Source: Kangiellaceae bacterium
GTDB lineage: Bacteria > Pseudomonadota > Gammaproteobacteria > Enterobacterales > Kangiellaceae
Reading direction: 5' to 3'
Length of the DNA: 64,000 nt
Assembly: GCA_013373015.1 (NCBI GenBank)
Contig: JABXIQ010000001.1
Location: 2,198-66,197, forward strand
Part shown: positions 1-64,000 of the stretch, piece by piece
Position numbering within the stretch: position 1 is the first letter of the stretch
Layout: each line of letters begins with the position of its first letter
Program-made: the position numbers and the translations under genes
The notes under the pieces: generated by a model
What the model was told of the DNA's origin: nothing
The model's database searches: none
What the model saw: only the letters and a program-made list of their open reading frames with translations

Positions 1-283
1 TATGCCATATTTCAATAAATTTTTTCTTTTTCCTTCCGTTCAAGTTATTTATATACTCACGCGCTGCATTTTTGTGCGTAGGAAAGTGTTGCAATAACTC
101 AGCATTTAGGTTTCCTTCTTCGGATAAGATCGAATGCAGAAAAGGCCAAATTGCGCTTTTGAATTTTTCATATTCAGCTTTGGCTTCACCGCGTTTTGCC
201 CTTACCTCAAATATACGAATTCCAATCCAAGCAGTTACCAGAACAGGTAACAAGGTAAGTAAATATTTATCAATATTCTCCAT
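1..283 (-). CDS. hypothetical protein, 3' end cut by window edge (94 N-terminal codons visible)
   Basis: Hand translation of the minus strand from ATG (complement of 281-283) gives an uninterrupted frame to position 1: MENIDKYLLTLLPVLVTAWIGIRIFEVRAKRGEAKAEYEKF... It has one N-terminal hydrophobic helix. It is absent from the ORF track because it is open-ended. No family recognised. Confidence 0.35.
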   Translation of the reverse strand, partial: MENIDKYLLTLLPVLVTAWIGIRIFEVRAKRGEAKAEYEKFKSAIWPFLHSILSEEGNLNAELLQHFPTHKNAAREYINNLNGRKKKKFIEIWH

Positions 284-716
284 CGTCTATTGGGTTCTAA
301 CATAATAATACCAGAATTCGATTGTAACACTCTGATTTTAAATGTAAAAAATTTGAAGTGTCGATTTTATGGCTAATACCATACTAAAGGCGGCCATAAA
401 ATGCATGATCCCTCTGAATTCCGATGCCCCTAAAGGTACTTCCTTCGCTCCTAATTTTAGGATTAGAGTACCGCTTAATTACTTTTCTTTATTTAATATC
501 AATAAGTTACCTTTAAGTCCCTTACTTTTTTTTCACCCACTTTTCAGGTTTTGCTTATAGCGACCGTGTTCATCCATAATAATATTACTCGTAACAGCAA
601 TGGTTGATTTTAGAACAGGCAAATAGTGAACAAGCAAATATTGAGTAAAAACCTAATAAAATACAGCTCAATTGGTCTGAACAGCGCTGAATTTAGTGAA
701 AAATCACCACAAACAC

Positions 717-745
717 TTGACCATATCCTGCTAGCTCACTAGGAT
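717..745 (+). promoter_or_regulatory. candidate sigma70 promoter for ispB
   Basis: TTGACC (717-722), 17-nt spacer, TAGGAT (740-745), about 70 nt upstream of the ispB ATG. Motif match only. Confidence 0.25.
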
Positions 746-818
746 TGCGGTGCGTTTTTATGATATTTACGTTAGACACAATAACAACCCATCAAAAGCA
801 TATAAATTAGAATTACCA

Positions 819-1790
819 ATGATGACTTTAGACCAGATCCAAGCACTAGTGGCTGACCAATTCGAAAGCACCAATCAGATCATTCTGGATCGTTTGCAAT
901 CCGACGTGGTGTTGGTCAATCAAGTGGGTCATTATATCGTAGCTGCTGGCGGTAAGCGTTTGCGCCCTATGTTGTTATTGCTAACTGCTAACGCATTGAA
1001 TTATAAAGGTAATTATCACAGTAACTTGGCTGCGGTTATTGAACTGATTCACACCGCTACCCTACTCCATGATGATGTGGTTGATGAGTCTGATTTACGT
1101 CGTGGCCGTCAAACAGCCAATGCTATGTTTGGCAACCAAGCCTCTGTTTTGGTTGGCGATTACCTCTACAGCCGTTCGTTCCAGATGATGGTTGAAGTGG
1201 GCGAAATGCGCGTCATGGAAGTGTTATCAGAAACCACCAATCAAATTGCTGCTGGCGAAGTACTGCAGTTGATGAATGTTAATGATCCTGATGTTAACGA
1301 AGCCAATTACTACCAAGTCATTGAGCGCAAAACCGCTATTTTATTCGCTGCAGCCACCCAACTAGCAGCCATTCTTGCTGGCGCAGACCAAGATACCGAG
1401 CAGGCACTACGCGAATACGGTATGCAATTGGGTATCGCTTTCCAGCTAGTGGACGATGCTCTGGATTATGCGGCCAATACCGAAGAATTGGGTAAAAATG
1501 TTGGTGATGATCTCGCCGAGGGCAAGCCTACTCTACCCTTGATCTATGCGATGCAACATGCGGATGAGGCTGGAAAAGAGCTGATCCGCCATGCTATCGA
1601 ACAAGGTGGTTTGGATTCTATGGATGCTATTTTGGATATTATCAAACAAACTGGCGCCATCGAATACACCTATCAAGCAGCAGAACAAGCCGTAGCCAAA
1701 GCTATTGAGTCCATTTCAATATTAGCTGACAGTGAATACAAGCAAGCGCTTATTGCTATTGCCGAACTTTCTTTGAAGCGCAACTCTTAG
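819..1790 (+). CDS. ispB: octaprenyl-diphosphate synthase (trans-polyprenyl diphosphate synthase)
   Basis: Track ORF 750-1790 (GTG start) trimmed to ATG 819 (MMTLDQIQ..., 323 aa, the usual IspB length). Both Asp-rich motifs are present: LLHDDVVDESDLRRG and FQLVDDALDY. Confidence 0.9.
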   Translation: MMTLDQIQALVADQFESTNQIILDRLQSDVVLVNQVGHYIVAAGGKRLRPMLLLLTANALNYKGNYHSNLAAVIELIHTATLLHDDVVDESDLRRGRQTANAMFGNQASVLVGDYLYSRSFQMMVEVGEMRVMEVLSETTNQIAAGEVLQLMNVNDPDVNEANYYQVIERKTAILFAAATQLAAILAGADQDTEQALREYGMQLGIAFQLVDDALDYAANTEELGKNVGDDLAEGKPTLPLIYAMQHADEAGKELIRHAIEQGGLDSMDAILDIIKQTGAIEYTYQAAEQAVAKAIESISILADSEYKQALIAIAELSLKRNS

Positions 1791-2012
1791 TGAACTGGCA
1801 GCAAGGCTCAAGCTCAGCAGTACAAACGGTAAATACCGCTTTATACAAAAACTTGGCAAAATTCCTCACTTTAAGGGGTGCATGGCGTTTTATTTTCTGA
1901 GATAATAGCGCGCAATTTTTAAGCAGCTGATTTAATTCCAAATCCGTTGTTTTATTCATGAAAGTTGCGCATCAAAGGTCATATCAAACCTTTGTATTAC
2001 GAGGAGTAATTG

Positions 2013-3614
2013 ATGTCTCGCCAGATCGATTTAAGCCAATACGGCATACACTCAGTATCAGAAATCGTCTATAACCCGTCTTACGACCTATTATTTGAAG
2101 AAGAAACTCGCAGCGATAACCAAGGTTATGAGCGTGGTGTAGTGACGGAATCAGGTGCTGTCAATGTAGACACAGGGATTTTCACTGGTCGTTCACCAAA
2201 AGATAAATACATTGTGATGGACGACGTGACTCGCGATACCGTTTGGTGGTCTAAAAATGGCGTTAATGATAATAAAGCCATTTCTCCTGATGTTTGGACT
2301 GACTTAAAATCTTTAGTCACTAAGCAGCTTTCTGACAGCCGCTTATTCGTGGTTGATGCTTTCTGTGGTGCTAATGAAGATACTCGCTTAAAAGTACGCT
2401 TCATTACCCAAGTAGCATGGCAAGCACACTTTGTTAAGAATATGTTTATCCGCCCTACCGATGCTGAATTAGAAGGTTTCGAGCCAGATTTCGTGGTAAT
2501 GAATGGTTCTAAAACGACTAATCCAGATTTCGAAAAGCACGGCATGAACTCTGAAAACTTCGTAGCTTTCAACTTAACTGAAAAAATTCAATTGATCGGC
2601 GGTACTTGGTACGGCGGCGAAATGAAAAAAGGTATGTTCTCAATGATGAACTACCTATTGCCATTAAAAGGCATTGCTTCAATGCACTGCTCTGCAAATG
2701 TCGGTAAAGATGGCGACGTTGCGATTTTCTTCGGTTTATCAGGTACTGGTAAAACAACTCTTTCAACTGATCCAAAGCGTGCTTTGATTGGTGACGATGA
2801 GCATGGTTGGGATGATAATGGCGTATTCAACTTTGAAGGTGGTTGTTATGCAAAAACAATCAAGTTGAGCAAAGAAGCTGAGCCAGACATCTACAACGCT
2901 ATCCGTCGTGATGCATTACTAGAAAACGTCACCGTTGATGCTGATGGCAACATCGATTACGACGATAACAGCAAAACTGAAAACACTCGTGTTTCTTACC
3001 CAATTTACCACATCGACAATATCGTAAAACCAGTATCAAAAGCTGGTCACGCGAAAAAAGTGGTTTTCTTAACTGCTGATGCTTTCGGTGTGTTACCACC
3101 CGTTGCAAAATTAACGCCTGAGCAAACCCAATACTACTTCTTGTCTGGCTTCACAGCTAAACTAGCAGGTACTGAGCGTGGCGTAACTGAGCCAACCCCA
3201 ACCTTCTCATCATGTTTTGGTGAAGCCTTCTTGAGCTTACATCCAACCCAATATGCAGAAGTTTTGGAAAAACGTATCGAAGCGGCTGGCGCAGAAGTGT
3301 ACCTTGTAAACACTGGCTGGAATGGCACAGGTAAGCGTATTTCAATTAAAGATACTCGTGGCATTATTGACGCGATCATGGATGGCTCTATCGAAAACAC
3401 CACTTTCGAAAACTTGCCATACTTTAACCTAGCGATTCCAACTGAATTAGCTGGCGTTGATACAGGTATCTTAAACCCACAAGACACTTATGCAGATAAA
3501 GCTGAGTGGGATATCAAAGCGAAAGATCTTGCTGAACGCTTTGTAAACAACTTTAACCGTTTTGCTGACAATGATGCAGCTCAAGCATTAATTGCCGCAG
3601 GCCCTAAAGCTTAA
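2013..3614 (+). CDS. pckA: phosphoenolpyruvate carboxykinase (ATP)
   Basis: ATG 2013 lies 6 nt after GAGGAG (2001-2006); the track start 2010 is TTG. ATP-PEPCK signatures [11 protein letters not shown] and LIGDDEHGW are present, and the length of about 533 aa fits. Confidence 0.95.
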
Positions 3615-3630
3615 GCAGACAGTTATAAAT

Positions 3631-3673
3631 AAAAAAGCCCAGGACTATTATTAGTACTGGGCTTTTTTATTTT
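3631..3673. terminator. bidirectional rho-independent terminator between convergent pckA and 3683-4579
   Basis: Stem AGCCCAG (3636-3642) pairs with CTGGGCT (3657-3663). An A-run precedes it and a T-run follows it. Confidence 0.7.
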
Positions 3674-3682
3674 AGAAAAGAA

Positions 3683-4579
3683 TTACCGATTATAAACAAC
3701 TGCTAAGCGGTTATTGTTTTTATCAATAGCTAATCGACTAATTCCATGAATTCCCTGCTTAGCTAAGTCAGCAATTTCTTCCAGCGTTTCAGTCGATTTA
3801 CGATAAAGTTTAGAACCTTGCCCAAAAACAACTTCTCGATCATTTAGCCAAACATAGTCCTGAACATCTTTCGCTAACACTATGCCAGTATCACTAATTT
3901 CATGCACACCATTAATTAGGTAAATATAATGAACACCTTCTTTTTCAATGGTGAAACTGACTAGATTTTGTTGTAGGCGTTGAATACAGCGACCAATGTT
4001 TTCTGCAATCACCATCGGTTTACGATTAGCGTCTGTGTGCAATACTTGTAAAGTCATCACATCGCCTAACACAAACACTGGCGCTTCTTTATCATTTAAC
4101 CAAGCATGATATCCCACAGGCTCTATCGCTGTCGTAAAGGTATGTTGTTCACCAGTATCAATGCTAAGTTGGTTTAAATATTGTTTACCATTGGCGTCAG
4201 CCACGCCAATAATGGTTAGAACACCATCTTTATAGGGGGTTGGCGAATATTCACTAGAGTCAGTGGAATGACTAATATTGCTCAAGTGCTTGGCTGCAAA
4301 ATCATACTCCATGATATCTGTTTGAAACTTATCCTTCCCCTCACCATCTTTTCCGTTGAGACCTCGAGTAAAATAAATAATTTTACCGTCATTAGAAAAT
4401 TTAGGCTGGTTATCGTATCCTGTGCGGTAGGTTAAATGGAAAGGTCTGTTATCAACAGTCACCTTATCGCCACCAACTGAATAGTTAAAAATGGCTATAT
4501 CATTACTCGGTAATTCAGCAGCCTTAACAATACTTGAGCATACAAGCCCTACGACAATAAACTTAAGTAATTTCATCAT
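3683..4579 (-). CDS. periplasmic TolB-like (PD40/WD40-like) beta-propeller repeat protein
   Basis: 298 aa with a signal peptide (MMKLLKFIVVGLVCSSIVKAAE...). PD40-type repeat signatures YDNQPKFSNDGKIIYFT and SEYSPTPYKDG are present. Confidence 0.6.
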   Translation of the reverse strand: MMKLLKFIVVGLVCSSIVKAAELPSNDIAIFNYSVGGDKVTVDNRPFHLTYRTGYDNQPKFSNDGKIIYFTRGLNGKDGEGKDKFQTDIMEYDFAAKHLSNISHSTDSSEYSPTPYKDGVLTIIGVADANGKQYLNQLSIDTGEQHTFTTAIEPVGYHAWLNDKEAPVFVLGDVMTLQVLHTDANRKPMVIAENIGRCIQRLQQNLVSFTIEKEGVHYIYLINGVHEISDTGIVLAKDVQDYVWLNDREVVFGQGSKLYRKSTETLEEIADLAKQGIHGISRLAIDKNNNRLAVVYNR

Positions 4580-4603
4580 AATTAATAATATCTGTTGTTT
4601 TTA

Positions 4604-6361
4604 TTAAGCGAACACTTCTGGCAGCGATGAATAACACACAATTTTTTCACCAGCCTGTTTATCCCCTACCGCTTTTTTAAGCGCCAAACGCTTCTCAGTA
4701 AACTCAAAAGGCGCATCCACTTGAATTGCATAATGACGCACATTTTCAGACACTAAAACCTCACCTGGCTCTGCCATGGTTTCTAAGCGTGCTGCAAAAT
4801 TTATAGCATCCCCTTCAATATCTAACTGCTCAGTAATTTCATTATGTGTTAATTTTACTTCGCCAATATCAAGACCAATTCGCAAAGCAAAACCTGCTCC
4901 TGCGAGTACTTTTTGGATCATCGCGGCGCAATTTAACGCTTGTTGAACACTTTGGAAAGTCGCTCTTAGTGAATCACCTTCCATATTAGGGTAACTGGCT
5001 TCCCATTTTCGTAAAACAGGTTTTAATAAACCTCTGAACAAAGATAACTTTTCGGTTCGCTCTTCTTCCGACCAATGCGAAAAACCTTTGAGATCGGTAA
5101 ACAAGACAGCTAAACGACGTGTTTTGGCATCACTATCAATTTCTGAAAGTTCTAAGAGTTTTGGCCAATACTTATCCTTAATGGCTTGTAGTGATTCACG
5201 AATTTCAAACTGCAACTTGCGTTCAGATTGTAAACTGATCTGAATAGACTGTAATTTTTCTGCTTCTTGCTTCAAACTAGCTTCAAGCATAGTTGGATTC
5301 AAACCACCCGTATCTTCAACCACTATGATCACTCGAGTATCACCAGGCTCATTGCGAATATCACGAATACGTAATTTACAGCCCCAATAACTGGCTTCTA
5401 AATGCTCAATTAAGAATGGTAAAGTGGCTAAATCTTGATATGACAACATACGTTGATAGCGCAGAACGAAAGTAATTTTATCTGCAAATAATTTTTCAAA
5501 TTGATTTTTGGTGTAATGAGTATATTCACGACCACGCTGATCCCAACTGGCATGAGAACATTCAATGTTGCGAATTGACCAACCCGTTGTTTGTACCTGC
5601 CATAATTTTGCAGAACTCAAATCAGAATCATCTAAATTGGCGCCAGCTAAGTTGGCTTCACGCAAATCAGCGCCTTTGAGCTTAACCTTTGATAAATTAA
5701 AACCTGATAAATCTTGCCCATGTAAGTTGGCATTACTTAGATTGGCTCCCTTAAACAGAACACCATCGATATTACAGCTTGAAAGATCAACATCAGAAAG
5801 ATTGGCATTGATCAAATTCGTATCGCGCAGGTTAACTTTTTCCATCTTGGCGCCGATGACTTTAGCACCTTGCATATCTAAACCTTCTAGGTTTTGCCCA
5901 CGCAAATCAGCACCACTTAAATTCGCTTCTCGCAAATCTTGCCCACGCAAATCATGGTCTCGCAAATCTACATTTGAAAAGTCCGCACGATAACAAATGG
6001 CTGTTAATAAATTTGCATTAAGTAAATTAGCATGACTAAGATTGGCACAATTGAGGTTTGCAGCAATCAGCTTGGCGTTACTCAAATTGCAATAGCATAA
6101 ATTAGCATTGGTTAAATTACTGGCGATCAATGCTGCATTTTTTAGATCGGAATAAGCAAGATTTGCTCCGATAAAACTTGCTTCAGAGAGATCACAATCC
6201 GAAAGATCAAGACCTCGCAAATCTTGACCATCAAAATCAAGTTTTGCCTTAGGATTATCATGACGCCATTGGTTCCAAGCGTCAGCCCCTTCAGTTAAAA
6301 TTTTTAATAGTTCTTGTTTTTCCATAGACATCTGAGTCATACCCAATTTCTGCGCAACCAC
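4604..6361 (-). CDS. pentapeptide-repeat protein fused to a class III adenylate/guanylate cyclase domain
   Basis: About 215 aa of tandem A(D/N)LxX pentapeptides (ANLSHANLLNANL..., ADLREANLAGANLDDSDLS). These are followed by a roughly 150-aa linker with a coiled-coil-like stretch. The C-terminal cyclase core reads LAVLFTDLKGFS, GDSLRATF, RIGLDIGEV, GDAINFAARLE. The track start 6361 is GTG; in-frame ATGs at 6340, 6331 and 6325 are alternative starts. Confidence 0.8.
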   Translation of the reverse strand: MVAQKLGMTQMSMEKQELLKILTEGADAWNQWRHDNPKAKLDFDGQDLRGLDLSDCDLSEASFIGANLAYSDLKNAALIASNLTNANLCYCNLSNAKLIAANLNCANLSHANLLNANLLTAICYRADFSNVDLRDHDLRGQDLREANLSGADLRGQNLEGLDMQGAKVIGAKMEKVNLRDTNLINANLSDVDLSSCNIDGVLFKGANLSNANLHGQDLSGFNLSKVKLKGADLREANLAGANLDDSDLSSAKLWQVQTTGWSIRNIECSHASWDQRGREYTHYTKNQFEKLFADKITFVLRYQRMLSYQDLATLPFLIEHLEASYWGCKLRIRDIRNEPGDTRVIIVVEDTGGLNPTMLEASLKQEAEKLQSIQISLQSERKLQFEIRESLQAIKDKYWPKLLELSEIDSDAKTRRLAVLFTDLKGFSHWSEEERTEKLSLFRGLLKPVLRKWEASYPNMEGDSLRATFQSVQQALNCAAMIQKVLAGAGFALRIGLDIGEVKLTHNEITEQLDIEGDAINFAARLETMAEPGEVLVSENVRHYAIQVDAPFEFTEKRLALKKAVGDKQAGEKIVCYSSLPEVFA

Positions 6362-6580
6362 TCTGTAAATAATAACGGATCATAAAGCTATTTACACCTA
6401 TGACTTATGGGATCACGCTTCCACTATATAGCTGGTCATTATTTATACCATACCTAACCTTAATAAAACAGCCTAACGACTTGTTTTTGCTTGTATATAG
6501 TAGCGCGAAGAGTAGAATAAATTAATACAAATTTCCGCATAAAGTTATCAACAAACGAGTAGAAAAAAGTAGAGCTAATT

Positions 6581-6931
6581 ATGACTCATCCATTTGAAGA
6601 TTTTCGTCAAAAACGTGAACAAGGTAATGCTAAAGCATTGGATACCAATAGCCTTTTAGTCAAACGCTTTTTTGGACTGGATAAAACCGCCTATGGTGAT
6701 GGCGCGTTAGATAAAAAAACCAAAGAGCTACTTGGTCTTGCCACCTCAATGGTTTTACGCTGTAACGATTGCATCGATTACCACCTTGAACAATGCGTCA
6801 AACAGGGATGGAGTAAAGATGAGCTGGACGAAGCTATGGGCGTTGCTATGTTGGTGGGCGGCTCTATTGTCATTCCACATTTACGTCATGCCAAAGAAAG
6901 CCTTGAGTTTTTGTTCGCTGAAACTGAGTAA
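6581..6931 (+). CDS. carboxymuconolactone decarboxylase / AhpD-like family protein
   Basis: 116 aa with the family CxxC-x3-H signature (LRCNDCIDYHLEQC). Confidence 0.75.
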   Translation: MTHPFEDFRQKREQGNAKALDTNSLLVKRFFGLDKTAYGDGALDKKTKELLGLATSMVLRCNDCIDYHLEQCVKQGWSKDELDEAMGVAMLVGGSIVIPHLRHAKESLEFLFAETE

Positions 6932-6938
6932 TAGTTTT

Positions 6939-7628
6939 TTAAGCATCCAGTACTTGTTTTACAAACGGAATCGTTAGCCGACGTTTGGCTTGTAACGAAG
7001 CATGGTCTAAGCGTTCTAACAGATGGTTCAAACTTGGTAGATCGCGTTGCTGGCGTGATAATAAAAATTGCGCCACATCTTCCGATAATTCCAAACCACG
7101 CTGTTGAGCTTTGTTGCTTAAAAATTGTAATTTGTCTTGATCTGACAAAGGCTTGATTGCATGAATAAACATAGCTGAAAGTCGAGACTTGAGATCTGGC
7201 AAATACGTTTTTAAGTATGCTGGTGCCTCAAGGCCTGTGATGACCAAACTTTTGCCACCATCTTTAAAGCTATTGTATAGATTGAAAATAGCGGTTTCCC
7301 ACTCTTGATCGCCAGTTACAGCTTCAAAGCCGTCTAAACAAACACAATCAAATTCACTAAGGCCATCCAGCATCTGTGGAACTAACATGGTATTATCCAG
7401 CGGCAAATAAGCTATCAAAGATTGCGGATAATGCTCTGAATATTGTTGTGCTAAGGCTTGTAATAAATGACTACGACCACTCCCTGAATCACCGTACAGA
7501 TAAATAAATTCTTGCTGGAGAGGCGCTATAGCTTGTAGCTGAGCTAACAAAATGTCATTGTCACCAACGATATAATTATCGAAAGTAGCGTCTTCTTTAA
7601 GTTCTATATGGAGTGGAATTTGTTGCAT
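6939..7628 (-). CDS. hda: DnaA regulatory inactivator Hda
   Basis: 229 aa. It has an AAA+ Walker A-like motif YLYGDSGSGRSHLLQA, a box like PDLKSRLSAM, and the C-terminal RRLTIPFVKQVL typical of Hda. Confidence 0.9.
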   Translation of the reverse strand: MQQIPLHIELKEDATFDNYIVGDNDILLAQLQAIAPLQQEFIYLYGDSGSGRSHLLQALAQQYSEHYPQSLIAYLPLDNTMLVPQMLDGLSEFDCVCLDGFEAVTGDQEWETAIFNLYNSFKDGGKSLVITGLEAPAYLKTYLPDLKSRLSAMFIHAIKPLSDQDKLQFLSNKAQQRGLELSEDVAQFLLSRQQRDLPSLNHLLERLDHASLQAKRRLTIPFVKQVLDA

Positions 7629-7631
7629 GCA

Positions 7632-8222
7632 CTAGCTTTCAATACGATCTACGGAGCCTGTTCCGGCCTTGCCATCTGCTTTGGCCTGTTTGTAATTGGT
7701 AAAACCAAGCCAAACATAATGCGCTCCACTGATGATACAGGTTGCTATGACAGTTAACTCTAAACCGTTCAATAACCATAATGGCAAGCTGAACCATGAA
7801 AGGTGTACTAGCACTAGTAATACCAATAAAATCAGCAGCGCCGTATTCCATTTGGAAATTAATGAAGGTCGCATATCATACGGACCAACCGCATAATGAT
7901 AAGTAGTTGCGCCGCCAATGATAATGATATCGCGCGCGGTGGAAATCCAAAAAAGATTCCATGAAATATGTCCCTTGATGACCAACAACAGCAAAGCAAC
8001 AAACAACAGTAATTTATCGGCCAAAGGATCGGTAATAGATCCAAAGCGGCTTTGCCATTTGAATTTTTTAGCGAGCAAGCCATCAAGTCCATCTGACACA
8101 CCTGCTATCAAAAAAATTATCAAGGCTTGAGAATAGTCACCATTCAATAAATACAAGGCGAAAGGTATTATCAGGATAACCCGCAAAATAGTGATTATGT
8201 TAGGCAATACGCTTAAACTCAT
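7632..8222 (-). CDS. CDP-alcohol phosphatidyltransferase family protein
   Basis: The signature D-G-x2-A-(R/K)-x8-G-x3-D-x3-D is seen as DGLLAKKFKWQSRFGSITDPLAD. The protein is multi-pass and hydrophobic, and its start lies 3 nt downstream of the hda stop codon. Confidence 0.8.
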   Translation of the reverse strand: MSLSVLPNIITILRVILIIPFALYLLNGDYSQALIIFLIAGVSDGLDGLLAKKFKWQSRFGSITDPLADKLLLFVALLLLVIKGHISWNLFWISTARDIIIIGGATTYHYAVGPYDMRPSLISKWNTALLILLVLLVLVHLSWFSLPLWLLNGLELTVIATCIISGAHYVWLGFTNYKQAKADGKAGTGSVDRIES

Positions 8223-8319
8223 GATTTTATTAAAAAAACTCGTTACTCATTCTAACTTTTCTAGCCCTGTGCTCGACTCAACTATTCTATTCAACACTCG
8301 CCTCAAGCATTCGATCTAA

Positions 8320-9387
8320 CTAGTCTACCCAGCGAAACACAGTATAATCGCCACCCGCTGACATAGAGTCTGACGATGACAGCCGCAAATTATTCCCTAT
8401 TTCGATAGCGCTAATCAAGTTTTGTGCGTTACTCAATGCGTCAACTGCAAACAGCACCTTATCACCACGAACTTGAACCGCGTTTACCGCTTTAACCATA
8501 CTTAAATTAGCCAGATGATTGCGCGCTTTTGCATAACTATCAATCGAATGAATATTCTCGACCATAATATAAAGAGTTTGCGCTTGGCTTGATAATACTA
8601 CCGCCAACTTGCTTGAAAGTTGATCGGCAATCTTATCCATCATTGCAGAAACCGCTTGTTGTTGGGTTGCGCCACTGGTCGTAAAAGTTTGATTATCGCC
8701 ACCCATATCAACCGTCCAGCGTCCTTTCCATTGACCACTATCTTGTAACAGTTGTCCTGCTACAACAAAATCCGATGTATAACGGCGAGAAGCTCTTTCT
8801 AATGAACCTACCGAACGCTCCCACACATCACTCACTTCAATCGACGTTTGATCGTCCATATCCATAACAGGAACTTTGATCGGCAAGCCACGACGAGCGG
8901 CTGCACGCTTCAAAGCAACGCCTACCGTATCGTCGCGCTCCGCTGCCACACGGCGTTCGCCACCTTCTTCAACCGCGACCCAAAACACACCCGATGGACG
9001 GTCTTCGCTCCAAATTGGCTGACCAGCATCACGCAATACACGCAAAACAGCTTTACTATCAAACGTAGCAACTAACAACAAAGGCTTGTCATATACAATT
9101 TGCTCTGCCAAGCCTAGCTTGCGATATGTATATTGACGCATATAGTCATTGGCATTACCAATAGCGCTTCGTATCGAACTGGATTGAGTGACGCCCTCTT
9201 TGCCGCTGACACGCACCAGCACTTCCGCAAAAGCATTGGCAACAGCACGCTGGCGCTGCGCCGTTGACTGATCATCAACAGGCCAAGTTGCTGAATACAA
9301 ATTATTGACCTTTTCAGCCTGAACCGCATTGAAAAACGAGCTAGAGACAAGAATGAACAGAGAAACAAACTTAACAAGTCGCGCCAT
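8320..9387 (-). CDS. secreted protein of unknown function (DUF2066-like)
   Basis: 355 aa with a signal peptide (FILVSSSFFNAVQAEK). The position between purM and hda matches the DUF2066 gene as I recall it from other gammaproteobacteria. The family assignment is from memory and synteny, not from a search. Confidence 0.5.
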   Translation of the reverse strand: MARLVKFVSLFILVSSSFFNAVQAEKVNNLYSATWPVDDQSTAQRQRAVANAFAEVLVRVSGKEGVTQSSSIRSAIGNANDYMRQYTYRKLGLAEQIVYDKPLLLVATFDSKAVLRVLRDAGQPIWSEDRPSGVFWVAVEEGGERRVAAERDDTVGVALKRAAARRGLPIKVPVMDMDDQTSIEVSDVWERSVGSLERASRRYTSDFVVAGQLLQDSGQWKGRWTVDMGGDNQTFTTSGATQQQAVSAMMDKIADQLSSKLAVVLSSQAQTLYIMVENIHSIDSYAKARNHLANLSMVKAVNAVQVRGDKVLFAVDALSNAQNLISAIEIGNNLRLSSSDSMSAGGDYTVFRWVD

Positions 9388-9658
9388 GAAAAATTCCTAA
9401 ATTATTTTTTATTTTCAATAAGTTATCCGAAACTTACTTTTCAAAAAGTTTTCTGAGTCGAACAAACCACTTACCTTAATCTGTAGCATTATCATTACAA
9501 GAGCTGAGCCATTGCTGAATGAGATTTGTTCAAGCAGCACATATTCTATCAGTTTTTATCTTAGACGCTAGGTAAATAGCCCACATCTTTAGAATGTTAA
9601 CAATTGGCTAACACAAGCCTATAATCACTACATAACTAAAATTATACAAATCACCAAC

Positions 9659-10216
9659 ATGATTAATCATCAACAAGCTCAGCAAATATTGACCCAATCA
9701 GAAATATTGATCGATCAGGAGATTATCGAGCAGGCTATTGAGCAATTAGCTCAAGAAATAAAACATCAATTGGCGCATAAAAACTTGTCGGCCTTTTGTA
9801 TTATGAACGGTGGCTTGTATTTTGCTGGCCAGCTATTAAGACACCTTGACATCCCTTTAACTATCAATTACTTACATGCGACACGTTATATTGATAATCA
9901 GGGCACATCTGAGCTAAGTTGGCTACAAAAACCGCAGCAAAATTTGATCCAAGACAAAGATATTCTCTTGATAGATGATATTTTTGATGAAGGTATTACC
10001 TTAGAAGCCATTGTCAAAAGCTGTCACGAACTGGGAGCACGGAGTGTCAATAGCGTGGTGTTGATAGATAAATTACATGATCGAAAGCCACAAACAGGAT
10101 TTCAACCTGAATTTATCGGTTTGCCAGTAGAAGATCGTTATATCTTTGGTTGTGGAATGGACTACCAAGGATTTTGGCGTAATTTACCAGCAATTTATGC
10201 GCTAAAAGACCTTTAA
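9659..10216 (+). CDS. hpt: hypoxanthine(-guanine) phosphoribosyltransferase
   Basis: 185 aa with the PRPP-binding loop ILLIDDIFDEGITL and type I PRTase length. Confidence 0.75.
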   Translation: MINHQQAQQILTQSEILIDQEIIEQAIEQLAQEIKHQLAHKNLSAFCIMNGGLYFAGQLLRHLDIPLTINYLHATRYIDNQGTSELSWLQKPQQNLIQDKDILLIDDIFDEGITLEAIVKSCHELGARSVNSVVLIDKLHDRKPQTGFQPEFIGLPVEDRYIFGCGMDYQGFWRNLPAIYALKDL

Positions 10217-10410
10217 TCATTGTTGACTGTTTATTCTAATTGACTGAATTGTAAGGTAATTCATACCTCTAATGAGTGGTAAGTCACAGTGCAAGCTATG
10301 CATTACACTTTTTGACATTTACACCTAATATCTGTGTATTGATTCAGTTAGTATTCACTGTAAAGCGATATGATGAGTTCGAAATTCGGGGAAAACTTGA
10401 GGAGAATATT

Positions 10411-11079
10411 ATGAAAATGTCGACCCCTGTTATAAAAACCTTAGCAGCAGCAATTGCTGCTGCAATGATTGGTACAGGCTGTACAGTATTAGACCCTTAT
10501 ACTGGCGAAGAAAAAACCAGTAAAGCGGTAAAGTATGGTGCAATTGGCGCGGTAGTCTGTGGTTTGATAGGAACTAGCAAGAACAAAGAAACTGCTGGTA
10601 AAGCAGCTTTAGGCTGTGGTGCAATCGGTGCTGGTATTGGTGCCTATATGGACCACCAAGAAAAGGAATTACGTGAAGAATTAGCTGGTACTGGTGTTGG
10701 CGTTCAACGTGAAGGTGATCAAATCCACTTAATCATGCCAGGCGATATCACCTTTGAAACTGACCGTTACGATATTAACGGTGACTTCTTCCCAGTATTA
10801 GATTCGGTTTCTAAGGTCTTATACAAGTATGTTGACACTAACTTACGCGTTGCAGGCTTTACCGACTCTGTAGGGGCTGATGCCTATAACCAAGAGTTGT
10901 CAGAAAAGCGTGCTAGCAGCGTTGCAAACTACTTGCGCCAACGTGAAATTGCTTCTGGCCGCTTACAACCTGTTGGTTATGGTGAAAAATACCCAGTAGC
11001 TCCTAACGAAACTGCAGATGGTCGCGCACTTAACCGTCGTGTTGAGTTGACCATTACAGCGGTAGAAAGAGCTGAATAA
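10411..11079 (+). CDS. OmpA-family (peptidoglycan-associated) lipoprotein
   Basis: Trimmed to ATG 10411, 6 nt after GAGGAG (10399-10404). It has a signal peptide with a probable lipobox (AAAMIGTG|C). The OmpA_C motifs GFTDSVGADAYNQELSEKRA and NRRVEL are present. Confidence 0.85.
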   Translation: MKMSTPVIKTLAAAIAAAMIGTGCTVLDPYTGEEKTSKAVKYGAIGAVVCGLIGTSKNKETAGKAALGCGAIGAGIGAYMDHQEKELREELAGTGVGVQREGDQIHLIMPGDITFETDRYDINGDFFPVLDSVSKVLYKYVDTNLRVAGFTDSVGADAYNQELSEKRASSVANYLRQREIASGRLQPVGYGEKYPVAPNETADGRALNRRVELTITAVERAE

Positions 11080-11096
11080 GCGATTTAGTACAAAAA

Positions 11097-11123
11097 GAAA
11101 GCGGCCCAAAGGTCGCTTTTTTT
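11097..11123 (+). terminator. rho-independent terminator after the OmpA-family gene
   Basis: GCGGCC-CAAA-GGTCGC hairpin (11101-11116) followed by a T7 run. Confidence 0.6.
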
Positions 11124-11237
11124 GTGCCTACTCTTTTTATAGCGTCAGCTTTCTTGTAAAATTAGCCCACTTTTGCTTTGGCTCCACTTCTTGATTTTAA
11201 TACGAGCCGCGATTCAAACCACCAATTAGGAATTCCA

Positions 11238-12275
11238 ATGAGCGACAAACAGTCATTAAGCTATAAAGACGCCGGTGTAGATATTGATGCAGGTAATGCA
11301 CTTGTTGAGCGTATTAAACACGTTTGCAAAAAGACACACCGCCCAGAAGTTCTCGGCAATATTGGTGGTTTCGGTGCCCTTTTCGACTTGCCTTCAGGCT
11401 ATGAAGAGCCGGCCTTAGTCGCTGGAACTGACGGTGTAGGCACCAAATTACGTTTGGCATTGAACCTTAATAAGCATGACACCGTAGGTATCGATTTAGT
11501 CGCCATGTGCGTCAATGACTTAATCGTTCAAGGTGCTGAACCCTTATTTTTCTTAGATTATTACGCAACAGGCAAGCTAGACGTTGATGTAGCGGCTGAT
11601 GTGATCACTGGTATCGCCAAAGGCTGTGAAATTTCTGGCTGCTCACTAATTGGTGGCGAGACGGCTGAAATGCCAGGCATGTACGAAGGCGATGATTATG
11701 ACCTAGCAGGCTTTTGCGTAGGTATTGTCGATAAAAAGAAAATCATTGATGGTAGCAAAGTTAAATCTGGCGACGTATTGCTTGGTTTAGCTTCTAGCGG
11801 CCCGCATTCAAACGGCTACTCGCTCATTCGCAAAATCCTTGAAGTTAGCGGCGAAGACGTGAATGCTGAATTCGACAATGGTAAAACCTTGGGTGAAACC
11901 TTGCTTGAGCCAACACGTATTTACGTTAAACCTTTGCTACGCCTATTCAAAGAGATTGAAATCAAAGCCATTTCACACATCACTGGTGGCGGCTTGCAAG
12001 AGAACTTACCGCGCGTATTGCCAAGTCATTGTAAAGCAGTAATTGACACCAACGCATGGCAAATGCCAAAAGTATTCCAGTGGTTACAAGAACAAGGCAA
12101 TGTTGATCGCCTCGAGATGTATCGTACATTCAACTGCGGCGTAGGCATGGTGTTAGTTGTGGCGGAAGAAAACGCCAAACACGCCAAAGAAATGCTAGAA
12201 ACTCTTGGCGAAACCGTTTACACCATGGGGCACATTGACAATAAAGCGGATGGTGAAGAACAAGTCATTCTTTAG
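11238..12275 (+). CDS. purM: phosphoribosylformylglycinamidine cyclo-ligase (AIR synthetase)
   Basis: Trimmed to ATG 11238 ([20 protein letters not shown]..., 345 aa); the track start 11178 is TTG. Conserved segments GTDGVGTKL and AISHITGGG are present. Confidence 0.95.
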
Positions 12276-12297
12276 TTGTCACTAGAAATCCCAATTC

Positions 12298-12903
12298 ATG
12301 AAAAATATTGTCGTTCTTATTTCAGGTAATGGAAGCAACCTGCAAGCGATTATTGATAGCGTCGAAAATGGCGCTATTAATGGTCAAATTACAGCCGTGA
12401 TTAGCAATAAACCAGAAGTTTATGGGCTACAACGCGCTGAACACAGTCATATTCCAGCACTTGTACTAGATCATCGAGAGTTTGATGATCGTAACCTATT
12501 TGAAGAAGAACTGATAAGCCTTATCGATGATCATAAACCTGACTTACTGGTTCTAGCTGGCTTTATGCGAATCTTAAGTTCAGAGTTTGTTCAGCATTAC
12601 CTTGGCAAAATAGTCAACATCCACCCTTCTCTACTCCCTAAATACAAAGGGTTGCATACGCACCGTCGAGTATTAGAGAATGGTGACACCGAACATGGTA
12701 CCAGCGTCCATTTTGTTACTGCAGAGTTAGACGGTGGCCCAATTATTGCGCAAAGGAAAATAACTGTTGAAGCCAATGACACTGAACAAAGTTTACAGCA
12801 AAAAATTCAGCAACAAGAGCACCAGCTCTACCCACAAGTTGTCGCTTGGTTCTGTGACGGCACACTTCGTTTCGAAGATGGGCAAGCCGTTTTCACAGAC
12901 TAA
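12298..12903 (+). CDS. purN: phosphoribosylglycinamide formyltransferase
   Basis: 201 aa with the motifs ISGNGSNLQAI, NIHPSLLPKYKG and TSVHFV. It lies directly downstream of purM. Confidence 0.95.
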   Translation: MKNIVVLISGNGSNLQAIIDSVENGAINGQITAVISNKPEVYGLQRAEHSHIPALVLDHREFDDRNLFEEELISLIDDHKPDLLVLAGFMRILSSEFVQHYLGKIVNIHPSLLPKYKGLHTHRRVLENGDTEHGTSVHFVTAELDGGPIIAQRKITVEANDTEQSLQQKIQQQEHQLYPQVVAWFCDGTLRFEDGQAVFTD

Positions 12904-13654
12904 AAACAACCTTCTCAGCATTGGACTTGTTTCTGCGCTCAGCCTGTTTGTACCACCCAATCTTGTAGCGCAAGATCATACGCCCATTCATAAGCTAAAC
13001 AAAAAAGGAGCAACGGAGATGCAAGTATTAAGCCCTTATACCATTCAGTATGATGTGATCCACGATGATGATAAAGTAGGATCTGCCTCGCGCAGCTTGG
13101 AGCAGTTAAGCAATGGGCAATGGCAAATTTCTATGCAGTCCAAGATCAAATACTATTTCTTGAAAGACAAGCGCCAAGAAACCAGCCGTTTTGAAGTCGT
13201 CGATAATATTATCCGCCCACTGCATTACCAGCGTCTGGCGGATACTAGTTTGAAATCAGATACCACTCTTATCCAACAATTTGACTGGCAAAATGGTTTG
13301 GAACAAGGTTCCTACAAAGATAAAAAATGGTCTAACCCAATATCTATCGGGCTACTCGATCAATTAACTCAATTATTAGCAGTACGCGATCAGCTATTAT
13401 CTCAACAAGCACTAAAACCTATTGATATAAGTTATCGTGGCGGAGTACGTCATCACGAATTTAAAGTGATTGGCCAAGAAACCTTAAAAACTGCTGAGGG
13501 TGATATTGAAACCGCCATCGTACAACTCGATGAAAAAGGCCGTGAACGCCAAACCAACTTCTGGTTCGCTCTTAATGACAATATGCTGCCATTACAAATC
13601 CAGCGTATCAAAGAAGGCAAAGAAGAAGCGAAATTGATTGCCACTGATTGGTAA
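12878..13654 (+). CDS. secreted protein of unknown function (DUF3108-like)
   Basis: The track ORF starts inside purN, so it is trimmed to ATG 12878 (MGKPFSQTKNNLLSIGLVSALSLFVPPNLVAQD, a signal peptide). It overlaps the purN end by 26 nt. The family call is from remembered synteny downstream of purN. Confidence 0.5.
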   Translation: MGKPFSQTKNNLLSIGLVSALSLFVPPNLVAQDHTPIHKLNKKGATEMQVLSPYTIQYDVIHDDDKVGSASRSLEQLSNGQWQISMQSKIKYYFLKDKRQETSRFEVVDNIIRPLHYQRLADTSLKSDTTLIQQFDWQNGLEQGSYKDKKWSNPISIGLLDQLTQLLAVRDQLLSQQALKPIDISYRGGVRHHEFKVIGQETLKTAEGDIETAIVQLDEKGRERQTNFWFALNDNMLPLQIQRIKEGKEEAKLIATDW

Positions 13655-13740
13655 ACATCTTTGCCGCAATTATATTAGATTGTAATATCCTTAAGTATTC
13701 CCTATATTTAGTTATAAGGGATATTTAGGAAAATTAAATA

Positions 13741-14289
13741 ATGTTCATTGCATTACTCATTGTTGCAGTAATTATCATTTGGGCGCTACTCAGCTACAAT
13801 TCTTTAATACATTTAAAAAATCAGGTTGCATCCGCTTGGAGCGATATTGATGTTCAACTCACCCGCCGCCATGAGTTAATTCCACAACTGGTTAAAACAG
13901 TACAAGCCTACAAAGATTATGAAAAAGAAACGTTAGCTTTAACCACATTGTTGAGAAGTGCCAAACAAAACAATTCACCAAAAGAGCAACAATCTTTAGA
14001 GCAAAAAATTAATATTCAACTGGGAAAAATCACCTTGCTGCAAGAGGCATATCCAGATCTTAAAGCTGATCAATCCTTTCTAGAGTTAATGGAAAACCTA
14101 TCGGATACCGAAGATAAACTGCAATATGCACGTCGCTACTACAATGGTAGCGTTAAAGCTTTTAATACTAAAGTACAGCAGATCCCTGACAATATTATTG
14201 CTACGCTTTTTAAGTTTTCAGAAGCACAATTTTTTGAACTTGAAACTAGCGATATGGCAAAAAAAATTAAGGTGCAACTTGATGATTAA
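13741..14289 (+). CDS. LemA family protein
   Basis: 182 aa with an N-terminal TM helix and the LemA core (YNSLIHLKNQV..., RRYYNGSVKAFNTKVQQIPDNIIA). Confidence 0.85.
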   Translation: MFIALLIVAVIIIWALLSYNSLIHLKNQVASAWSDIDVQLTRRHELIPQLVKTVQAYKDYEKETLALTTLLRSAKQNNSPKEQQSLEQKINIQLGKITLLQEAYPDLKADQSFLELMENLSDTEDKLQYARRYYNGSVKAFNTKVQQIPDNIIATLFKFSEAQFFELETSDMAKKIKVQLDD

Positions 14290-16027
14290 AAACATTGTTA
14301 TTCTACTGGTTACTCTAGTTGCTTTTAGTTCTGTCTCGGCAGAAGAGAAAATATTACACTTTGATAGTCATGTTGAGATTAACCAAGATACGAGTCTATT
14401 AGTCACCGAAACTATTACCGTACAAGCTGAAGGCCAGCAAATTCAAAGGGGTATATTTAGAGAGTTTCCAACTAATTATCGCGACAGGTTAGGCAATAAT
14501 TACCAAGTCGCCTTTGATATTGTTTCTGTTAAGCGCAACGGGCAGACTGAAAACTGGTTTACCAAAGATCTGCAAAACGGCGTCCGTCTGTATATTGGAT
14601 CAAAAGATAGGTTTATCAACAAAGGCCAACATCAATATCAAATCCAATACAAAACCAACAATCAGCTTGGTTACTTCGATGAGTTTGATGAACTGTATTG
14701 GAATGTTACAGGAAACGACTGGAAATTCACCATTGAAAAAGCTACTGCAACTATTGAATTGCCAAGCTCTATTGATAGGGAGCAAGTCAAATACCAAGCC
14801 TACACAGGATATTTTGGTGCTTCAGAGCAAAACTTCGCTATTGTAGAGCATACTAATCAACAGCTCCGTTTTGAAAGTACTCAACCGCTATTACCGAGTC
14901 AAGGATTGACCGTGGCAGTCGGTTGGCCCAAAGGTTTTGTAGATGAACCGAGTGCCACAGATATCATATTACGTACCCTCAATCAAAATCGTCATCTTTT
15001 TGCTTTCTTGATTGGGTTATTAGCTGTTTTAAGCTATTACTATAAGGTTTGGAGTAAACACGGTCGTGACCCTAAAGGTGGCGTTATTATTCCAATCTAT
15101 GATCCACCTGAAAAAGAATCGCCCGCAGCCATGCGCTATATTCTCAATCAAAGCTATGATCTAAAAACCTTTACTACCGCTATTATTTCATTAGCACGAA
15201 AAGGCTATTTAACCATTGAGGAGCTCTCTAAACAGAAGTTTACCTTAAAGAAAACTGGCAAAGAGATTGCCTTTTCTCCAGGTGAACGAGCGCTGGCTAC
15301 TTACCTATTCTTGGACAATGATGAGATCATAACCAAAAATAAAAACCACAGACGATTTTCTAGCGCAATGAAAGCACATCGAGACTCCTTAAAGAAGGAC
15401 TATAAAAATACTTATTTCAAAAGTAACGCCAGCTACGCCTTGATCGGATTTTTACTTTCAGTAGCAACCTTAATTATAGGCGTAATAGTTAAGCACCCTT
15501 TTGCATCCATTGGCTTATCAGTTGTCGCAACATCTGTTTTACTGATTTTAATCAATATTATATTTACCATTTTGCTAAAAGCCCCAACTATAATTGGTCG
15601 TCAATTTATGGATAAAGCGCAAGGACTAAAACAATATTTAACCATCGCCGAAGGTGATGAATTACGTAGCCGCTACCCACTAGACAAAACTCCAGAAACC
15701 TTTGAACGCTATCTTCCTTATGCGTTTGCTTTAGATATTGAAGATACTTGGGTTGATCAATTTGGTGATATTCTAGAACAAGCCTTTGTAGATCCAAATG
15801 GCAAAAAGAGCTCTTTTCCTGTGTGGTATCAAGGTGACAGTAAAAACATCCACTCACTAGCGGGAATGACAAAGTCATTGGACTCAAGTTTCTCTTCAAG
15901 TATCTCATCAGCAGCAACACCTCCAGGCTCAAGCTCAGGTAGTGGTTACTCTTCAGGAGGTGGCTTTTCTGGTGGTGGAGGCTTTTCAGGAGGCGGCGGC
16001 GGCGGCGGTGGCGGTGGTGGCTGGTAA
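14282..16027 (+). CDS. DUF2207 domain membrane protein
   Basis: Trimmed to ATG 14282, giving an ATGATTAA overlap with the lemA stop. It has a signal peptide, an extracytoplasmic N-terminal domain and several TM helices. The characteristic Gly/Ser-rich tail reads SSGGGFSGGGGFSGGGGGGGGGGGW. Confidence 0.8.
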   Translation: MIKNIVILLVTLVAFSSVSAEEKILHFDSHVEINQDTSLLVTETITVQAEGQQIQRGIFREFPTNYRDRLGNNYQVAFDIVSVKRNGQTENWFTKDLQNGVRLYIGSKDRFINKGQHQYQIQYKTNNQLGYFDEFDELYWNVTGNDWKFTIEKATATIELPSSIDREQVKYQAYTGYFGASEQNFAIVEHTNQQLRFESTQPLLPSQGLTVAVGWPKGFVDEPSATDIILRTLNQNRHLFAFLIGLLAVLSYYYKVWSKHGRDPKGGVIIPIYDPPEKESPAAMRYILNQSYDLKTFTTAIISLARKGYLTIEELSKQKFTLKKTGKEIAFSPGERALATYLFLDNDEIITKNKNHRRFSSAMKAHRDSLKKDYKNTYFKSNASYALIGFLLSVATLIIGVIVKHPFASIGLSVVATSVLLILINIIFTILLKAPTIIGRQFMDKAQGLKQYLTIAEGDELRSRYPLDKTPETFERYLPYAFALDIEDTWVDQFGDILEQAFVDPNGKKSSFPVWYQGDSKNIHSLAGMTKSLDSSFSSSISSAATPPGSSSGSGYSSGGGFSGGGGFSGGGGGGGGGGGW

Positions 16028-16029
16028 AG

Positions 16030-16554
16030 ATGGAGATATTTAATTTGGTCTTAGACTATACCGACAAAATAATCACACTATTATTCGGCGTAGCTGCATC
16101 AATATGGGCTTTTAATAAATGGAAAAAACGAGAAGAGCACTTTCCAAGAATAAACTTCAAAATTGATGCTAACATCATTGGTAAAAAAGATAACGAGTAT
16201 ATTGTGGAAGTTATAAGTACACTTGAAAACAAAGGATTGGTACCGTTAAAAATTAGTCATTTTATTTGTAATATAAGAGGCTTAAAAGAATCCGATAAAC
16301 TACTGCTTGGTAACTCCAAGATAAGAGGACAGGTTAATTTTAAACACCTCATCGTAGAAGGGCCATTTTTCCCAGATACTTGGGACTACTCTTTTGTTTA
16401 TCCAGGAGTAACCACAAAGTATAGCTATATCACTAAAATACCAGAGTCTATGAAATTTATTTTGATTAAAGGTAGATTTCACTACTACAAAAACGGCGAA
16501 AGCCACCACGCAGGAAAACTAATAAATCTACATGATAGCTTCGATGGAAGTTAA
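16030..16554 (+). CDS. hypothetical single-pass membrane protein (orphan)
   Basis: 174 aa. The ATG is 2 nt after the DUF2207 stop. It has an N-terminal TM helix ([15 protein letters not shown]) and then a beta-rich soluble part. No recognisable motif. The stop overlaps the convergent dcd stop by 4 nt. Confidence 0.5.
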
Positions 16555-17117
16555 GTCTTAGGTAAAGTCACCCCTGTTTGACCTTGGTATTTACCGCCAC
16601 GGTCACCATAAGAAGTTTCACAAATTTCGTCTGATTCGAAGAACAACATTTGCGCAACACCTTCATTGGCATAAATCTTTGCTGGTAATGGTGTTGTGTT
16701 AGAAAACTCCAGCGTAACGTGCCCTTCCCACTCAGGCTCAAGCGGCGTGACGTTCACAATAATGCCACAGCGCGCATAAGTAGATTTACCCAAACACACA
16801 GTCAGCACAGAACGTGGAATACGGAAATACTCAACGGTTCGGGCTAGAGCGAATGAGTTTGGCGGAATAATACACACATCCGATTGCACATCAACGAAGC
16901 TTTGCTCATCGAAATGTTTCGGGTCTACCACGCTCGAGTGAACATTAGTAAAAATCTTAAATTCATTAGCACAGCGCACGTCATAGCCGTAGCTCGAAGT
17001 ACCGTATGAAACGATGCGGTTATCACCGTCGTAGCGAACTTGACCTGGCTCAAAAGGCTCAATCATTCCTTCATTTTCCGCCATTCTGCGGATCCATTTA
17101 TCGGATTTAATACTCAT
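16551..17117 (-). CDS. dcd: dCTP deaminase
   Basis: 188 aa and collinear with enterobacterial Dcd ([13 protein letters not shown]..., [27 protein letters not shown]). Confidence 0.95.
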
Positions 17118-17192
17118 AATTTTTCTCTTTTACTTCGCTATTTCCACCAAAGTGGGAATTTTCAATTAAGTTTTTATTTTTACAGCACCTAG

Positions 17193-17212
17193 ATTCCCGC
17201 TTCCGCGGGAAT
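17193..17212. other. perfect 8-bp-stem hairpin ATTCCCGC-TTCC-GCGGGAAT
   Basis: The inverted repeat was read directly from the sequence. It lies 13 nt downstream of the apbC stop and has no adjoining U-tract. It fits the pattern ATTCCC-N8-GGGAAT. Confidence 0.5.
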
Positions 17213-17224
17213 GACAGCTTAGAG

Positions 17225-18313
17225 TTACGTATTCTCGATAGTTATCGTCGGAAAATCAGCCCTAAACTCTTTTTCCTGTAGCGCCAATTTAGCAGCCATA
17301 CGCTGAGCAATCGCAATATAGTTCTTTGAAATATCGCCATTAGGTTCGGCCGCTACCGTTGGCATTCCTTGATCAGACTGCTCACGAATAGCTAATGCTA
17401 ATGGCAAACTGCCTAATAATTCAACGCCGATTTCTTGCGCCAATTTCTCACCACCGCCGAAACCAAATACATGCTCTTGATGACCACAATTTGAACAGGT
17501 GTGCATAGCCATATTTTCAACAACACCCAACACAGGAACCGAAACTTTATCAAACATGGTCACTGCTTTACGCGCGTCAGCCAGAGCTATATCCTGCGGT
17601 GTTGTGACCACCACCGCTGCAGTAACTGGTATTTTTTGCGCCATAGTCAATTGAATATCGCCCGTTCCTGGCGGTAAATCAATAATCAAATAATCCAGAT
17701 CTTGCCATTGAGTATCGTTGATCAACTGCTGTAAAGCACCACTAGCCATTGGGCCACGCCAAACCATTGCTTGCTCAGGTTTAATTAAGTAACCAATAGA
17801 CATCGACTGGATACCATGACTTTCAATCGGCAAAATAGTTTTTTTATCGGTACTTTCTGGGTGTTTTCCTTGCTTACCCAGCATGATCGGCATACTCGGA
17901 CCATAAATATCGGCATCCAGAACTCCCACATTAGCACCTAGAGTCTTAAGCGCTAAAGCAAGGTTCACAGAAGTGGTTGATTTACCTACCCCGCCTTTGC
18001 CTGAAGCCACAGCAATAATATTCTTAATATTCGGCATTGCTTGAACTTTTGCTGGATGAGCGTGCGCTTCTACACGCCATTTAATATCCAACTCAAACTC
18101 CGCGTCAGGCAAAGCTTTGTTAAGCAAGGCAACAAGCTTATGTTCTAATTCTTGCTGATAAGTACCAAGCGGAAAGCCAAATTTTAGCGAAACGGTTGCT
18201 CGGTTGCCGTCAATTTGAATATTTTTTATCGCTTTAGCCTCTATAAGACCGTTAACCAATAAATCATCTTGATAACTATTGAGCTGCTGTGTAATTGCTT
18301 CTTGTGTCAGCAT
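17225..18313 (-). CDS. apbC: Fe-S cluster carrier ATPase ApbC/Mrp
   Basis: It has the deviant Walker A motif ASGKGGVGKSTTS and the CxxC motif CSNCGH. It is divergent from metG, as in E. coli. The track start 18334 is TTG, so it is trimmed to ATG 18313 (MLTQEAI...). Confidence 0.9.
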   Translation of the reverse strand: MLTQEAITQQLNSYQDDLLVNGLIEAKAIKNIQIDGNRATVSLKFGFPLGTYQQELEHKLVALLNKALPDAEFELDIKWRVEAHAHPAKVQAMPNIKNIIAVASGKGGVGKSTTSVNLALALKTLGANVGVLDADIYGPSMPIMLGKQGKHPESTDKKTILPIESHGIQSMSIGYLIKPEQAMVWRGPMASGALQQLINDTQWQDLDYLIIDLPPGTGDIQLTMAQKIPVTAAVVVTTPQDIALADARKAVTMFDKVSVPVLGVVENMAMHTCSNCGHQEHVFGFGGGEKLAQEIGVELLGSLPLALAIREQSDQGMPTVAAEPNGDISKNYIAIAQRMAAKLALQEKEFRADFPTITIENT

Positions 18314-18532
18314 GATGGGCAAAATTCTGCGCAATTGTGTGAAAGTGGTTCAAAGTCTAAGGCTTTTACACCAGAAAACCAAGCCAGAGAGGACGATATA
18401 ACCAATTAATTAATGAAAAATTGATCCAAAACAAGTACCATTTGCGGCTAAGTTAGTGATTTTATAAAAACAAGGCTTTCAGGCTTATTGGCTAGACAAG
18501 CAGCTAGACGAATACAGGCTTATTACAACAAT

Positions 18533-20560
18533 ATGACTAAACGCAATATTTTAATTACCAGCGCATTACCTTATGCAAACGGCTCAATACATATTGGCCA
18601 TTTATTGGAGCATATTCAAACCGATATTTGGGCTCGTTTTCAGCGTGCACGCGGCCACAACTGTATCAGCGTTTGTGCTGACGATACTCACGGCACACCC
18701 GTCATGTTGCGTGCTCAAAAATTAGGCAAAACGCCAGAAGAATTCATTGCAGAAAGTAAAGCTGAACATGAACAAGATCTCGTCAACTGCCTTGTTGAAT
18801 ATGACAACTATCATTCAACACATAGCCCTGAATCCAAAGAATTAACCCAAGCCATTTATCTTAAACTCAAAGAAAATGGCTATATCAGCTCAAAAACTAT
18901 CAATCAGCTATACGATCCTGAAAAGGAAATGTTCTTACCTGATCGCTTTGTTAAAGGCACTTGCCCTAAGTGCGATTCAGAAGATCAGTACGGTGATAAC
19001 TGTGATAATTGCGGTGCAACTTATGATCCGACCGAATTAAAGAATCCTAAATCAGCGGTTTCTGGGGCAACACCTATCATGAAAGAGTCTGAGCACTTTT
19101 TCTTTGATTTAAAGAATTTTGAGCAGTTTTTACGTAAGTGGCTTAGTGAAGATAATCATGTTCAATCCGAAGTTCAAAACAAGATGAACGAATGGTTAGA
19201 TGATTTACGCCAATGGGATATTTCACGTGATGCACCCTATTTCGGCTGGGAAATTCCAGGTGAGAAAGGTAAATATTTCTATGTATGGCTTGATGCCCCT
19301 ATTGGCTACATGGCAAGTTTTAAAAATTTATGCGACAGAACTGATGGTTTAAATTTTGACGATTTTTGGGCAAAGGACAGCAGTGCCGAGGTGTATCACA
19401 ATATTGGCAAAGATATTATCTACTTCCACACCTTATTTTGGCCGTCTGTGTTAGAAGGCTCTGGCTATAGAACACCAACAGCGGTTTGGGCTCATGGTTT
19501 CCTAACAGTTAACGGACAAAAAATGTCTAAGTCTAAGGGTACTTTTATTAAGGCTGGTACTTATCTTAAGCACTTAAACCCTGAATATTTGCGCTATTAT
19601 TTTGCCGCTAAATTGTCATCTAAAATTGACGATTTCGACTTAAACTTAGAAGACTTTGCTCAGCGTGTAAACTCAGATTTAGTTGGCAAACTCGTTAATA
19701 TCGCAAGTCGTTGCTCTGGTTTCATTACTAAACAGTTTGATAGCAAGCTGAGTTCACAAGTCATTGAGCCAGAGCTTTTACAAGAATTTACCGATGCTTC
19801 AGAAGCAATTGCTAAATTGTATGAAACTCGTGAATTTGGCAAAGCGATGAAAATGATTATGGCACTAGCAGATAAAGCCAATGCTTATATTGCAGAGAAA
19901 GAGCCATGGAAATTAGCCAAAAATGACGATACCAAGCAGCTTGCCCATGACGTATGTAGCCTAGGCATTAACATGTTTAAAGTCTTGGTGACATATTTAG
20001 CACCTGTGCTGCCAAGCTTAGCAGAGAAAGTACGCGAATTTTTGCAGCTTGAAACAATGAATTGGAATAGTGCACAGGCAATTTTAGTTAATTACGAAAT
20101 CAACAAGTTCAAACCCATGATGCAACGTATTGATATGAAAGATATCGAAACCATGATTGAAGAGTCTAAAGAAGATTTACAAGCAGAAGCCGACAAAGCT
20201 CCGCAAGCAGAGCTTGAAGATCCCATTAAGGACGAAATTCAATTTGGTGATTTTGATAAGATTGATCTACGCATCGCAAAAATTGCCAAAGCAGAACACG
20301 TTGAAGGCGCTGATAAATTACTCAAATTGCAGCTGGATCTTGGCAATGGAGTTACCAAACAAGTGTTTGCAGGCATCAAAGCAGCCTATTCTCCTGAAGA
20401 TTTGCAAGGTAAGTTAACGGTAATGGTAGCGAACCTTGCACCTCGCAAGATGAAGTTTGGCATGTCAGAAGGTATGGTATTGGCTGCTGGTCCTGGTGGC
20501 AGTGAGCTGTGGATCTTAAACCCTGATGAAGGTGCAAAGCCTGGAATGCGCGTTAAATAA
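18533..20560 (+). CDS. metG: methionine--tRNA ligase
   Basis: Trimmed to ATG 18533 ([17 protein letters not shown], 675 aa). Signatures present are HIGH (SIHIGHLLE), KMSKS (GQKMSKSKG) and the zinc knuckle [18 protein letters not shown]. The C-terminal tRNA-binding domain is also present. Confidence 0.95.
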
Positions 20561-20574
20561 GAAGTGAATAAAGT

Positions 20575-21045
20575 ATGACCCCACAACCATTAGAAATAAC
20601 TGAGCCAGCACAAGCTCAACAGATGATAACAACATTTACTAATTATGGACTCACTTGGTTTGTCTATACCCTTTTGGTCTTTTTATTGGTTGGCATTATT
20701 TGGTATGTCATTCGTAATTGGCACTTTATAGCTAAATGGTTTATTAGTTCGGTGATTCTAGCGGGAGCTTTAACCGCTGGGCGCCCTGCCGACAATACCG
20801 AAACCTATTCGCCTCTGGTACTAAATTCAGTGGTGAAATTATTTGATGACGATAAAGCTGGTTTTATGTCTGGGATCAAAACCATAGGTCTTGTGTGGGC
20901 TCTATTATTTATATTAGGCATTGTTGCTTGGTTTGCTTATAACCGATTTATTACCAATAAAGATGGTAAACCGCCACAAAAAATGGACACTGAAAAACGA
21001 ATGGCAACACCAATTGAGCCTAATATCTCCGAGAAAACAGAATAA
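20575..21045 (+). CDS. hypothetical membrane protein
   Basis: 156 aa with three predicted TM helices. It starts 14 nt after metG. No family recognised. Confidence 0.45.
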   Translation: MTPQPLEITEPAQAQQMITTFTNYGLTWFVYTLLVFLLVGIIWYVIRNWHFIAKWFISSVILAGALTAGRPADNTETYSPLVLNSVVKLFDDDKAGFMSGIKTIGLVWALLFILGIVAWFAYNRFITNKDGKPPQKMDTEKRMATPIEPNISEKTE

Positions 21046-21069
21046 TAAACAAAGCACAATATTCTATTT

Positions 21070-21348
21070 ATGCAATTCAGTATCGAACAGCTTTTACTAG
21101 CTTATGCTGGAATGAGCCTTATCACATTTGTCGCTTATTGGCTGGATAAGTCTGCGGCTAAAAAAAATGCTTGGCGCATTCCGGAAAAAACACTGCATAT
21201 CCTTAGCCTAGCCTGTGATTGGCCAGGAGCTTTGTTCGGACAACAGCTACTAAGGCATAAAACACAAAAGCAACCGTTTCGCGCCATCTTTTGGCTTACG
21301 GTTGCTTTGAATATTACTGCCGTTCTTTACTTCAAATTCTTTCAATAA
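21070..21348 (+). CDS. DUF1294 domain membrane protein
   Basis: 92 aa. The sequence YWLDKSAAKKNAWRIPEKTLHILSLACDWPGALFGQQLLRHKTQKQPF matches the DUF1294 pattern. Confidence 0.7.
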   Translation: MQFSIEQLLLAYAGMSLITFVAYWLDKSAAKKNAWRIPEKTLHILSLACDWPGALFGQQLLRHKTQKQPFRAIFWLTVALNITAVLYFKFFQ

Positions 21349-21371
21349 AACGAACTCAGCAAAACCTCACC

Positions 21372-23111
21372 TTAATATCCCGCCGCCTCAGCATTCGGTC
21401 TTCGAGGATCGGCGGAACCATAAATGTAGTCTTCAATTTGGATCGATTGAGTAGCACCAATGGTTCCAGTTCGTTTAGTTTTATAGCCCATAGCATCTAA
21501 CACATTAACTGTATCCTGACTTACTTCTGGCTCAACAAACAATACATCTGGCAGCCATTGATGATGAAACCTTGGAGTATGAGTTGCCGCCGCTATATTC
21601 ATATTATGGTCGATAACATTAACTAAAATTTGTAATACTGCAGTAATAATACGACTACCACCTGGACTGCCTGTTAACAGTCTTAACTGACCATCTTTAA
21701 AAACCATGGTCGGTGTCATCGAGCTAAGTGGTCGTTTATTCGCTTCAATCGCGTTAGCTTCACCACCAATCAAACCATAAGCATTGGGTACGCCTTGCTT
21801 GGCTGAGAAGTCGTCCATTTCATTATTAAGTAAAATACCTGTGCCTTCTGCCACTAAACCAGAACCAAAAGAAAAATTCAGCGTATAGGTATTAGAAACT
21901 GCGTTGCCCCATTGATCGACTACTGATATTTGGGTGGTTTCAGGGCTTTCTGGCGCTGGAGCAACGCCTGGAGCAATATCGCTTGAAGCAGTCACAGCGT
22001 CTAAACTGATCTTTGCAGCAATTTTCGCGGCATATTCTTTGCTCAGAAGCCACTCTACAGGTGCTTGATAAAAATCACTATCACCCAAGTGTTTACTTCG
22101 ATCAGCATAAGCATATTTCATACTCTCCGCCATTAAATGAATAGCTTGAGCAGTATTAGCACCTAATTTTGCTATCGGAAAATGCTCTAGAATATTCAGC
22201 ATTTGAATAATGTGGATACCACCCGAGCTTGGCAACGGCATAGTCACAACCTCATAACCACGATAATTTCCTTTAACTACTGTTCGCTGTTTAGGTTGGT
22301 AATTAACTAAATCTTCTGCAGAAATCAAACCATCATGTTGCTGCATAGCTGCAACTAATTTTTTAGCAATTTCGCCTTGATAAAATGCTTTAGCACCATG
22401 TTTTTGGATTTGTTTCAATGACCAAGCCAAATCTGGCTGTTTTAATGTTTCGCCTAACTTGTAACTTGAACCATCTTCTTTATAAAAAACCTTTGCTGTG
22501 GCAGACGATTGAGTCAAATGAGTTCGGCGATTATCCAGTTTTGTCGCCAAATCCCAATTCACGTAGAAACCTTGCTCTGCTAACTTGATTGCTGGTTCTA
22601 ACAATTTATCCCAAGACAATTTTCCATATTTTTTATGCACCATCTCAAAACCAGCCACGGTTCCTGGCACACCAACGGATTGATAACTAAAACGAGCTTT
22701 TTGCTTATCTACATTGCCTTGCTCATCAAGGTACATATCTTTATCGGCTTTTGCTGGCGCAGACTCACGATAATCAATCGCCACGGTTTCACCTGTTTCA
22801 GCAATATGTACCAACATAAAACCGCCGCCGCCAATATTACCTGCTACAGGCAATACCACCGCAAGCGCAAAACCTGTTGCCACTGTGGCATCAACTGCAT
22901 TACCACCTTGTTGTAAAATATCGCGCCCAACTCGACTCGCTAAATATTGACGCGTAACCACCATACCATTTTCAGCAACAACTGGATGGTGAGCGTTTGA
23001 ATAATCGATAATGCTAGGGAGTTCTTTAGCAAAGCTGGGATTCATAAATCCCATACAGCTTACAGCTACTGTAGAAACAAGAGTGAAAAACAGGCGTCTT
23101 TTAAACATCAT
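21372..23111 (-). CDS. ggt: gamma-glutamyltranspeptidase
   Basis: 579 aa with a signal peptide. The autoprocessing/nucleophile Thr sits in its usual context (PETTQISVVDQWGNAVS), followed by GSPGGSRIIT. Confidence 0.95.
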   Translation of the reverse strand: MMFKRRLFFTLVSTVAVSCMGFMNPSFAKELPSIIDYSNAHHPVVAENGMVVTRQYLASRVGRDILQQGGNAVDATVATGFALAVVLPVAGNIGGGGFMLVHIAETGETVAIDYRESAPAKADKDMYLDEQGNVDKQKARFSYQSVGVPGTVAGFEMVHKKYGKLSWDKLLEPAIKLAEQGFYVNWDLATKLDNRRTHLTQSSATAKVFYKEDGSSYKLGETLKQPDLAWSLKQIQKHGAKAFYQGEIAKKLVAAMQQHDGLISAEDLVNYQPKQRTVVKGNYRGYEVVTMPLPSSGGIHIIQMLNILEHFPIAKLGANTAQAIHLMAESMKYAYADRSKHLGDSDFYQAPVEWLLSKEYAAKIAAKISLDAVTASSDIAPGVAPAPESPETTQISVVDQWGNAVSNTYTLNFSFGSGLVAEGTGILLNNEMDDFSAKQGVPNAYGLIGGEANAIEANKRPLSSMTPTMVFKDGQLRLLTGSPGGSRIITAVLQILVNVIDHNMNIAAATHTPRFHHQWLPDVLFVEPEVSQDTVNVLDAMGYKTKRTGTIGATQSIQIEDYIYGSADPRRPNAEAAGY

Positions 23112-23352
23112 ATTAAATTTTTTTTTGGCTTAGCCTTAGTCTAACGGATAGCCCGCTAAAAATTAATGATTATATTGATTTATCTCAAGACGAGAGGATC
23201 ATTGTATAACCTTAAAGCTCATATGGTTGTTTCACCAGTCCCAATCAAGCATAATATAGGCTATAAATTTCATGCTTTTTTAACAGCAGGCAATAACCTA
23301 ATAATACTTGTAAAAACAAGCTGTTAAATCTTTAAGAGATAGCTGACATATC

Positions 23353-23934
23353 ATGGGCGAGTATTTATTACTCTTTATTGGCACAGTACTGGTTAATAAT
23401 TTTGTTCTGGTAAAGTTTCTGGGGCTTTGTCCTTTTATGGGCGTTTCTGGAAAATTAGAGACCGCCATAGGTATGTCTGTAGCCACTACCTTTGTTTTAA
23501 CTCTTGCCTCAGCGCTGAGCTATATCGTCAATACCTATATTCTTGCCCTTTTGAATATGGAGTATTTACAAACCTTATCGTTTATTTTAGTGATTGCGGT
23601 GATGGTGCAGCTTACTGAAATGGTGATCCATAAAACCAGCCCCATTCTTTACCGTTTACTGGGCATTTTTCTGCCTTTAATCACGACCAATTGCGCGGTG
23701 TTAGGTGTTGCGTTGCTCAACGTCAACGAGAAACACAACTTTATTCAATCGGTAATTTATGGCTTTGGCGCTGCTGTAGGCTTCTCCTTAGTATTAGTGT
23801 TGTTCGCCGCCATGCGCGAACGATTAGCAGCAGCAGACGTTCCAGCTCCGTTTAAAGGCGCTTCAATTGCAATGATTACCGCAGGTTTAATGTCTTTAGC
23901 TTTTATGGGCTTTTCTGGCCTGGTTAAACTGTAA
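23353..23934 (+). CDS. rnfA: electron transport complex subunit RnfA/RsxA
   Basis: 193 aa, polytopic. It is the first gene of an rnfABCDGE-nth array with canonical order. Confidence 0.95.
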
Positions 23935-23944
23935 GAGTATTGAC

Positions 23945-24505
23945 ATGGATTTAATCACAGCGGTCATCATTCTTGCAGCTTTAGGCTTAATCTTCGGGGC
24001 CATATTAGGCTTTGCTGCAGTTAAGTTTAAGGTAGAAGGCGACCCAATTGTCGAGCAAATCAATGACGTCTTGCCCCAAACTCAATGCGGCCAATGTGGA
24101 TATCCTGGTTGCAAACCCTATGCCGAAGCAATAGCCAATGGCGATGAGATCAATAAATGTCCACCGGGTGGTGAAGCTGGTGTTAAAGCGTTAGCAGACT
24201 TACTCGGTCGCGAAGTCATTCCGCTGGATGAAGAGCGTGGTGAAACTAAACCACCTACCGTTGCTTTTATTCGCGAAGACGAATGCATTGGCTGTACTAA
24301 GTGCATTCAAGCGTGCCCTGTTGATGCTATATTAGGTGCACCCAAATTGATGCATACGGTTATTGCAGATGAATGTACAGGCTGCGACTTATGTGTTGAG
24401 CCTTGTCCAGTTGATTGCATTGATATGATAGAAATCCCGCAAACCATTTCCAGTTGGAAATGGCAACAGCCTGAACTAAAAATTGACTTTAAGGAGGTAA
24501 GCTAG
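23945..24505 (+). CDS. rnfB: electron transport complex subunit RnfB
   Basis: It has an N-terminal TM helix, CGQCGYPGC, and two ferredoxin motifs ([12 protein letters not shown] and [12 protein letters not shown]). Confidence 0.95.
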
Positions 24506-26100
24506 TGGAACGCTCGAACTTTACCTCTGAAATTCCTATTTTTAATATCCCTGGCGGAATACATCCAGCAGAGCATAAAACAGAATCTAATAGCCAACCT
24601 ATTAGAAAGTTACCATTGGCTAAGCAGCTTGTTATCAATCTGAAAGGGCAAGCAGGTAATCGCTCAGTAGCTACTGTTGAAGTAGGCGATTATGTTTTAA
24701 AAGGCCAAGTAATTGCTGAAAATGATGGGATCTTTAGTAGCTATCAACATGCACCGAGCTCAGGCACCGTCATTGCGATAGAAAAACGTCCTATTGCTCA
24801 CCCTTCTGGATTAGAAGATCTCTGTATCATTATAGAAACCGATGGCCAAGATAAATGGTGTGACTTATCACCTGTCGACTACAAAAATTTGCAACGTGAA
24901 CAAATACTAGCTCGCATATTTGAAGCTGGTATTGTTGGACTAGGGGGCGCCTCATTTCCAAGCCACATCAAACTCAAACGAGAGCAAGGCATTGATACAT
25001 TGATCATCAATGCGGCTGAGTGTGAACCTTATATCACCTGTGACGATAGATTGTTACAAGAAAATGCCAAGCAGGTACTAGCAGGCGCTCAAATTGTTGC
25101 TCACTTATTCCACAATCTCAACATTGTGATTGGCATCGAAGATAACAAGCCTGCAGCGATTGAAGCATTAAAAAAAGCTCGTCAAGAATTGCAGTTAGAT
25201 AATCTTAAAATAGCCGTTGTACCGACCAAATACCCAAGCGGTGGTGAAAAACAGTTAATTCAATTGCTAACTGGCAAACAGGTACCTCATGGTAAATTAC
25301 CCGCAGATTTAGGCATCATTATGCACAACGTGGGTACTTGTTTTGCCATTTATGAAGCTATTATTCATGGTAAACCACTGGTAGAGCGGATAGTCACTTT
25401 AACAGGTGATGCTTGCTCCAATAAAGGCAACTACCGCATTCCTTTCGGTACTCCCATAGAACATTTGATCAAAGCAACAGAGTCGCAACTTGCTAACAAA
25501 TACATTATGGGCGGCCCTATGATGGGTTATGAGCTGCAAAGCCTATCTATTGGTATTGTCAAAGCGACTAACTGCATCATTATGAATAACAAGCAGTTAC
25601 CTGCAAATCAATCGGTATTACCTTGTATACGATGTGGTGAGTGTATGAACGCCTGCCCTGCAGAGTTGTTACCCCAGCAGCTATACTGGCATAGCAAAGC
25701 CGATGAATTTGATAAAGCTGAAGATTATAACCTTTTCGACTGTATTGAATGCGGTGCTTGCGCTTACGTTTGCCCAAGTAATATCCCTTTGGTGCAATAT
25801 TACCGTTATGCCAAATCCACTATACGCAACAATCGTGTGGAAAAAATTAAAGCAGATAAAGCGCGACAAAGACACGAAGCTCGCTTGGAGCGTATAGAAA
25901 GAGTTAAACGTGAAAAAGCCGAGAAACATCAAAAAGCCGCTGAAGCGCGACGTAAAGCAGCACAGGCTACTGGTCAAGATGATGCTAAGAAAGCTGCCGT
26001 TGCAGCAGCTTTAGCTCGCGTTCAAGCTAAAAAAGCACAACAAGAAAAAACTGCAGATAAAGCTGATTGTGTAGATAATAACAAGCAGGAATCCTCATAA
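24505..26100 (+). CDS. rnfC: electron transport complex subunit RnfC
   Basis: The GTG start is 7 nt after AAGGAGG (24491-24497) and overlaps the rnfB stop by 1 nt. Ferredoxin motifs CIRCGECMNACP and CIECGACAYVCP are present. It has a Lys/Ala-rich C-terminal tail. Confidence 0.95.
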   Translation: MERSNFTSEIPIFNIPGGIHPAEHKTESNSQPIRKLPLAKQLVINLKGQAGNRSVATVEVGDYVLKGQVIAENDGIFSSYQHAPSSGTVIAIEKRPIAHPSGLEDLCIIIETDGQDKWCDLSPVDYKNLQREQILARIFEAGIVGLGGASFPSHIKLKREQGIDTLIINAAECEPYITCDDRLLQENAKQVLAGAQIVAHLFHNLNIVIGIEDNKPAAIEALKKARQELQLDNLKIAVVPTKYPSGGEKQLIQLLTGKQVPHGKLPADLGIIMHNVGTCFAIYEAIIHGKPLVERIVTLTGDACSNKGNYRIPFGTPIEHLIKATESQLANKYIMGGPMMGYELQSLSIGIVKATNCIIMNNKQLPANQSVLPCIRCGECMNACPAELLPQQLYWHSKADEFDKAEDYNLFDCIECGACAYVCPSNIPLVQYYRYAKSTIRNNRVEKIKADKARQRHEARLERIERVKREKAEKHQKAAEARRKAAQATGQDDAKKAAVAAALARVQAKKAQQEKTADKADCVDNNKQESS

Positions 26101-27188
26101 TGGCAAAATTATCATCAATACTGTCATCTCCATTTGACAAGAAACCAAACTCTGTCAGTGCACTCATGTTGTGGGTCGTGGGAGCTACACTTCCTGGTCT
26201 ATTTGCTCTAATCCACTTCTTCGGCTTTGGTGTCTTAATCAACCTTTGTCTAGCGATAACAACCGCCTTAGTGTGCGAAGCTGTTATATTAAAACTGCGA
26301 CAAAAGCCTCTCTTGCCAATCTTATTAGACGGTAGCGCTTTAGTCACTGCATGGCTATTAGCTTTAGCACTACCTCCTCTTTTACCCTGGTGGATGACCG
26401 TCATTGGCAGTGCTTTCGCCATTATCTTCGCAAAACACCTATACGGTGGTTTAGGCAATAACCTATTCAATCCAGCTATGGTTGGCTATGTTTTGTTGCT
26501 GATCTCTTTTCCAGTGCACATGACCTCATGGCTACCAGCACAAGATTTAGCTGCCAATCCTATTAGCTTGGGCGATACCTTTTCATATATTTTCACTGGC
26601 ACTAGCACTAATGGCGCTGACATCAGTTGGGCACGCCAAGGAATTGATGGTTTTACTCTTGCCACCCCATTAGATCATGTTAAAACTGAATTATCGCAAG
26701 GCTTTAGAATCGCCGAAATTCAATCTTCACCGATCATAGAAGGACTATCAGGAATTGGCTGGCAGTGGGTCAACCTCGCTTTTTTACTAGGCGGTTTAGC
26801 ACTATTGATCCGCAAAGTAATTGGCTGGCAAATTGTTGCAGGAACTTTGCTCGGTGTCTGTGGCATGGCATTTTTGTTATTTGCTATTGATAGCGATCAC
26901 TATGTATCACCACTGTTCCACCTGTTTTCAGGTGCGACTATGTTGACAGCATTTTTTATCGCAACCGACCCTGTGACCGCTTCGACAACCGCAAAAGGAC
27001 GCTGGTTGTTTGGGCTAGGTATTGGCATTATTTGTGTCGTCATAAGAACATTTGGTGGTTATCCTGACGCCTTTGCTTTTGCTGTGCTAATCATGAACAT
27101 GACAGTTCCAATGATAGACTACTACACAAAACCTAAAGCCTATGGCCATCAAAAATCGAGCAATGGAACAGGAAGTAGCAATGGCTAA
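26100..27188 (+). CDS. rnfD: electron transport complex subunit RnfD
   Basis: TAATG overlap with rnfC. 362 aa, polytopic. The FMN-attachment region reads DGFTLATPL. Confidence 0.95.
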   Translation: MAKLSSILSSPFDKKPNSVSALMLWVVGATLPGLFALIHFFGFGVLINLCLAITTALVCEAVILKLRQKPLLPILLDGSALVTAWLLALALPPLLPWWMTVIGSAFAIIFAKHLYGGLGNNLFNPAMVGYVLLLISFPVHMTSWLPAQDLAANPISLGDTFSYIFTGTSTNGADISWARQGIDGFTLATPLDHVKTELSQGFRIAEIQSSPIIEGLSGIGWQWVNLAFLLGGLALLIRKVIGWQIVAGTLLGVCGMAFLLFAIDSDHYVSPLFHLFSGATMLTAFFIATDPVTASTTAKGRWLFGLGIGIICVVIRTFGGYPDAFAFAVLIMNMTVPMIDYYTKPKAYGHQKSSNGTGSSNG

Positions 27189-27849
27189 CTCAATACTCAG
27201 TAAAATGATTAGTAAAAATGGCTTGATACTCGCAGGGTTTGCCGCTATTTGCGTTGGTTTAATCGCTTTTACTTACTTCATCACTCGCGACACAATCGCC
27301 AGCGAGATGCAGGCTGCTTTGGCGAGAACGCTTAACCAACTTGTTCCACAAAATGAATATGACAATGATGTTCATCATGATTGTACGCTTGTCCAATCCG
27401 TAGAGCTATTAGGTAGCAATGAAACTGTTCATGCTTATAGAATGCGCAAAAATGGTCAACCGGTAGCTGTGGTTTTAGAATCAGTTGCTCCAAACGGGTA
27501 CTCAGGAAAAATCCATTTAGTGGTAGGTATTTATGCCGATGGGCAGCTTGCTGGTGTTAGAGTAAGCGAGCATAAAGAAACACCCGGTTTGGGCGACAAG
27601 ATTGATGCGAACAAAAGTGATTGGATTTTAAGTTTTTCAGAGAAATCCCTAACATCTCCAACAATTGAGCAATGGAAAGTCAAAAAAGACGGCGGTGCTT
27701 TTGATGCTTTTACAGGAGCGACCATTACCCCAAGGGCGGTTGTTGAACAAGTAGCTAAAACTTTGCAGTTTTACCAACAACAAAAAGATGTACTTTTTAA
27801 CGGGCCACAAAATTGTGCTTCCGTAATTAGCACCTCTAGACAGCAATAA
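27181..27849 (+). CDS. rnfG: electron transport complex subunit RnfG
   Basis: Trimmed to ATG 27181 (ATGGCTAA overlap with rnfD). It has an N-terminal TM helix and the FMN-binding motif [14 protein letters not shown]. Confidence 0.9.
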
Positions 27850-27862
27850 AGACAATTTGACC

Positions 27863-28561
27863 ATGAATAGCGAATCAAAGACAATTATCAAGAATGGTTT
27901 ATGGGACAATAATCCAGCCTTGGTTCAATTACTTGGCTTATGCCCCTTATTAGCTGTCAGCAATACCTTTATCAACGGACTCGCCTTAGGACTTGCAACC
28001 ACTTGGGTTTTGGCTGGTTCGAACGCATCGGTATCTTTAGTGCGAAACTATATCCCAAAAGAAATTCGCATCCCTATTTTCGTCATGATGATCGCCAGCT
28101 TTGTAACCAATGTTGGCTTACTGATGAATGCTTTTACCTATGACCTATACTTAACTCTCGGCATTTTTATACCACTAATTGTCACCAACTGTGCCATTAT
28201 TGGTCGAGCCGAAGCCTTTGCCTCCAAAAACAAATTCGTCCCTTCTTTATTAGATGGCATCATGCAAGGCCTAGGCTTTACCCTTGTGTTGTGTACTTTA
28301 GGTGCAATTCGCGAAATGGTTGGTCAAGGAACCCTTTTTTATGGTGCGGAACAGTTATTTGGTGAGTGGGCAAAATCGTTAAGTATTTCTTTCTACTTAA
28401 CCGACTCAAAATTCTTATTCGCCATTCTTCCTCCAGGTGCTTTTGTTGGACTCGGAATCTTAATCGCTCTAAAGAACGTGGTTGATAAAAAAGTAGAACA
28501 AAAAAATGCACTAGCAAAAGCAATTAACCCAGTAAGCAAAGAGGCTCTCGTTAATGAATAA
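27863..28561 (+). CDS. rnfE: electron transport complex subunit RnfE
   Basis: ATG 27863 (the track start 27857 is TTG). 232 aa, and a paralog of RnfA ([10 protein letters not shown]). Confidence 0.9.
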
Positions 28562-29189
28562 AGCGAAACGACAAGAGATCTTTGAACGACTGAGAAACGA
28601 AAATCCTAACCCACAAACTGAGCTTGAATACAGTTCAACTTTTGAATTATTGATTGCTGTTATTTTATCTGCTCAAGCCACCGATGTAGGCGTCAATAAA
28701 GCCACACGAAAATTATTTCCTGTAGCCAATACCCCTGAAGCCATTTACGCATTAGGTGAGGATGGACTCAAACAATATATCAAAACCATTGGCCTGTTTA
28801 ACAGCAAAGCCAAAAATGTCATATCGTGCTGTAAAGACCTCATTGAAAAGCACAACTCTGTAGTGCCAGACACAAGAAAAGAATTAGAAGCGCTGGCTGG
28901 AGTTGGTCGTAAAACTGCTAACGTAGTACTTAATACAGCTTTTAGACAGGTTGCCATGGCCGTAGATACTCACATATTCCGCGTATCAAACCGCACTAAA
29001 ATAGCACCAGGTAAAAACGTACGCCAAGTAGAAGATGCTTTATTGAAATTTGTACCTAAAGAGTTTCTACTCGACGCCCACCACTGGCTAATTTTGCATG
29101 GCCGCTATACTTGCATCGCTAGAAAACCAAGATGTGGTAGCTGTATTATTGAACACTTGTGTGAGTTTAAAGATAAAACATATGATTAA
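28554..29189 (+). CDS. nth: endonuclease III
   Basis: ATGAATAA overlap with rnfE. It has the HhH motif [13 protein letters not shown] and the Fe-S cluster loop [17 protein letters not shown]. Confidence 0.95.
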
Positions 29190-29200
29190 TGTTTTATACA

Positions 29201-29238
29201 AAAAAGAAAAAAAGCCGCTTATATAAGCGGCTTTTTTA
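29201..29238. terminator. bidirectional terminator between nth (+) and tRNA-Val (-)
   Basis: Stem GCCGCTT (29214-29220) pairs with AAGCGGC (29225-29231). An A-rich run lies on one side and T6 on the other. Confidence 0.7.
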
Positions 29239-29243
29239 ATATA

Positions 29244-29320
29244 TGGTAGTCGCGAGTGAATTCGAATCACCGACCCCCACCATGTCAAGGTGGTGCTCTA
29301 ACCAGCTGAGCTACGCGACT
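29244..29320 (-). tRNA. tRNA-Val (anticodon GAC)
   Basis: The reverse complement reads AGTCGCGTAGCTCAGCTGGTTAGAGCACCACCTTGACATGGTGGGGGTCGGTGATTCGAATTCACTCGCGACTACCA. The 7-bp acceptor stem is AGTCGCG/CGCGACT. The anticodon stem CCACC/GGTGG carries the loop TTGACAT. CCA is encoded. Confidence 0.9.
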
Positions 29321-29365
29321 ATTTTAGTGCTGAGGATTTTACCACAGCTTTTTCAGCTTGCAAGA

Positions 29366-30754
29366 TTAAGCTTCTAACAAATCTAAAATTTCTTTTGTTT
29401 TTTGCTTCATCAGCTCTTGATTTGCTTTGGATTCGACATTAAGCCTAACAACTGGCTCCGTATTTGATTTTCTCAAATTAAAACGCCAATTTTCAAATTC
29501 CATACTAATACCATCAAGCTTATCTATAACGATAGCCTCACTCTGATATTTTGATAGTATGGAATCAATAGCTTTATCAGGGTTATTTAAGCGACGATTA
29601 ATTTCTCCTGATGATGGAAATTTAGCAATTCGGTCATGCACCATTTCTGATAATTTCTGCTTTTTAACAGACAATAATTCAGCTATTAATAGCCAAGGTA
29701 TCATACCACTATCACAGTATGCAAAGTCTTTAAAATAATGATGCGCCGACATTTCACCGCCATATACTGCATCTTCTTCACGCATAACTTCTTTAATAAA
29801 AGCATGCCCACACTTAGATAAAATTGGAATACCACCATTTGATTTAACTATATCAATGGTATTCCAAGTAAGCCTTGGGTCATGAACAACCTTAGCACCA
29901 GGCTTCTTTTGTAAAAAAGCCTCAGCTAACAAACCAACTATATAATACCCTTCAATAAACTCTCCCTTCTCATCAAACAAAAAGCAACGGTCGAAATCAC
30001 CATCCCATGCTATCCCCATATCTGCACCATGCTTTAGAACAGCCTCAGATGTGGCCGCTCGATTTTCTGGCAAAATAGGATTGGGAATTCCATTAGGAAA
30101 GGTTCCATCCGCTTCATGATGAACCTTAATAAAAGTAATTGGGATGCCTTTTACTAAGAAGTATTTTTCAATTGCATCAACAACATGTCCAGCAGCACCA
30201 TTACCACTATTAACTACTAAATTCAAAGGCTTTAGATTATCCACATTTATATATGCAGCCAGATGATCAACAAAATCATGAAGTACGGATTTTTTAATTA
30301 TTAAGCCCTTATCACTCACTGGCTCAAAAGTCTCATCTCCATAAACTATTTCTTCAATTGCTTTAAGACCCGTATCGGCACTAATGGGCCTAGATTCCTC
30401 TTTAACGAGCTTCATCCCGTTATAATCAATTGGGTTATGGCTAGCAGTAACTTCAATTCCACCATCCACGCCAAGAAACGTTGTAGCAAAGTAAACTTCT
30501 TCTGTTCCTGTCATTCCAATGTCTATAACATCAACACCTTGATCAACTAAACCTTTAGCAACATTGTTCTTCAAACTTTCAGATGTCTCACGAATATCGC
30601 CACCAACAATTATAGTTTTTGGCTTCAAAAATTTTGCGAAAGCAGATCCTATCTTATAAGCAATTTCATCATTTAATTGCTCTCCCAACTTTCCTCTTAC
30701 GTCATACGCTTTAAATGGACTATTCAATTTATTAATTCCTATGCCAATGGCCAT
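29366..30754 (-). CDS. phosphomannomutase/phosphoglucomutase (AlgC/ManB type)
   Basis: 462 aa. It has the active-site Ser loop [13 protein letters not shown], the Mg loop AWDGDFDRC and the sugar loop GGEMSAHH. It is the last gene of the polysaccharide locus. Confidence 0.9.
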
Positions 30755-32508
30755 ATATTTGGCACTATAAATAATGTTACCAACATCACCATTATACTCA
30801 ATGGCAAACCTAACTTTAAATAATCAGAAAAACGATAATTACCAGCGCCATATACCATAAGATTAGTTTGATATCCCAAAGGAGTCATAAAGCTCGCTGA
30901 TGCAGCTATCATAATAACTATTGCAAAAGGCATAATATTCAAGCCAAACTGCTCACTAATACCACTTACAAAAGAAAAAGAAATCACAGCTGCAGCATTA
31001 TTAGTCACAAGCTCTGTTAGCACTAAAGTTACAAGGTAAACCACTACAAGCAAACCCAAACCATGACTAATATTTAACGCGTCAATAGCCGCTATCATTT
31101 GATCAGAAACGCCATTTAGTTTAATAGCCTCACCAAAACCGAATGCTATAACAATTAACGATAAAACCCGAAAATCAATAGATTTACCTGCTTGAGTAAT
31201 ATTACAACAGCCGGATACGATCGTTAATAAAGCCCCCATAAGCGATGCAATAACCATATCAACGATACCAAAAGTAGCTAAGACTACTACTAACAATAAA
31301 CTAGCCCAAGCATACTTAGCCTTATTTAGATGACTAGCTCTTACCTTCTCAACCCCCTCAATTAACAAAAAATCTCGGCTATAGCGCTGTTCTTGGATAA
31401 AAGAGTTATCGGCATGCAAAAGCAACAAATCACCTGCCTTTAATACTATATCCCCAGTTTTTTTATCAATTCTTTGACCTTGACGAATAACCGCAATAAT
31501 AACAGCACTGTAATAATGCCGAAAACCAGCCTCTCGCACAGTTTTACCAACCATTGGATTATGACGAGTAACAAGCACTTCCGCTAAAAAAGTATCACTT
31601 TTATCTTCTAATTTATAAATTTGCTTATCGGAATGCCTCAAACCCTTAATTGCTGTCAGCTCAGCCATTGCATCAGTTGTTCCTGAGAAAACTAATCTAT
31701 CATTGGCTTGCATTACTGTATTAGGCTCTACGTTACCGAAATACAGACCACTTCTTACTAATTGAATAAGAAAAGCCCCTTTCAAACCGCGTAACTGTGC
31801 CTCTTCTATCGTTTTGCCAACAAGTGAACTATCACCCTCAACAATAAGTTCAAATGTATAATCCCTTGATTTATATAAAGGTTTATCTGCCACATCACGC
31901 TCAGATAAAATAAATCGAGAGAAAAAAACCAAATACAATATCCCGATTAGAGTTATAGGCAAACCAACAATTGAAATTTCAAAAAAACCTATTGACTGCT
32001 CAGGATAGTACTGACTAATTAATCCGCTAACAACGAGGTTTGTACTGGTACCAATAATAGTACAGGTTCCTCCCAAAATAGCAGCATAACTCAGAGGTAA
32101 AAGAAGTTTAGATGGTGAAATATTATGCTTCTTACACCAAGAAACGACCACAGGTATTAAAGAAGCAACTATAGGGGTATTATTAAGAAAACCGCTCAAG
32201 ATAGCAGTGGGTGTCAACAATCTAGACTGATTTACTGCTAATGTTTTTTTTGGCTTAAGCAACCCATTAATAATGGGCATAAAAGCACCTGTTTCTTTGA
32301 TGCCTGCGGAAACAATAAAAAGTGCAGCTAAAGTAATTACTCCAGGATTAGAAAATCCAAGAAATGCTTTATTAATTGGTAGTAAACCTGAAAGTAAAAA
32401 GATTAAAAAAGCAACACCAAAGATAATAACGGGTTCTATGCGAGTTGCAAAAACCCCCACAAAAGCGCCCAGAATTATAAATATAGTAGAAAGAGAATAA
32501 TAATCCAT
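30739..32508 (-). CDS. SLC13/DASS-family anion permease with two central TrkA-C (RCK_C) domains; probable sulfate transporter
   Basis: 589 aa with polytopic halves flanking two RCK_C-like segments ([23 protein letters not shown]... and [23 protein letters not shown]...). It sits immediately downstream of sat-cysC. The substrate is inferred from context. Confidence 0.75.
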
Positions 32509-32531
32509 AAAAAAGGCGAGTAGTACTCGCC
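32509..32531 (-). terminator. terminator-like hairpin plus U6 directly abutting the permease ATG
   Basis: The minus strand reads GGCGAGT-ACT-ACTCGCC followed by TTTTTT and then ATG (32508). It lies 6 nt after the sat-cysC stop. Confidence 0.45.
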
Positions 32532-32537
32532 TCGATC

Positions 32538-34247
32538 TTATTTAATGAAGCCCATACTTTCTAGCTTTAGTAAGACTCGATGTGCAGCATGGTCTGGGGA
32601 AGACTCCAATGTATCTATAACCAGCTCCGCATTTTCTGGCACTTCATACGGGTCACTAATACCTGTAAACTCCTTAATGATACCCGCACGCGCTTTTGCA
32701 TAAAGACCTTTTCTGTCACGACGTTCGCATTCTTCAACAGGTGTAGCGACATGAACTTCTAAAAAGCCACCGTACTGTTCGATCATCTGGCGAACTTTAC
32801 GACGAGTTGCGGCATAAGGTGCAATTGGCGCGCATACAGCAATACCGCCATTTTTAGTGATTTCAGAAGCCACATAACCGATGCGCTCGATATTCAAATT
32901 ACGATGCTCTTTTGAAAACCCTAACTCACTAGATAAATTTTTACGAACCAAATCTCCGTCAAGCAAGGTTACTGGGCGACCACCCATTTCCAACATTTTA
33001 ACCATGAGAGCATTAGCGATAGTTGACTTACCAGAGCCTGATAAGCCCGTGAAGAAAACAGTAAAGCCTTGCTTGCTTCTGGGCGGTTTAGTTTTGCGCA
33101 ACTCCGCAACCACCTCAGGATAAGAGAACCACTCAGGAATATCCAACCCCTCGGCTAAGCGTCTACGCACTTCAGTTCCAGAAATATTTAGAACTGTCAT
33201 CCCTTCTTCAACATCATCAATTGGTTGATATTCTGCTTTTTCCTGAACATAAACCATCATTTGAAAAGGTACCATTTTAATACCTAACTCATCTTCATGT
33301 TTTATCAGGAGTTCTTGAGCATCATATGGACCATAGAAATCTTCACCTTGACTGTTTTTGCCAGGGCCAGCATGATCACGCCCAATAATAATATGAGTAC
33401 AGCCGTAATTCTTACGAATAATTGCGTGCCAAAGTGCCTCACGAGGACCGCCCATACGCATTGCTAGTGGTAGCAAACTTAGCATAGTGGTCTGCTCAGG
33501 ATACTGCTTCAAAATTTGCTCATAACAACGTACACGCGAATAATGGTCGATATCTCCAGGTTTTGTCATGCCTACCACTGGATGAATTAACAAATTTGCT
33601 TCCTGCTCTTTTGCAGCACGGAAAGTCAACTCTTGGTGCGCACGGTGCATCGGGTTACGAGTTTGGAATGCTACAATCTTTTTCCAGCCCCACTTTTTGA
33701 ATTTCGCACGAAGCTCGGCTGGCGAATCACGCAGACCTTTATAGTCATAATGAATGGGCATTTCCACGCCGCGTAACTTACCTCCTAAGTACACATCACC
33801 AGCTTGGTTCAATAAATAATCAACCGCTGGATGAGCCTCATCAGCTGCACCATAAACTTTTTCAGCTTCTTCGAGCTTATTTGGTAGCCACTTATCAGAA
33901 ACGTCTAAAATAGCTATAAGCACGCCTTCCTCATCACGCAAAGCAATACTATCTCCGACAGACATAGTATCGGCAAACTTAGAAGAAACATCTAAGGTAA
34001 TCGGCATTGGCCAAAGAGTCCCATCAGCCAATCTCATATCATCTAATACTGATCGATAGTCATCTTGGCTCAAAAACCCTTCTAACGGGGAAAAACCACC
34101 ATTAAGTAATAACTCGATATCACAAATCTGACGATGGGTTAAATCCCATGATAATAGCTCTTTGGCTTCGTTTTTACGGTTTTCAATTTGGTTTGTATCT
34201 AGCAAATTAACCAACACATCACCATGAGGTTGTATCAATTCAAGCAT
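32538..34247 (-). CDS. bifunctional sulfate adenylyltransferase (Sat-type ATP sulfurylase) / adenylylsulfate kinase
   Basis: 569 aa. The N-terminal part has the ATP sulfurylase motifs QTRNPMHRAHQELT and IIGRDHAGPG. The C-terminal part has the APS kinase P-loop FTGLSGSGKSTIANAL and LDGDLVRKNL. Confidence 0.9.
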   Translation of the reverse strand: MLELIQPHGDVLVNLLDTNQIENRKNEAKELLSWDLTHRQICDIELLLNGGFSPLEGFLSQDDYRSVLDDMRLADGTLWPMPITLDVSSKFADTMSVGDSIALRDEEGVLIAILDVSDKWLPNKLEEAEKVYGAADEAHPAVDYLLNQAGDVYLGGKLRGVEMPIHYDYKGLRDSPAELRAKFKKWGWKKIVAFQTRNPMHRAHQELTFRAAKEQEANLLIHPVVGMTKPGDIDHYSRVRCYEQILKQYPEQTTMLSLLPLAMRMGGPREALWHAIIRKNYGCTHIIIGRDHAGPGKNSQGEDFYGPYDAQELLIKHEDELGIKMVPFQMMVYVQEKAEYQPIDDVEEGMTVLNISGTEVRRRLAEGLDIPEWFSYPEVVAELRKTKPPRSKQGFTVFFTGLSGSGKSTIANALMVKMLEMGGRPVTLLDGDLVRKNLSSELGFSKEHRNLNIERIGYVASEITKNGGIAVCAPIAPYAATRRKVRQMIEQYGGFLEVHVATPVEECERRDRKGLYAKARAGIIKEFTGISDPYEVPENAELVIDTLESSPDHAAHRVLLKLESMGFIK

Positions 34248-34356
34248 AATTAGTCCTAAGTTCCACAGTTGGGGCTATTATATACAGAAACGTTGTTAAT
34301 GTCTTAATAGCTTTACTAATAAGTTTTATTAGTTTTACTTATCTTTTAAATAAACT

Positions 34357-35652
34357 CTACTGCCCAATTCCAAAGTAATGTAAACCATTTCTTTTGACTT
34401 CTTCAGGTTCATACAAATTTCTACCATCGAATATAACAGGCTTTTTTAGTTTATTTTTAAGTTTTACAAAATCAGCAGCTTTAAACTCTTCCCAGTCTGT
34501 AACAATAAACAAAGCATCAGCATTCTCAGTAGCTTCATATAAAGATTTAGTAATAGTAATAGGAAAGTCAAAATACTCACTGTCTGCAAAGTTTTCAAAT
34601 GCCACAGGATCATATATATGTACTTCTACATTTTCTGATCCTAAAGCATTCACTAAGTTAATTACAGGGGAATTGGTCAATGAAGCAGTATTTGCTCGAA
34701 ATGAAGCACCCCATATCACAACACGCTTGCCAGAAATATCGCTATTATAAAACTGCCAAAACTTCCTAAACAATATATCTTTTTGATCATTATTGATATC
34801 CAGAGTTGCTTTCATCATCAAAGAACCCGACTCTGAATTCTTAAATAGATCCTGGATATTGGAAACAGACTGCTCTAATGCTATTCCACCAAAACCACAT
34901 CCTGCTTGATTATATATATTCCCAAATCGCGGATCGCAAGACATCGCTTCAATAATAGCGGAAAAAGATAGTTGCTGTTCTTCAATTAAATTAGCCAGTT
35001 CATTGACAAAGCTGACTCTCATAGCCAAAAATGCTGAAACAGCATTATTAACCACCTCAACTTCAGAGCCTGAAAGTAATCTTGTGTTACCTGCCTTCTC
35101 AAAAGTTTTTTCAAGCAAATAAGTGGCTGTGTTTTTTGCCTCAATGCTATCAGTTCCAATTAATAATAACGGAGGACTATAAAAATCCTTTATCGCACTG
35201 CCTTCTCTAATGAAAGTTGGAATGGTTATCAACTCATGACAGAGACTAAAAGATTCATTTATAGCAGTTTGTTGAATATTCGAACTGATAAAATCATGTG
35301 TACCGACCCCTAGATTGGTTGTTATTATTATTTTTTGAGGTATGCTATTATCACATAATAAGAGTATAAACTTCAAAAGTTGATCTAAGCTTTTTCCTTT
35401 ATAAACTATCCAATGAATATTAGCCTTATTGAAGAGAGTTTGTTTCATAGATAACTTGCCTGAACTAAGCATATCATCAATCAATAAATCCAAATTAGGC
35501 TCTGAATAAGTTTGATTCACTTTTATACTAACTTCTGACTCAGGCCCCTTACAAATAGATGTCTTGAAATCAGACTGCGCTAAGCAAGCGGCAATTGCCC
35601 ATGATTCTAATGAGTCACCGTAAACATTTATACGCAAATCATCACTTTTCAT
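34357..35652 (-). CDS. UDP-glucose/GDP-mannose dehydrogenase-family paralog with degenerate NAD and catalytic motifs
   Basis: Trimmed to ATG 35652 (MKSDDLRINVYGDS...), which overlaps the pgi stop by 11 nt. Family segments are kept: IPTFIREGSAIKD, FLAMRVSFVNELAN, DPRFGNIYNQ and the C-terminal VVIWGASFRANTASLTNSPV. The GxGxxG loop reads GDSLES. The catalytic GG(S/Y)C-LPKD reads GGIALEQS. Confidence 0.7.
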   Translation of the reverse strand: MKSDDLRINVYGDSLESWAIAACLAQSDFKTSICKGPESEVSIKVNQTYSEPNLDLLIDDMLSSGKLSMKQTLFNKANIHWIVYKGKSLDQLLKFILLLCDNSIPQKIIITTNLGVGTHDFISSNIQQTAINESFSLCHELITIPTFIREGSAIKDFYSPPLLLIGTDSIEAKNTATYLLEKTFEKAGNTRLLSGSEVEVVNNAVSAFLAMRVSFVNELANLIEEQQLSFSAIIEAMSCDPRFGNIYNQAGCGFGGIALEQSVSNIQDLFKNSESGSLMMKATLDINNDQKDILFRKFWQFYNSDISGKRVVIWGASFRANTASLTNSPVINLVNALGSENVEVHIYDPVAFENFADSEYFDFPITITKSLYEATENADALFIVTDWEEFKAADFVKLKNKLKKPVIFDGRNLYEPEEVKRNGLHYFGIGQ

Positions 35653-37282
35653 CGCTAGAACTCCAAATATCAACTTGTGATAATAGCCATCTTGTTGAGT
35701 CATCAAAACGATCTCTTTGTTCTTGATTTTTTATGGCCTCTAACGTACTTTCAGATAAGACTTTGCCTAACTCTACTCCCCATTGATCAAAAGGATTAAT
35801 ATCCCAAAGACATGATAGAACATATGTTTTATGCTCATATAAGGCTATCAAACCTCCTAAAACTTGAGGAGTTAGCTGCTTTAAAAGAAGTGTTGAAGAA
35901 GGTTGATTACCTTTGTAGCTTTTGTGGGGATTAACATTATGAGTTTCTATAAACGAATTTCCAAAAGCTAAAACACTGGATTGAGCAAAGCAATTGGCAA
36001 GAGATAAGTTTTGCTGCAATAACAATGCTTGATTCTCAAGCTTAGAGTCAAGATCACTATCGTACCTTTTAACAGTAGTAATGAAGTCACAAAAAACATC
36101 TTGAGTTCCTTGGTGTAATAACTGGTAAAATGCGTGTTGAGCATTTGGTCCTAAATCACCCCAAATAATAGGCGATGTTTTAAATTTAACTTTTTCTCCA
36201 CTTATTGACACACACTTGCCATTACTTTCCATTTCTAATTGAGATAAATAGTTCGGCAATAACTTAAGTCTTCCGTCATAGGGTAATACAGCATTTGCAG
36301 TAATTTCCATAAAAGAAGAATTCCAGAAACTGATAAGTGCCAACACAATTGGTAAGTTTGATTCTGGCAGAGCATTGCTAAAATGCAAATCCATTGCATG
36401 TGCGCCATCAAGCATTTCATGAAAAATATCCATTCCATATTTAATAGCAATGGGCAGTCCAATGGCAGACCACAAAGAAAATCGCCCTCCCACCCAATTC
36501 CAAAGCATCAGTTGGTTTTCTTTTGATACTCCCCACTCATCCATTTTATTTTTATTCGCTGATATACCTAAAAAATGATGCTTCTTAACTAAGTTTTCAT
36601 CTTTGCCACCAAATGTCATCCACTTTAAAACAGTATTTACATTATAGAAAGTATCAACAGTGGTAAATGACTTTGAAGAAATGATGAATAAAGTTGTTTC
36701 TTGTTCTAGTCGTTCTAAAAGTTGTGAAATTTGAGTTCCGTCCATACTGGAAACAAAGTGAACCTGAACGTTTTTAGCACAACCTGGCTTAATTTCATGT
36801 AATGCATCACAGGCAAGTAAAGGACCAAGTTCAGATCCTCCTACCCCCAAAGAAACTACATCTTTTATGACTTTCCCAGTATAACCTCTCCATCGAGCAC
36901 TTCTGACTTTATTAACAATACTACTCATTGCATGCAATTGCTCATGCACGTCTAAAACACTTGAAGGATAATCTTTTGGAGGTTTCTGAGATTTTGGTGC
37001 TCTTAATATAAAATGTAACGCTGAACGATTTTCCGTTATGTTTACGTTCTTTCCAGAAAACAAATCGTATATTTTTTTTTGTATATTTATTTCAGAAAGG
37101 TATTCAAGGAGATAACCCCAAGTTTCTTGGCTGATGTTCTGTTTAGAAAAATCTAATTTGAAATTGTCAAAGTCGACAGAAAAGTTCTTCAACCTTTCTG
37201 TTTCTGATAGAAACAAATCACGAATATTTCTTTTCTTTGCTATTACTGCTTCATCATTGAGTATTTTTATCAGTGATTCCAT
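35642..37282 (-). CDS. pgi: glucose-6-phosphate isomerase
   Basis: Trimmed to ATG 37282, 1 nt after the rfbD stop. Pgi signatures LGVGGSELGP, GGRFSLWSAIG, NAQHAFYQLLHQGT and QWGVELGK are present. Confidence 0.9.
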   Translation of the reverse strand: MESLIKILNDEAVIAKKRNIRDLFLSETERLKNFSVDFDNFKLDFSKQNISQETWGYLLEYLSEINIQKKIYDLFSGKNVNITENRSALHFILRAPKSQKPPKDYPSSVLDVHEQLHAMSSIVNKVRSARWRGYTGKVIKDVVSLGVGGSELGPLLACDALHEIKPGCAKNVQVHFVSSMDGTQISQLLERLEQETTLFIISSKSFTTVDTFYNVNTVLKWMTFGGKDENLVKKHHFLGISANKNKMDEWGVSKENQLMLWNWVGGRFSLWSAIGLPIAIKYGMDIFHEMLDGAHAMDLHFSNALPESNLPIVLALISFWNSSFMEITANAVLPYDGRLKLLPNYLSQLEMESNGKCVSISGEKVKFKTSPIIWGDLGPNAQHAFYQLLHQGTQDVFCDFITTVKRYDSDLDSKLENQALLLQQNLSLANCFAQSSVLAFGNSFIETHNVNPHKSYKGNQPSSTLLLKQLTPQVLGGLIALYEHKTYVLSCLWDINPFDQWGVELGKVLSESTLEAIKNQEQRDRFDDSTRWLLSQVDIWSSSDEK

Positions 37283-37283
37283 T

Positions 37284-38189
37284 TTATAAACTTTCTGATT
37301 TAACATTTAATATTGATAACATATCTACTAATGCTTCATGCCAAGTTCTATTCTCTAATTTGAATTGATTTACGATTTTAGTGCTATCCAACACTGAGTA
37401 CAAAGGTCTTTTCGCAAGAGTTTTAAACTGCTCAGAAGTTACAGGGGTTACATCAGGTATGTTTTTTAATATCCTGAGTCTTTGCGCTTCTTGGAATATT
37501 TGCACCGAGAAATCAAACCAAGAGCATTTCCCTTGATTAGCATAATGATAAACACCGCTGAGTGAGTTATCATTGGCATCGCTACTTACTAATTTCAAAG
37601 CCACTTCATAAATAGTTTCAGCCAAATCTCTCGCATAAGTAGGCGAACCAACCTGGTCATTAACGACAGATAGCTCTTGCTTGTTTTTAGCTAATTGAAG
37701 CATAGTCTTAACAAAATTTTTGTTATACTCGCTGTAAAGCCACGAAGTCCTAATTATTATAAACTTAGACAATAAACTTTTAATAGAAAGCTCACCCAAT
37801 AACTTGGTTCTTCCATACACACTTTGTGGAGAAGTTTTTGAATCTTCTTTATAGGGTATTGTTGCGGTGCCATCATAAACATAATCAGTAGATATATGTA
37901 TTAATGGTATATTGAATTCGTTGCATGTTTCAGCAATGTTTTTAACAGCAAAATGGTTAACTTTCTCAGCCTGTTCAATTTCTTGTTCAGCTAAATCCAC
38001 ATTCGTATATGCTGAACAGTTAATCCATATATCTATATTCGAATGTTGTATTGCTTTTAAACAAGCAACTTTATCGGTCACATCCAATTCATGCCTTCCA
38101 AGATAAACAGCTGTCACTGACTTGTTATCTAGAATATCTTTTAAACATAAGCCCAATTGGCCATTTGCTCCTGATACGAGTACATTCAT
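37284..38189 (-). CDS. rfbD: dTDP-4-dehydrorhamnose reductase
   Basis: 301 aa with the motifs GANGQLG and YGRTKLLGE (YxxxK). It overlaps rfbC by 4 nt. Confidence 0.9.
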   Translation of the reverse strand: MNVLVSGANGQLGLCLKDILDNKSVTAVYLGRHELDVTDKVACLKAIQHSNIDIWINCSAYTNVDLAEQEIEQAEKVNHFAVKNIAETCNEFNIPLIHISTDYVYDGTATIPYKEDSKTSPQSVYGRTKLLGELSIKSLLSKFIIIRTSWLYSEYNKNFVKTMLQLAKNKQELSVVNDQVGSPTYARDLAETIYEVALKLVSSDANDNSLSGVYHYANQGKCSWFDFSVQIFQEAQRLRILKNIPDVTPVTSEQFKTLAKRPLYSVLDSTKIVNQFKLENRTWHEALVDMLSILNVKSESL

Positions 38190-38725
38190 AGTTTAAGGTA
38201 ATCTCTAAAATTTGGAGCGGCTTTATCTTTATCAGATAAGATAAAGTCGATATCAGTTGGCCAGTCAATATTTAAATCAGGATCGCTCCACAAAATAGAG
38301 CCCTCATCTGCTGGATCATAAAAATCTGTGCACTTATATTCAAAATCGGCCACATCAGATAAAACTACAAATCCGTGCGCAAACCCGGGAGGAACCCAAA
38401 ACTGTTTTTTATTGACGCCCGACAGTACAACTGATTCCCACATCCCTAGAGTAGGAGAGTCTTTTCTTAAATCGACAGCCACATCCAGAACCTCTCCTCT
38501 TACAACTCTGACTAATTTCCCTTGAGGTTTTTTATTTTGAAAATGTAACCCCCTCAAAACACCTTTGCTTGAACGAGAGTGATTATCTTGAACGAAATCG
38601 AAATCAATTCCGGATTTTACGTATCTATCTTTTTGATAGGTTTCTAAAAAAAAACCTCTGTCATCACCAAAAACAGCAGGTTCAATTATTAAACACTCTT
38701 TAAGCTTAGTTTCAATTATCTTCAT
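38186..38725 (-). CDS. rfbC: dTDP-4-dehydrorhamnose 3,5-epimerase
   Basis: 179 aa with the cupin core [16 protein letters not shown] and PPGFAHGF. Confidence 0.95.
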
Positions 38726-39603
38726 ATTTGATTTACAATCCTTTTCAAATATTGACCATAACCTGTCTTAATTAATTCATTTGCTCGTGCTTCAAGTTGT
38801 ACACTTGAAATCCATCCATTATTAAAAGCAATTTCTTCTAAGCAGGCAATCTTTAATCCTTGTCTATGCTCAACTGTTTGAACAAAGTGTCCTGCTTCTA
38901 ATAAAGAATCATGTGTTCCTGTATCTAACCAAGCAAAACCTCGGCCAAGCAAATTGACGTTAAGCTCACCCAGTTTTAAATAGGCTTTATTCACATCAGT
39001 AATTTCGAGCTCCCCTCGTGCGGAAGGTTTTATTTTTTTAGCAATATCAACTACTTTGTTATCATAAAAATACAGGCCTGTTACGGCATAGTTTGATTTC
39101 GGTTCAGCTGGTTTTTCTTCTAAACTTAGAACTGTACCTTCTTCATTAAACTCAACTACTCCAAAACGCTCAGGGTCGTTCACTCGATATCCAAAAACGG
39201 TCGCTCCTATCCTTAATGATGCCGCTTCTCTAAGTTTGTTGGAAAAATGTTCTCCGTAAAAAACATTATCACCAAGGACTAAAGCAACCGAGCTTTCGCC
39301 AATAAATTCCTCCCCCAATATAAATGCTTGGGCCAATCCATCAGGACTCGGCTGAATCTTATAAGTTAAATTTAATCCAAAATTTTTACCATCCCCCAGC
39401 AACCTTTGATAACCAGAAATGTCATCTGGGGTAGATATGATTAATATTTCTTTTATACCCGAGAGCATTAATACAGACAATGGGTAATATATCATTGGTT
39501 TGTCATAAACTGGCAATAACTGCTTGGATAACCCTTGTGTTAGGGGGTGTAGTCTTGTTCCAGAGCCACCGGCCAATATAATCCCTTTAACAGAACTATT
39601 CAT
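38722..39603 (-). CDS. rfbA: glucose-1-phosphate thymidylyltransferase
   Basis: 293 aa with [16 protein letters not shown] and [12 protein letters not shown]. Confidence 0.95.
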
Positions 39604-40661
39604 TCATCACCTACTCTTTCTAAATTAGAATCACCAGATAAAACTCTTTTCCACCACGTGGTGTTTTCCAAATACCACTTAATAGTTTTTTCTAAGCCCG
39701 TTTCAAAACTTTCTTCAGGAACCCAACCAAGTTCATTTTTTATTTTATTTGCATTAATAGCATATCGAACATCATGTCCAGGTCGATCTTTTACAAACTT
39801 AATTAACTGCTTAAAGTCAGTTACATTAGTTGGTTTTTCAGAAACTTTTTCGTTTAAGAAATCACATATAGCATTTACAACATTAAGATTTGTTTTTTCG
39901 TTATGACCACCAATATTATAGGTCTCACCGGACTTACCTTTTGTAGCAACCAAATACAGTGCTCTTGCATGATCATCAACATAAAGCCAATCACGAATTT
40001 GACTGCCATCACCGTAAATTGGTAAATCCTCTCCTTTCAATGCATTTAAAATCATATGAGGAATCAGTTTTTCGGGAAATTGATAAGGACCGTAATTATT
40101 CGAACAATTAGTTACTATAACGGGTATTCCATAAGTTCTGTTCCAAGCCCTAACCAGATGATCAGAGCTAGCCTTACTTGCAGAGTAAGGAGAGCTTGGG
40201 GCATAAGGGGTCGTTTCAACAAACAAATCATTAGTCCCATGCAAATCTCCATAAACTTCATCAGTAGAAATATGATGAAATAGAAATCCACTTTTCTTTT
40301 TAGATTCTAACCTACACCAATAATTTTTTGCCACATCAAGCAAATTGAACGTACCTACAATATTGGTTTGTATAAAATCAGCAGGGCCGTCGATTGAACG
40401 ATCCACATGACTTTCAGCCGCCAAATGCATAATAATATCTGGCTGAAATTCTTCAAACAGGACTTCTAAAGCAGCCCTGTTACATATATCAATTTTCATT
40501 AATTGATATTGTTCAGAACTAGATATTTCTTCCAAAGAGTCTAAATTAGCTGCATATGTTAATTTATCTACATTGCAAACACGGTGATTGGTATTTGTAA
40601 TAATATATCTAATAACAGCACTACCAATAAATCCGGCACCACCAGTGATTAAAAAATTCAT
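39600..40661 (-). CDS. rfbB: dTDP-glucose 4,6-dehydratase
   Basis: 353 aa with TGGAGFIGS, the ISTDEVYG region and [12 protein letters not shown]. Confidence 0.95.
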
Positions 40662-40675
40662 TAAAATTTCCTATA

Positions 40676-41737
40676 TTAAAAAAGGTTATAATATTGACTT
40701 TTCACAACAGACCACATATAGCGCCTCTCTGCAATTTCTTTCAAGTCATAACCATCAAAATTTTCTATATTTGACTTTAAAATTCCATTTAATGATTCTG
40801 AACAGGCAAAGTACATCCCTTTGTCTTCCATGGTTGCTTTATTATAATTACAGTCAAAAGCAATAATTAACTTATTAAAAAACATCATTTCAACCAAAGA
40901 TGGATTTGTCCCACCGGCTGAATGACCATGAATGTATGCTTTACATTCCGACCTCAATTCAAAAAGTTTATTAAGGTCATATATTGGATCAAGTAGCAGA
41001 ATATTTTCGCTCTCAGAATATTTTAACTTGAGTGCTCTGCCATAACTACTGTTATCCCAGTTCCCAACAAATACAATTTTTTCAGAAGAGTTTTCAAATG
41101 CTTTTAAAATCAAATGCACATTATTCTCAGGTTCTATCCTACATAATGCAAAAAAATAATTATTTTTTTTATTTGGGAGAGGTTTAATAACGCAATGATC
41201 ACCTCCATATGCAATGACAGTGCTATCCAGTGAATACTCTTTATGAACATAATCTGCAATTGCTTGATTGTCTGACACCACAGAAGTTGAGTATTTCACA
41301 GCGATCTTCTCAGAAAATTTTAAAAATTTTCTCGCTATACCACCCCATTTATCACGACGCCACTCTAAACCATCTATATTCGTTATAATTTTCACTTTGG
41401 GAAATAATAGCTTTACTATAGGTAGACATAGTGCGCCAGAAACTCCAAGTACTAAAAGAGTCCTGTAACCTTTGAAAACCGCATGAAAGATAGATAATAA
41501 ATCATAGAGAACACTCTGTGCACCATTAGCAGATAAAGGTATATAATGAAGTGCAGCTCCTTTGTAGTTCCTTATTTTTTTTTTATAGGTTTTTGAAGAG
41601 CAATAAACAACCATGTCTATTGGAGAGTCAGTAATTAAGTTCTCAACTAGAGTTTCAAAACCACCATAACAAGCTGGCACACCAACTGTTCCAATTATCG
41701 CAACTTTTTTATTTTCTTTTTTCATAATATATTGCAC
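40676..41737 (-). CDS. DUF1972-type GT4 glycosyltransferase, GacB/WchF-like rhamnosyltransferase
   Basis: The N-terminus VAIIGTVGVPACYGGFETLVENL, together with NIDGLEWRRDKWGGIARKFLKFSEK, mirrors the GSRGLPAKYGGFETFVEKL ... DGHEWLRAKWS pattern of streptococcal GacB/WchF as I remember it. An alternative ATG lies at 41725. Confidence 0.7.
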   Translation of the reverse strand: MQYIMKKENKKVAIIGTVGVPACYGGFETLVENLITDSPIDMVVYCSSKTYKKKIRNYKGAALHYIPLSANGAQSVLYDLLSIFHAVFKGYRTLLVLGVSGALCLPIVKLLFPKVKIITNIDGLEWRRDKWGGIARKFLKFSEKIAVKYSTSVVSDNQAIADYVHKEYSLDSTVIAYGGDHCVIKPLPNKKNNYFFALCRIEPENNVHLILKAFENSSEKIVFVGNWDNSSYGRALKLKYSESENILLLDPIYDLNKLFELRSECKAYIHGHSAGGTNPSLVEMMFFNKLIIAFDCNYNKATMEDKGMYFACSESLNGILKSNIENFDGYDLKEIAERRYMWSVVKSQYYNLF

Positions 41738-42725
41738 TTGACTCTTTCATTATTTTCTCAACAGTATCCCAGTCCCCATTTTGTATATAAAACCAAGATG
41801 ATGAGATCATACCCAAAGCACCATTTTTAAGTGCATAGTCTGTAAAATTATTCGTAGTATCTTCAGATTCCCATGTAGTACCTATCACGTTAAAACCTTC
41901 AGATTTTAACGTTTTAACTGTAGGGAAATCTATTTGCTCATCCCAATAATGCCAATCACAAACCACCAAATCTCTTGGAAGTTGATCTCTTAGAGGTTTA
42001 CCATAACCAAAAAGGTTTCCATGCAAATGCTTCTTTAACATTTTAGGAAACTCTTTCTGAGAAATAAGCATATCACCCCAAATCCATGTTTTAATGTTTT
42101 TTGACTTTAAATAATCATGCAGCCTTATTACATCTTGAACAAATAAATCAGCAGGAATTATTTTTTGGTCGTCGCCTAACCATTTGTTTTTTGAGTATTT
42201 GCTGTGCCCAGCAGCTTCATCATGTCCTATATGTAAAGCTTTAGGCTCTAAAAGTTCAATAAGCTCATTTATTAGAGGAAATACTATTTCCGAATAAACT
42301 TCGGAATTAGGATTGTATGTTACATCATTATAAAGAAATTGCGGGTGATAATCTTGTAAAAACTTTTCTTGATGAGTGAGTAGTTTTAATTCGGGGATAA
42401 TTTCCAAACCTAGACTCTTTGTATAACTTATCCACTCTTTAAATTCTGACCGGTTTACATATTTTTTACTAAGCTTCCAAGGTGCATTGTTAAGCTCAAC
42501 TCCATCGGTAACTAACGTAACTATATGTGTATAACCATTTTGTTTAGCCATAGAAGATATCTTCATTGCATCCTCTAAAACTATATTCCTAAACACAAAA
42601 TGAAATCCTAATAAGTTGTTATTGCTGTTTTCAACAGTTATATTAGCATCATCCATACATTGAGCCCTCATTATAAATAAAGAAAGTAACGATACAGCAA
42701 AAATTTTTAAAATCTTATCTAACAT
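41709..42725 (-). CDS. secreted GH20-like (dispersin B-like) glycoside hydrolase
   Basis: Trimmed to ATG 42725, 1 nt after the upstream stop; the track start is TTG. It has a signal peptide. The TIM-barrel landmarks are LGLEIIPELKLLTH, the catalytic D-E pair in LHIGHDEAAG, and KTWIWGDMLI. These parallel the dispersin B segments KGIELIPELDSPNH / HIGGDEF / KTRMWNDGLI. Confidence 0.55.
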   Translation of the reverse strand: MLDKILKIFAVSLLSLFIMRAQCMDDANITVENSNNNLLGFHFVFRNIVLEDAMKISSMAKQNGYTHIVTLVTDGVELNNAPWKLSKKYVNRSEFKEWISYTKSLGLEIIPELKLLTHQEKFLQDYHPQFLYNDVTYNPNSEVYSEIVFPLINELIELLEPKALHIGHDEAAGHSKYSKNKWLGDDQKIIPADLFVQDVIRLHDYLKSKNIKTWIWGDMLISQKEFPKMLKKHLHGNLFGYGKPLRDQLPRDLVVCDWHYWDEQIDFPTVKTLKSEGFNVIGTTWESEDTTNNFTDYALKNGALGMISSSWFYIQNGDWDTVEKIMKESSAIYYEKRK

Positions 42726-42726
42726 A

Positions 42727-43719
42727 TTAATACCCAAGTCTTTCCATAGTTTGGTAAAAGGGGATTTTTAGGCCATCATGCAACTCAGGATCAGGTTTGG
42801 CTTTTGGCTTTTTTAGTGTACCTTTTGCATACTCAATACATTTATTGTCATGTGGTAATTCCAAGAAATCTAGAAGTTCAATGAACTCTGTCTCAACATT
42901 ATTGCATAGTTTCTCATAATTTAACCTATGAAAACTATTATCATCAGTATCAATATATTTCATGCCTTCTCTCATAGTAACTATCCATTCTACAGCAGCT
43001 CTATCAACATGATTTTTCCAAGACAACATTTCATCCTGTAAATCTATTAAATCACTATGCTCAGGTATAAGTTGTTCTACTAAATACTTCCACTTACGAT
43101 CATTTACGCCCCACCAGTCATGTGTTTCAGCTTCGTTTTGGATACCGAGTCTTTCGCTCCAATAATCAATCGATAAGCAGGTATCACTACCACTTCTAGT
43201 AAGAAATAAAAATTTAGCATCAGGGAATACTCGCTTTAAAAAACTCACTCTGAAAATCATTTCTGGATATTTGTCGACCGTTCTTTTATTAAAAGTAACT
43301 TTTTCGTAGAAAGAATAAGTTTTATGAGCTTTTTGAATAAGCTTATCAGTTACATTTTCAGCATTTAAGCGATAAGTCGCATCTATATCTGTATAATTTC
43401 CGATAATATCTTCATTCGGTACAATTGAATTCCAAAGTGCTTTCGGTTCATTAAGATATCCAACATCTTTGTGCATAGATAAAATTATACCCAAAATAGT
43501 TGTTCCACTTCTTCCCGTACCCAAAATAAAAACAGGCTTTCTAACTTTGTTAGCGCCAGGCATTATTGTAGACAACTTCAAAAACTTGAACACAAAAAAA
43601 TTAAACCACCGTCCTTTTGTTGTTAACGGTCGACCTTCAAACAAGGCATAGCTCATTAGTCTAGAATATAGTCTTGATGGTCTAGTCTTAATATATTTTT
43701 TGTCGATTTGAGCTAACAT
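42727..43719 (-). CDS. sulfotransferase (RSGTT-loop class)
   Basis: It has the 5'-PSB loop FILGTGRSGTTILG and a 3'-PB-like segment FLFLTRSGSDTCLS. An N-terminal extension of about 60 aa includes a hydrophobic stretch. Confidence 0.8.
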   Translation of the reverse strand: MLAQIDKKYIKTRPSRLYSRLMSYALFEGRPLTTKGRWFNFFVFKFLKLSTIMPGANKVRKPVFILGTGRSGTTILGIILSMHKDVGYLNEPKALWNSIVPNEDIIGNYTDIDATYRLNAENVTDKLIQKAHKTYSFYEKVTFNKRTVDKYPEMIFRVSFLKRVFPDAKFLFLTRSGSDTCLSIDYWSERLGIQNEAETHDWWGVNDRKWKYLVEQLIPEHSDLIDLQDEMLSWKNHVDRAAVEWIVTMREGMKYIDTDDNSFHRLNYEKLCNNVETEFIELLDFLELPHDNKCIEYAKGTLKKPKAKPDPELHDGLKIPFYQTMERLGY

Positions 43720-43722
43720 TAC

Positions 43723-44754
43723 TTATAAAAACCTTTTTTTTATCGAGCTAAAAATATTTTTAGTTCGTCCTAAATTCAACATAACAGAAATACAACCTTT
43801 AAATATAATAACCGGTATATTATAAAGACTTACAAAAAGACTTTGGGCTACCGCGGAAGACTCATAACCAAGTTCACGCATTTCTTTATTACAAACCTTA
43901 TGACAAAGATTAAGCTCATAATGAGTCAACCCTCCATTTTTCCAACTATTGGCAATATTTGAATCTATTCCTTTCTGATTACTGGCATCTTCTTTTGTAG
44001 AAGATCCTACCTTTGGTATTTCCAGCATGTCATCGCTATATATAACTCCTAAAAAATCACAAATATTCTTTATGGCTGGCTCAGGGCTATTTACCAAATC
44101 TTCAAATTTTATTGAAAAAAATCGAGGATGCTTTTCATACTTTTTTGCTTCTAATACATTTGCCCGCCAAAGTTTCGTAATAAATATTGGATGATAATTA
44201 GCCCAAGACCTAAATGCTTCTAATCGAGGGATGGTTTTTGCTCCTAAACGTCTTCTTTTCCATTTATGCTTTTGTGACAACATAACAGCTCTAGGATCTC
44301 TAATCATATTAATGATTTTTGCATTTGGAAGTTTTTCTAATATCTGTCCAGCCGAAAATAAATATCTAGGCGTTTGCTCAAGTGGTATGTGCTTACCTGA
44401 ACCACTCATCTCGCTTAGAAGAACTTTCAAGTATAGTTCCATTGGATTTAATTGACCCAACTCTGAAATCAGCTTCTTACTGATGACATCATAATTTTTT
44501 TTAGGTGCGAAATATCCGTTTCGAATATTATTTATTAGCCTATTAGTCATTGGCAGCAAACTATCAGGACTCCATTCTTTATCTGAGTCTATGTCTTCAA
44601 ATGCAACCAGTTGTTCAAAGAAGTGAAGCTCAGGAAAGGTGGAAATATTTTTCTGCCGCCCTAATATTCGCCCAAGCATAGTTGTGCCACTTCGGCTATT
44701 GCCAACCACAAAAAAAATAATGTTATTTTTTAATAAGTTCATTGTATAAATCAT
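43723..44754 (-). CDS. sulfotransferase (RSGTT-loop class)
   Basis: It has FFVVGNSRSGTTMLGRIL (5'-PSB) and IINMIRDPRAVMLSQ (3'-PB), a pattern like TPST/RaxST/Stf0. An alternative ATG lies at 44742. Confidence 0.85.
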   Translation of the reverse strand: MIYTMNLLKNNIIFFVVGNSRSGTTMLGRILGRQKNISTFPELHFFEQLVAFEDIDSDKEWSPDSLLPMTNRLINNIRNGYFAPKKNYDVISKKLISELGQLNPMELYLKVLLSEMSGSGKHIPLEQTPRYLFSAGQILEKLPNAKIINMIRDPRAVMLSQKHKWKRRRLGAKTIPRLEAFRSWANYHPIFITKLWRANVLEAKKYEKHPRFFSIKFEDLVNSPEPAIKNICDFLGVIYSDDMLEIPKVGSSTKEDASNQKGIDSNIANSWKNGGLTHYELNLCHKVCNKEMRELGYESSAVAQSLFVSLYNIPVIIFKGCISVMLNLGRTKNIFSSIKKRFL

Positions 44755-45931
44755 TTATTTGTAAACAGTGTTGCTCTTTAGTATAGGAACTTATAAAAAG
44801 TTCATGTGCATTCCTGCTCATTTTTTTTACAGTCTCAGTATTGTTAATTGCTTTAAGAAATGAAAACAATTCAGTCTCACTGTACTTATTATAGAGAAAC
44901 CCATTAAAATTATGTTTAACCAACTCCGGAAATGCTCCTGTTCTAGAAGCAATGACTGGTTTACCATGTGCCATAGCCTCAAGACAAGTAAGCCCGAAAG
45001 TTTCGTTCAATAGTGACGGGTTGATAACAACCAAAGAATTCGCGAATATATTTTCTAAATCTTTTCCCGTTTTATATCCATCCCAAATAATATCTTTTTC
45101 AAGACCTAGTTTATTTGCATATTCTTCTATTTTATCTTTATCTTCTCCTTCACCGACAATCCTTAATGGTAACCTAGGTGATTTAAGCTTTGAATATGCT
45201 TTAATAAGTACTTTAACACCCTTTTCTTCGGTAATTCTTCCTACATACAGATAGTAATCACCATTGGTATTATTTTCTATACCGCAAGAATTAGTGAAAT
45301 TTGCAATAGTAGTTATTTTTTTCTTATCCAAGCCTAGTTTTATTAACTTTTCAGTTTGGTAGTTACTTACAGCTATATAATGATTTATAGAGTCATTTGC
45401 ACCAAAAAAGCGAGTCACATATGATTCTGCAGCAGTTAAAATAGAGCGGGCCAAACTACCACGGTTACATTTGTTTATAATTGCTTTCCAATATTTGTTT
45501 CCATGACATTGTTCACAATACTTGCCATTAGCATACAAAGAAGATATCGGACAAACTAGTTTATATTCATGTAAAGTTTGAACTATCGGTGCGCTATAAT
45601 TTTTTAATACCGTTAGTATACTTCCAGTAAGTTGGCCATAATAAATATGTAAATGTATTATATCTGGTTTAAAATCATTTAAAACTTTGACAAGTGTATT
45701 TTTTGCTCTTTTAGAGTACAAGAATGAAAATATATCCTTTAAAGCAGGATTTGATGTATTAATAGTTGGTACCGTTGAATGTATAAGGCTCTTATGAGTA
45801 TTTTGAAGTGACTCAGTGGAAAATGTTTTCACATCATGTCCATGCTCAATAAGTAATGCTGACAAATCTAAAAAGTAGCGATCAGAACCTCCTCTTGGAA
45901 AATGATAATTATTTATCTGCAAAATCTTCAA
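44723..45931 (-). CDS. GT4-family glycosyltransferase
   Basis: 402 aa with the EX7E region ETFGLTCLEAMAHGKPVIASRTGAFPELV. The TTG start overlaps the upstream TGA (TTGA). Confidence 0.85.
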   Translation of the reverse strand: MKILQINNYHFPRGGSDRYFLDLSALLIEHGHDVKTFSTESLQNTHKSLIHSTVPTINTSNPALKDIFSFLYSKRAKNTLVKVLNDFKPDIIHLHIYYGQLTGSILTVLKNYSAPIVQTLHEYKLVCPISSLYANGKYCEQCHGNKYWKAIINKCNRGSLARSILTAAESYVTRFFGANDSINHYIAVSNYQTEKLIKLGLDKKKITTIANFTNSCGIENNTNGDYYLYVGRITEEKGVKVLIKAYSKLKSPRLPLRIVGEGEDKDKIEEYANKLGLEKDIIWDGYKTGKDLENIFANSLVVINPSLLNETFGLTCLEAMAHGKPVIASRTGAFPELVKHNFNGFLYNKYSETELFSFLKAINNTETVKKMSRNAHELFISSYTKEQHCLQINDLYNELIKK

Positions 45932-46686
45932 CGAAACAACTCTCTAATAAGTGAACCAGTAGATAATGAATTAATAGCTTTTTGATTTTCATTAAAATCT
46001 TCAGCAAAAATAAAAGCTTCTATTGCATATTTTTTTGAATAACCCAGAATCAGTGCTTCATTTCTATTATATTTTATCGTATTGATGAGATTGATTGAAT
46101 CTTGAGTTTTATAATGTCTTAAGGCATTTTTTTTATCTAAAAATGTTCCTTTACAGTAAAAGCTTGCATCCATAATATTAAAAGTTATTGAAGTACTTCT
46201 ATAGTATACAACTTTACTTTTTTTGATGTTTTTTGAAGTGCTGTCAGATATATAACTATGATCATTTGTAGTATCATTAGGAGCAAGTGTAAAAACATAA
46301 TCATATAATCCATCTATTGATTTTAGATTACTTCTTAATTTTTCTTTATTTTCTTCTAACCTACCTTCTTCCAGCTCCCAGAAATATAATTTTTTAAAAG
46401 GCAATCCCGTCAGGGCTCTCTTTGACTCGATTACTCTTTTTGCATTTATTTCAGGGTTTGCTGTTCTTGTAACCAAAATGAGCTCAATCTCTAATCTAAG
46501 ACCATTTTCTTTTATAAAGTTATAACAACCTAACACCTCATCATCTGAATGAGGAATTAGTATAACCACTTTTGTACCAGCCAGTATTTTTTTTAAAGGG
46601 ATAATTGGCTTAACAAAGCTCCTACTTTTAATTTGTAGAAACCACAATAATAAATTATCCAATAGTGTTTTTAATATCTTTTTCAT
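45928..46686 (-). CDS. PIG-L/LmbE-family N-acetylglucosaminyl de-N-acetylase
   Basis: 252 aa with the family metal/catalytic motif VVILIPHSDDEVLGC (the PHxDDE pattern). Confidence 0.75.
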   Translation of the reverse strand: MKKILKTLLDNLLLWFLQIKSRSFVKPIIPLKKILAGTKVVILIPHSDDEVLGCYNFIKENGLRLEIELILVTRTANPEINAKRVIESKRALTGLPFKKLYFWELEEGRLEENKEKLRSNLKSIDGLYDYVFTLAPNDTTNDHSYISDSTSKNIKKSKVVYYRSTSITFNIMDASFYCKGTFLDKKNALRHYKTQDSINLINTIKYNRNEALILGYSKKYAIEAFIFAEDFNENQKAINSLSTGSLIRELFR

Positions 46687-48049
46687 TTATCGAATATGAT
46701 TTTATAGAACTGGCAATAGAAACACCTGCCAGGGTCCAGAAAATAAAAGAAAAAGCTCGCAATTCAAGGGCTCTCTCCATGAACAGCGCAAGAGGCAGTA
46801 AAAAACATGCTATTCTAAAGGACTGAACTAACACGTTATTATTTGATGTTTGCTTCAAAAAGAATATTGAGCGTCTGTAAATAAGTATTAAAAACAGTGT
46901 CAGTACCAATAGACCTAAAGGCCCGTAATAGATCAAAGAAGCTATAACAAATACATCTTCAAACGCATTCCATCCTACTAGCTTACCAAATGCACCACCT
47001 TTTGCAGCTAAAATAGATTGAGCATTATTTACATCAGCGCCATAGCCAAGTGGCTTAAAAGAAGTAATTGCCTCTTTCCCTACCTCCATAATAAACCAAC
47101 CTCTAGACCCACTAGAAGTGTTTTGCCAATATTCAATACTTAGCAATTGCATCAGCGACTGTATAGGACTCAAAGACACTTCTTTTGCTTTAACATATTC
47201 AATTGATGATAAATTAGACACCATCATTAAAGCAATAACACCGGAGAGCATGATAGCACCTAACAACATCACTCTAAATCTATGCCCCACAAACCACCAC
47301 CATATAATGGGTATAGATAAAGTCAAAAGGAGTGGACCACGTTTATAAGTGTAAAAAATCCCTATAAGACAAAGAAAATACATTAGATACATAGATATTG
47401 ACTTATTCTTGTAACAGCTACCATATACAAAAAAGATAATAGCGCATATAAACAAAAAGAATGCTAAGGCTGCTGGTCGTCCAAAAGAACCATAACCAAC
47501 ACCAATCTTTGTTTCAAGGTTATTCACTAAACTCTGTATTTCTGTCAGCTCTGCTTTTATCACTGGAGGGGCAAAAAAACGGTCTCTAAACTCCTCGCCT
47601 AAAACATGTTGGAGTAAAGTAAAGCCAACTTGCGTTATAACGATAAGGCTTAATACTTTTATCAATATATCTAATTGTCTAGAAGTGGGCGTCCATTGCA
47701 GTAGAACAATAATGTAATAAAAAGCAATATACCTCATCATTGCTCTTAGGTTAATTAAAGCTTTAAACAAATCTCCATTGTTAATCAAGGTAGAAATAAA
47801 TACCAGCATTAAAAAGAACAGTATACAGAAATCCGCTTTAGTCACCCTAAAATTTGAAATACTCTTATCCAAACATTTTGCAACAACTACCAAGAAAAGA
47901 ATTCCGTAAACCAATAACTCACTAAAGGTCTTTGCCAAGATATAACTTAGCTCACCATTCAAAAGCCTGCCGTATAACATCTCTTCAAAACTGAAGAGCA
48001 ATATAAGACAAATAAGCACAATAAAAATGAAGGGTTGTATTCTAATCAT
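46655..48049 (-). CDS. wzy: O-antigen/capsule repeat-unit polymerase (Wzy-like)
   Basis: 464 aa with at least 10 hydrophobic helices and one larger loop. It is very AT-rich and has an ATGA overlap with the upstream gene. The call rests on topology and context. Confidence 0.65.
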   Translation of the reverse strand: MIRIQPFIFIVLICLILLFSFEEMLYGRLLNGELSYILAKTFSELLVYGILFLVVVAKCLDKSISNFRVTKADFCILFFLMLVFISTLINNGDLFKALINLRAMMRYIAFYYIIVLLQWTPTSRQLDILIKVLSLIVITQVGFTLLQHVLGEEFRDRFFAPPVIKAELTEIQSLVNNLETKIGVGYGSFGRPAALAFFLFICAIIFFVYGSCYKNKSISMYLMYFLCLIGIFYTYKRGPLLLTLSIPIIWWWFVGHRFRVMLLGAIMLSGVIALMMVSNLSSIEYVKAKEVSLSPIQSLMQLLSIEYWQNTSSGSRGWFIMEVGKEAITSFKPLGYGADVNNAQSILAAKGGAFGKLVGWNAFEDVFVIASLIYYGPLGLLVLTLFLILIYRRSIFFLKQTSNNNVLVQSFRIACFLLPLALFMERALELRAFSFIFWTLAGVSIASSIKSYSINEKDIKNTIG

Positions 48050-48933
48050 ATATACTGATTAATACTCTTCCATTTAGATAAGTCGATTTTAAAATTTGAT
48101 TCTAGCAATTCTATATCAGAGCGGAAATACTCTGTCAGTTCTTTTTTTGTAGCTTCAGAAAGGCAAGGTCTGTCAAGATTATCTTTTTTATTATAAACGA
48201 AAAATATTTTTTTTATTCTATCTCTTGATTTTCTATTGAAAAAAGGCTTAAGCATCGGGCCTATGATTTTATTTAATTTAAAAAATAAATGGTTTGATTT
48301 TGCGCCACCAACAGTTCTATTAAACTGTTCATTGGTGTCTATCGGTTCTTTTTTTAAATCGAAAAAAGTTAGTATTTCTTCTAATGTATCATTTGGATTT
48401 TCTTTAAACTCTTCAAATAAAACTATTTTAATTTGATTTTTATTAAAATAGTTTAGTAACTTTTCAAGTTGCTTAAAGTATAGCCCCCTATCAAGATATG
48501 CATTATATCTTTTGTGTATCATCTTGCCTGAACTCAATCTCTCTGGTTCTTTCTTAACTGCCAAATCAAAGCTTTGCTCAATTTCCCTTCCTTTTTGTAG
48601 AGCATATTGATGAGCAGAAAAAGCTCTAGATACCGGCTCCCTTAATAAAACAACTAATCTCATATTAGGATTATGTTCATAAAGCCTTTTGTGCGCTTCT
48701 TCAAAATATACACATCCCACATTTTTAGCTAGAATAAAATCAGCATTTTGATTAGATGTATAGAAGCTGTTATAACACTTATCAAATCCTTGCTTATACA
48801 CATCCTCATTAACGAAATATGGAAGCTCCATAACATCATGAGATGCGACACTAGAATGAGATGACAAGTATCTAAATAACGATGTTGTAGCCGCTTTTTC
48901 GACACCAATGATCATTCCATCAATTGAAATCAT
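48046..48933 (-). CDS. sulfotransferase (Sulfotransfer_1, heparan-sulfate-sulfotransferase-like class)
   Basis: It has MIIGVEKAATTSLFRYLSSH (5'-PSB, GVxKxxT type) and LVVLLREPVSRAFSAHQY (3'-PB). By hand it is collinear with animal 3-OST/NST motifs. Confidence 0.85.
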   Translation of the reverse strand: MISIDGMIIGVEKAATTSLFRYLSSHSSVASHDVMELPYFVNEDVYKQGFDKCYNSFYTSNQNADFILAKNVGCVYFEEAHKRLYEHNPNMRLVVLLREPVSRAFSAHQYALQKGREIEQSFDLAVKKEPERLSSGKMIHKRYNAYLDRGLYFKQLEKLLNYFNKNQIKIVLFEEFKENPNDTLEEILTFFDLKKEPIDTNEQFNRTVGGAKSNHLFFKLNKIIGPMLKPFFNRKSRDRIKKIFFVYNKKDNLDRPCLSEATKKELTEYFRSDIELLESNFKIDLSKWKSINQYI

Positions 48934-49798
48934 AGTAATCCTGACCTATATATTGATAAATTTTAGCAACAGTAGACTCATTTACAATGACAGCTTTGGC
49001 ACTTCGATTAGTGTATATAACCTTTTTAACAAAGTTATTCACAAAGCTTAATAACACTCCAATTATTGGAATACCTTTAAAGGTTATTGCTGCTGCTCTT
49101 CGAAACTTATCATATGTTTTTGCTAAAGCCGGCAGCCTTGACTCAACACTTTTGTTACTGATTTTAAAGTCATAATTTTCGTACATAGACGAAGAAATAT
49201 TTGTGAATTTACATATGTCTGCCATTAATTTTTGAGGGTTATTTCTCAACAAATCAAAATCCACAATAAAAACTCTATCAGAAAAAGCATTTTTTATTTT
49301 ATTAATAAATTGTTTGTTTTTTGCCTGTTCTAATGCGCGCAGATGAATAGGACTATTATCTTTAAAGCCTTTCTTAATACAAAGTTCTATATAATCTTCA
49401 AAGCTAGTGTTTTTTTCTAACAATCCTTTCTGAAGCGAAAATTTATACCAGGAAACAATTCTATCTAAAACACCCCTGATAATTATTATAATTTTTGAAT
49501 TAGGCAACAGTTCTGCAACAGATAAAAATGTCTCACAATACATATAATCAGGGCTAGCCTCCAATCTAATCCTATCATGCTCTGCATCTGAGAACATTTC
49601 TTCATATTCATCTAAGTTTGAACCGTCAAATGTATTTTCCTTCATTGCCGGATAAGATTTATCTAAAAAAAATCTTAACTCTTTCGATTTTGCCGTTGCT
49701 ATATCTTTGTGACATTTTAAGTAGTTATACATTGATGTAGTACCGGATTTTGATTCACCAGCTATGATCAAATACCGTTTATCACTTTGTATATTCAA
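48920..49798 (-). CDS. sulfotransferase (Sulfotransfer_1-like class)
   Basis: It has YLIIAGESKSGTTSMYNYL (5'-PSB) and KIIIIIRGVLDRIVSWYKF (3'-PB). The TTG start follows directly after the wzx TAA. Confidence 0.8.
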   Translation of the reverse strand: MNIQSDKRYLIIAGESKSGTTSMYNYLKCHKDIATAKSKELRFFLDKSYPAMKENTFDGSNLDEYEEMFSDAEHDRIRLEASPDYMYCETFLSVAELLPNSKIIIIIRGVLDRIVSWYKFSLQKGLLEKNTSFEDYIELCIKKGFKDNSPIHLRALEQAKNKQFINKIKNAFSDRVFIVDFDLLRNNPQKLMADICKFTNISSSMYENYDFKISNKSVESRLPALAKTYDKFRRAAAITFKGIPIIGVLLSFVNNFVKKVIYTNRSAKAVIVNESTVAKIYQYIGQDYYDFN

Positions 49799-51076
49799 TT
49801 AACTTTGTAGCCTTTTTAAAAATGGAAGAGTATTGATATGTAATTTTTTACTTACTAAATAAGTTAGTATAGTGTTGGAAAGTATAGCAACTATAGAAAC
49901 ACTTATTGCTGCTCCTATCAGCCCATAATTCGGTATCAAGATAATACAAGCTACACATAGTAGAAGACCACTGAACATTGTTACTTTTTTTGAGACTATC
50001 TCATTGCCCGATGTAATGAGCAGATAGTTCACAGAACCAGTAAGCGCATTTGCAAACTGACCTAGTGCTAATATTATTAGAGCACCCCCTCCTCTTGAAA
50101 AGTCATTTCCAAAAACACTCATTATCAAATCACCAAAAAAAATTATTACAAGCAATACAGGACTTGAGATACCTATAATTATTACTGACATTTTTCTTGC
50201 AATAGATTCAATTTCTTTCAAGTTGTCTTTCGCAAAAAGCGCTGAAAACCTAGGGGCAATCGCATTATTTACCGCAGACAAGGTAAAGCTCACCAACATT
50301 GCAACACGTATAGCTGTCCCAAATATTCCTACATCATCACTTGTAACCCAAAAACCCATTATCAATATTGGGGCATGTTGCAGTATCCCTCTATTTATTA
50401 TGGCAACTACGAGCAAATGCTTACTTCTTTCCCAAAGTTTTCTAAAAGGATAATACGGTACTTTATTCCAGCCACCTATTCTAATGACCCAATTAATGTA
50501 ACAAATTATCAAGACACAATAAGATGCAATGATATAGCTTAAATAAACGCCCTTGCTCTCAAAGTTTTGACTTAAAGGGTATATTAATATTAATCCTAAT
50601 AATGGCAGTAAAGCACCTTGAATCACCATACCAAGAGCATAATTACCACACCCCTTTAAAAATTCAGAATATAAATTAAATATTGTTAAAGGTAAGATTC
50701 CCAAAATCATTATATAGAATGCAGACTCAAAAAAAGCACTCTGAAAAACCTTATTACCAAATAGCGCTAATAATAGATAGATTATAACAATAATGGCCAA
50801 AGAAACTACTGTAGGCACCACAATCCCAGTTTTTGCAACAGCCTTAACTTTCATTTCTTGCTTATTTGCTTTATATTGCGCTGCATTCTTTAATAGAATA
50901 TTATCTAGTCCTAACTTTGAAAAGATACTAATTATAGTAATTGCAGACAATGCAAAGTAATAATGCCCTGAACTTTCCGCACCTAATATTCTCGCTACAA
51001 CTATATTGAATAGGAACATCAAGCCAGCACCAATCACCTTTAGTGTCATGGCAGAAAATGCTGTTTTAATTAGCAT
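49799..51076 (-). CDS. wzx: polysaccharide flippase (Wzx, MOP superfamily)
   Basis: 425 aa with about 12 TM helices. Its position and topology are typical for Wzx. Confidence 0.75.
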   Translation of the reverse strand: MLIKTAFSAMTLKVIGAGLMFLFNIVVARILGAESSGHYYFALSAITIISIFSKLGLDNILLKNAAQYKANKQEMKVKAVAKTGIVVPTVVSLAIIVIIYLLLALFGNKVFQSAFFESAFYIMILGILPLTIFNLYSEFLKGCGNYALGMVIQGALLPLLGLILIYPLSQNFESKGVYLSYIIASYCVLIICYINWVIRIGGWNKVPYYPFRKLWERSKHLLVVAIINRGILQHAPILIMGFWVTSDDVGIFGTAIRVAMLVSFTLSAVNNAIAPRFSALFAKDNLKEIESIARKMSVIIIGISSPVLLVIIFFGDLIMSVFGNDFSRGGGALIILALGQFANALTGSVNYLLITSGNEIVSKKVTMFSGLLLCVACIILIPNYGLIGAAISVSIVAILSNTILTYLVSKKLHINTLPFLKRLQS

Positions 51077-51110
51077 TGAAATGGAAACCTATGTTTTATT
51101 ACTTATGCTT

Positions 51111-52142
51111 TTATTTAAGCTTCAACAATATTGCTTTTATTGAATCCCTTTTTGCTAGCAATAAATTATAGACAATTATTACGAATAGAAATGCAAGCAA
51201 TGAAACGGGTTCCGAAACATTCGTTTTATGTACATAAAAACCAATAAAAGCAAAAAGCAATGCAATGGCCGCTATAAATAATAAAGCATGCTTAGAATTA
51301 AAACCCAAATCCATAAATACATGATGTAAGTGTTCTCGATCTGCGACAAGAGGTGATTGACCTTTTTTTATACGTTTAAACATTACTGTCACCATATCTA
51401 TTAAGGGAACTGCAATAAACCACAAGACATGAGCAGGTTTAAGAACGGCCTCTTCCATTTGGCTGGATACAATTAACAACCATGCTGTCACCATTCCCAG
51501 CATCATACTACCAGCATCACCCATAAAAATTTTATTTTTCTTAGTTAAGAGTCCTAGATTAAACAATAAAAAAACTATAAGCGAAGCGGATAATACACCT
51601 ACTAACATTTGAATATTCGCATCAGGGACAATGAAACTTATAAAAATCAGACTTATAAGAGCTAAAACTCCCGCAAGTCCATCTATTCCATCCGTCATAT
51701 TAAACGCATTAATTCCTGCTAAAATTGCCATAATTGTAACAACACCTGCAGCGGGACCGGTAATCATATTACCAAACCCAAAAACATTTCCTAAATTGTC
51801 GATTTTATAATCTGTTCCAAAAGTTAATATAGCGGCAATTAAAACTTGAGCTACCAAACGCAACTTGGCATTTAAATCATAACGGTCATCAAGCATTCCA
51901 ATAAAAACTAACAAAGATATTGATATAATAATTAAATTTATGTGCTGACTGTCATTTATATACATGCTTATAGAAGTTAATGTCGCTAAATAAATTGCAA
52001 GCCCCCCTATTAGCGGTATATTACCAACATGCTGTTTCCTATTATCAGGCGTATCAACTAATCCCCAATTAACAGCAATTGGTCTTAACAAAAATACAGC
52101 TATAAAACAAACAATCGTAGAAACAATTAAACTATTATGCAC
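51111..52142 (-). CDS. wecA: undecaprenyl-phosphate HexNAc-1-phosphate transferase (WecA/MraY family)
   Basis: GTG start. The motifs are LDDRYDL, NMTDGIDGLAG and FMGDAGSMMLG. 343 aa, polytopic. Confidence 0.85.
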   Translation of the reverse strand: MHNSLIVSTIVCFIAVFLLRPIAVNWGLVDTPDNRKQHVGNIPLIGGLAIYLATLTSISMYINDSQHINLIIISISLLVFIGMLDDRYDLNAKLRLVAQVLIAAILTFGTDYKIDNLGNVFGFGNMITGPAAGVVTIMAILAGINAFNMTDGIDGLAGVLALISLIFISFIVPDANIQMLVGVLSASLIVFLLFNLGLLTKKNKIFMGDAGSMMLGMVTAWLLIVSSQMEEAVLKPAHVLWFIAVPLIDMVTVMFKRIKKGQSPLVADREHLHHVFMDLGFNSKHALLFIAAIALLFAFIGFYVHKTNVSEPVSLLAFLFVIIVYNLLLAKRDSIKAILLKLK

Positions 52143-52156
52143 TTTACAATCCTAAT

Positions 52157-53107
52157 TTATCTGTACTTCCTAACAACTGCCTGTAGCAAAACTATCATTA
52201 ATGATATTAAGCCACCTAAAAGGGTTCCAATTATACAAATAAGAGCTCTAGATGGCTTATCTTTCTCTTCAGGTATTTTAACTTCACTAATTTTTTTAAA
52301 AACAAACTCATCTGATACCTGTGCTAACATTTTTGTCTTATGTTGCTCTTGAACCAACTCACCAAAAACAGTCTTAATTTCTGCAATTGACGTCTGCCCT
52401 ATCTGCGACTCTAAATATTGAATTCTCTTGTTGGCTTCGTCCAATGCTTGATTTTTCATAATCTGATTAATTTCTTGAATCAAAAGATCCGTCCATTGTT
52501 TTGCAATATAAGGTGAGTAATGAGTTATCGAAATATTAACCAGTCCTGTTTCATTGTTTTGATCAACTATTAATCGACTTCTGTACTCTTCAAAAAGTTC
52601 CCAACTTGTAGGTTCAACAGTTTTCCCTTTTGGAGCATCACGAACCCAACTTTTAGTATTTTGATTATATTTTTCATCATCAATGATTAATTGATTCTTT
52701 GACTGGTCCCATCCTCTTGCTGCTAATAAAGGGACAGCCAGATCATACTTTGCGATAAAATTTTCGGCAAAGCCCCAGCTTTTCAATAATTCCATAGCCA
52801 CTATTGAATTCGATGCCCCGCTAGAATTAAAGCCAACCCCAGCCAATGAAGCTAAACCACCTAACTGAGAAGACAGTGCTCCAAAAGAGTCTTTGCCTTC
52901 ACTTTCAATAGGCTTTACAACTGCAGTAGCCTTATATTCATTAGGAAGATATATAGCCAGCCCTACCGACGATATTGCAAATAAGAAAGTGATAACTATT
53001 ATTATCCATTTTCCTTTCCATAGAATGGAAAAAATTTCTCCAACATCAATACCATACTGCTGGTAATGATTGTTTGCATCCGTGATTTCTTGATTTATTT
53101 GTGTCAT
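52157..53107 (-). CDS. wzz: chain-length determinant protein (Wzz/PCP-1 type, no kinase domain)
   Basis: 316 aa. A TM helix near the N-terminus (WIIIVITFLFAISSVGLAIYL) is followed by PNEYKA. The periplasmic region is coiled-coil, and a C-terminal TM helix is followed by RKYR. No Walker A motif or Tyr-rich tail. Confidence 0.8.
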   Translation of the reverse strand: MTQINQEITDANNHYQQYGIDVGEIFSILWKGKWIIIVITFLFAISSVGLAIYLPNEYKATAVVKPIESEGKDSFGALSSQLGGLASLAGVGFNSSGASNSIVAMELLKSWGFAENFIAKYDLAVPLLAARGWDQSKNQLIIDDEKYNQNTKSWVRDAPKGKTVEPTSWELFEEYRSRLIVDQNNETGLVNISITHYSPYIAKQWTDLLIQEINQIMKNQALDEANKRIQYLESQIGQTSIAEIKTVFGELVQEQHKTKMLAQVSDEFVFKKISEVKIPEEKDKPSRALICIIGTLLGGLISLMIVLLQAVVRKYR

Positions 53108-53125
53108 TAAAATTTCCGATTCTTT

Positions 53126-54583
53126 CTAAAGCTTAATTTTCCAAGACAATGATATATTGTATTTTTCTTTCTGATAACCAAAGGTATCTATAGTTTTATC
53201 TTTTACTTCTATTTGAGCCCCAATCAAACCGTACTTAGTTGTATTTAGATAGTGAAACTCTATCTGGTTAAACTTAATATTTGTTGTTGAAATACTATGC
53301 TCTTCACCGACACCATCACTATTCATGTTTACATTAGTAAGTTTTAATTTATATTTATCCCCATTCTTATGTGTCGCGATAAGTCCTAAGCCCACACTCT
53401 GTGAATCGTTATCAAATGTCGAGCCTAAGCTTCTTAGTTCTGTACGGTAACCTGTACGATAAATAGCATTGTTATATGTTAAATTTGTTCTATATTCATT
53501 TTCAGTATCGGCATACTCAATATATGAAGAAATATCCAAATCCCCCAACTGAAAGTCTGTAGAGTAACCGAATTGATAAATTTTCCTTGAAGGTAGATAA
53601 CCCGCCTCATCTTCACCTATTAATTGACCGTACAAGGAACCATAATATTTTTTTGTCGGAATTCTCCATTTAAAATCTATACCAGCCAACTGATTACCTG
53701 GCTCATTACTTCTGTCAGCTCCACAACCACCTTCAAGCTCATCACAATTATCTCTGCCAATAAGCAAATTAAAAAAGTTAGACAAGTTTTGAGGTCGTCC
53801 TTCCCCACCCCACTGAGCAGTTCTTCTTAAACCAATTTCCAAAGAATTAAATGGCTTGAAATTAACACTCATTCCTAATAACTTCGCATGTGGAACATGG
53901 CGGTCACTTTCTAATTGACCAATAAAAGCATTAAAGGTCCATGGACCTATCCATGATAACCAAGGAGACTCAAATGCGTCTGAATAATTACGCTGAATAG
54001 ATAATGCAGGAACAGGGCGAGCATTATTAGATAATATTAATGAAGTATCCCATCCAGAGCCATACCAACGCTCTTGAGCCCCAGCTGACAGAATCCAATT
54101 ACCCCATACAGCTGCAATATATGAATGATCCAACCTGTTTTCTTCTCCATCAATAGGATCAAAGGCTCTTGTTGCTTCAATATTCCATGCGAAATTTTTG
54201 CTTACGCCAGTATTTTTTGTTGTGATTTCAGCCTTTTCACGTCTATCGTCACCATAGTGACGAAGGATTTTTCCTTGATTACCAGCTTTTAGAATTAAGA
54301 AACTGTTGCTCTCGTGCTTAGTTTCAAAACGTGCTCGCCTTTTGACACGCATATAAATAGGCATTACCTTATTAGATAATAACTGGTTATCTACCTCTTC
54401 AAGATCACGTACTATCGGAGCCCACATCAAAGGCCAAGTAGTAATTGGCACCTTGATTACACCATGATTTGCTAACGCTTCAATATCCGCACGTAGCCAT
54501 GGATCGCGTGTATCAATCCAAGGCTCTGCTAAAACAGTAAAACTAGTTAACAGCAAGGCTAAAGACACGAAAACTTTTTGCAT
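53126..54583 (-). CDS. wzi: capsule assembly outer-membrane protein Wzi
   Basis: 485 aa with a signal peptide. Long collinear matches to remembered Wzi segments include TWPLMW, SPWLSWIGPW, VPHAKLLG, WGGEGRPQNLSNF, NEPGNQLAGIDFKW and GQLIGEDEAGYLPS. Confidence 0.85.
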   Translation of the reverse strand: MQKVFVSLALLLTSFTVLAEPWIDTRDPWLRADIEALANHGVIKVPITTWPLMWAPIVRDLEEVDNQLLSNKVMPIYMRVKRRARFETKHESNSFLILKAGNQGKILRHYGDDRREKAEITTKNTGVSKNFAWNIEATRAFDPIDGEENRLDHSYIAAVWGNWILSAGAQERWYGSGWDTSLILSNNARPVPALSIQRNYSDAFESPWLSWIGPWTFNAFIGQLESDRHVPHAKLLGMSVNFKPFNSLEIGLRRTAQWGGEGRPQNLSNFFNLLIGRDNCDELEGGCGADRSNEPGNQLAGIDFKWRIPTKKYYGSLYGQLIGEDEAGYLPSRKIYQFGYSTDFQLGDLDISSYIEYADTENEYRTNLTYNNAIYRTGYRTELRSLGSTFDNDSQSVGLGLIATHKNGDKYKLKLTNVNMNSDGVGEEHSISTTNIKFNQIEFHYLNTTKYGLIGAQIEVKDKTIDTFGYQKEKYNISLSWKIKL

Positions 54584-57066
54584 TAGAAACTCTTAACTGC
54601 AGCAGCGCCTAAAGCTAATTGGTACACGACTTGGCTTACACGAGTCCATAACTCTAACTGATCAACCCGATCCGTATCAATTGGTACAACAATGGTATCA
54701 CCTGGTTCAACTTGATGATCACCATGGGTTAACCAACCACTTTTATTTGGTAGCACCAATGAGCCATCAGCTTTAACGATATAAATTGAATCTTCATCCG
54801 CGGTATTTTTTTCACCACCACTTCGCTCAATATAATCAGCGAAATCTAATTTTTCATTATGAACATGCGATGTCGGCACCTGCACTTCACCCAAAACAGT
54901 GACTTCTTGTCTAAATGCAGGAATATGCAACTTATCACCATTAAGAAGCTCAATATCAGCAACTTCTTTATCTAATAAAGCTGGTAAGTCTATTACTAAG
55001 CGTCCTGTTGCTTCTGTTGAATCTAGAGTATCAACTAAACTGTCTAAAGCACTATAATCTGCTGATTTATTTGTAATCGAAGTTTTTTCTACTTTTTGCA
55101 CATCTATTTCTTGCTGTAGTCTATCGCGTAATTTTTGCAGTTCTTTTTGCTCACGTTTTCTTAGCTCTTCACGAGAAAAAACGGTAGCTTTAACATGTGC
55201 AAACTCTGTAAAACCACCCACTCTTTCAACTAACTGAGATAGAGTTTCACCGCGACGAATAGTATAAGTCCCAGGAAATTTAACTTCGCCAGTCACAGAA
55301 ACTTGAGCGGTCTCACGGTATTCAGGAGTTACTTTAATTTGCAACGTGTCATGCGGCTGTAACTTAAAACTAACCACACCTAAAAACTCTTGTTTTAAGT
55401 CAATTGGCATATGAATCACATTAGCTTGCTCAGGGTTTGACAAATCTTGGCGAGTTACTTCTGCAACCACTGAATAAGCGTCTTCTGTAAAACCACCACT
55501 TGCTTGAATTAGATCTGTTACACTCATACCTGAAGTAAGAGGATAGCGCCCCGGAAATTTTACTGACCCTTGTATCGCTACTGTTTTTTCTGGTGAAGTT
55601 AGTGATGACTGCCGCTTCAATAAATCAATAATATTCTCTAGTAGTGCATTTCGACTTTCAGAGTCTTTTGTTTTCTCTGCATTATTCAAAACAATAATCT
55701 GATCTCTTGCCTTAAGCACTAGATCAGCGGCTGATTTAGGTGTAGATAATACTTGTCTTAAATTAATTGAATAGGTTTCTATTTCTTTCAATAAGTCCGT
55801 TTCTCTTACTAATAAAGCAAAATCAATATTAGCATTAGGCTTTAGTAAATTAGCAGAACTAATCACATCACTGACTCGCATACCTTCCCGCCAAGCAATA
55901 TCTCCAGGACGATACGCATGACCATTTAAAGTCACAATATTTTCTTGTTTCTCTAACACTGGATAAATTTTAATCAAATCTCCATTTTGTAAACGCGTTG
56001 ATTTACCCTTATTTGATTTCAAATTTACATCAACAACTGTTTTATACCCTTGACTGTTTACACGCTCGACTCTTGCATCTTGTGGATATGCACTTGGCAG
56101 TAAGCCACCCGCTAAATTAACAAGTTCACCCAGAGTATTCTCATTTTTGATTTCATAAATGGCTGGACGCACCACTTCACCAGCAACTGCGGCGGTTTTC
56201 TTAACTGATGGAATAAAAATCACATCGCCTGCTTGAAGACGACGATCACGACGAGTGTCACCGCGTAACAATAAATCATACAAATCTAAGGTGGTAATTA
56301 GTTGACCATTTCTTTTAAGTTGGATATTACGTAACGAACCAACTTCTTTGACACCACCACTAACATACAGAGCATTCATAATGGTTGATAGAGAAGATAC
56401 AGTGTAAGCTCCTGGCTTGAAGGCCTCACCAAGAACAAAAATTTGCATGGAACGCAGCTCACCCATAGTAATGTTGGCTTGAACACCAATAATCTGCTCA
56501 TTAATTTGTTGAGTTAAAGATTCTTTTAATTCGGTATAAGAAAGACCTGCTACATTAATAGGCCCAAGTTCAGGGAATTGAATAGCACCATCGCGTCCCA
56601 CCTGCAATTCATAGCTACTATTCTCTTTACCGTAAAGTTGAACTTTAATCATATCACCAGGACCAACAATATAGTTTGCAGGAACAGGAATGTTGGCTAC
56701 TGGAGTATCGGAGGTAGGGATACCTGCAAAAAGATCATAACCAAACTTTTCTAACTCTTGATCAACCTTTTCAACATCTTTTGCTTCTTCTTGAGTTTCG
56801 CTAGTTTTCTCAAGTGGGAAACCAGCTAGTTCTCGAGGTAAAATCGCTCCATTAGAGCTTTGATTATTAACTTGCTGATTAGACTCGCTTTGACGTAAAG
56901 ATGCGCACATTGCATCCACATCATAACCAGCAGCTCGCGCCATCTGACGCTGCTGTTCAGTAGCATTTTCACAAAGCTGTTTTGCTTGTGATAAATCATT
57001 TGCTTTAACTGCGAAAGCAGCTGTTAAAGCAACCATTAAACTAAACAAGCCAATAATCTTTTTCAT
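54583..57066 (-). CDS. wza: large outer-membrane polysaccharide export protein (OPX/Wza-like, Poly_export plus multiple SLBB repeats)
   Basis: Trimmed to ATG 57066 (MKKIIGLFSLMVALTAAFAVKA), 4 nt after the cysQ stop. The Poly_export core is YIVGPGDMIKVQLYG...GPINVAGLSYTELKESL. It is followed by about 5-6 SLBB-like repeats (FPGRYPL..., FPGTYTI..., GDxIxIP). The signal peptide has no lipobox Cys. Confidence 0.85.
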   Translation of the reverse strand: MKKIIGLFSLMVALTAAFAVKANDLSQAKQLCENATEQQRQMARAAGYDVDAMCASLRQSESNQQVNNQSSNGAILPRELAGFPLEKTSETQEEAKDVEKVDQELEKFGYDLFAGIPTSDTPVANIPVPANYIVGPGDMIKVQLYGKENSSYELQVGRDGAIQFPELGPINVAGLSYTELKESLTQQINEQIIGVQANITMGELRSMQIFVLGEAFKPGAYTVSSLSTIMNALYVSGGVKEVGSLRNIQLKRNGQLITTLDLYDLLLRGDTRRDRRLQAGDVIFIPSVKKTAAVAGEVVRPAIYEIKNENTLGELVNLAGGLLPSAYPQDARVERVNSQGYKTVVDVNLKSNKGKSTRLQNGDLIKIYPVLEKQENIVTLNGHAYRPGDIAWREGMRVSDVISSANLLKPNANIDFALLVRETDLLKEIETYSINLRQVLSTPKSAADLVLKARDQIIVLNNAEKTKDSESRNALLENIIDLLKRQSSLTSPEKTVAIQGSVKFPGRYPLTSGMSVTDLIQASGGFTEDAYSVVAEVTRQDLSNPEQANVIHMPIDLKQEFLGVVSFKLQPHDTLQIKVTPEYRETAQVSVTGEVKFPGTYTIRRGETLSQLVERVGGFTEFAHVKATVFSREELRKREQKELQKLRDRLQQEIDVQKVEKTSITNKSADYSALDSLVDTLDSTEATGRLVIDLPALLDKEVADIELLNGDKLHIPAFRQEVTVLGEVQVPTSHVHNEKLDFADYIERSGGEKNTADEDSIYIVKADGSLVLPNKSGWLTHGDHQVEPGDTIVVPIDTDRVDQLELWTRVSQVVYQLALGAAAVKSF

Positions 57067-57070
57067 TCGA

Positions 57071-57853
57071 CTAACCTTGTACAATAAAATAAGGATTTAA
57101 TAACGACTCTTTGGTGTTATAGAGTAATTCTTCGTTTGTTTCATAATTAATACAACGCCCACCAGCTGCTACCACAACAGCATGAGCCGCAGCGGTATCC
57201 CACTCAGATGTTGGGCCAAGTCTAGGATATATATCTGCGGCACCTTCTGCAACTAAGCACAGTTTTAATGAACTACCCATTGGGATCATTTCAAAATCAC
57301 TGAATTGCTGCAAATAGGTTTGCATATCGTCAGAAGCATGTGAGCGCGATCCCACGATTTTAATCTTATTTAGCGGATTTATTGGAGCTGCACTTTGTAT
57401 TTTAACTGCCGAAGCATTTGCTACCTGCTTTTTGGCACCAATATCAGTGGAACCGAAATATAAAGTATCAAGCACAGGAGCATAAACCACCCCTAAAACA
57501 GGGTTATGCTTATAGATCAAAGCAATATTAACGGTAAACTCACCATTTTTCTTAATAAACTCTTTTGTTCCATCCAGAGGGTCTATCAACCAATAAGTTT
57601 CCCAAGACGAACGCTCTTGCCAGCTAATGGCTGAAGACTCTTCTGATAAAATGGGAATATCTGGGGTTAATGCCTCAAGTTGGGCAACTATATGGTGATG
57701 AGAAGCTAGATCTGCTTCAGTGAGAGGAGACTCATCTTTTTTTTCATAAATTTCGAAATCCTTTTGATAAATTTCGAGAATTTTTTTACCTGCATCTTTG
57801 GCTATTTGACAAATCTGCTGCAATTTTTCAGCTTGTAATAATATTTTATCCAT
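57071..57853 (-). CDS. cysQ: 3'(2'),5'-bisphosphate nucleotidase (PAP phosphatase)
   Basis: 260 aa with the inositol-monophosphatase-fold motifs ILSEES, WLIDPLDGTKEF and WDTAAAHAVV. Confidence 0.9.
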   Translation of the reverse strand: MDKILLQAEKLQQICQIAKDAGKKILEIYQKDFEIYEKKDESPLTEADLASHHHIVAQLEALTPDIPILSEESSAISWQERSSWETYWLIDPLDGTKEFIKKNGEFTVNIALIYKHNPVLGVVYAPVLDTLYFGSTDIGAKKQVANASAVKIQSAAPINPLNKIKIVGSRSHASDDMQTYLQQFSDFEMIPMGSSLKLCLVAEGAADIYPRLGPTSEWDTAAAHAVVVAAGGRCINYETNEELLYNTKESLLNPYFIVQG

Positions 57854-57871
57854 TGATAATCCTGTTTTATA

Positions 57872-57883
57872 TACGCTACCGCC
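57872..57883 (-). promoter_or_regulatory. ops (operon polarity suppressor) element, the RfaH recruitment site
   Basis: The minus strand reads GGCGGTAGCGTA. This is 11 of 12 identical to the E. coli ops GGCGGTAGCGTG, and the G12 position is A. It lies 18 nt upstream of the cysQ ATG, with an AGGA Shine-Dalgarno sequence in between. Confidence 0.7.
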
Positions 57884-57974
57884 CTTAGGTTATGGCTCCC
57901 AAAGTACCCAAATTCCGTTAGCTTGCTATTATTATTGTCCAGCTTACTGCTGTAACATCTCAGAAATTGGCGCT

Positions 57975-58002
57975 ATTATATAGCTTATTCATCAACTCTA
58001 AA
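57975..58002 (-). promoter_or_regulatory. candidate sigma70 promoter of the polysaccharide operon
   Basis: On the minus strand: TTTAGA (58002-57997), 16-nt spacer, TATAAT (57980-57975). It lies between the rfaH stop and ops. Motif match only. Confidence 0.3.
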
Positions 58003-58038
58003 ACCTTGTTTCTGTAATATAAGTGTAATAAATGGAAT

Positions 58039-58551
58039 TTATTTTTCTAATTTTATGACGGCACTATTGGCAAGCTCTAATTCAGTAATTTTCCCAAGCA
58101 CGTTCAGCAAAACTATTGAGCGCATCTCACCACTGGAGTTTTTGTAAACCCCCTCTAAATCCTTGAACGGTCCTTCGATAATTTGCACTTTTTCGCCTGA
58201 CTTTGGCGCGTTACTCTTTACCTTAACAGCACCTTTATCCATAAGTTGCAGTGTTTGCAATAATTGCGCAGGGACTTTAGCAGGAACGCCAGCAAATTTA
58301 ACAAAGTCACGCACTCCACGCGTAGAGCGTATTGTGGACCAGCCTTGGCCGTTAGTATTTAAACGAATAAAAATATAGTTAGGAAAAAGAGCCTCTGTAA
58401 GCTGCTTACGCTTACCTCTAATAATTTTTTCTAGTTCGATAGTAGGAAGGTAACTTTCTACGCCTTGATTAGCCAAATGCTCTTGTGCTCTAAGTTCTTG
58501 TTTGGCTTTACAATGCACTAGATACCATTGCATGCCTTGCTCAATACTCAT
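58039..58551 (-). CDS. rfaH: transcription antiterminator RfaH (NusG paralog)
   Basis: 170 aa. MQWYLVHCKAKQELRAQEHL parallels E. coli RfaH MQSWYLLYCKRGQLQRAQEHL. It also has LFPNYIFIR and a C-terminal KOW-like segment. The start may be the internal ATG 58533 (MQWYL...). Confidence 0.85.
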   Translation of the reverse strand: MSIEQGMQWYLVHCKAKQELRAQEHLANQGVESYLPTIELEKIIRGKRKQLTEALFPNYIFIRLNTNGQGWSTIRSTRGVRDFVKFAGVPAKVPAQLLQTLQLMDKGAVKVKSNAPKSGEKVQIIEGPFKDLEGVYKNSSGEMRSIVLLNVLGKITELELANSAVIKLEK

Positions 58552-58576
58552 AATCTTATCGTTTAGCCCATTGCAT

Positions 58577-59293
58577 TTACTTGTTAAACTCTTGATTTTT
58601 AAGATATAAATCTAAGATTAAGGCATCGAAACCTCTTTCATCATAAGTATTTTGAAAGTAGCTTTGCTTCATTTTTACAAAGCTAATACCTTGAAAACGA
58701 AAATCGTAAATCGACCAGTTCGAAAACTGTTGCGAAGAGTCCATTCCACCCTTTTCAACAACAAACTCTTGCTTATCACCTTCTTTATAAATTTTTAGAT
58801 CAATAGTGACATCGGGTAATTTAGGTAACTCCAGCAACACGGTTAACCAACCTTTGTTGGCTTTACCATTGAGCTGCAATCTCTCTACCACTGCTACCTG
58901 CCCCACATATTTGCTCATTACTTCAAACAAATATCTGCGCATAGTTTGTTCATACGCACTAACCAATTGATTTTGTTGGCTATTATCAAGCTCTGACCAA
59001 CGCTTTGCTCCCAGCATCGCGCGTACAGTATTTTTTGCAGACCAAACCGTTAATAACTCAGTATCAACAAAATCTATTAATAATTTAGGCTCAGACGCTA
59101 CTTTTTTATGGTTTTCAGCCATAAATTGGTTAATAACGTTCAGTTTGGCTACAAAATAATCTTTTAAAGCTTGATGGTGTGTTTTTTCTGATGCCTTAAC
59201 AGATTGAAAAACAAAGGAAATCAAGAAGAGTATTGTTAATAAAAATGGTTTTTGCATAGTCGATAATTGAAAAAATCCCTTATTATTGTCCAT
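58577..59293 (-). CDS. MlaC/Ttg2D-family periplasmic lipid-binding protein (divergent)
   Basis: It has a signal peptide. Hand alignment to MlaC pairs LIDFVDTELLTVWSAKNTVRAMLG with [21 protein letters not shown], and NWSIYDFRFQGISFVKMKQ with NWQAYDMIAEGVSMITTKQ. Confidence 0.6.
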   Translation of the reverse strand: MDNNKGFFQLSTMQKPFLLTILFLISFVFQSVKASEKTHHQALKDYFVAKLNVINQFMAENHKKVASEPKLLIDFVDTELLTVWSAKNTVRAMLGAKRWSELDNSQQNQLVSAYEQTMRRYLFEVMSKYVGQVAVVERLQLNGKANKGWLTVLLELPKLPDVTIDLKIYKEGDKQEFVVEKGGMDSSQQFSNWSIYDFRFQGISFVKMKQSYFQNTYDERGFDALILDLYLKNQEFNK

Positions 59294-59426
59294 AAAACGT
59301 GCGGCACATTATATTGATCAAAACTTAATCATCACTTAACAAACATAATCCACATCGGATTATACTGCGATTGTAACATTTTTCGTAGCTTAGACGCGAT
59401 AGGTTGGTGACTAGTGACAAAGCACA

Positions 59427-61418
59427 TTATTGATAAATGCTAGCTTGTCGCAATTGTTCTATCTCATCACGCACCTTAGCAGCCTGCTCGAACTCTAAAT
59501 TCTTTGCAAAATCAAGCATTTGCTGTTCCAGTCGTTCGATTTCCTTAACCGTTTCGGCCATGCTTCTAACTTGATATTTACCTTTCTTTTCAGCAACTTT
59601 ACGCTTTTGCCCTGAACCTTGCCCTGTATCCATCACATCGGTAATTTTCTTGGAGACACCTTTCGGGGTAATTCCATGCTTTTGGTTAAATTCTTGTTGA
59701 ATTTTTCGCCGCCTTTCTGTTTCACCAATTGCCCTTTCCATCGAACCTGTAATGCGATCCGCATACAAAATAGCTTTACCCTTGAGATTACGCGCAGCTC
59801 GACCAATGGTCTGAATCAATGAGCGCTCAGAGCGTAAGAAGCCTTCTTTATCCGCATCTAAAATTGCCACGAGTGAAACTTCCGGCATATCTAAGCCTTC
59901 ACGCAACAGGTTAATCCCAACCAAGACATCGAACTCCCCTAAGCGTAGATCACGAATAATTTCCATCCGCTCCACCGTATCAATATCCGAGTGCAAGTAA
60001 CGCACACGAACATCATGCTCAGACAAATAATCCGTAAGATCTTCAGCCATACGCTTGGTCAAGGTAGTTACTAACACTCGTTCATTAACCGCCACACGCT
60101 TATTGATTTCTGATAACAAATCATCCACTTGTGTGCCCACTGGCCGCACTTCTAATTCTGGATCGACCAATCCTGTGGGCCTCACCAGTTGCTCTACTAC
60201 CTGCCCAGCATGTTCGGCTTCATAATTACCAGGGGTTGCAGATACAAAAATAGTCTGCGGCGCAATATGCTCAAACTCTTCAAAACGTAGCGGTCTATTA
60301 TCAAGAGCAGATGGCAATCTAAAACCAAACTCAACCAAGGTTTCTTTACGCGAGCGATCACCTTTATACATGGCTCCAATCTGCGAAACTGTCACATGTG
60401 ACTCATCAATAATCATCAAGGCATCTTGCGGCAAATAGTCCAACAAACATGGCGGTGGCTCACCCGGTTTAGCACCAGATAAGAAGCGTGAGTAATTTTC
60501 AATACCTGAGCAGTAGCCTAACTCTTGCATCATCTCAATATCAAACTTAACTCGCTGTTCTAAACGCTGAGCTTCAACCAGTTTGTTCATATCGTATAAT
60601 TGTGCCAAGCGCTCTTTTAGCTCAACTTTAATCTCTTCAATCGCATCAAGTATGGTCTGCCTTGAAGTCACATAATGGCTTTTAGGGAATATTGTCACTC
60701 GCGATAGACGTTTAAGCACTTCTCCTGTCAACGGGTCGAAAGTCTGTATGCTTTCTACCTCATCGTCAAATAACTCAATTCGAATGGCCTGCTTTTCAGA
60801 TTCGGCTGGATAAACATCAATCACATCACCACGCACACGGTAAGTGGCGCGGTTAAGGTCAAATTCATTACGAGTATATTGCAACTCGGCTAAGCGCCTT
60901 AAAATAAAACGTTGGTCTATGTTATCCCCGATTTTAAGGTGCATCACCATGCTATGAAACGCCTTAGGATCGCCAAGACCATAGATGGCCGAAACTGAGG
61001 CTACAATAATCGAATCTCGACGCTCTAATAAGGCTCGCGTGGCAGACAGACGCATCTGCTCAATATGCTCATTAATCGACGAATCTTTCTCAATGAAAGT
61101 ATCTGACGCTGGCACGTAAGCCTCGGGTTGATAGTAATCATAATAAGAAACGAAATATTCCACCGCATTGTTGGGGAAAAATTCCTTCATTTCACCATAC
61201 AACTGAGCCGCAAGAGTCTTATTAGGCGCCATGATAATCGCGGGACGGCCGCTTTGTGCTATAACATTTGCAATGGTATAGGTTTTCCCCGATCCCGTAA
61301 CCCCAAGCAGTGTTTGGTGTGACAACCCATCTTCTAAACCCTCTAGCAATTGCTCGATTGCCTTAGGCTGATCGCCAGCAGGAGAAAATGGTGATTGAAT
61401 TTGAAAAGTCTGGCTCAT
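59427..61418 (-). CDS. uvrB: excinuclease ABC subunit B
   Basis: 663 aa with the Walker A motif [10 protein letters not shown], the DESH box (IIDESHVT), helicase motifs and the C-terminal UVR domain ([11 protein letters not shown]). Confidence 0.97.
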
Positions 61419-61598
61419 TGTTATCTTCTTGTCGCTATAACTTTAATTTATTTGATCAAGCTCACAACCAATTAATAAGGCTTGGGTACACTAAAGACAT
61501 CTAGTATGATTGGCGCTTATTGTCTCATATTGTATGACTTGATGGTAAAAAATCTGTCATCCCACAAAAGTAAATATTGCAAAAGTTGAGGATTTCTC

Positions 61599-62777
61599 GT
61601 GGCAATTCAATTATCCGATAGAGTACAACTGGTAAAACCGTCACCGACCCTAGCAGTGGCGGCAAAAGCGAAAGAATTAAAAGCCCAAGGCCGGAATATT
61701 GTTGGCTTGGGTACGGGTGAACCCGATTTTGATACCCCTCAGCACATCAAAGATGCAGCAATTGAGGCAATTCAAGCAGGCGCAACTAAATATACCCCTG
61801 TTGATGGTACCGTTGAGCTAAAAGAAGCTATTATTGAAAAATTTAAGCGTGACAATGGCTTAGACTATGAGCTTAATCAAATCCTAGTCTCTTGTGGTGG
61901 CAAACAAAGTTTCTATAACCTCTGCCAAGCCTTACTCAATGATGGCGATGAAGTGATCATCCCTGCTCCTTATTGGGTTTCTTATCCCGACATGGCCATT
62001 TTGGCGGGAGGCAAGCCTGTGATCATTGAGACTTCTATCGACCAGCATTTAAAAATCACTCCACAGCAGCTGGAAAACGCCATAACCGATAAAACTCGTT
62101 TGTTTGTCATCAATAGTCCAAGCAACCCTACTGGCGTGGCCTATACTAAAGCCGAACTCAAAGCTCTCGGTGACGTACTGCTAAAATATCCTGATGTGTT
62201 AATAGCCACAGACGATATGTACGAGCACATCCTATGGAGCGATGAACCATTTGCAAATATTCTCAATGCAAGCCCAGAGCTTTATGACAGAACCATTGTT
62301 CTCAATGGCGTATCAAAGGCTTACGCCATGACCGGTTGGCGTATTGGTTATGCAGGCGGTCCTGCGAATTTGATCGGTGCAATGAAGAAAGTTCAATCAC
62401 AAAGCACCTCAAACCCAGCCGCGCCCAGTCAAGCTGCTGCAACCTCGGCTTTGGCAGGTGATCAGTCTTGTATTAAACCAATGTTAGTAGAGTTTAAAAA
62501 ACGCCATGACTACCTTGTAGAAGCGCTAAATGCCATTGACGGAGTCACCTGTCTACCGAGCGATGGTACTTTTTACGCATTTCCTAACGTACAAGGCATG
62601 ATCGATAAACATGGCTGTAAGTCTGATTTGGATTTAGCTGAGTTGTTAATCGAGAGAGTAGATTTAGCTCTAGTACCAGGCTCTGCCTTTGGAGCACCTG
62701 GACATATGCGCCTGTCATATGCTGCAAGCATGGATACATTGAAAGAAGCCATCAATCGTTTACAAAAAATGGCATAA
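61599..62777 (+). CDS. aspartate/aromatic aminotransferase (class I PLP-dependent)
   Basis: The GTG start is 8 nt after GAGGA. 392 aa. The PLP-lysine motif is GVSKAYAMTGWRIGY, and INSPSNPTG is present. Confidence 0.9.
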   Translation: MAIQLSDRVQLVKPSPTLAVAAKAKELKAQGRNIVGLGTGEPDFDTPQHIKDAAIEAIQAGATKYTPVDGTVELKEAIIEKFKRDNGLDYELNQILVSCGGKQSFYNLCQALLNDGDEVIIPAPYWVSYPDMAILAGGKPVIIETSIDQHLKITPQQLENAITDKTRLFVINSPSNPTGVAYTKAELKALGDVLLKYPDVLIATDDMYEHILWSDEPFANILNASPELYDRTIVLNGVSKAYAMTGWRIGYAGGPANLIGAMKKVQSQSTSNPAAPSQAAATSALAGDQSCIKPMLVEFKKRHDYLVEALNAIDGVTCLPSDGTFYAFPNVQGMIDKHGCKSDLDLAELLIERVDLALVPGSAFGAPGHMRLSYAASMDTLKEAINRLQKMA

Positions 62778-62803
62778 AAATTAAAAAAATCTCAAAATAG
62801 GTG

Positions 62804-62832
62804 TTGACCGAAACGCGAAATATGTCTATTAT
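62804..62832 (+). promoter_or_regulatory. candidate tRNA-Asn promoter
   Basis: TTGACC (62804-62809), 17-nt spacer, TATTAT (62827-62832). It is followed by a GC-rich discriminator CTCGCCCC. Confidence 0.45.
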
Positions 62833-62875
62833 CTCGCCCCGTTCAAGACGATAACATCTTGAACGGCAACACAAT

Positions 62876-62951
62876 TCCCCCTTAGTTCAGTTGGTAGAAC
62901 GGTGGACTGTTAATCCATATGTCGCTGGTTCAAGTCCAGCAGGGGGAGCCA
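62876..62951 (+). tRNA. tRNA-Asn (anticodon GTT)
   Basis: The sequence is TCCCCCTTAGTTCAGTTGGTAGAACGGTGGACTGTTAATCCATATGTCGCTGGTTCAAGTCCAGCAGGGGGAGCCA. The acceptor stem is TCCCCCT/AGGGGGA and the anticodon loop is CTGTTAA. It is near-identical in layout to E. coli tRNA-Asn. Confidence 0.92.
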
Positions 62952-62960
62952 TATTTTAAA

Positions 62961-62988
62961 GGCCTTGCAGAGATGCGAGGCCTTTTTT
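62961..62988 (+). terminator. rho-independent terminator after tRNA-Asn
   Basis: GGCCTTGC-AGAGAT-GCGAGGCC (8 bp with one G-U pair) followed by T6. Confidence 0.6.
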
Positions 62989-63167
62989 ATTGCCTGTAAG
63001 ATAGTCAAATGTAGGCGCTATGTAGGCAAGAAATTACATTCATATATCTGGCTGTCCATATCTTGTGCGCCATAGATAGCTCCTTGCTTATATCTATTGA
63101 AAGAACTACTATCTACTTCAATTAGACTAATTTAAAACATAAAAATAGAAGATATCGGACAACTGGG

Positions 63168-64000
63168 ATGTTACTTAACTCACTCAAAGCTAAAATCAAT
63201 AAAGATATCAAAGATACGTTTAAGAAAAATGAAAACTTCTTAAACACTCGCTGGAATTATGCAGAAAACAATATTCTTCTTTGGTCTAAGCATTATTTAA
63301 AGTATCCTATTCTCTCTTTTCTGCTCTCAATTCTTCTAATTATTAATTTCTCTATCTGGGAAGGTTCTTTTACACCTTTCTTAGATAAGTATATTCCAGA
63401 CGTTAATGCTTTGACCGAGTGGCAATCTGTATTTTTTGCAGGGCAACTTACAATGGTAGCTGTCATATATCCTTTGGTTATCGCATTAATGAGTATACTC
63501 ATTCAAGATAAATCAGCAAAAAAAGTAATCTTTCCTGTGTATCAAGAGTACTCAGGGTTCATGTATTCTGGATTAAGTGGACTGTTACTGTCTGGTTTTA
63601 TTACTATAGGCTTCGTTGTAGAAGCTACAATTAGTAACAGTATTTATATTGCTATATGTTTAATCTCATTTATTTGGCTCATCATCAACATCGTATTAAC
63701 AGCTTGGTTTTTTATTCAAACTTTTAGAATACTGGAGTCAGAAGAAAGAGAAAAACTAGTACTCAGGTATGCAATACATGAACTTTTCTTTCCAGATGTG
63801 TGTAATAGAATAAAAACGAGCTGCTTAACATATCCTGTCCAACTAGGCTTAATAAACAATAATTTTGAATCTTTAGCCACCGAAGATATTTCACTACCAG
63901 ATGATGATTTTGAAGATCTTATACGAAAAAATAAACATGAAGGATATACAGTTGTTAATGTACATTACTGGTTAATTAATATTGCTTTAAAACTTCAGAG
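63168..64000 (+). CDS. hypothetical multi-pass membrane protein, open-ended at the window edge
   Basis: Hand translation from ATG 63168, the first ATG after the in-frame TAG at 63123, gives 277 codons with no stop up to position 64000: MLLNSLKAKINKDIKDTFKKNENFLNTRWNYAENNILLWSKHYLKYPILSFLLSILLIINF... It has about 4 hydrophobic helices and is very AT-rich. It is not in the ORF track because it is open-ended. Confidence 0.5.
   Translation, partial: MLLNSLKAKINKDIKDTFKKNENFLNTRWNYAENNILLWSKHYLKYPILSFLLSILLIINFSIWEGSFTPFLDKYIPDVNALTEWQSVFFAGQLTMVAVIYPLVIALMSILIQDKSAKKVIFPVYQEYSGFMYSGLSGLLLSGFITIGFVVEATISNSIYIAICLISFIWLIINIVLTAWFFIQTFRILESEEREKLVLRYAIHELFFPDVCNRIKTSCLTYPVQLGLINNNFESLATEDISLPDDDFEDLIRKNKHEGYTVVNVHYWLINIALKLQ

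Follow-up and report, generated by a model that had tools for sequence, protein, structure and literature searches.

The region between uvrB and tRNA-Val/nth in the MAG of an uncultured, marine Kangiellaceae bacterium is a real capsule/O-antigen ('K-locus-like') gene cluster. It occupies 28.5 kb of the window, the 64,000-nucleotide (nt) stretch of DNA that was analysed, and very likely specifies a Wzx/Wzy-built sulfated rhamnose/hexosamine capsule or O-antigen; a heavily sulfated sugar coat is very probably the product, with sulfated Rha/HexN(Ac) as the best reading of the polymer. The explanation that we consider probable as a whole joins this capsule/O-antigen locus and its sulfated Wzx/Wzy polymer to sulfur genes that sit in a lineage-conserved frame. 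An earlier note had described a factory for a sulfated polymer; its capsule/O-antigen and sulfation genes stand, but its claims of novelty, dedicated cargo and a single transcript are not supported.

From cysQ to the phosphomannomutase/phosphoglucomutase gene (PMM), 24 genes run co-directionally on the minus strand, as do all features described below; the earlier count of 25 holds only with RfaH included, and the orientation and coordinates given then are borne out. Recomputed junctions are overlaps or gaps of at most 34 nt, in keeping with the tight spacing claimed before, with three exceptions: the 185-nt leader that separates RfaH from cysQ, and two gaps that had also been recorded, of 109 nt (34248–34356) and 29 nt (32509–32537). 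The 3′ boundary (29208–29320) is formed by tRNA-Val(GAC) (29244–29320) and a strong terminator hairpin (29237–29208).

The proposed assembly line, with its JUMPstart/ops leader and neighbouring RfaH gene, is supported. RfaH (58039–58551), a NusG-family operon-specific antiterminator, scores 177.9 bits against TIGR01955 (cut-off 144.5) and 178.1 against NF006534 (cut-off 124). Its position is matched in Kangiella shandongensis and Kangiella sp. M94, which keep the order UvrB, MlaC-like, RfaH, ops, CysQ, OPX/Wzi. In the leader (57854–58038), a promoter-like TTTAGA-16-TATAAT (58002–57975) is followed by the JUMPstart element (57909–57872; Rfam RF01707, 41.2 bits, gathering threshold 35), which contains ops GGCGGTAGCGTA (57883–57872) 19 nt upstream of the cysQ ATG; the −10 box and a CTTTGGGAGCC..AACC.A.GGGCGGTAGCGT block are invariant across two Kangiella genomes. 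This arrangement resembles the RfaH/ops operons of enterobacteria and Vibrio in its RfaH ortholog, its GGCGGTAGCGT ops inside JUMPstart in the 5′ UTR and the long polysaccharide operon that follows, but here the RfaH gene lies directly upstream of its own target and cysQ comes first after ops. To our knowledge, cysQ is outside the known RfaH regulons of enterobacteria.

Next to cysQ lie the export genes: a large outer-membrane exporter, OPX (54583–57084; 833 aa; Poly_export and four SLBB domains, signal-peptide-like N terminus; sharing 63% identity with its ortholog in Kangiella sp. M94), the capsule-anchoring outer-membrane protein Wzi (53126–54583; PF14052, 270.9 bits) and a PCP-1 type chain-length determinant, Wzz (52157–53107; 316 aa; PF02706, 51.5 bits), whose hydrophobic segments are N- and C-terminal only and which has no kinase domain. 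They are followed by a WecA-type polyprenyl-phosphate HexNAc-1-P transferase as the initiating enzyme (51111–52142; PF00953, 106 bits), the flippase Wzx (49799–51076; PF01943, 47.7; MatE, 47.5; approximately 10–12 hydrophobic segments) and a putative Wzy polymerase (46655–48049; 464 aa; at least eight hydrophobic segments). Wherever a curated cut-off exists, the families named earlier exceed it, except for WecA (TIGR02380, 313.5, slightly under 326), Wzy (Wzy_C, 30.4 bits, slightly under the Pfam GA of 31.7) and the 'SLC13' sulfate-symporter label of the permease. Two glycosyltransferases complete the assembly set: a GT4 enzyme (44723–45931; PF00534, 130 bits) and a rhamnosyltransferase-like DUF1972 + GT1 enzyme (40676–41737; PF09314, 98.4), whose top NCBIfam match is the Cps2T beta-1,4-rhamnosyltransferase (182 bits, under its cut-off).

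The PCP-1 type of Wzz, together with a profile search that found no Wzc/Wzb tyrosine kinase and phosphatase pair within the locus, would suit a product that is Wzz-regulated LPS O-antigen only, with no capsule. We regard this as unlikely: the operon head includes conserved genes for Wzi and the large OPX, and the capsular polysaccharide (CPS) and O-polysaccharide of Kangiella japonica share a structure (PMC12472108), which fits a locus feeding both.

The four sulfotransferases recognized earlier pass their family profiles (Sulfotransfer_3, 79.2 and 88.3, GA 27; Sulfotransfer_1, 49.1 and 56.5, GA 22). The PAPS-binding 5′-PSB and 3′-PB motifs are readable in all four, predicting bona fide PAPS-type enzymes, and a signal peptide is found in none. 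ST1 (42727–43719; PF13469, 79.2; motifs GTGRSGTT and TRSGSDTCLS) is TPST-like, with TPST1/2 as PDB relatives, whereas ST2 (43723–44754; PF13469, 88.3; PF00685, 64; GNSRSGTT and IRDPRAVMLS) resembles CurM and cytosolic SULTs (PDB 4gox/4gbm), with weak similarity to NoeE. ST3 (48046–48933; PF00685, 49.1 bits; GVEKAATT and LREPVSRAFS) is like heparan sulfate (HS) 3-O-sulfotransferases (PDB 3rnl, 1.3e-23; HS3ST5, 8.6e-14). ST4 (48920–49798; PF00685, 56.5 bits; GESKSGTT and IRGVLDRIVS; C-terminal hydrophobic segment) is NDST/HS-3-OST-like, with 3rnl and the NDST N-sulfotransferase domain as PDB relatives, and none of the 1,321 family representatives that it matches at E ≤ 1e-10 exceeds 42% identity.

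Acceptor specificity is unreadable from sequence, and the nearest solved relatives of ST1 (tyrosylprotein sulfotransferases) and ST2 (polyketide and cytosolic small-molecule sulfotransferases) could point away from the repeat unit, to lipid A/core, protein tyrosine or a small molecule, leaving the polymer lightly sulfated or unsulfated. That some or all of the enzymes act in this way seems to us very unlikely. The four genes lie, as overlapping or abutting ORFs, between Wzx, Wzy, the GT4 gene and the DUF1972 gene; an unrelated contig has orthologs of all four, again next to the same GT4, Wzx and DUF1972 GT; and published clusters of the same logic lead to sulfated sugars (PMC11766843, PMC11641403, PMC8205485). 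We infer instead that the polymer itself is sulfated, as well as its stoichiometry.

The sugar-nucleotide genes point to rhamnose. rmlB-rmlA-rmlC-rmlD (37284–40661), all above curated cut-offs, encode the dTDP-L-rhamnose pathway. Beside them are two genes that the earlier inventory left out: glucose-6-phosphate isomerase (PGI, 35642–37306; NF001211, 645.5 bits, cut-off 492) and a degenerate Ugd paralog (34357–35652), which lacks the GxGxxG loop and the catalytic Cys/Lys, retains the UDP-binding C-domain and recurs at the corresponding place in sister locus L087. PMM (29366–30754; four PGM_PMM domains; CpsG-like, 738 bits) also comes after sat-cysC in L003, L006, L008 and L087. Two further enzymes are a PIG-L/LmbE-family de-N-acetylase (45928–46686; PF02585, 35.8 bits, GA 28.2; PHSDDE motif) and a GH20-like hydrolase (41709–42737; PF00728, 34.6 bits, GA 22.3; HxGxDE motif, LHIGHDE) with a signal-peptide-like N terminus.

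Sulfur supply genes stand at both ends. The operon's first gene encodes CysQ (57071–57853; TIGR01331, 324.1 bits, cut-off 228.8), a 3′(2′),5′-bisphosphate nucleotidase (PAP phosphatase); in L082 and L083, too, cysQ leads the genes 3′ of ops, and it heads sister locus L088. Towards the 3′ end, a Sat-CysC fusion (32538–34247; NF004040, 986 bits, cut-off 669) combines PUA_2, ATP sulfurylase and APS kinase into a PAPS synthase, 92% identical to that of the sister MAG and 74–82% to those of Pleionea and Aliikangiella. The adjoining permease (30739–32508), previously called SLC13, scores as a CitMHS/IT-superfamily protein with two TrkA_C domains, below the DASS (79 versus 198.6) and Na_sulph_symp (19.5 versus 27) cut-offs. 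Its genomic link to sulfate activation is supported: it is paired with sat-cysC in L001, L002, L005, L007, L087 and L089, and in Neiella a homolog lies between cysN and cysC, inside a cysDN-cysC-cysQ operon. It is a putative sulfate importer, the sulfate specificity being read from its gene neighbourhood.

These genes belong to the family rather than to the cassette. The capsule locus of the lineage ends, on its 3′ side, with sat-cysC, permease and PMM, and the first gene that follows uvrB in Kangiella species is cysQ. The sister MAG locus retains CysQ and, at the other end, PGI, pseudo-Ugd, SatCysC (92%), permease (84%) and PMM (80%), but its centre differs, with Wza-Wzb-Wzc, two Sulfotransfer_2 genes, one Sulfotransfer_3 gene and one arylsulfotransferase-like gene. 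Cassettes orthologous to this one, combining GT4 and DUF1972 GT with three or four sulfotransferases, occur in one ENA contig and one Halieaceae MAG, and pairs of ST2-like/ST1-like or ST2-like/ST3-like genes are found on metagenome contigs. A frame conserved in the lineage is made up of cysQ on the 5′ side and of PGI, pseudo-Ugd, sat-cysC, the permease and PMM on the 3′ side; what is exchanged inside it are cassettes for glycosyltransferases, sulfotransferases, Wzx/Wzy and export. The idea that the locus carries its own sulfation economy as dedicated cargo fails, since cysQ and sat-cysC/permease/PMM are that conserved frame. It is weakened further by sat-cysC itself, which has the G+C of the flanking genome (0.427, against 0.28–0.385 in the rest of the locus) and stands alone beside thrS in Pleionea litopenaei.

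The same two observations favour a housekeeping role, in which sat-cysC, permease and cysQ serve general sulfate activation and PAP recycling at the locus edges, sat-cysC and the permease having their own, possibly sulfur-controlled promoter and the sulfotransferases using the general PAPS pool. We think this possible, if somewhat doubtful. On its side, sat-cysC is conserved in the sister MAG to a similar degree (92%) as UvrB (90%) while the cassette has been replaced, the permease homolog in Neiella lies in a sulfate-activation operon, and CysQ orthologs (62–67% identity) look like the sole cysQ of each Kangiella genome. Within the 109-nt gap lies a promoter-like AAGACA-17-TATAAT (34305–34277), with a −10 context, TATATAATAGCCC, similar to TATATAATAGCGCC of the main promoter; a divergent ORF lies immediately 5′ of sat-cysC in L002 (WecA-like) and L007; and sat-cysC is followed by a conserved terminator/attenuator-like hairpin with a T-run (32509–32537; −15.3 kcal/mol, z = −3.7), whose stem is preserved in the sister locus while its loop differs. 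The promoter-like site, the hairpin and the divergent genes also speak against the single antiterminated transcription unit proposed earlier. Neither an RfaH gene nor ops is present in the sister locus, and antitermination is therefore not intrinsic to the conserved frame. By contrast, cysQ lies 3′ of JUMPstart/ops in three genomes and would therefore be transcribed with the capsule genes; sat-cysC adjoins nucleotide-sugar/polysaccharide genes (galU, ugd, PMM, GTs) in all Kangiellaceae loci examined, never cysH or cysIJ; and the fused APS kinase produces PAPS, the sulfotransferase donor. The housekeeping and capsule-linked roles are compatible, not mutually exclusive, and sat-cysC may serve general sulfur metabolism given its G+C, promoter-like site and stand-alone occurrence.

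In the capsule-linked mechanism that we propose, the sigma-70-like promoter and JUMPstart/ops leader would recruit RfaH, encoded just upstream, for RNA polymerase read-through of the long operon, with cysQ transcribed first and the export genes (large OPX, Wzi, PCP-1 Wzz) next. At the cytoplasmic face, the WecA-type enzyme would start an Und-PP-HexNAc unit, which GT4 and the DUF1972 rhamnosyltransferase-like enzyme would extend to approximately a trisaccharide with dTDP-L-Rha, made in-locus from fructose-6-P through PGI, PGM/PMM and RmlABCD. The PIG-L enzyme may de-N-acetylate the hexosamine, and the four cytoplasmic PAPS-dependent sulfotransferases, of three subfamilies, would sulfate the lipid-linked unit; PAPS would come from Sat-CysC, fed by the adjoining CitMHS/TrkA_C permease, and CysQ would clear the inhibitory product PAP. 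Wzx would then flip the unit, Wzy polymerize it and Wzz set chain length, before ligation to lipid A-core and/or OPX export, with Wzi holding the polymer at the surface.

The arrangement had been thought undescribed in gammaproteobacteria; however, clusters combining capsule genes, PAPS genes and sulfotransferases have been published for marine members, Cobetia marina KMM 1449 and Vibrio sp. KMM 8419. The CPS cluster of Cobetia (Oceanospirillales) likewise holds PAPS synthesis genes (cysN/C, cysD), cysQ, a sulfate permease, a sulfotransferase and rml, and its product contains sulfated rhamnose (Rha2S), proven by NMR (PMC11766843). It differs in following the Kps ABC-transporter route and having kpsSC and wcb lipid-carrier genes, in spreading approximately 70 genes over several divergent regions, and in its CysDN/CysNC-type activation and the one sulfotransferase described (PMC11766843), whereas the Kangiellaceae locus is a single-strand, 28.5-kb Wzx/Wzy system with OPX, Wzi and Wzz, four sulfotransferases, an RfaH/JUMPstart leader, a Sat-CysC fusion (PUA and homomeric ATP sulfurylase) and a CitMHS/TrkA_C permease. 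The Vibrio cluster shares PAPS genes (second cysN, cysD and cysC copies), sulfotransferases (three), rml genes and a Wzx-type O-antigen part with a sulfotransferase, and 'PAPS genes plus sulfotransferases' are, according to the paper's authors, a hallmark of clusters for sulfated polysaccharides; the cluster differs in its 80 genes and ABC transporter-dependent CPS part, and the paper mentions neither cysQ nor a sulfate permease (PMC11641403). Synechan xss of Synechocystis PCC 6803 is also Wzx/Wzy-dependent with in-cluster sulfotransferases of distinct subfamilies, and its glycosyltransferase and sulfotransferase gene counts track sugar:sulfate stoichiometry, but it is cyanobacterial and plasmid-borne, has eight GTs, two STs and no in-cluster OPX, and is controlled by XssQ/R/S rather than by RfaH; its published description mentions no gene for PAPS synthesis, no cysQ and no transporter (PMC8205485). 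Nearest in lineage is K. japonica KMM 3897, known here by its polymer chemistry, as the MAG locus is by its genes: its CPS is sulfated (Kokoulin et al. 2022, Carbohydr Polym 290:119477, as cited in PMC11766843 and PMC12472108) and structurally identical to the O-polysaccharide of its LPS (PMC12472108), as a Wzx/Wzy, Wzz and OPX/Wzi locus in the same family would yield.

The locus forms one continuous run of minus-strand genes, from 58551 down to 29366, without a break in the ORF list. Its junctions are spaced as the earlier note described, with overlaps or gaps of 34 nt or less and three larger exceptions: a 185-nt leader between the RfaH gene and cysQ, a 109-nt gap (34248–34356) and a 29-nt gap (32509–32537). 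The proposed count of 25 genes holds only with the RfaH gene included, as cysQ to the PMM gene makes 24. All of the parts that had been named are present, although PGI and a Ugd-like gene had been left out, and Pfam and NCBIfam models place nearly all of the named families above curated cut-offs, the exceptions being Wzy, WecA and the SLC13 permease. Both the locus and the identification of its parts hold up, and production of a sulfated capsule or O-antigen is its best explanation, which we consider probable.

A Pfam/NCBIfam scan assigns the minus-strand genes to PGM/PMM, RmlD, RmlC, RmlA and RmlB, a DUF1972/GT1 and a GT4 glycosyltransferase, a GH20-like protein (34.6 bits, cut-off 22.3), a PIG-L protein (35.8 bits, cut-off 28.2) and PGI (NF001211, 645 versus 492). 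A capsule export module is present, comprising Wzi (270.9 bits) and an 833-aa OPX protein (54583–57084, minus strand; Poly_export 80.3 bits, SLBB 153 bits) with four SLBB domains. Wzx exceeds its Pfam cut-off (PF01943, 47.7 versus 28.2). The initiating PNPT enzyme (Glycos_transf_4) passes PF00953 (106 versus 27) and narrowly misses the WecA equivalog cut-off (313.5 versus 326), and the candidate Wzy, a protein with at least eight hydrophobic segments, scores 30.4 for Wzy_C against a gathering threshold of 31.7. The Group 1-type capsule pair, a PCP-2a tyrosine autokinase (Wzc) with its phosphatase (Wzb), was not found in the locus, which has neither a Wzc kinase domain nor an LMWPc (Wzb) gene; its Wzz, of 316 aa, is without a kinase domain. 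The OPX length is counted from the first TTG, giving a 14-nt overlap with cysQ; the gene caller used on the Logan contig places the start six codons later (827 aa), which would abolish this overlap.

Two features border the locus. The gene for a MlaC-family periplasmic lipid-binding-like protein (58577–59293, minus strand; PF05494, 56 bits) lies 25 nt upstream of the RfaH gene and keeps that place in Kangiella genomes, where the protein has 40–56% identity. At the other end, a tRNA-Val(GAC) gene (29244–29320, minus strand) lies on the same strand as the PMM gene, 45 nt downstream of it, with a 13-bp terminator hairpin (29208–29237) after it. This tRNA gene marks the 3′ limit of the low-G+C locus and could plausibly act as a recombination anchor.

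PAPS synthesis genes, sulfotransferases, glycosyltransferases and export genes are co-located in the locus. Sat-CysC is a fusion of PUA_2, ATP-sulfurylase and APS-kinase domains (NF004040, 986 versus 669), and CysQ passes TIGR01331 (324.1 bits versus 228.8) while remaining below the E. coli-specific NF008182 cut-off (293.5 versus 379). The label SLC13 for the permease does not survive these searches, with scores of 79 versus 198.6 for the DASS model TIGR00785 and 19.5 versus 27 for Na_sulph_symp (PF00939). Its best fit is instead CitMHS (213 bits) with two TrkA_C domains, and linkage to sat-cysC or to cysDN/cysC is the basis on which we infer that it is a putative sulfate importer. In Neiella litorisoli (L084, 5270–10777), an operon of cysD, cysN, a CitMHS/TrkA_C permease, cysC and cysQ directly adjoins a sulfotransferase, glycosyltransferases and an RgpF-like gene. 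Here too, within the gammaproteobacteria, sulfate-activation genes sit next to polysaccharide genes, and the operon ties the permease family to sulfate activation.

All four sulfotransferases, ST1 (42727–43719), ST2 (43723–44754), ST3 (48046–48933) and ST4 (48920–49798), exceed the Pfam gathering cut-off (PF00685/PF13469; 79.2, 88.3, 49.1 and 56.5 bits, respectively). The PAPS-binding 5′-PSB and 3′-PB motifs are legible in each of them, as GxxRSGTT/KAATT/KSGTT and R(D/E/G/S)..(R)..S, and the related solved structures are sulfotransferases without exception. The nearest solved relatives are tyrosylprotein sulfotransferases for ST1, CurM/OLS and cytosolic SULTs for ST2, and, for ST3 and ST4, the bacterial sulfotransferase 3rnl, heparan-sulfate 3-O-sulfotransferases and the N-sulfotransferase domain of NDST. 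ST4 had appeared to be an orphan in a word-indexed search that returned only four relatives; a full HMMER scan retrieves 1,321 representatives at E ≤ 1e-10, none of which exceeds 42% identity. No signal peptide was found in the sequences of ST1–ST4, so the lipid-linked unit would be sulfated on the cytoplasmic side, ahead of Wzx. One C-terminal hydrophobic segment is present in ST2 (residues ~300–318) and one in ST4 (residues ~235–254), and these could be inner-membrane tethers close to the lipid-linked substrate.

Precursor supply is likewise encoded in the locus, with PGI, PGM/PMM and RmlABCD making up a route from fructose-6-P to dTDP-L-rhamnose. Three glycosyl-transfer steps only are encoded, by the WecA-type enzyme, the GT4 protein and the DUF1972 glycosyltransferase, which NCBIfam matches best to the Cps2T rhamnosyltransferase. 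By analogy with the gene-count stoichiometry of synechan, up to four sulfates per approximately three sugars could be possible. This count, together with PIG-L and an NDST-like ST3 or ST4, could be read as a densely sulfated, heparin-like capsule that includes an N-sulfated hexosamine. We regard this extended reading as quite improbable, in part because the orthologous cassettes L085 and L086 have sulfotransferases without a PIG-L gene, which weakens the case for an obligate partnership between PIG-L and ST3/ST4 in N-sulfation. If it were true, the locus would hold a bacterial, lipid-linked counterpart of animal N-deacetylase/N-sulfotransferase chemistry, housed in a compact operon that makes its own precursors and donor.

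The Ugd-like gene (34357–35652, minus strand) is rejected as evidence for a uronic acid, since the NAD loop and the catalytic residues are gone: GxGxxG has become GDSLES, and the catalytic GGSCFPKD (Cys/Lys) has become GGIALEQS. The UDP-binding C-domain is kept; the protein scores 180.8 versus 189.8 for TIGR03026, with only 20 bits for the N-domain. Judged by these motifs, the gene is a degenerate UDP-glucose dehydrogenase paralog. Its counterpart in a sister MAG (L087, 8656–9921; 32% identity) has the same losses and likewise lies directly upstream of sat-cysC, and possible roles for the protein are those of a nucleotide-sugar sensor or a conserved pseudo-enzyme.

The earlier note had proposed that the 28.5 kb are a single antiterminated transcription unit. 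For the operon head, the prediction that RfaH acts there is well supported by the ops/JUMPstart match and by conservation of the leader in two Kangiella genomes. The RfaH ortholog scores 177.9 bits for TIGR01955 (cut-off 144.5) and 178.1 for NF006534 (cut-off 124). The ops element GGCGGTAGCGTA (57883–57872), 19 nt upstream of the cysQ ATG, matches the reference 12-mer GGCGGTAGnnTG at 11 of 12 positions, is preceded by a promoter-like TTTAGA-16-TATAAT and falls in a JUMPstart element (57872–57909; Rfam RF01707, 41.2 versus a gathering threshold of 35). Kangiella shandongensis and Kangiella sp. M94 keep the −10 box and the block CTTTGGGAGCC..AACC.A.GGGCGGTAGCGT. A second exact GGCGGTAG at 8598–8605 (minus strand) lies inside a coding 355-aa ORF (8320–9387) and is taken as a chance occurrence, as two matches arose in 7 of 100 shuffles.

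Over its whole length, the case for one unit is weaker, for four reasons. First, the 109-nt gap upstream of sat-cysC holds AAGACA-17-TATAAT, with a −10 context (TATATAATAGCCC) resembling that of the main promoter (TATATAATAGCGCC). Second, a divergent ORF lies directly upstream of sat-cysC in Pleionea mediterranea and in an Aliikangiella MAG (WecA-like in L002), so sat-cysC probably has its own promoter in these two. Third, a GC-rich hairpin with a T-run (32509–32537, minus strand; −15.3 kcal/mol) separates sat-cysC from the permease gene, the T-run stopping directly before the permease start codon (TTTTTTATG). The counterpart hairpin in the sister locus (L087, 11711–11740) has the same stem and a different loop; its form suggests a conserved element that attenuates or partly terminates transcription and could set the sat-cysC to permease ratio. 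Fourth, neither an RfaH gene nor an ops element was found in the locus of the sister genome (GCA_013372875.1). Alignment of the upstream regions of eight loci, in search of a shared sat-cysC promoter, proved too divergent, and the sister-locus alignment was likewise uninformative.

Comparison across Kangiellaceae shows how the locus is built. The window's CysQ, ST4 and Sat-CysC each match proteins of an NCBI Kangiellaceae MAG at 100% identity, an exact look-up of ST2 gave no match, and the UvrB, MlaC-like, RfaH, CysQ and OPX run recurs in the Logan assembly SRR11434628. The order UvrB, MlaC-like, RfaH, ops and CysQ, then OPX/Wzi, is common to K. shandongensis and Kangiella sp. M94; farther downstream the two differ, one having ABC-2 transporter genes and the other OPX-Wzi-Wzz followed by other glycosyltransferases. 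The sister MAG (GCA_013372875.1, JABXIW010000486.1, in loci L087 and L088; also Logan SRR11434629_4062) begins with UvrB (90% identity to the window), the MlaC-like protein (40%) and CysQ (65%), and continues with Wzi, Wza, Wzb, Wzc and a 333-aa protein. Its middle encodes two Sulfotransfer_2 proteins, a GT2, Glyco_hydro_cc, an arylsulfotransferase-like protein (PF05935, a PAPS-independent family) and Sulfotransfer_3, followed by Wzx, Bac_transf and a nucleotidyltransferase. The 3′ side returns to PGI (53%), the Ugd-like protein (32%), Sat-CysC (92%), the permease (84%) and PMM (80%). The frame genes are thus kept and the centre is different: the genes for sulfation supply frame the locus, and those for glycosyltransferases, sulfotransferases, Wzx/Wzy and export between them make up an exchangeable cassette. 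The G+C content agrees with this picture, as sat-cysC (0.427) is near the flanking genome (UvrB, 0.441), whereas every other gene of the locus lies at 0.28–0.385.

The cassette is not unique to the window. An ENA contig has nearly the same order (Wzx, putative Wzy, ST3-like, ST4-like, GT4, ST2-like, ST1-like and DUF1972 glycosyltransferase), and a Halieaceae MAG has Wzz and WecA, then Wzx, ST4-like, GT4, an epimerase, ST2-like, ST3/4-like and DUF1972 glycosyltransferase. Paired ST2-like/ST1-like or ST2-like/ST3-like genes occur on three metagenome contigs.

The sulfur genes of relatives qualify the view that they are dedicated to sulfation. The nearest relatives of Sat-CysC (74–92% identity) are in Pleionea, Aliikangiella and related MAGs, where sat-cysC mostly closes a polysaccharide locus; in Pleionea litopenaei, by contrast, sat-cysC, the permease gene, galU and ugd stand alone beside thrS. 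In these relatives sat-cysC is followed by the same permease (L001, L002, L005, L007 and L089) and/or by PMM (L003, L006 and L008). In the Pleionea, Aliikangiella and MAG loci, phmmer and Pfam searches of the 10 kb that lie upstream of sat-cysC found no sulfotransferases, so the link between the two is not universal in Kangiellaceae. The literature on sulfur assimilation in Kangiella yielded nothing useful. Farther afield, the same Sat-CysC type adjoins a CysQ-like gene in dozens of MAGs of Acidobacteriota, Deltaproteobacteria and Acidimicrobiia (L010–L079), with sulfotransferase homologs, mostly ST2-like and a few ST1- or ST3-like, within 10 kb in ~18 loci. These neighbourhoods indicate that a Sat-CysC and CysQ module, in some cases with a sulfotransferase, is widespread outside gammaproteobacteria.

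Bacterial sulfated polysaccharides are sought as animal-free replacements for heparin, chondroitin sulfate and fucoidan, and, to our knowledge, clusters linking genes to the structure of such a polymer are few. The locus is unusually compact and self-contained: one strand and 28.5 kb span precursor supply from fructose-6-P, dTDP-Rha, PAPS synthesis, PAP removal, polymerization and export, and its four sulfotransferases represent three subfamilies. With such compactness, the locus could plausibly serve as a template for heterologous production and yield new carbohydrate sulfotransferases. The comparison of frame and cassette is a more general point than the locus itself, as supply genes framing swapped sulfotransferase and glycosyltransferase cassettes suggest that sulfated capsule ‘serotypes’ may be a Kangiellaceae family trait. 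Our analysis adds this picture for the family, with the caveats on sulfur-gene dedication and co-transcription.

The locus reveals no new principle, and the statement that its arrangement is undescribed in gammaproteobacteria is out of date. The capsular polysaccharide (CPS) cluster of Cobetia marina KMM 1449 contains cysN/cysC, cysD, cysQ, a sulfate permease, a sulfotransferase and rml genes, and NMR shows Rha2S in its product (PMC11766843). The Vibrio sp. KMM 8419 cluster combines cysNDC with three sulfotransferases, and its authors put forward the pairing of PAPS genes with sulfotransferases within a polysaccharide cluster as the hallmark of sulfated-polysaccharide clusters (PMC11641403), a pairing that the locus also has. 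Both published clusters export CPS by an ABC transporter (Kps), whereas the locus is probably of the Wzx/Wzy type. The synechan xss cluster is Wzx/Wzy-type, with two sulfotransferases and gene counts matching 8 sugars to 2 sulfates; unlike the locus, it is without OPX, and no in-cluster PAPS genes are mentioned for it (PMC8205485). What is new lies in the detail, in that four sulfotransferases and a Sat-CysC fusion occur together with a probable Wzx/Wzy system, a CitMHS/TrkA_C permease and a JUMPstart operon headed by cysQ. As cited in PMC12472108, Kangiella japonica KMM 3897 has a chemically characterized sulfated CPS identical in structure to its LPS O-polysaccharide; such identity would be the expected output of a Wzx/Wzy, Wzz and OPX/Wzi locus like the present one, and the locus offers a candidate genetic basis for the K. 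japonica polymer.

Follow-up and report, generated by a model that had tools for sequence, protein, structure and literature searches.

The 64,000-nucleotide stretch of Kangiellaceae DNA analysed here (the window) carries one long operon that appears to bring together the genes for a roughly three-sugar surface polysaccharide, for its own sulfate donor and for four different sulfate-adding enzymes. We read the locus as an RfaH/ops-controlled, Wzx/Wzy-dependent capsule or exopolysaccharide (EPS) operon, probably directing the synthesis of a small, likely trisaccharide, repeat that is heavily sulfated. The analysis established which genes are present, the fold and family of the proteins, that their cofactor and base residues are intact, and that the synteny is conserved. 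As judged from their sequences, four different sulfotransferases are apparently active.

The source is a metagenome-assembled genome (MAG), and the organism is known from the MAG alone. Both flanks of the operon look like housekeeping regions. On one side, gene order, gene sizes and the translation of 28554-29189 indicate nth and a run of rnf-like genes; on the other, the translation indicates uvrB.

All genes of the operon are on the minus strand, in the order RfaH/ops leader, cysQ, Wzx/Wzy/Wzz/Wza/Wzi system, WecA, two glycosyltransferases, rmlBADC and the fused ATP-sulfurylase/APS-kinase. An RfaH-like (NusG family) antiterminator gene (58039..58551; Pfam NusG, 4.8e-24) lies directly upstream, and the leader between rfaH and cysQ contains an ops-like element, GGCGGTAGCGTA (57872..57883), recognized by a GGCGGTAG match at 57876-57883 and by its sequence context. 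The CysQ-like 3'(2'),5'-bisphosphate nucleotidase (57071..57853; Pfam Inositol_P, 1e-50) is, from family knowledge, presumably the enzyme that removes PAP, the by-product of sulfotransferases. Domain content (Poly_export and four SLBB) identifies an outer-membrane polysaccharide export protein at 54583..57084, which is followed by the capsule-assembly protein Wzi (53126..54583; Pfam Caps_assemb_Wzi, 2.4e-80), the chain-length determinant Wzz (52157..53107) and, further along, the flippase Wzx (49799..51076; Pfam Polysacc_synt/MatE). The probable Wzy polymerase, a multi-pass membrane protein of 464 aa (46655..48049), was assigned from a Pfam Wzy_C match (4e-7; 30.4 bits, slightly below the 31.7 cut-off) and from its synteny with Wzy-like genes of related loci.

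WecA and two further glycosyltransferases are indeed the only glycosyl-transfer enzymes inside the locus, as the initial annotation had claimed. These are the WecA-like initiating HexNAc-1-P transferase (51111..52142; Pfam Glycos_transf_4, 1.8e-30), a DUF1972/Cps2T-like enzyme for the putative second sugar (40676..41737; Pfam DUF1972, 5e-28) and a GT4 enzyme for the putative third (44723..45931; Pfam Glycos_transf_1, 8.5e-38). The second is probably a rhamnosyltransferase, given its NCBIfam Cps2T match (1.3e-53, under the equivalog cut-off) and its adjacency to the rml genes. More glycosyltransferases may be present elsewhere in the genome. The genes rmlB, rmlA, rmlC and rmlD for dTDP-L-rhamnose synthesis (37284..40661) were assigned from their translations and from a comparison with a sister locus (L024), whose rml genes are 54-81% identical and have known Pfam families. 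Beside them are PGI and a Ugd-like protein (34357..37306), the latter without the GxGxxG motif and without the catalytic Cys. A PIG-L family de-N-acetylase with a PHSDDE motif (45928..46686; Pfam PIG-L, 1.3e-8) and a secreted GH20-like protein with a HIGHDE catalytic pair and an N-terminal hydrophobic segment (41709..42737) complete the carbohydrate-related genes.

The hallmark of a gene cluster for a sulfated polysaccharide is the joint presence of PAPS genes and sulfotransferases (PMC11641403), and the same operon here holds an anion transporter, CysQ and a PAPS synthase. The PAPS synthase is a fused ATP sulfurylase/APS kinase (32538..34247; Pfam ATP-sulfurylase, 4e-90; APS_kinase, 3e-60), followed by a terminator-like hairpin (32533-32513). 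A DASS/CitMHS anion transporter with TrkA_C domains, a candidate sulfate importer, and a PMM/PGM come next (29366..32508), assigned from transporter families and from identity to L024 (62% between the PMM/PGM and the L024 gene bearing the PGM_PMM I-IV families). A strong terminator is located after them at 29237-29208.

The four sulfotransferase ORFs, designated A1, A2, B1 and B2, lie exactly where the initial annotation had placed them, and every peptide that it quoted is found in their translations. The operon that holds them is tightly packed, and they occupy the part between wzx and the glycosyltransferases. Its view that they form two classes of sulfotransferase-fold proteins was borne out by Pfam thresholds, homologue matches and structural models of B1 and A1. 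Against Sulfotransfer_1 and/or Sulfotransfer_3, all four pass the gathering threshold of Pfam (E-values 7e-22 to 4e-9, far beyond chance). Identity is only 22–24% within the pairs and 20–24% among all four. A loss of PAPS-binding residues, which the annotation had proposed to look for, was not observed in any of the four: each has the P-loop residue (Arg in A1 and A2, Lys in B1 and B2), the 3'-PB Arg...Ser pair at positions 1 and 9, and a Glu at PSB+21 to +23. No signal-like hydrophobic stretch was found at the N-terminus of any of them; the hydrophobic segments of A2 (residues 306-326) and B2 (residues 235-253) suit membrane association.

B1 (48046..48933; IIGVEKAATTSLFRYL, LLREPVSRAFSAHQY and ILAKNVGCVYF) has PSB K13, Glu E36, R98...S106 and an H32 plus A69-K70 signature, and B2 (48920..49798; IAGESKSGTTSMYNYL, IIRGVLDRIVSWYKF and RLEASPDYMY) has PSB K17, Glu E40, R108...S116 and E-A-S-P at the 'EK' position. 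The proposed resemblance of this pair to heparan sulfate (HS) 3-O/N-sulfotransferases (3-OST/NST) was confirmed: phmmer matched 3rnl, HS 3-OST-5/3/1 and the NST domain of NDST1 with E-values of 1e-23 to 1e-7, and the B1 model (pLDDT 89) matches the fold of 3rnl, 3-OST-3/5/1 and NDST1 with TM-scores of 0.64–0.81. The fold is common to B1, B2 and the animal enzymes (PDB 1T8T, 3BD9, 3UAN, 1NST and 8CCY), as are the Lys P-loop K-x-x-T-T, the Glu in E-x-x-F-F 22–23 residues further on and the 3'-PB R...S, although identity is only 18–22%. The Lys equivalent to Lys215 is kept in B1 but absent from B2, and both proteins lack equivalents of His186 and Asp189, which are essential in 3-OST-3 (PMC8341778). 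The best match of B1 (E 1.3e-23, TM 0.69/0.81) and of B2 (E 2e-9) is 3RNL, a structural genomics sulfotransferase entry from Alicyclobacillus acidocaldarius, which has the E-A-S variant, as B2 does and B1 does not; neither its molecule name nor its entry title gives a function. The animal enzymes act on the finished polymer in the Golgi, whereas B1 and B2 would be soluble or membrane-associated cytoplasmic enzymes. As they are encoded in a Wzx/Wzy operon, their acceptor is presumably an Und-PP-linked oligosaccharide. A heparosan synthase is absent from this locus.

The suggestion that the catalytic-base Glu is replaced by Ala in B1 did not hold, as it had been read from the wrong column. The catalytic base is Glu90 in 3-OST-1 and Glu184 in 3-OST-3 (PMC8341778), located 22 residues past the PSB Lys within E-x-H-F-F-D. 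In the sequence alignment, E36 of B1 falls on this Glu, and A69-K70 falls on the later 'EK' motif (K70 being the Lys215 equivalent). From that report and this alignment we assign the base to E36 in B1 and E40 in B2, both intact. The Glu/Ala difference itself is real, B1 having Ala in a column that is Glu in B2 and most bacterial relatives. This difference, the 14-nt overlap of B1 with B2 and the finding that B1-type genes, in the loci read, adjoin a B-type gene having Glu at the 'EK' column would fit a non-catalytic B1 serving as a partner of B2, as a lost Glu had implied, leaving only three active enzymes. We consider this very improbable. The 'EK' column is not the catalytic base, and the Ala is a signature of a large subfamily: E36 is kept in 139 of 145 B1-family representatives, K70 is invariant (145/145), and K13, R98 and S106 are near-invariant. 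The same five residues are almost invariant in the 4317 B1-type representatives at E<=1e-30. Moreover, B1-type domains are fused to Wzx in two proteins (P0353 and P0378) that themselves contain no B2 partner, a fusion that physically ties this enzyme type to the flippase.

A1 (42727..43719; VFILGTGRSGTTILG and FLFLTRSGSDTCLS) has PSB R70, Glu E91 and R175...S183, and A2 (43723..44754; VGNSRSGTTMLG and MIRDPRAVMLS) has PSB R21, Glu E42 in PELH and R151...S159. Both are of the Sulfotransfer_3 type. They had been described as TPST/RaxST/Stf0-like; TPST and the CurM/OLS sulfotransferases are matched weakly, but 'Stf0-like' found no specific support, Stf0 not being among the pair A matches. With TPST1/2, the CurM/OLS sulfotransferases and mycobacterial Stf1 they share the Arg P-loop R-S-G-T-T and the Glu 21 residues later, and A2 also shares the PELH motif of CurM/OLS. 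These relationships are very remote (E 1e-6 to 1e-9): the A1 model (pLDDT 87.7) shows the fold of a sulfotransferase, with TM-scores of only 0.45–0.56 to CurM ST, TPST1/2 and Stf1, and the conserved 60-aa N-terminal extension of A1 is outside the matched regions. The genomic context implies a carbohydrate acceptor for pair A, unlike TPST and CurM/OLS. NoeE, the Nod-factor sulfotransferase of Sinorhizobium fredii NGR234, also of the Sulfotransfer_3 type, sulfates a deoxyhexose (fucose). Its homology to A2 is distant (NCBIfam NoeE 5.9e-10; 21% identity across 84% of A2 by tblastn) and that to A1 weaker still (3.3e-4), both NCBIfam scores being far under the equivalog cut-off, and its acceptor and context differ from those of A1 and A2. 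The A1 family comprises 2014 clusters (mean column identity 64%) and the A2 family 1545 clusters with the residues conserved.

The gene order Wzx-B2-B1-Wzy-(PIG-L)-GT4-A2-A1-GH20-DUF1972 GT was found again in two metagenome loci (L040 and L041), the GH20-like protein being a conserved partner of A1 and the DUF1972 GT. All four sulfotransferase types are clustered in MAGs of Poribacteria, Phycisphaeraceae and Cyclobacteriaceae (L004, L006, L007 and L008), and partial sets occur in an anammox MAG and in Desulfolithobacter. The recurrence of this uncharacterised cassette in distant phyla strengthens the case for four sulfotransferases acting together. It also makes the operon a good candidate for the origin of the 'heparin-like', heavily sulfated polymers of bacteria.

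In many related loci, however, the set is incomplete, with between one and three of the types, which makes it modular and not obligatory. Among 28 A1-anchored loci with enough flank, one, two, three and four sulfotransferases occur in 7, 9, 4 and 8, respectively, and the sister locus L024/L025 keeps A2-A1 with the B pair replaced by two other sulfotransferases. It is therefore possible, though we hold it only tentatively, that not all four enzymes act on every repeat, giving a heterogeneous product with 1–3 sulfates per repeat; some enzymes may be redundant, condition-dependent or directed to another acceptor, such as a different glycan or the LPS core. Synechocystis PCC 6803, with its synechan (xss) cluster, bears on both readings. 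In favour of four acting enzymes, the eight glycosyltransferase and two sulfotransferase genes of xss match the 8:2 sugar:sulfate ratio; in favour of partial sulfation, deletion of xssE, one of the two sulfotransferase genes, hardly altered EPS accumulation or bloom formation (PMC8205485), and a clustered sulfotransferase gene thus need not be essential to the product. Like the present locus, xss is a Wzx/Wzy-dependent sulfated EPS system with sulfotransferases embedded among glycosyltransferases, but it lacks PAPS genes and has 0.25 sulfate per sugar, against three glycosyltransferases and four sulfotransferases here. Synechocystis was absent among the matches listed for A2 and B2 in PLSDB plasmids. 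The low identity among the four enzymes, together with the clustering of all types across phyla, argues against redundancy, and their placement in one tightly packed operon against partial sulfation.

On the favoured reading of a trisaccharide sulfated by all four enzymes, we propose the following pathway, in which the sugars used, the sequence of the reactions and the sulfate count per repeat are inferred. The WecA-like enzyme would transfer HexNAc-P to undecaprenyl phosphate, the DUF1972/Cps2T-like enzyme would add L-rhamnose supplied through the PGI, PGM and rmlBADC of the operon, and the GT4 enzyme would add the third sugar; PIG-L may de-N-acetylate a HexNAc. Sulfate would enter via the DASS transporter and be converted to PAPS by the fused Sat/CysC, with CysQ clearing the inhibitory PAP. 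Sulfation is best placed on the lipid-linked trisaccharide prior to flipping, where the four cytoplasmic PAPS-dependent enzymes would modify it at the inner face of the membrane. Wzx would then flip the sulfated unit, Wzy would polymerise it, Wzz, the Wza-like protein and Wzi would export and anchor the polymer, and the periplasmic GH20-like enzyme would probably trim or release it. The figure of four sulfates per repeat, like a heparin-like charge density, would follow only from counting genes, and gene number sets only an upper bound.

PIG-L could have a more specific role, in which GT4 adds an alpha-HexNAc, PIG-L deacetylates it and a B enzyme N-sulfates the amine, as a split bacterial analogue of NDST. 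Pair B has the HS 3-OST/NST enzymes as its closest clade, PIG-L is directly upstream of GT4 in the window and in L068, L085 and L088, and in the loci examined it is found solely with B-type sulfotransferases. Bacterial GAG-like polymers also have mostly N-linked sulfate by dye and nitrous-acid assays (PMC7356697, PMC10483923). We nevertheless regard this heparan-like route as unlikely: most B2-B1 loci lack PIG-L (L040, L041, L054, L065, L072, L004 and L007), sequence neither separates N- from O-sulfotransferases nor fixes the GT4 donor sugar, and no PDB relative was found for PIG-L to refine its function.

Among marine gammaproteobacteria, Vibrio sp. KMM 8419 and Cobetia marina KMM 1449 produce rhamnose-containing sulfated capsular polysaccharides from clusters which, like this locus, have PAPS-synthesis genes, cysQ, a sulfate permease and sulfotransferases (PMC11641403, PMC11766843). 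In those two, the capsule is of the ABC-transporter (kps) type and bears about one sulfate per disaccharide, the sulfurylase is of the CysDN type (PMC11641403, PMC11766843), and the 1–3 sulfotransferases are spread over 70–80 genes, whereas the present Wzx/Wzy operon is compact and has four, with a fused Sat/CysC.

Four sulfotransferase (ST) genes were found on the minus strand where the initial annotation had placed them, A1 (42727–43719) and A2 (43723–44754) forming pair A, and B1 (48046–48933) and B2 (48920–49798) forming pair B, and all the peptides quoted from them were present in the translations. The four proteins exceeded the curated Pfam thresholds for Sulfotransfer_1 and/or Sulfotransfer_3 (PF00685/PF13469; 79.2, 88.3, 49.1 and 56.5 bits for A1, A2, B1 and B2, respectively, against cut-offs of 22–27; E-values from 7e-22 to 4e-9). 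Their 5'-PAPS-binding P-loops carry a Lys or Arg followed by (S/A)(G/A)TT (GR70SGTT in A1, SR21SGTT in A2, EK13AATT in B1 and SK17SGTT in B2; residues are numbered per protein), and this Lys/Arg is conserved in the family alignments. The 3'-phosphate-binding segments have an Arg and a Ser 8 residues apart (RSGSDTCLS, RDPRAVMLS, REPVSRAFS and RGVLDRIVS); R98 and S106 were present in all the 145 B1-type representatives. The cofactor sites proved to be intact, the P-loop Arg (A1, A2) or Lys (B1, B2) and the 3'-phosphate Arg and Ser being kept in all four. Identity within the pairs is low (22% between A1 and A2, 24% between B1 and B2), and neither A1/A2 nor B1/B2 are recent duplicates.

The proposal of two distinct ST classes was borne out by the sequence matches and by the structure models of B1 and A1. 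Pair B resembles the heparan sulfate (HS) 3-O- and N-sulfotransferases (3-OST/NST). The top match of both proteins was the bacterial structure 3RNL (E-values of 1.3e-23 for B1 and 2e-9 for B2), followed by HS 3-OST-5/3/1 and the NST domain of NDST1 (E-values from 9e-14 to 1e-7). In phmmer searches B1 matched 3-OST-5 (8.6e-14) and NST1 (1.5e-8), and B2 also matched both (5.6e-4 and 1.2e-7, respectively). The AlphaFold model of B1 (pLDDT 89, pTM 0.86) gave Foldseek TM-scores of 0.64–0.77 to 3-OST-3/5/1 and 1NST, or 0.64–0.81 with 3RNL included, whereas TPST and the cytosolic SULTs scored only ∼0.4. Pair A falls into a remote TPST/CurM/Stf1-like Sulfotransfer_3 group. A1 matched TPST weakly and only in its N-terminal half (E ∼3e-6), while A2 matched the OLS ST (8e-9) and the CurM ST domain (6e-7). 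The A1 model (pLDDT 87.7) has a sulfotransferase fold with best TM-scores of 0.45–0.56 (CurM ST, TPST1/2, Stf1), and as modelled it lies far from every solved structure. The 'Stf0-like' label given earlier to pair A gained no specific support; Stf0 was absent from the sequence matches and from the fold matches of A1.

The initial annotation had also taken the Glu of the 'EK' motif for the catalytic base and had read it as Ala in B1. The Glu/Ala difference in this column is real, but its assignment as the base was wrong. 3-OST-1 uses Glu90 as its catalytic base and 3-OST-3 uses Glu184; further essential residues are Lys162, His186, Asp189 and Lys215 (PMC8341778). The spacing from Lys to Glu (+22), then to His (+2) and Asp (+3), places the base at the Glu of E-x-H-F-F-D and not in 'EK'; according to the published numbering and the motif spacing, the Lys of the later 'EK' motif is Lys215. 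When B1 was aligned with 3-OST-5 by HMMER, E36 (MELPYF) fell on the catalytic Glu and A69-K70 on 'EK', so that the base is intact in B1; its equivalent in B2 is E40 (KELRFF). This Glu was invariant in 17 B-type sequences and present in 139 of the 145 B1-subfamily representatives. The chain numbering of NST1 in its match is self-consistent, its P-loop Lys being residue 614 and Glu641/Glu642 then lying in the same motif (FEEIQFF); a literature search for Glu642 together with N-sulfotransferase returned nothing. The equivalents of His186 and Asp189, both essential in 3-OST-3 (PMC8341778), are missing from pair B, where P38 and V41 (B1) and R42 and L45 (B2) take their places.

In pair A, the candidate base lies 21 residues after the P-loop Arg in both proteins. 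From R70 of A1 this leads to E91, which aligns with the second of the two Glu residues in the GEET motif of TPST, and from R21 of A2 to E42, in a PELH motif as in the CurM and OLS STs. We take Glu99 of TPST2 and Glu60 of CurM to be the catalytic bases of those enzymes. As read from the sequences, the PAPS-binding and base residues are complete in A1, A2, B1 and B2. Because all of these residues are present in B1, including E36 by motif spacing and by the 3-OST-5 alignment, we rejected a reading of B1 as a dead enzyme or pseudo-enzyme. A relocation of its base to His32 was also rejected, as the premise of a lost Glu fell with the published spacing.

A profile built from B1 and its three nearest relatives retrieved 4317 cluster representatives at E ≤ 1e-30, and residues were counted in the top 145. 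Position 69 was Ala in 114, Gly in 15 and Glu in none of these, while Lys70 was present in all 145; this pattern identifies B1 as a member of a distinct subfamily. His32 (window ∼48838–48840, minus strand) is a further signature of the B1 subfamily (128 of 145), and is Ala or Ser in the B2-type proteins. The B2-type proteins and 3RNL have E-A-[ST]-P at the 'EK' position, without the Lys (B2 reads E-A-S), and B1, with its K70, is therefore more animal-like at the Lys215 position. As Lys215 of 3-OST-3 may make contact with an acidic group on the adjacent sugar (PMC8341778), B1 may, by analogy, recognise an acceptor that is already sulfated. The corrected assignment provides targets for mutagenesis, namely E36/E40 as the base and Lys70 as the subfamily signature.

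The families of pair A are also large. That of A1 comprises 2014 clusters at E ≤ 1e-10, which are 50–60% identical along the entire protein, a 60-residue N-terminal extension included, and N90, E91, P92 and K93 are invariant in its alignment; judged from these sequences, it is very large and unusually conserved. The extension (residues 1–60; window 43540–43719, minus strand) has the consensus MIAQIDxxYIKTRPxKLxSRLISYALFEGRPLTTRGRWINP, is not covered by the matches to solved STs, and possibly serves in acceptor or membrane binding. The A2 family has 1545 clusters, among them those of the anammox bacteria Kuenenia and Brocadiaceae.

The four genes belong to an unbroken run of tightly packed or overlapping minus-strand genes, with rfaH at one end and a strong terminator behind PMM at the other. 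In the order of transcription, the run starts with rfaH (58039–58551), followed immediately by a leader with an ops-like element, GGCGGTAGCGTA (57872–57883, minus strand), just upstream of cysQ (57071–57853), and then by genes for a Wza-like exporter, wzi, wzz, a wecA-like gene, wzx, B2 and B1. It continues with a probable wzy and genes for a PIG-L de-N-acetylase, a GT4 glycosyltransferase (GT), A2, A1, a secreted GH20-like protein and a DUF1972/Cps2T-like GT. The last part holds rmlBADC, PGI, a Ugd-like gene, a fused ATP-sulfurylase/APS-kinase gene (Sat/CysC; 32538–34247), a terminator-like hairpin, a DASS-type anion transporter gene and PMM/PGM. The whole ∼25-kb operon is probably under RfaH antitermination. 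A second match to GGCGGTAG, at 8598–8605, lies inside an ORF and is probably due to chance, and a promoter scan was uninformative (76 sites against 74.6 expected). The G+C content is 0.30–0.35 over the core of the locus (window ∼34000–54000) and 0.39–0.43 in the flanks, a drop that is consistent with horizontal acquisition.

An initiating transferase, Wzx, Wzy, a PCP (Wzz) and an OPX (Wza-like) protein occur together in this locus, which is thus of the Wzx/Wzy type; the Wzy protein scored 1.3 bits below the Pfam cut-off and is syntenic with Wzy-like genes in other loci. The locus has a complete sulfation module of its own, consisting of candidate anion import, PAPS synthesis, four ST genes and PAP removal. 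According to published work, clusters for sulfated polysaccharides are recognised by PAPS genes and STs lying among the polysaccharide genes (PMC11641403; also PMC11766843), and the window holds Sat/CysC, CysQ and four STs. As originally counted, the locus encodes only three glycosyl-transfer enzymes (WecA-like, GT4 and DUF1972 GT), with no heparosan synthase among its genes, and its ST:GT ratio of 4:3 is unusually high compared to 2:8 in the cluster for synechan, a sulfated exopolysaccharide of Synechocystis. Its gene content marks the window locus as a gene cluster for a sulfated polysaccharide, exceptional in its ST:GT ratio. Among bacteria, sulfated polysaccharides are uncommon and little understood, with six genera reported as makers in a 2024 review (PMC11625862).

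The eight GT and two ST genes of synechan match its 8:2 sugar:sulfate ratio (PMC8205485). If gene counts may likewise track composition here, three transfer steps and four STs would allow up to ∼1.3 sulfates per sugar, as an upper bound. In synechan, the ST mutated in the xssE strain is dispensable for accumulation of the polymer and for bloom formation (PMC8205485). We also looked for kinship with the synechan STs (xss genes on the megaplasmid pSYSM) in a plasmid collection in which the presence of pSYSM is unconfirmed, using A2 and B2 as the queries; Synechocystis was not among the matches listed for these two proteins, which is weak evidence, as 12 weaker B2 records were unlisted.

Several observations bear on where sulfation might take place. 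All four STs lack a signal-like hydrophobic stretch at the N terminus, A2 and B2 contain hydrophobic segments that would suit attachment to the membrane, and natural fusions of a full Wzx flippase with a B1-type ST domain exist (P0353, 738 aa; P0378, 768 aa). PAPS is a cytoplasmic metabolite. Taken together, these points support a model in which the undecaprenyl-diphosphate-linked repeat unit would be sulfated at the inner face of the membrane, immediately before it is flipped. A flippase and a polymerase co-adapted to a sulfated unit would fit the conserved wzx-B2-B1-wzy block. In two other homologues (P0367 and P0374) the B1-type ST is fused to a SAM methyltransferase domain.

Next, we compared the locus with related loci. 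In both loci with the nearest B1 homologues, wzx is followed by a second B-type ST and then by the B1-type gene. In the anammox MAG Ca. Loosdrechtia aerotolerans, wzx-B2-B1 is followed by a multi-pass membrane protein of 454 aa, another B2-like ST and a GH20, with 31–39% identity to the window proteins. When genomes were scanned with the B1 profile and all the window proteins were then searched by tblastn, all four ST types were seen to cluster in three further lineages: a Phycisphaeraceae MAG (B2-B1-Wzy-?-A1-GT4-A2), a Cyclobacteriaceae MAG (Wzx-B1-B2, two more genes, and DUF1972 GT-A1-A2 on the opposite strand) and two Poribacteria MAGs (B2-B1-Wzy-GH-like-A2-A1). In one of the Poribacteria loci (L007), Wzy and A2 are separated by a GH79-like gene, and two secreted sulfatases (Sulfatase, SGSH_C and dockerin domains; 15962–20182) are directly 3' of the four-ST cassette, placing genes for synthesis and desulfation side by side; a literature search joining Poribacteria, sulfotransferase and sulfated polysaccharide found nothing.

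An A1-anchored metagenome scan yielded 80 loci, of which 28 contained A1 with enough flanking DNA for presence counts. The DUF1972 GT was present in 24 of these, GT4 in 16, A2 in 12, a B1-like ST in 15 and a B2-like ST in 13; 8 loci held four STs, and many related loci hold fewer. Two loci (L040 and L041) have the order of the window, (PAPS synthase-CysQ-Wzx)-B2-B1-Wzy-GT4-A2-A1-GH20-DUF1972 GT. Among cultured bacteria, Desulfolithobacter dissulfuricans GF1 has Wzx-B2-type ST-Wzy-GT4-epimerase-A1-GH20-DUF1972 GT-WecA-like, and Nitrosomonas marina has A1 near a DUF1972 GT. A sister locus on metagenome XUSH22-1 scaffolds (L024/L025) has the A2-A1-GH20-RhaT-rml-PGI-Ugd-PMM half in common with the window at 44–81% identity and swaps the B pair for two other STs, thus again holding four. 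It also shares Wzz and WecA, has a different Wzx/ST/GT/Wzy block, and lacks the PAPS synthase and transporter genes that separate Ugd from PMM in the window, which makes for a serotype-like mosaic. The recurring gene orders indicate that the window locus belongs to a family of modular cassettes with a core of A1 and the DUF1972 GT, usually together with GT4. Members of this family occur in several phyla, namely in Kangiellaceae, Poribacteria, Phycisphaerae, Cyclobacteriaceae, an anammox Planctomycete, Desulfobulbia-type bacteria and Nitrosomonas. The cassette is widespread and so far uncharacterised.

The adjacency of PIG-L and GT4, together with the NST-like B enzymes, makes N-sulfation conceivable. 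PIG-L adjoins GT4 wherever it is present (directly upstream of it in L068, L085 and L088), and dye and nitrous-acid assays detected mainly N-linked sulfate in bacterial GAG-like polymers (PMC10483923, PMC7356697). However, PIG-L occurs in 4 of the ∼12 loci with a B2-B1 pair and is thus missing from most of them, N- versus O-specificity is unreadable from sequence, and the PIG-L protein had no relative in a PDB sequence search. A split NDST-like route to N-sulfoglucosamine, in which PIG-L would act together with an NST-like B enzyme, is unlikely. We are equally doubtful that Wzx-B2-B1-Wzy-(PIG-L)-GT4-A2-A1-GH20-DUF1972 GT is a mobile pathway for one conserved polysulfated GAG-like polymer that includes N-sulfoglucosamine made in this way, and the source of the sludge and marine material. 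Sulfated GAG-like polymers have been obtained from granular sludge, anammox granules and Pontiella, their producers and STs being stated as unknown (PMC10483923, PMC7356697). Were the mobile-pathway reading true, the cassette would be the long-sought genetic source of this mostly N-sulfated material, as measured both in marine isolates and in sludge of the anammox and granular types. The modular cassette family itself, being present in an anammox MAG and in the cultured D. dissulfuricans GF1 and N. marina, makes the question of makers and enzymes directly testable. Expression of active animal NDST in bacteria is described as a bottleneck in heparin biomanufacturing (PMC13353177), for which soluble bacterial relatives of HS 3-OST/NST would be of interest.

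Two other proteins of the operon have unusual features. In the Ugd-like protein (34357–35706, minus strand), GDSLES replaces the NAD-binding GxGxxG and GFGGIAL replaces the catalytic-Cys motif GFGG(S/Y)C; both changes are kept in a 48%-identical relative in the sister locus (L024, 11732–13114), and the protein seems to be a conserved homologue of UDP-glucose dehydrogenase that is non-canonical or inactive. The secreted GH20-like protein (41709–42737, minus strand), encoded between A1 and the DUF1972 GT, keeps the H-x-G-H-D-E catalytic pair. Among solved structures, a small protein consisting of a GH20 catalytic domain (9FYL/9FYM) is closest to it (E 9e-19). Hydrolases are encoded in other EPS operons as well, and by analogy this protein may trim or release a polymer containing beta-HexNAc. 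The A1-GH20-DUF1972 GT triad recurs in several phyla at 39–54% identity (GH20-like gene at 13285–14649 in L002, 11008–12027 in L021 and 4717–5727 in L024).

Follow-up and report, generated by a model that had tools for sequence, protein, structure and literature searches.

What does an enzyme predicted to free amino groups on sugars do among sulfotransferase genes, and what becomes of the amine? The question is raised by a stretch of 64,000 nucleotides from a Kangiellaceae bacterium (hereafter the window), in which the earlier note saw a possible split bacterial analogue of animal NDST: a PIG-L/LmbE-family enzyme would expose an amine, and one of the nearby sulfotransferases would convert it to a sulfamate. 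The open reading frame concerned, which encodes the peptide IPHSDDEVLGC (residues 44-54 of the product), does lie between a GT4 glycosyltransferase gene and wzy as described, and a Pfam match above GA confirms its family. The features of the locus are given below in descending coordinates.

58039..58551, minus strand: RfaH antiterminator (TIGR01955, 177.9 bits, cutoff 144.5)
57876..57883, minus strand: ops element GGCGGTAG, an exact match in the leader between rfaH and cysQ
57071..57853, minus strand: CysQ (PAP phosphatase), the first gene of the operon (TIGR01331, 324 bits, cutoff 228.8)
54583..57084, minus strand: Wza-like exporter of 833 aa with four SLBB domains (Poly_export and SLBB)
53126..54583, minus strand: Wzi (Caps_assemb_Wzi, 2.4e-80)
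52157..53107, minus strand: Wzz-like protein (Pfam Wzz)
51111..52142, minus strand: WecA-like initiating HexNAc-1-P transferase (TIGR02380, 313.5 bits, just below the cutoff of 326)
49799..51076, minus strand: Wzx-like flippase (Polysacc_synt and MatE)
48920..49798, minus strand: ST-A, Sulfotransfer_1 type (PF00685, 3.7e-15)
48046..48933, minus strand: ST-B, Sulfotransfer_1 type (PF00685, 6.3e-13)
46655..48049, minus strand: Wzy-like repeat-unit polymerase (Wzy_C, 4e-7, just below GA)
45928..46686, minus strand: predicted PIG-L/LmbE-family de-N-acetylase (PIG-L in the text), 252 aa, ATG start (Pfam PF02585)
44723..45931, minus strand: GT4 glycosyltransferase (Glycos_transf_1, 8.5e-38; Glyco_transf_4, 5e-15)
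43723..44754, minus strand: ST-C, Sulfotransfer_3 type (PF13469, 1.2e-24)
42727..43719, minus strand: ST-D, Sulfotransfer_3 type (PF13469, 6.9e-22)
41709..42737, minus strand: GH20-like protein with a hydrophobic N-terminus (PF00728, 1.7e-8; PDB 9fyl, 9.4e-19)
40676..41737, minus strand: DUF1972 glycosyltransferase, Cps2T-like beta-1,4-rhamnosyltransferase (PF09314, 5e-28; NF046071, 1.3e-53, below the curated cutoff)
37284..40661, minus strand: rmlB-rmlA-rmlC-rmlD, dTDP-L-rhamnose synthesis (orthologues of 49-67% identity in related loci; the four names follow from those matches and from sequence)
32538..34247, minus strand: bifunctional ATP sulfurylase/APS kinase, a PAPS synthase (NF004040, 986 bits, cutoff 669)
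30739..32508, minus strand: DASS/CitMHS-type anion transporter with TrkA-C domains (CitMHS, TrkA_C, weak Na_sulph_symp)

Judging by these matches, the locus is an RfaH/ops-controlled Wzx/Wzy operon of the capsule/O-antigen type with its own sulfation supply; the ops motif occurs twice in the window against 0.52 expected. PIG-L shares 32 nt at its start with the end of wzy and 4 nt at its stop with the GT4 gene, ST-C and then ST-D following directly downstream of GT4. Two sulfotransferase genes stand on each side of the PIG-L and GT4 pair, and the upstream side also holds wzy, whose orthologues occupy the equivalent position in related loci. The two Sulfotransfer_1-like genes had been placed about 1.4 kb upstream of PIG-L and are found there, ST-B, the nearer of the two, ending 1,360 nt before the PIG-L start; as a count of the sulfotransferases, however, two was too low, since the two Sulfotransfer_3 genes bring it to four. 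The WecA-like priming transferase, which had also been predicted, could be located. The GH20-like protein, probably periplasmic, is kept in many sister clusters, both with and without PIG-L.

The 45928..46686 reading frame is a real gene and no chance ORF, since 34 cluster representatives, matching at E<=1e-10 in an exhaustive search of representatives, have invariant catalytic-motif residues and since its AlphaFold (AF2) model reaches a mean pLDDT of 91.3 (pTM 0.88). The product matches PF02585, which corresponds to carbohydrate esterase family 14, with 35.8 bits (GA 28.2, E 1.3e-8) over profile positions 2-123 of 129, a domain carried by all members of its small subfamily, and a helix at residues 2-22 precedes the catalytic domain. 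Motif 1, P45-H46-S47-D48-D49-E50, aligns with PHPDD of the archaeal deacetylase Dac and fits the pattern (A/P)-H-x-D-D, the His and Asp zinc ligands and the general-base Asp all being kept, and in motif 2, D138-x-T140-x-D142-H143, the last two residues align with the D-H of Dac HPDH, with the His as third zinc ligand. No change occurs across 31 subfamily sequences (25-38% identity) at H46, D48, D49, E50, D142, H143, R84 or E87. In the LmbE motif HxDH the first His, which in MshB and BshB takes part in catalysis or stabilises the oxyanion, is replaced here by Thr140, itself invariant across the subfamily, so that catalysis may differ in detail; such a conserved substitution suggests a variant mechanism and not decay.

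A Foldseek comparison of the model gave 25 PDB matches with E<1e-4, all of them LmbE-fold proteins, with TM up to 0.67. The best were diacetylchitobiose deacetylases, BC1534, BshB and TT1542, and the GalB hydratase, Dbv21 and Orf2* were also among them. The subfamily profile likewise matched a diacetylchitobiose deacetylase (1.5e-11), TT1542, BC1534 and BshB; the identity of PIG-L to characterised enzymes is only 15-20%. The PIG-L protein gave no direct sequence match in the PDB, and a word-indexed homologue search returned only the protein itself. A contig scan with the subfamily alignment and the generic PHxDDE yielded, among the matches listed, distantly related PIG-L proteins (short segments of 21-48% identity) and not this type of cluster. 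A signal peptide is absent from PIG-L and from the sulfotransferases alike, and PIG-L would thus act in the cytoplasm, the site of the sulfotransferases and of PAPS. By motifs and model, PIG-L is predicted to be an active PIG-L/LmbE-family de-N-acetylase that depends on metal and works in the cytoplasm.

In regard to its substrate, each of the 15 lineages with PIG-L has an orthologue of GT4 (36-49% identity) as the next gene downstream of it, and the GT4 tree largely follows PIG-L presence. The picture of a PIG-L among sulfotransferases holds for 12 of the 15 lineages, which are sulfotransferase-rich, but the constant partner is GT4 and not any sulfotransferase, as three lineages (L082, L174 and L176) have none and carry a pyruvyltransferase and a tandem-GNAT N-acyltransferase-like protein instead. 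The model of the latter matches Eis and N-myristoyltransferases, which are N-acyltransferases, and within the data set it occurs only in these three lineages, which suggests that the amine is re-derivatised in those clusters. A cryptic sulfotransferase in the Thauera-type locus was considered and rejected, the protein in that slot being GNAT-like. WecA, DUF1972, ST-D and GH20 genes are present in related loci both with and without PIG-L, and this independence points to a common backbone, with PIG-L tied to the residue added by GT4. In L103 and L106 a GT4 of the PIG-L clade occurs, yet there is no PIG-L, so the GT4 product would be viable without deacetylation. Within the cluster family the strongest conservation is that of ST-D, with 238 metagenomic relatives, the best 80 of which show 45-58% identity. 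As far as gene content can tell, GT4 plus PIG-L is an optional decoration cassette in a widespread family of Wzx/Wzy clusters whose polymers are sulfated and contain rhamnose.

Our preferred reading, to which we give a probability of roughly 70%, is that, in the cytoplasm, the lipid-linked repeat unit receives a GlcNAc from GT4 and that PIG-L then takes off its acetyl group, the pair most likely being a two-step unit that gives glucosamine with a bare amine in each repeat. The only glycosyltransferases in the cluster, next to rmlBADC, are the WecA-like enzyme, the DUF1972 rhamnosyltransferase-like enzyme and GT4. The last matches NCBIfam models of BshA, MshA, an LPS GlcNAc-transferase and a GlcNAc-PG synthase, and with similar scores Gal and Glc transferases, all far below cutoffs, so that the donor sugar is not readable from sequence. 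Gene identities, fold, motif conservation and the constant GT4-PIG-L adjacency are established; the sugar donated, the lipid linkage of the substrate, the sequence of reactions and what happens to the amine are inferred, along the following lines. WecA would form HexNAc-PP-undecaprenol, the DUF1972 enzyme would add L-rhamnose and GT4 an N-acetylhexosamine, most likely GlcNAc, and PIG-L would strip the acetyl from the trisaccharide while it is lipid-linked at the cytoplasmic face. The four PAPS-dependent sulfotransferases (in ST-A, ST-B and ST-C the PAPS-binding loop begins no more than about 20 residues from the N-terminus) would then decorate the repeat unit, Wzx would flip it, Wzy would polymerise it and Wza/Wzi would export and anchor the polymer. 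A little short of an even chance, in our estimate, is that the amine stays free, which would give the polysulfated chain a cationic or zwitterionic site; N-sulfation by ST-A is a more tentative outcome, and other fates take the remainder.

It could also be that the substrate of PIG-L is not the GT4-added sugar but the HexNAc that WecA places at the reducing end (HexNAc-PP-Und or a linkage sugar), the WecA product being the only one whose N-acetyl nature the sequence allows to infer. PIG-L proper works on lipid-linked GlcNAc, which would agree with this. De-N-acetylation of a linkage GlcNAc is also described in streptococcal rhamnopolysaccharides, but by a CE4 enzyme (PMC8807736). This substrate is nevertheless unlikely, as WecA-type and DUF1972 genes are common to clusters with and without PIG-L, which adjoins GT4 in every one of the 15 lineages and tracks the GT4 clade. 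Moreover, by what is known of the family, the DUF1972 enzyme (Cps2T/GacB-type) would use an acetylated lipid-linked primer. Less probable again would be deacetylation followed by re-acylation or another N-substitution, carried out by an enzyme unrecognisable in the operon and leaving an unusual N-acyl group in the polymer. LmbE-family deacetylation and then reacylation is known for teicoplanin/A40926 and mycothiol, Dbv21 and Orf2* are among the structural matches, and the sulfotransferase-free subtype has its dedicated GNAT-like protein; however, neither the window nor any locus of the sulfated type gives a match to the GNAT profile, and GNAT, hexapeptide acyltransferase, ATP-grasp and formyltransferase proteins are absent among the operon ORFs. 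The lowest probability goes to a protein that is no sugar de-N-acetylase, its LmbE fold having another activity or a structural role. GalB, an LmbE-fold hydratase among the structural matches, the reading TxDH for HxDH and the identity of 15-20% to any characterised enzyme would allow for this, but the general base and the metal ligands do not vary, the top matches in structure and in sequence are otherwise all deacetylases of GlcNAc conjugates, and the context, with GT4 adjoining, is strictly that of polysaccharide assembly.

As for the sulfamate, the proposal is that the amine exposed by PIG-L is sulfated to GlcNS by a Sulfotransfer_1 enzyme, most likely ST-A, which would make a two-gene counterpart of NDST; we consider it possible but doubtful. 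We note that N-sulfation would add a step to the GT4/PIG-L mechanism and is compatible with it. Genes of the ST-A type (at least 180 bits with the ST-A profile) occur in 10 of 10 PIG-L-positive lineages of the sulfated type against 6 of 28 PIG-L-negative ones (naive Fisher p=1.7e-5), and in three of the eight PIG-L-negative loci that keep a GT4 orthologue (p=0.0065 against PIG-L-positive), while ST-B, taken as a control, shows no association with PIG-L (p=0.17-0.51). Where PIG-L is lost in L103 and L106, ST-A is absent too, with ST-B, Wzy and GT4 kept, and L083, whose GT4 belongs to the other clade, carries both PIG-L and ST-A. The window ST-A clusters solely with ST-As of PIG-L-positive loci in two NJ trees, a Sulfotransfer_1 gene directly adjoins PIG-L in three lineages, and the closest characterised match of the ST-A orthogroup profile is the NST domain of NDST1 (69.9 bits; the best 3-OST has 46.7). 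Also in line with the proposal are the tandem-GNAT protein in all three sulfotransferase-free lineages, the six sulfotransferases for a predicted trisaccharide in L085 and L087, and the N-linked sulfate reported in bacterial EPS from nitrous-acid assays (PMC7356697, PMC10483923).

However, ST-A relatives are found in at least six lineages without PIG-L, and when an amine source was sought among the ORFs of these ST-A-bearing loci there was no deacetylase or aminotransferase; flippases, methyltransferases, acetyltransferases and sulfatases were found, and the ST-A group would therefore include probable O-sulfotransferases. A PIG-L-specific ST-A clade has a bootstrap value of 38%, for which 'ST-A sensu stricto' was downgraded to suggestive. 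NST pairs with 3-OST5 at 99% outside the bacterial ST-A group, so that ST-A is no NST orthologue, and the catalytic Glu is the same in N- and O-sulfotransferases of the NST/3-OST family (PMC11625862). Telling the two activities apart by sequence was likewise tried and rejected: raw scores favoured NST for ST-A, but a tree with NST, 3-OST5 and 3rnl unites the animal enzymes and the catalytic Glu region is non-discriminating. The association of ST-A with PIG-L is moreover confounded by physical linkage and by the shared ancestry of whole clusters, PIG-L persists in three lineages devoid of any sulfotransferase, and our literature search found no structurally proven N-sulfated bacterial polysaccharide. 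The step from deacetylase to sulfamate thus stands as far as the predicted PIG-L fold, the intact motif, the cytoplasmic setting and the enrichment of ST-A go, but nothing demonstrates N-sulfation as opposed to O-sulfation. ST-B, whose profile gives 98.0 bits with NST and 96.4 with 3-OST5, is probably an O-sulfotransferase of the shared backbone, ST-C has CurM/OLS sulfotransferases as best PDB relatives, and the data are suggestive of ST-A as the candidate N-sulfotransferase if N-sulfation occurs. In that tentative case ST-A would be a bacterial glucosamine N-sulfotransferase acting on the PIG-L-freed amine of the lipid-linked repeat unit, and with PIG-L a convergent counterpart of NDST.

Sulfated bacterial polysaccharides are poorly understood, and we know of no bacterial pathway to an N-sulfated hexosamine. 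Should the amine be N-sulfated, this operon, together with at least a dozen relatives from metagenomes, which include an activated-sludge Nitrosomonas MAG, would be the first case in which the genes for an N-sulfated bacterial polysaccharide are defined. Its product could then also account for the 'N-linked sulfate' that chemical assays detected in EPS of Pontiella and of granular sludge. Nitrous-acid assays repeatedly give such sulfate in environmental EPS, its pathways and enzymes being unknown according to the authors (PMC7356697, PMC10483923). A soluble bacterial pair of deacetylase and N-sulfotransferase would also be of interest for animal-free heparin, for which NDST expression in bacteria is the bottleneck (PMC13353177, PMC11069525). 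If the amine stays free, this would still be a new use of a GT4/LmbE pair, leading to a zwitterionic, polysulfated capsule. The gene set (WecA, the DUF1972 glycosyltransferase, GT4, PIG-L and four sulfotransferases, with its own PAPS supply) is compact and testable, and the natural series of variants with or without PIG-L, with or without ST-A, and of the GNAT/pyruvyl subtype makes the amine question addressable.

NDST converts GlcNAc to GlcN and then to GlcNS with PAPS, and the chemistry of the window would be alike only if N-sulfation holds. ST-A and ST-B are homologous to the NST/3-OST family (2.1e-18 and 5.9e-27, respectively, for their profiles against 1nst), though at the family level only, given the grouping of NST with 3-OST5. 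The deacetylase domain of NDST1 is an Agd3/CE4-like (beta/alpha)7 barrel with a His-His-Asp triad (PMC10864358), whereas the window enzyme has the unrelated LmbE fold, which reduces any parallel to an analogy. NDST is one polypeptide acting on the finished heparosan chain in the Golgi lumen; in the window the genes are separate, with ST-B and wzy between ST-A and PIG-L, and the system would be cytoplasmic, probably acting on a lipid-linked oligosaccharide, and its polymer would contain rhamnose. No heparosan-synthase-type glycosyltransferase is present in the cluster, in which a heparosan (GlcA-GlcNAc) substrate is not indicated. What survives of the split NDST is the vicinity of NST-family sulfotransferases to a deacetylase, but the deacetylase fold, NST orthology and heparosan do not carry over, and 'analogue' is the most that can be claimed.

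The loci for synechan (xss) of Synechocystis (PMC8205485) and for the CPS of Vibrio sp. KMM 8419 (PMC11641403) and Cobetia marina (PMC11766843) combine assembly genes, PAPS genes and several sulfotransferases, as does the window. The known structures contain O-sulfate only, the Vibrio polymer has sulfated rhamnose, and the Vibrio paper has no mention of a deacetylase. Neither the PIG-L/GT4 cassette nor the family of clusters with ST-D was met in the literature searched, which also yielded nothing usable on PIG-L enzymes in clusters for sulfated polysaccharides or on the family to which WabN, the core deacetylase of enterobacteria, belongs. The closest solved relative of PIG-L is the archaeal N,N'-diacetylchitobiose deacetylase Dac (PDB 3we7, 4xm0, 8bgn; profile 1.5e-11, Foldseek 2.5e-8), and the two have the PHxDD...DH zinc site in common, but Dac is catabolic and soluble, acts on free chitobiose, has the full HPDH motif and is 15-18% identical to PIG-L. 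The LmbE-fold deacetylases Orf2* and Dbv21 (teicoplanin/A40926) expose the amine of a GlcN, to which an N-acyltransferase then attaches a new group, a logic that parallels the GNAT subtype and, by analogy, the proposed ST-A step, although it concerns glycopeptide antibiotics and not polysaccharides, and acylation and not sulfation.

Pairs of GT4 and LmbE enzymes install GlcN in GPI (PIG-A/PIG-L), mycothiol (MshA/MshB), bacillithiol (BshA/BshB) and butirosin/neomycin (BtrM/BtrD). They likewise join a retaining GT4 to an LmbE-fold, metal-dependent de-N-acetylase, and they share with the window adjacent, translationally coupled genes, an adjacency conserved here throughout the 15 lineages, and a cytoplasmic setting; in GPI synthesis PIG-L has a lipid-linked acceptor, as we propose for the window. 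The window subfamily departs from these enzymes by Thr for the first His of HxDH and by an identity of 16-20% to BshB or TT1542. Unlike the known pairs, the one in the window lies in a Wzx/Wzy operon, with an undecaprenyl-PP-trisaccharide as its predicted substrate.

The minus-strand PIG-L gene encodes a protein of 252 aa that matched PF02585 in a Pfam search (35.8 bits against a gathering score of 28.2, E 1.3e-8). The ORF pointed out in the earlier note is thus real, with the quoted motif IPHSDDEVLGC at residues 44-54, and its position between a Wzy-like polymerase gene (46655..48049) and the glycosyltransferase gene GT4 (44723..45931) was borne out, the GT4 start overlapping the PIG-L stop by 4 nt. 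When 5.8 billion proteins were searched through a word index, the query retrieved no close relative, only itself; phmmer, run exhaustively against 1.84 billion cluster representatives, gave 78 matches, 34 of them at E<=1e-10, with a top identity of 35-38%. Across a 31-member alignment of the subfamily, residues P45, H46, D48, D49, E50, R84, E87, D138, T140, D142 and H143 are invariant, as are R163, S164, T165, K185, Q195 and E223. The subfamily profile matched the archaeal diacetylchitobiose deacetylase (1.5e-11), TT1542, BC1534 and BshB, and since PHxDD and DxTxDH of PIG-L align with PHPDD and HPDH of those deacetylases, all three ligands of the metal are retained, as is the general base; the first His of HxDH is replaced by an invariant Thr throughout the subfamily. 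The AlphaFold model built from the 31-member alignment has a pLDDT of 91.3, and its top Foldseek matches in the PDB are exclusively LmbE-fold enzymes. From the alignments and the model we conclude that PIG-L is in all probability a working de-N-acetylase of the LmbE type whose active site is a variant peculiar to the subfamily, and its N-terminal helix (residues 2-22) may serve as a membrane tether. Distant PIG-L proteins (P0101, P0137, P0138, P0135 and P0139) are fused to GT2 or SAM methyltransferase domains, Rosetta-stone-type evidence that LmbE-fold deacetylases would commonly partner glycan-building enzymes directly.

PIG-L belongs to a single minus-strand transcription unit that starts near 57.9 kb and extends to 29.4 kb. 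It starts 1,360 nt downstream of the two Sulfotransfer_1 genes, in agreement with the earlier note, which had overlooked two further sulfotransferase genes of the Sulfotransfer_3 type.

Genes and elements of the operon in their order on the minus strand, followed by a second ops element.
58039..58551, minus strand: RfaH
57876-57883, minus strand: ops element GGCGGTAG, exact match at the head of the operon, in the leader that separates rfaH from cysQ
After the ops element, minus strand: CysQ
52157-57084, minus strand: export module comprising an 833-aa Wza-like exporter (four SLBB domains), Wzi and a short co-polymerase of the Wzz type
Next, minus strand: WecA-like initiating transferase (313.5 bits, cutoff 326), then Wzx
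48920..49798, minus strand: sulfotransferase ST-A, Sulfotransfer_1
48046..48933, minus strand: sulfotransferase ST-B, Sulfotransfer_1
46655..48049, minus strand: Wzy-like polymerase
45928..46686, minus strand: PIG-L
44723..45931, minus strand: GT4
43723..44754, minus strand: sulfotransferase ST-C, Sulfotransfer_3, directly after GT4
42727..43719, minus strand: sulfotransferase ST-D, Sulfotransfer_3
41709-42737, minus strand: GH20-like protein with a hydrophobic N-terminus (PF00728, 1.7e-8; PDB 9fyl, 9e-19)
Next, minus strand: DUF1972 Cps2T-like rhamnosyltransferase, then rmlBADC and pgi
34357-35706, minus strand: Ugd-like protein (TIGR03026, 180.8 bits, below the cutoff of 189.8)
Next, minus strand: bifunctional ATP sulfurylase/APS kinase (986 bits)
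Last, minus strand: DASS/CitMHS-type anion transporter and phosphomannomutase
8598-8605, minus strand: ops element GGCGGTAG, second exact match

The window holds two exact ops elements against 0.52 expected by chance, and the one at 8.6 kb presumably marks another RfaH-dependent operon. The cluster has a dedicated PAPS supply. The operon showed neither a tyrosine kinase nor an ATPase domain of the Wzc type. G+C content falls to 0.30-0.35 over 34-54 kb, the variable part of the cluster, versus about 0.40 in the flanks, which is consistent with horizontally exchanged serotype-type genes. Because there is one initiating transferase and two more glycosyltransferases, the repeat is predicted to be a trisaccharide, which would contain HexNAc as well as L-rhamnose and carry no more than four sulfates. 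The Ugd-like protein resembles nucleotide-sugar dehydrogenases only from about residue 124 on, with an N-terminal NAD-binding PF03721 match of merely 4.6e-4 and no evident GxGxxG motif, and may be a degenerate or divergent dehydrogenase. The GH20-like protein is kept at 41-47% identity in many sister clusters, both PIG-L-positive and PIG-L-negative; given that GH20 catalysis depends on the N-acetyl group of the substrate, the protein may cut at a HexNAc to trim the polymer or set it free, a cut to which deacetylated residues would be resistant.

In all 15 distinct lineages recovered with the PIG-L subfamily, a GT4 orthologue (36-49% identity to that of the window) lies immediately downstream of PIG-L. 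Twelve of them, including a Nitrosomonas MAG (L081) and a 30-kb contig with near-perfect synteny (L083), are of a sulfated type with the order (Wzx)-ST_1-ST_1-Wzy-PIG-L-GT4-ST_3-ST_3-(GH20)-DUF1972-rml, where ST_1 and ST_3 denote Sulfotransfer_1 and Sulfotransfer_3 genes. The other three are without sulfotransferases (Thauera mechernichensis L082, 7778-15631; L174/175, L174 687-10381; L176/177, L176 599-7246) and carry a GNAT-like gene, Wzy, PIG-L, GT4, a polysaccharide pyruvyltransferase, an unknown protein of 405-416 aa and DUF1972. To sample independently of PIG-L, metagenomes were scanned with an ST-D alignment, ST-D being the gene conserved best, which gave 238 relatives; in the 80 loci retained from these, the PIG-L profile found PIG-L in just 3. 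PIG-L is therefore an accessory cassette, and the sulfated rhamnose-polysaccharide clusters form a far larger family. Its sister clusters retain ST-B, Wzy and the GT4 orthologue, their PIG-L slot being empty or filled by methyltransferases or hexapeptide acetyltransferases.

Some of the comparison loci showed additional features. Two of them (L085 2800-13484 and L087 1771-12444) carry six sulfotransferase genes (Sulfotransfer_1, _2 and _3) around PIG-L-GT4 with just two glycosyltransferases, so that sulfotransferases equal in number the free hydroxyls of the predicted trisaccharide, and a Sulfotransfer_1 gene stops 3 nt ahead of PIG-L. In L172 (6394-8015) a PIG-L-containing cluster is followed by a Formyl_trans_N formyltransferase and a Polysacc_deac_1/DUF3473 protein, which by analogy with ArnA/ArnD may form a second route of amine masking and unmasking. 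Secreted sulfatases (Sulfatase and SGSH_C, dockerin and type IX secretion sorting domains) adjoin a PIG-L-negative sulfated-polysaccharide cluster in L116 (11053-17277) and L131 (11040-16921), which suggests that the organism remodels or recycles its own sulfated polymer.

Our main reading, to which we assign a probability of about 0.7, is that GT4 and PIG-L install a deacetylated amino sugar in the lipid-linked repeat unit. The sequence work establishes which genes are present, the PIG-L fold with its conserved active site, the constant pairing of PIG-L with GT4, the backbone genes common to clusters with and without PIG-L, and the PAPS supply; the steps are a proposal built on these. WecA would prime with HexNAc-P, the DUF1972 enzyme would attach rhamnose and GT4 would add a GlcNAc to be deacetylated by PIG-L at the cytoplasmic membrane face, the sulfotransferases acting ahead of Wzx flipping. 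The logic is like that of PIG-A/PIG-L, MshA/MshB, BshA/BshB and BtrM/BtrD, which this operon would have taken over for making a polysaccharide from repeat units.

As to the fate of the amine, the sulfotransferase-free lineages offer a natural experiment. Their ST_1 slot is occupied by a 304-306-aa protein with weak Acetyltransf_9 matches, whose model (pLDDT 69.6, moderate confidence) resembles tandem-GNAT N-acyltransferases, namely N-myristoyltransferases and the aminoglycoside N-acetyltransferases of the Eis type, and whose profile was absent outside those three lineages among about 95 loci and the window. These findings suggest that the freed amine is re-derivatised, at least in this subtype, whose polymer is expected to be pyruvylated and to have had its N-acyl group exchanged. 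Re-derivatisation might carry over by analogy to the window, where the sulfotransferases are the only candidate amine-modifying enzymes; between the subtypes it is the whole decoration set that swaps (GNAT and pyruvyltransferase versus sulfotransferases), not a single gene.

N-sulfation would fall to ST-A. Genes of the ST-A type (at least 180 bits with the ST-A profile, and fewer with that of ST-B) are present in all 10 of the 10 PIG-L-positive lineages of the sulfated kind versus 6 of the 28 that lack PIG-L (p=1.7e-5 in a naive Fisher test), and in three of the eight PIG-L-negative loci retaining the GT4 orthologue (p=0.0065 against the PIG-L-positive ones); the same test for ST-B was not significant (p=0.17-0.51). 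In the GT4 tree, L103 and L106 fall within a mostly PIG-L-positive clade yet are without PIG-L, and both are without ST-A and with ST-B, while L083, whose GT4 belongs to the other clade, carries both PIG-L and a window-type ST-A. These patterns match what functional coupling of ST-A and PIG-L would produce and are suggestive, with substantial caveats: the genes are physically linked, the lineages are non-independent and bootstrap support for the "PIG-L-only" clade of ST-A is 38%. Moreover, six PIG-L-negative lineages have ST-A relatives (28-36% identity) in loci where no substitute deacetylase or aminotransferase was found, which means that N-specificity cannot hold for the entire ST-A group. 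The ST-A profile scored 69.9 bits with the N-sulfotransferase (NST) domain of NDST1 and 46.7 bits with the best 3-O-sulfotransferase, whereas ST-B scored them equally (98.0 and 96.4 bits). The NST-like reading of ST-A by score is undercut by a tree including NST, the animal 3-O-sulfotransferase 3-OST5 and the bacterial structure 3rnl, in which NST and 3-OST5 pair outside the ST-A group (99% bootstrap), and by the catalytic glutamate common to N- and O-sulfotransferases of the family (PMC11625862), also borne out in our alignments; sequence thus places ST-A in the family but does not tell which acceptor atom it would sulfate. The literature searched yielded no bacterial polysaccharide with N-sulfation proven by structure, only nitrous-acid and dye assays in Pontiella and granular sludge (PMC7356697, PMC10483923), hence the low prior. 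We consider that the amine remains free with somewhat less than an even chance and that N-sulfation by ST-A is rather unlikely, other fates taking up the rest.

The earlier note saw here a possible split bacterial analogue of animal NDST, with PIG-L freeing a GlcNAc amine and a sulfotransferase converting it to a sulfamate. The amine-exposing deacetylase in a sulfation-rich setting is well supported, and the sulfamate stays an attractive minority hypothesis; what emerges is a GT4/LmbE cassette within sulfated Wzx/Wzy clusters, which makes bacterial N-sulfation a matter for a defined set of knock-outs and assays. The sulfotransferase half of NDST is homologous to ST-A and ST-B at the family level, but its deacetylase half is not homologous to PIG-L, the NDST1 deacetylase being a (beta/alpha)7 barrel that resembles Agd3 and has a His-His-Asp site (PMC10864358). 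Unlike NDST, the window encodes the activities in separate genes, the compartment would be the cytoplasm and a polymer other than heparosan is made, and N-sulfation in the window, if present, is convergent with that of NDST.
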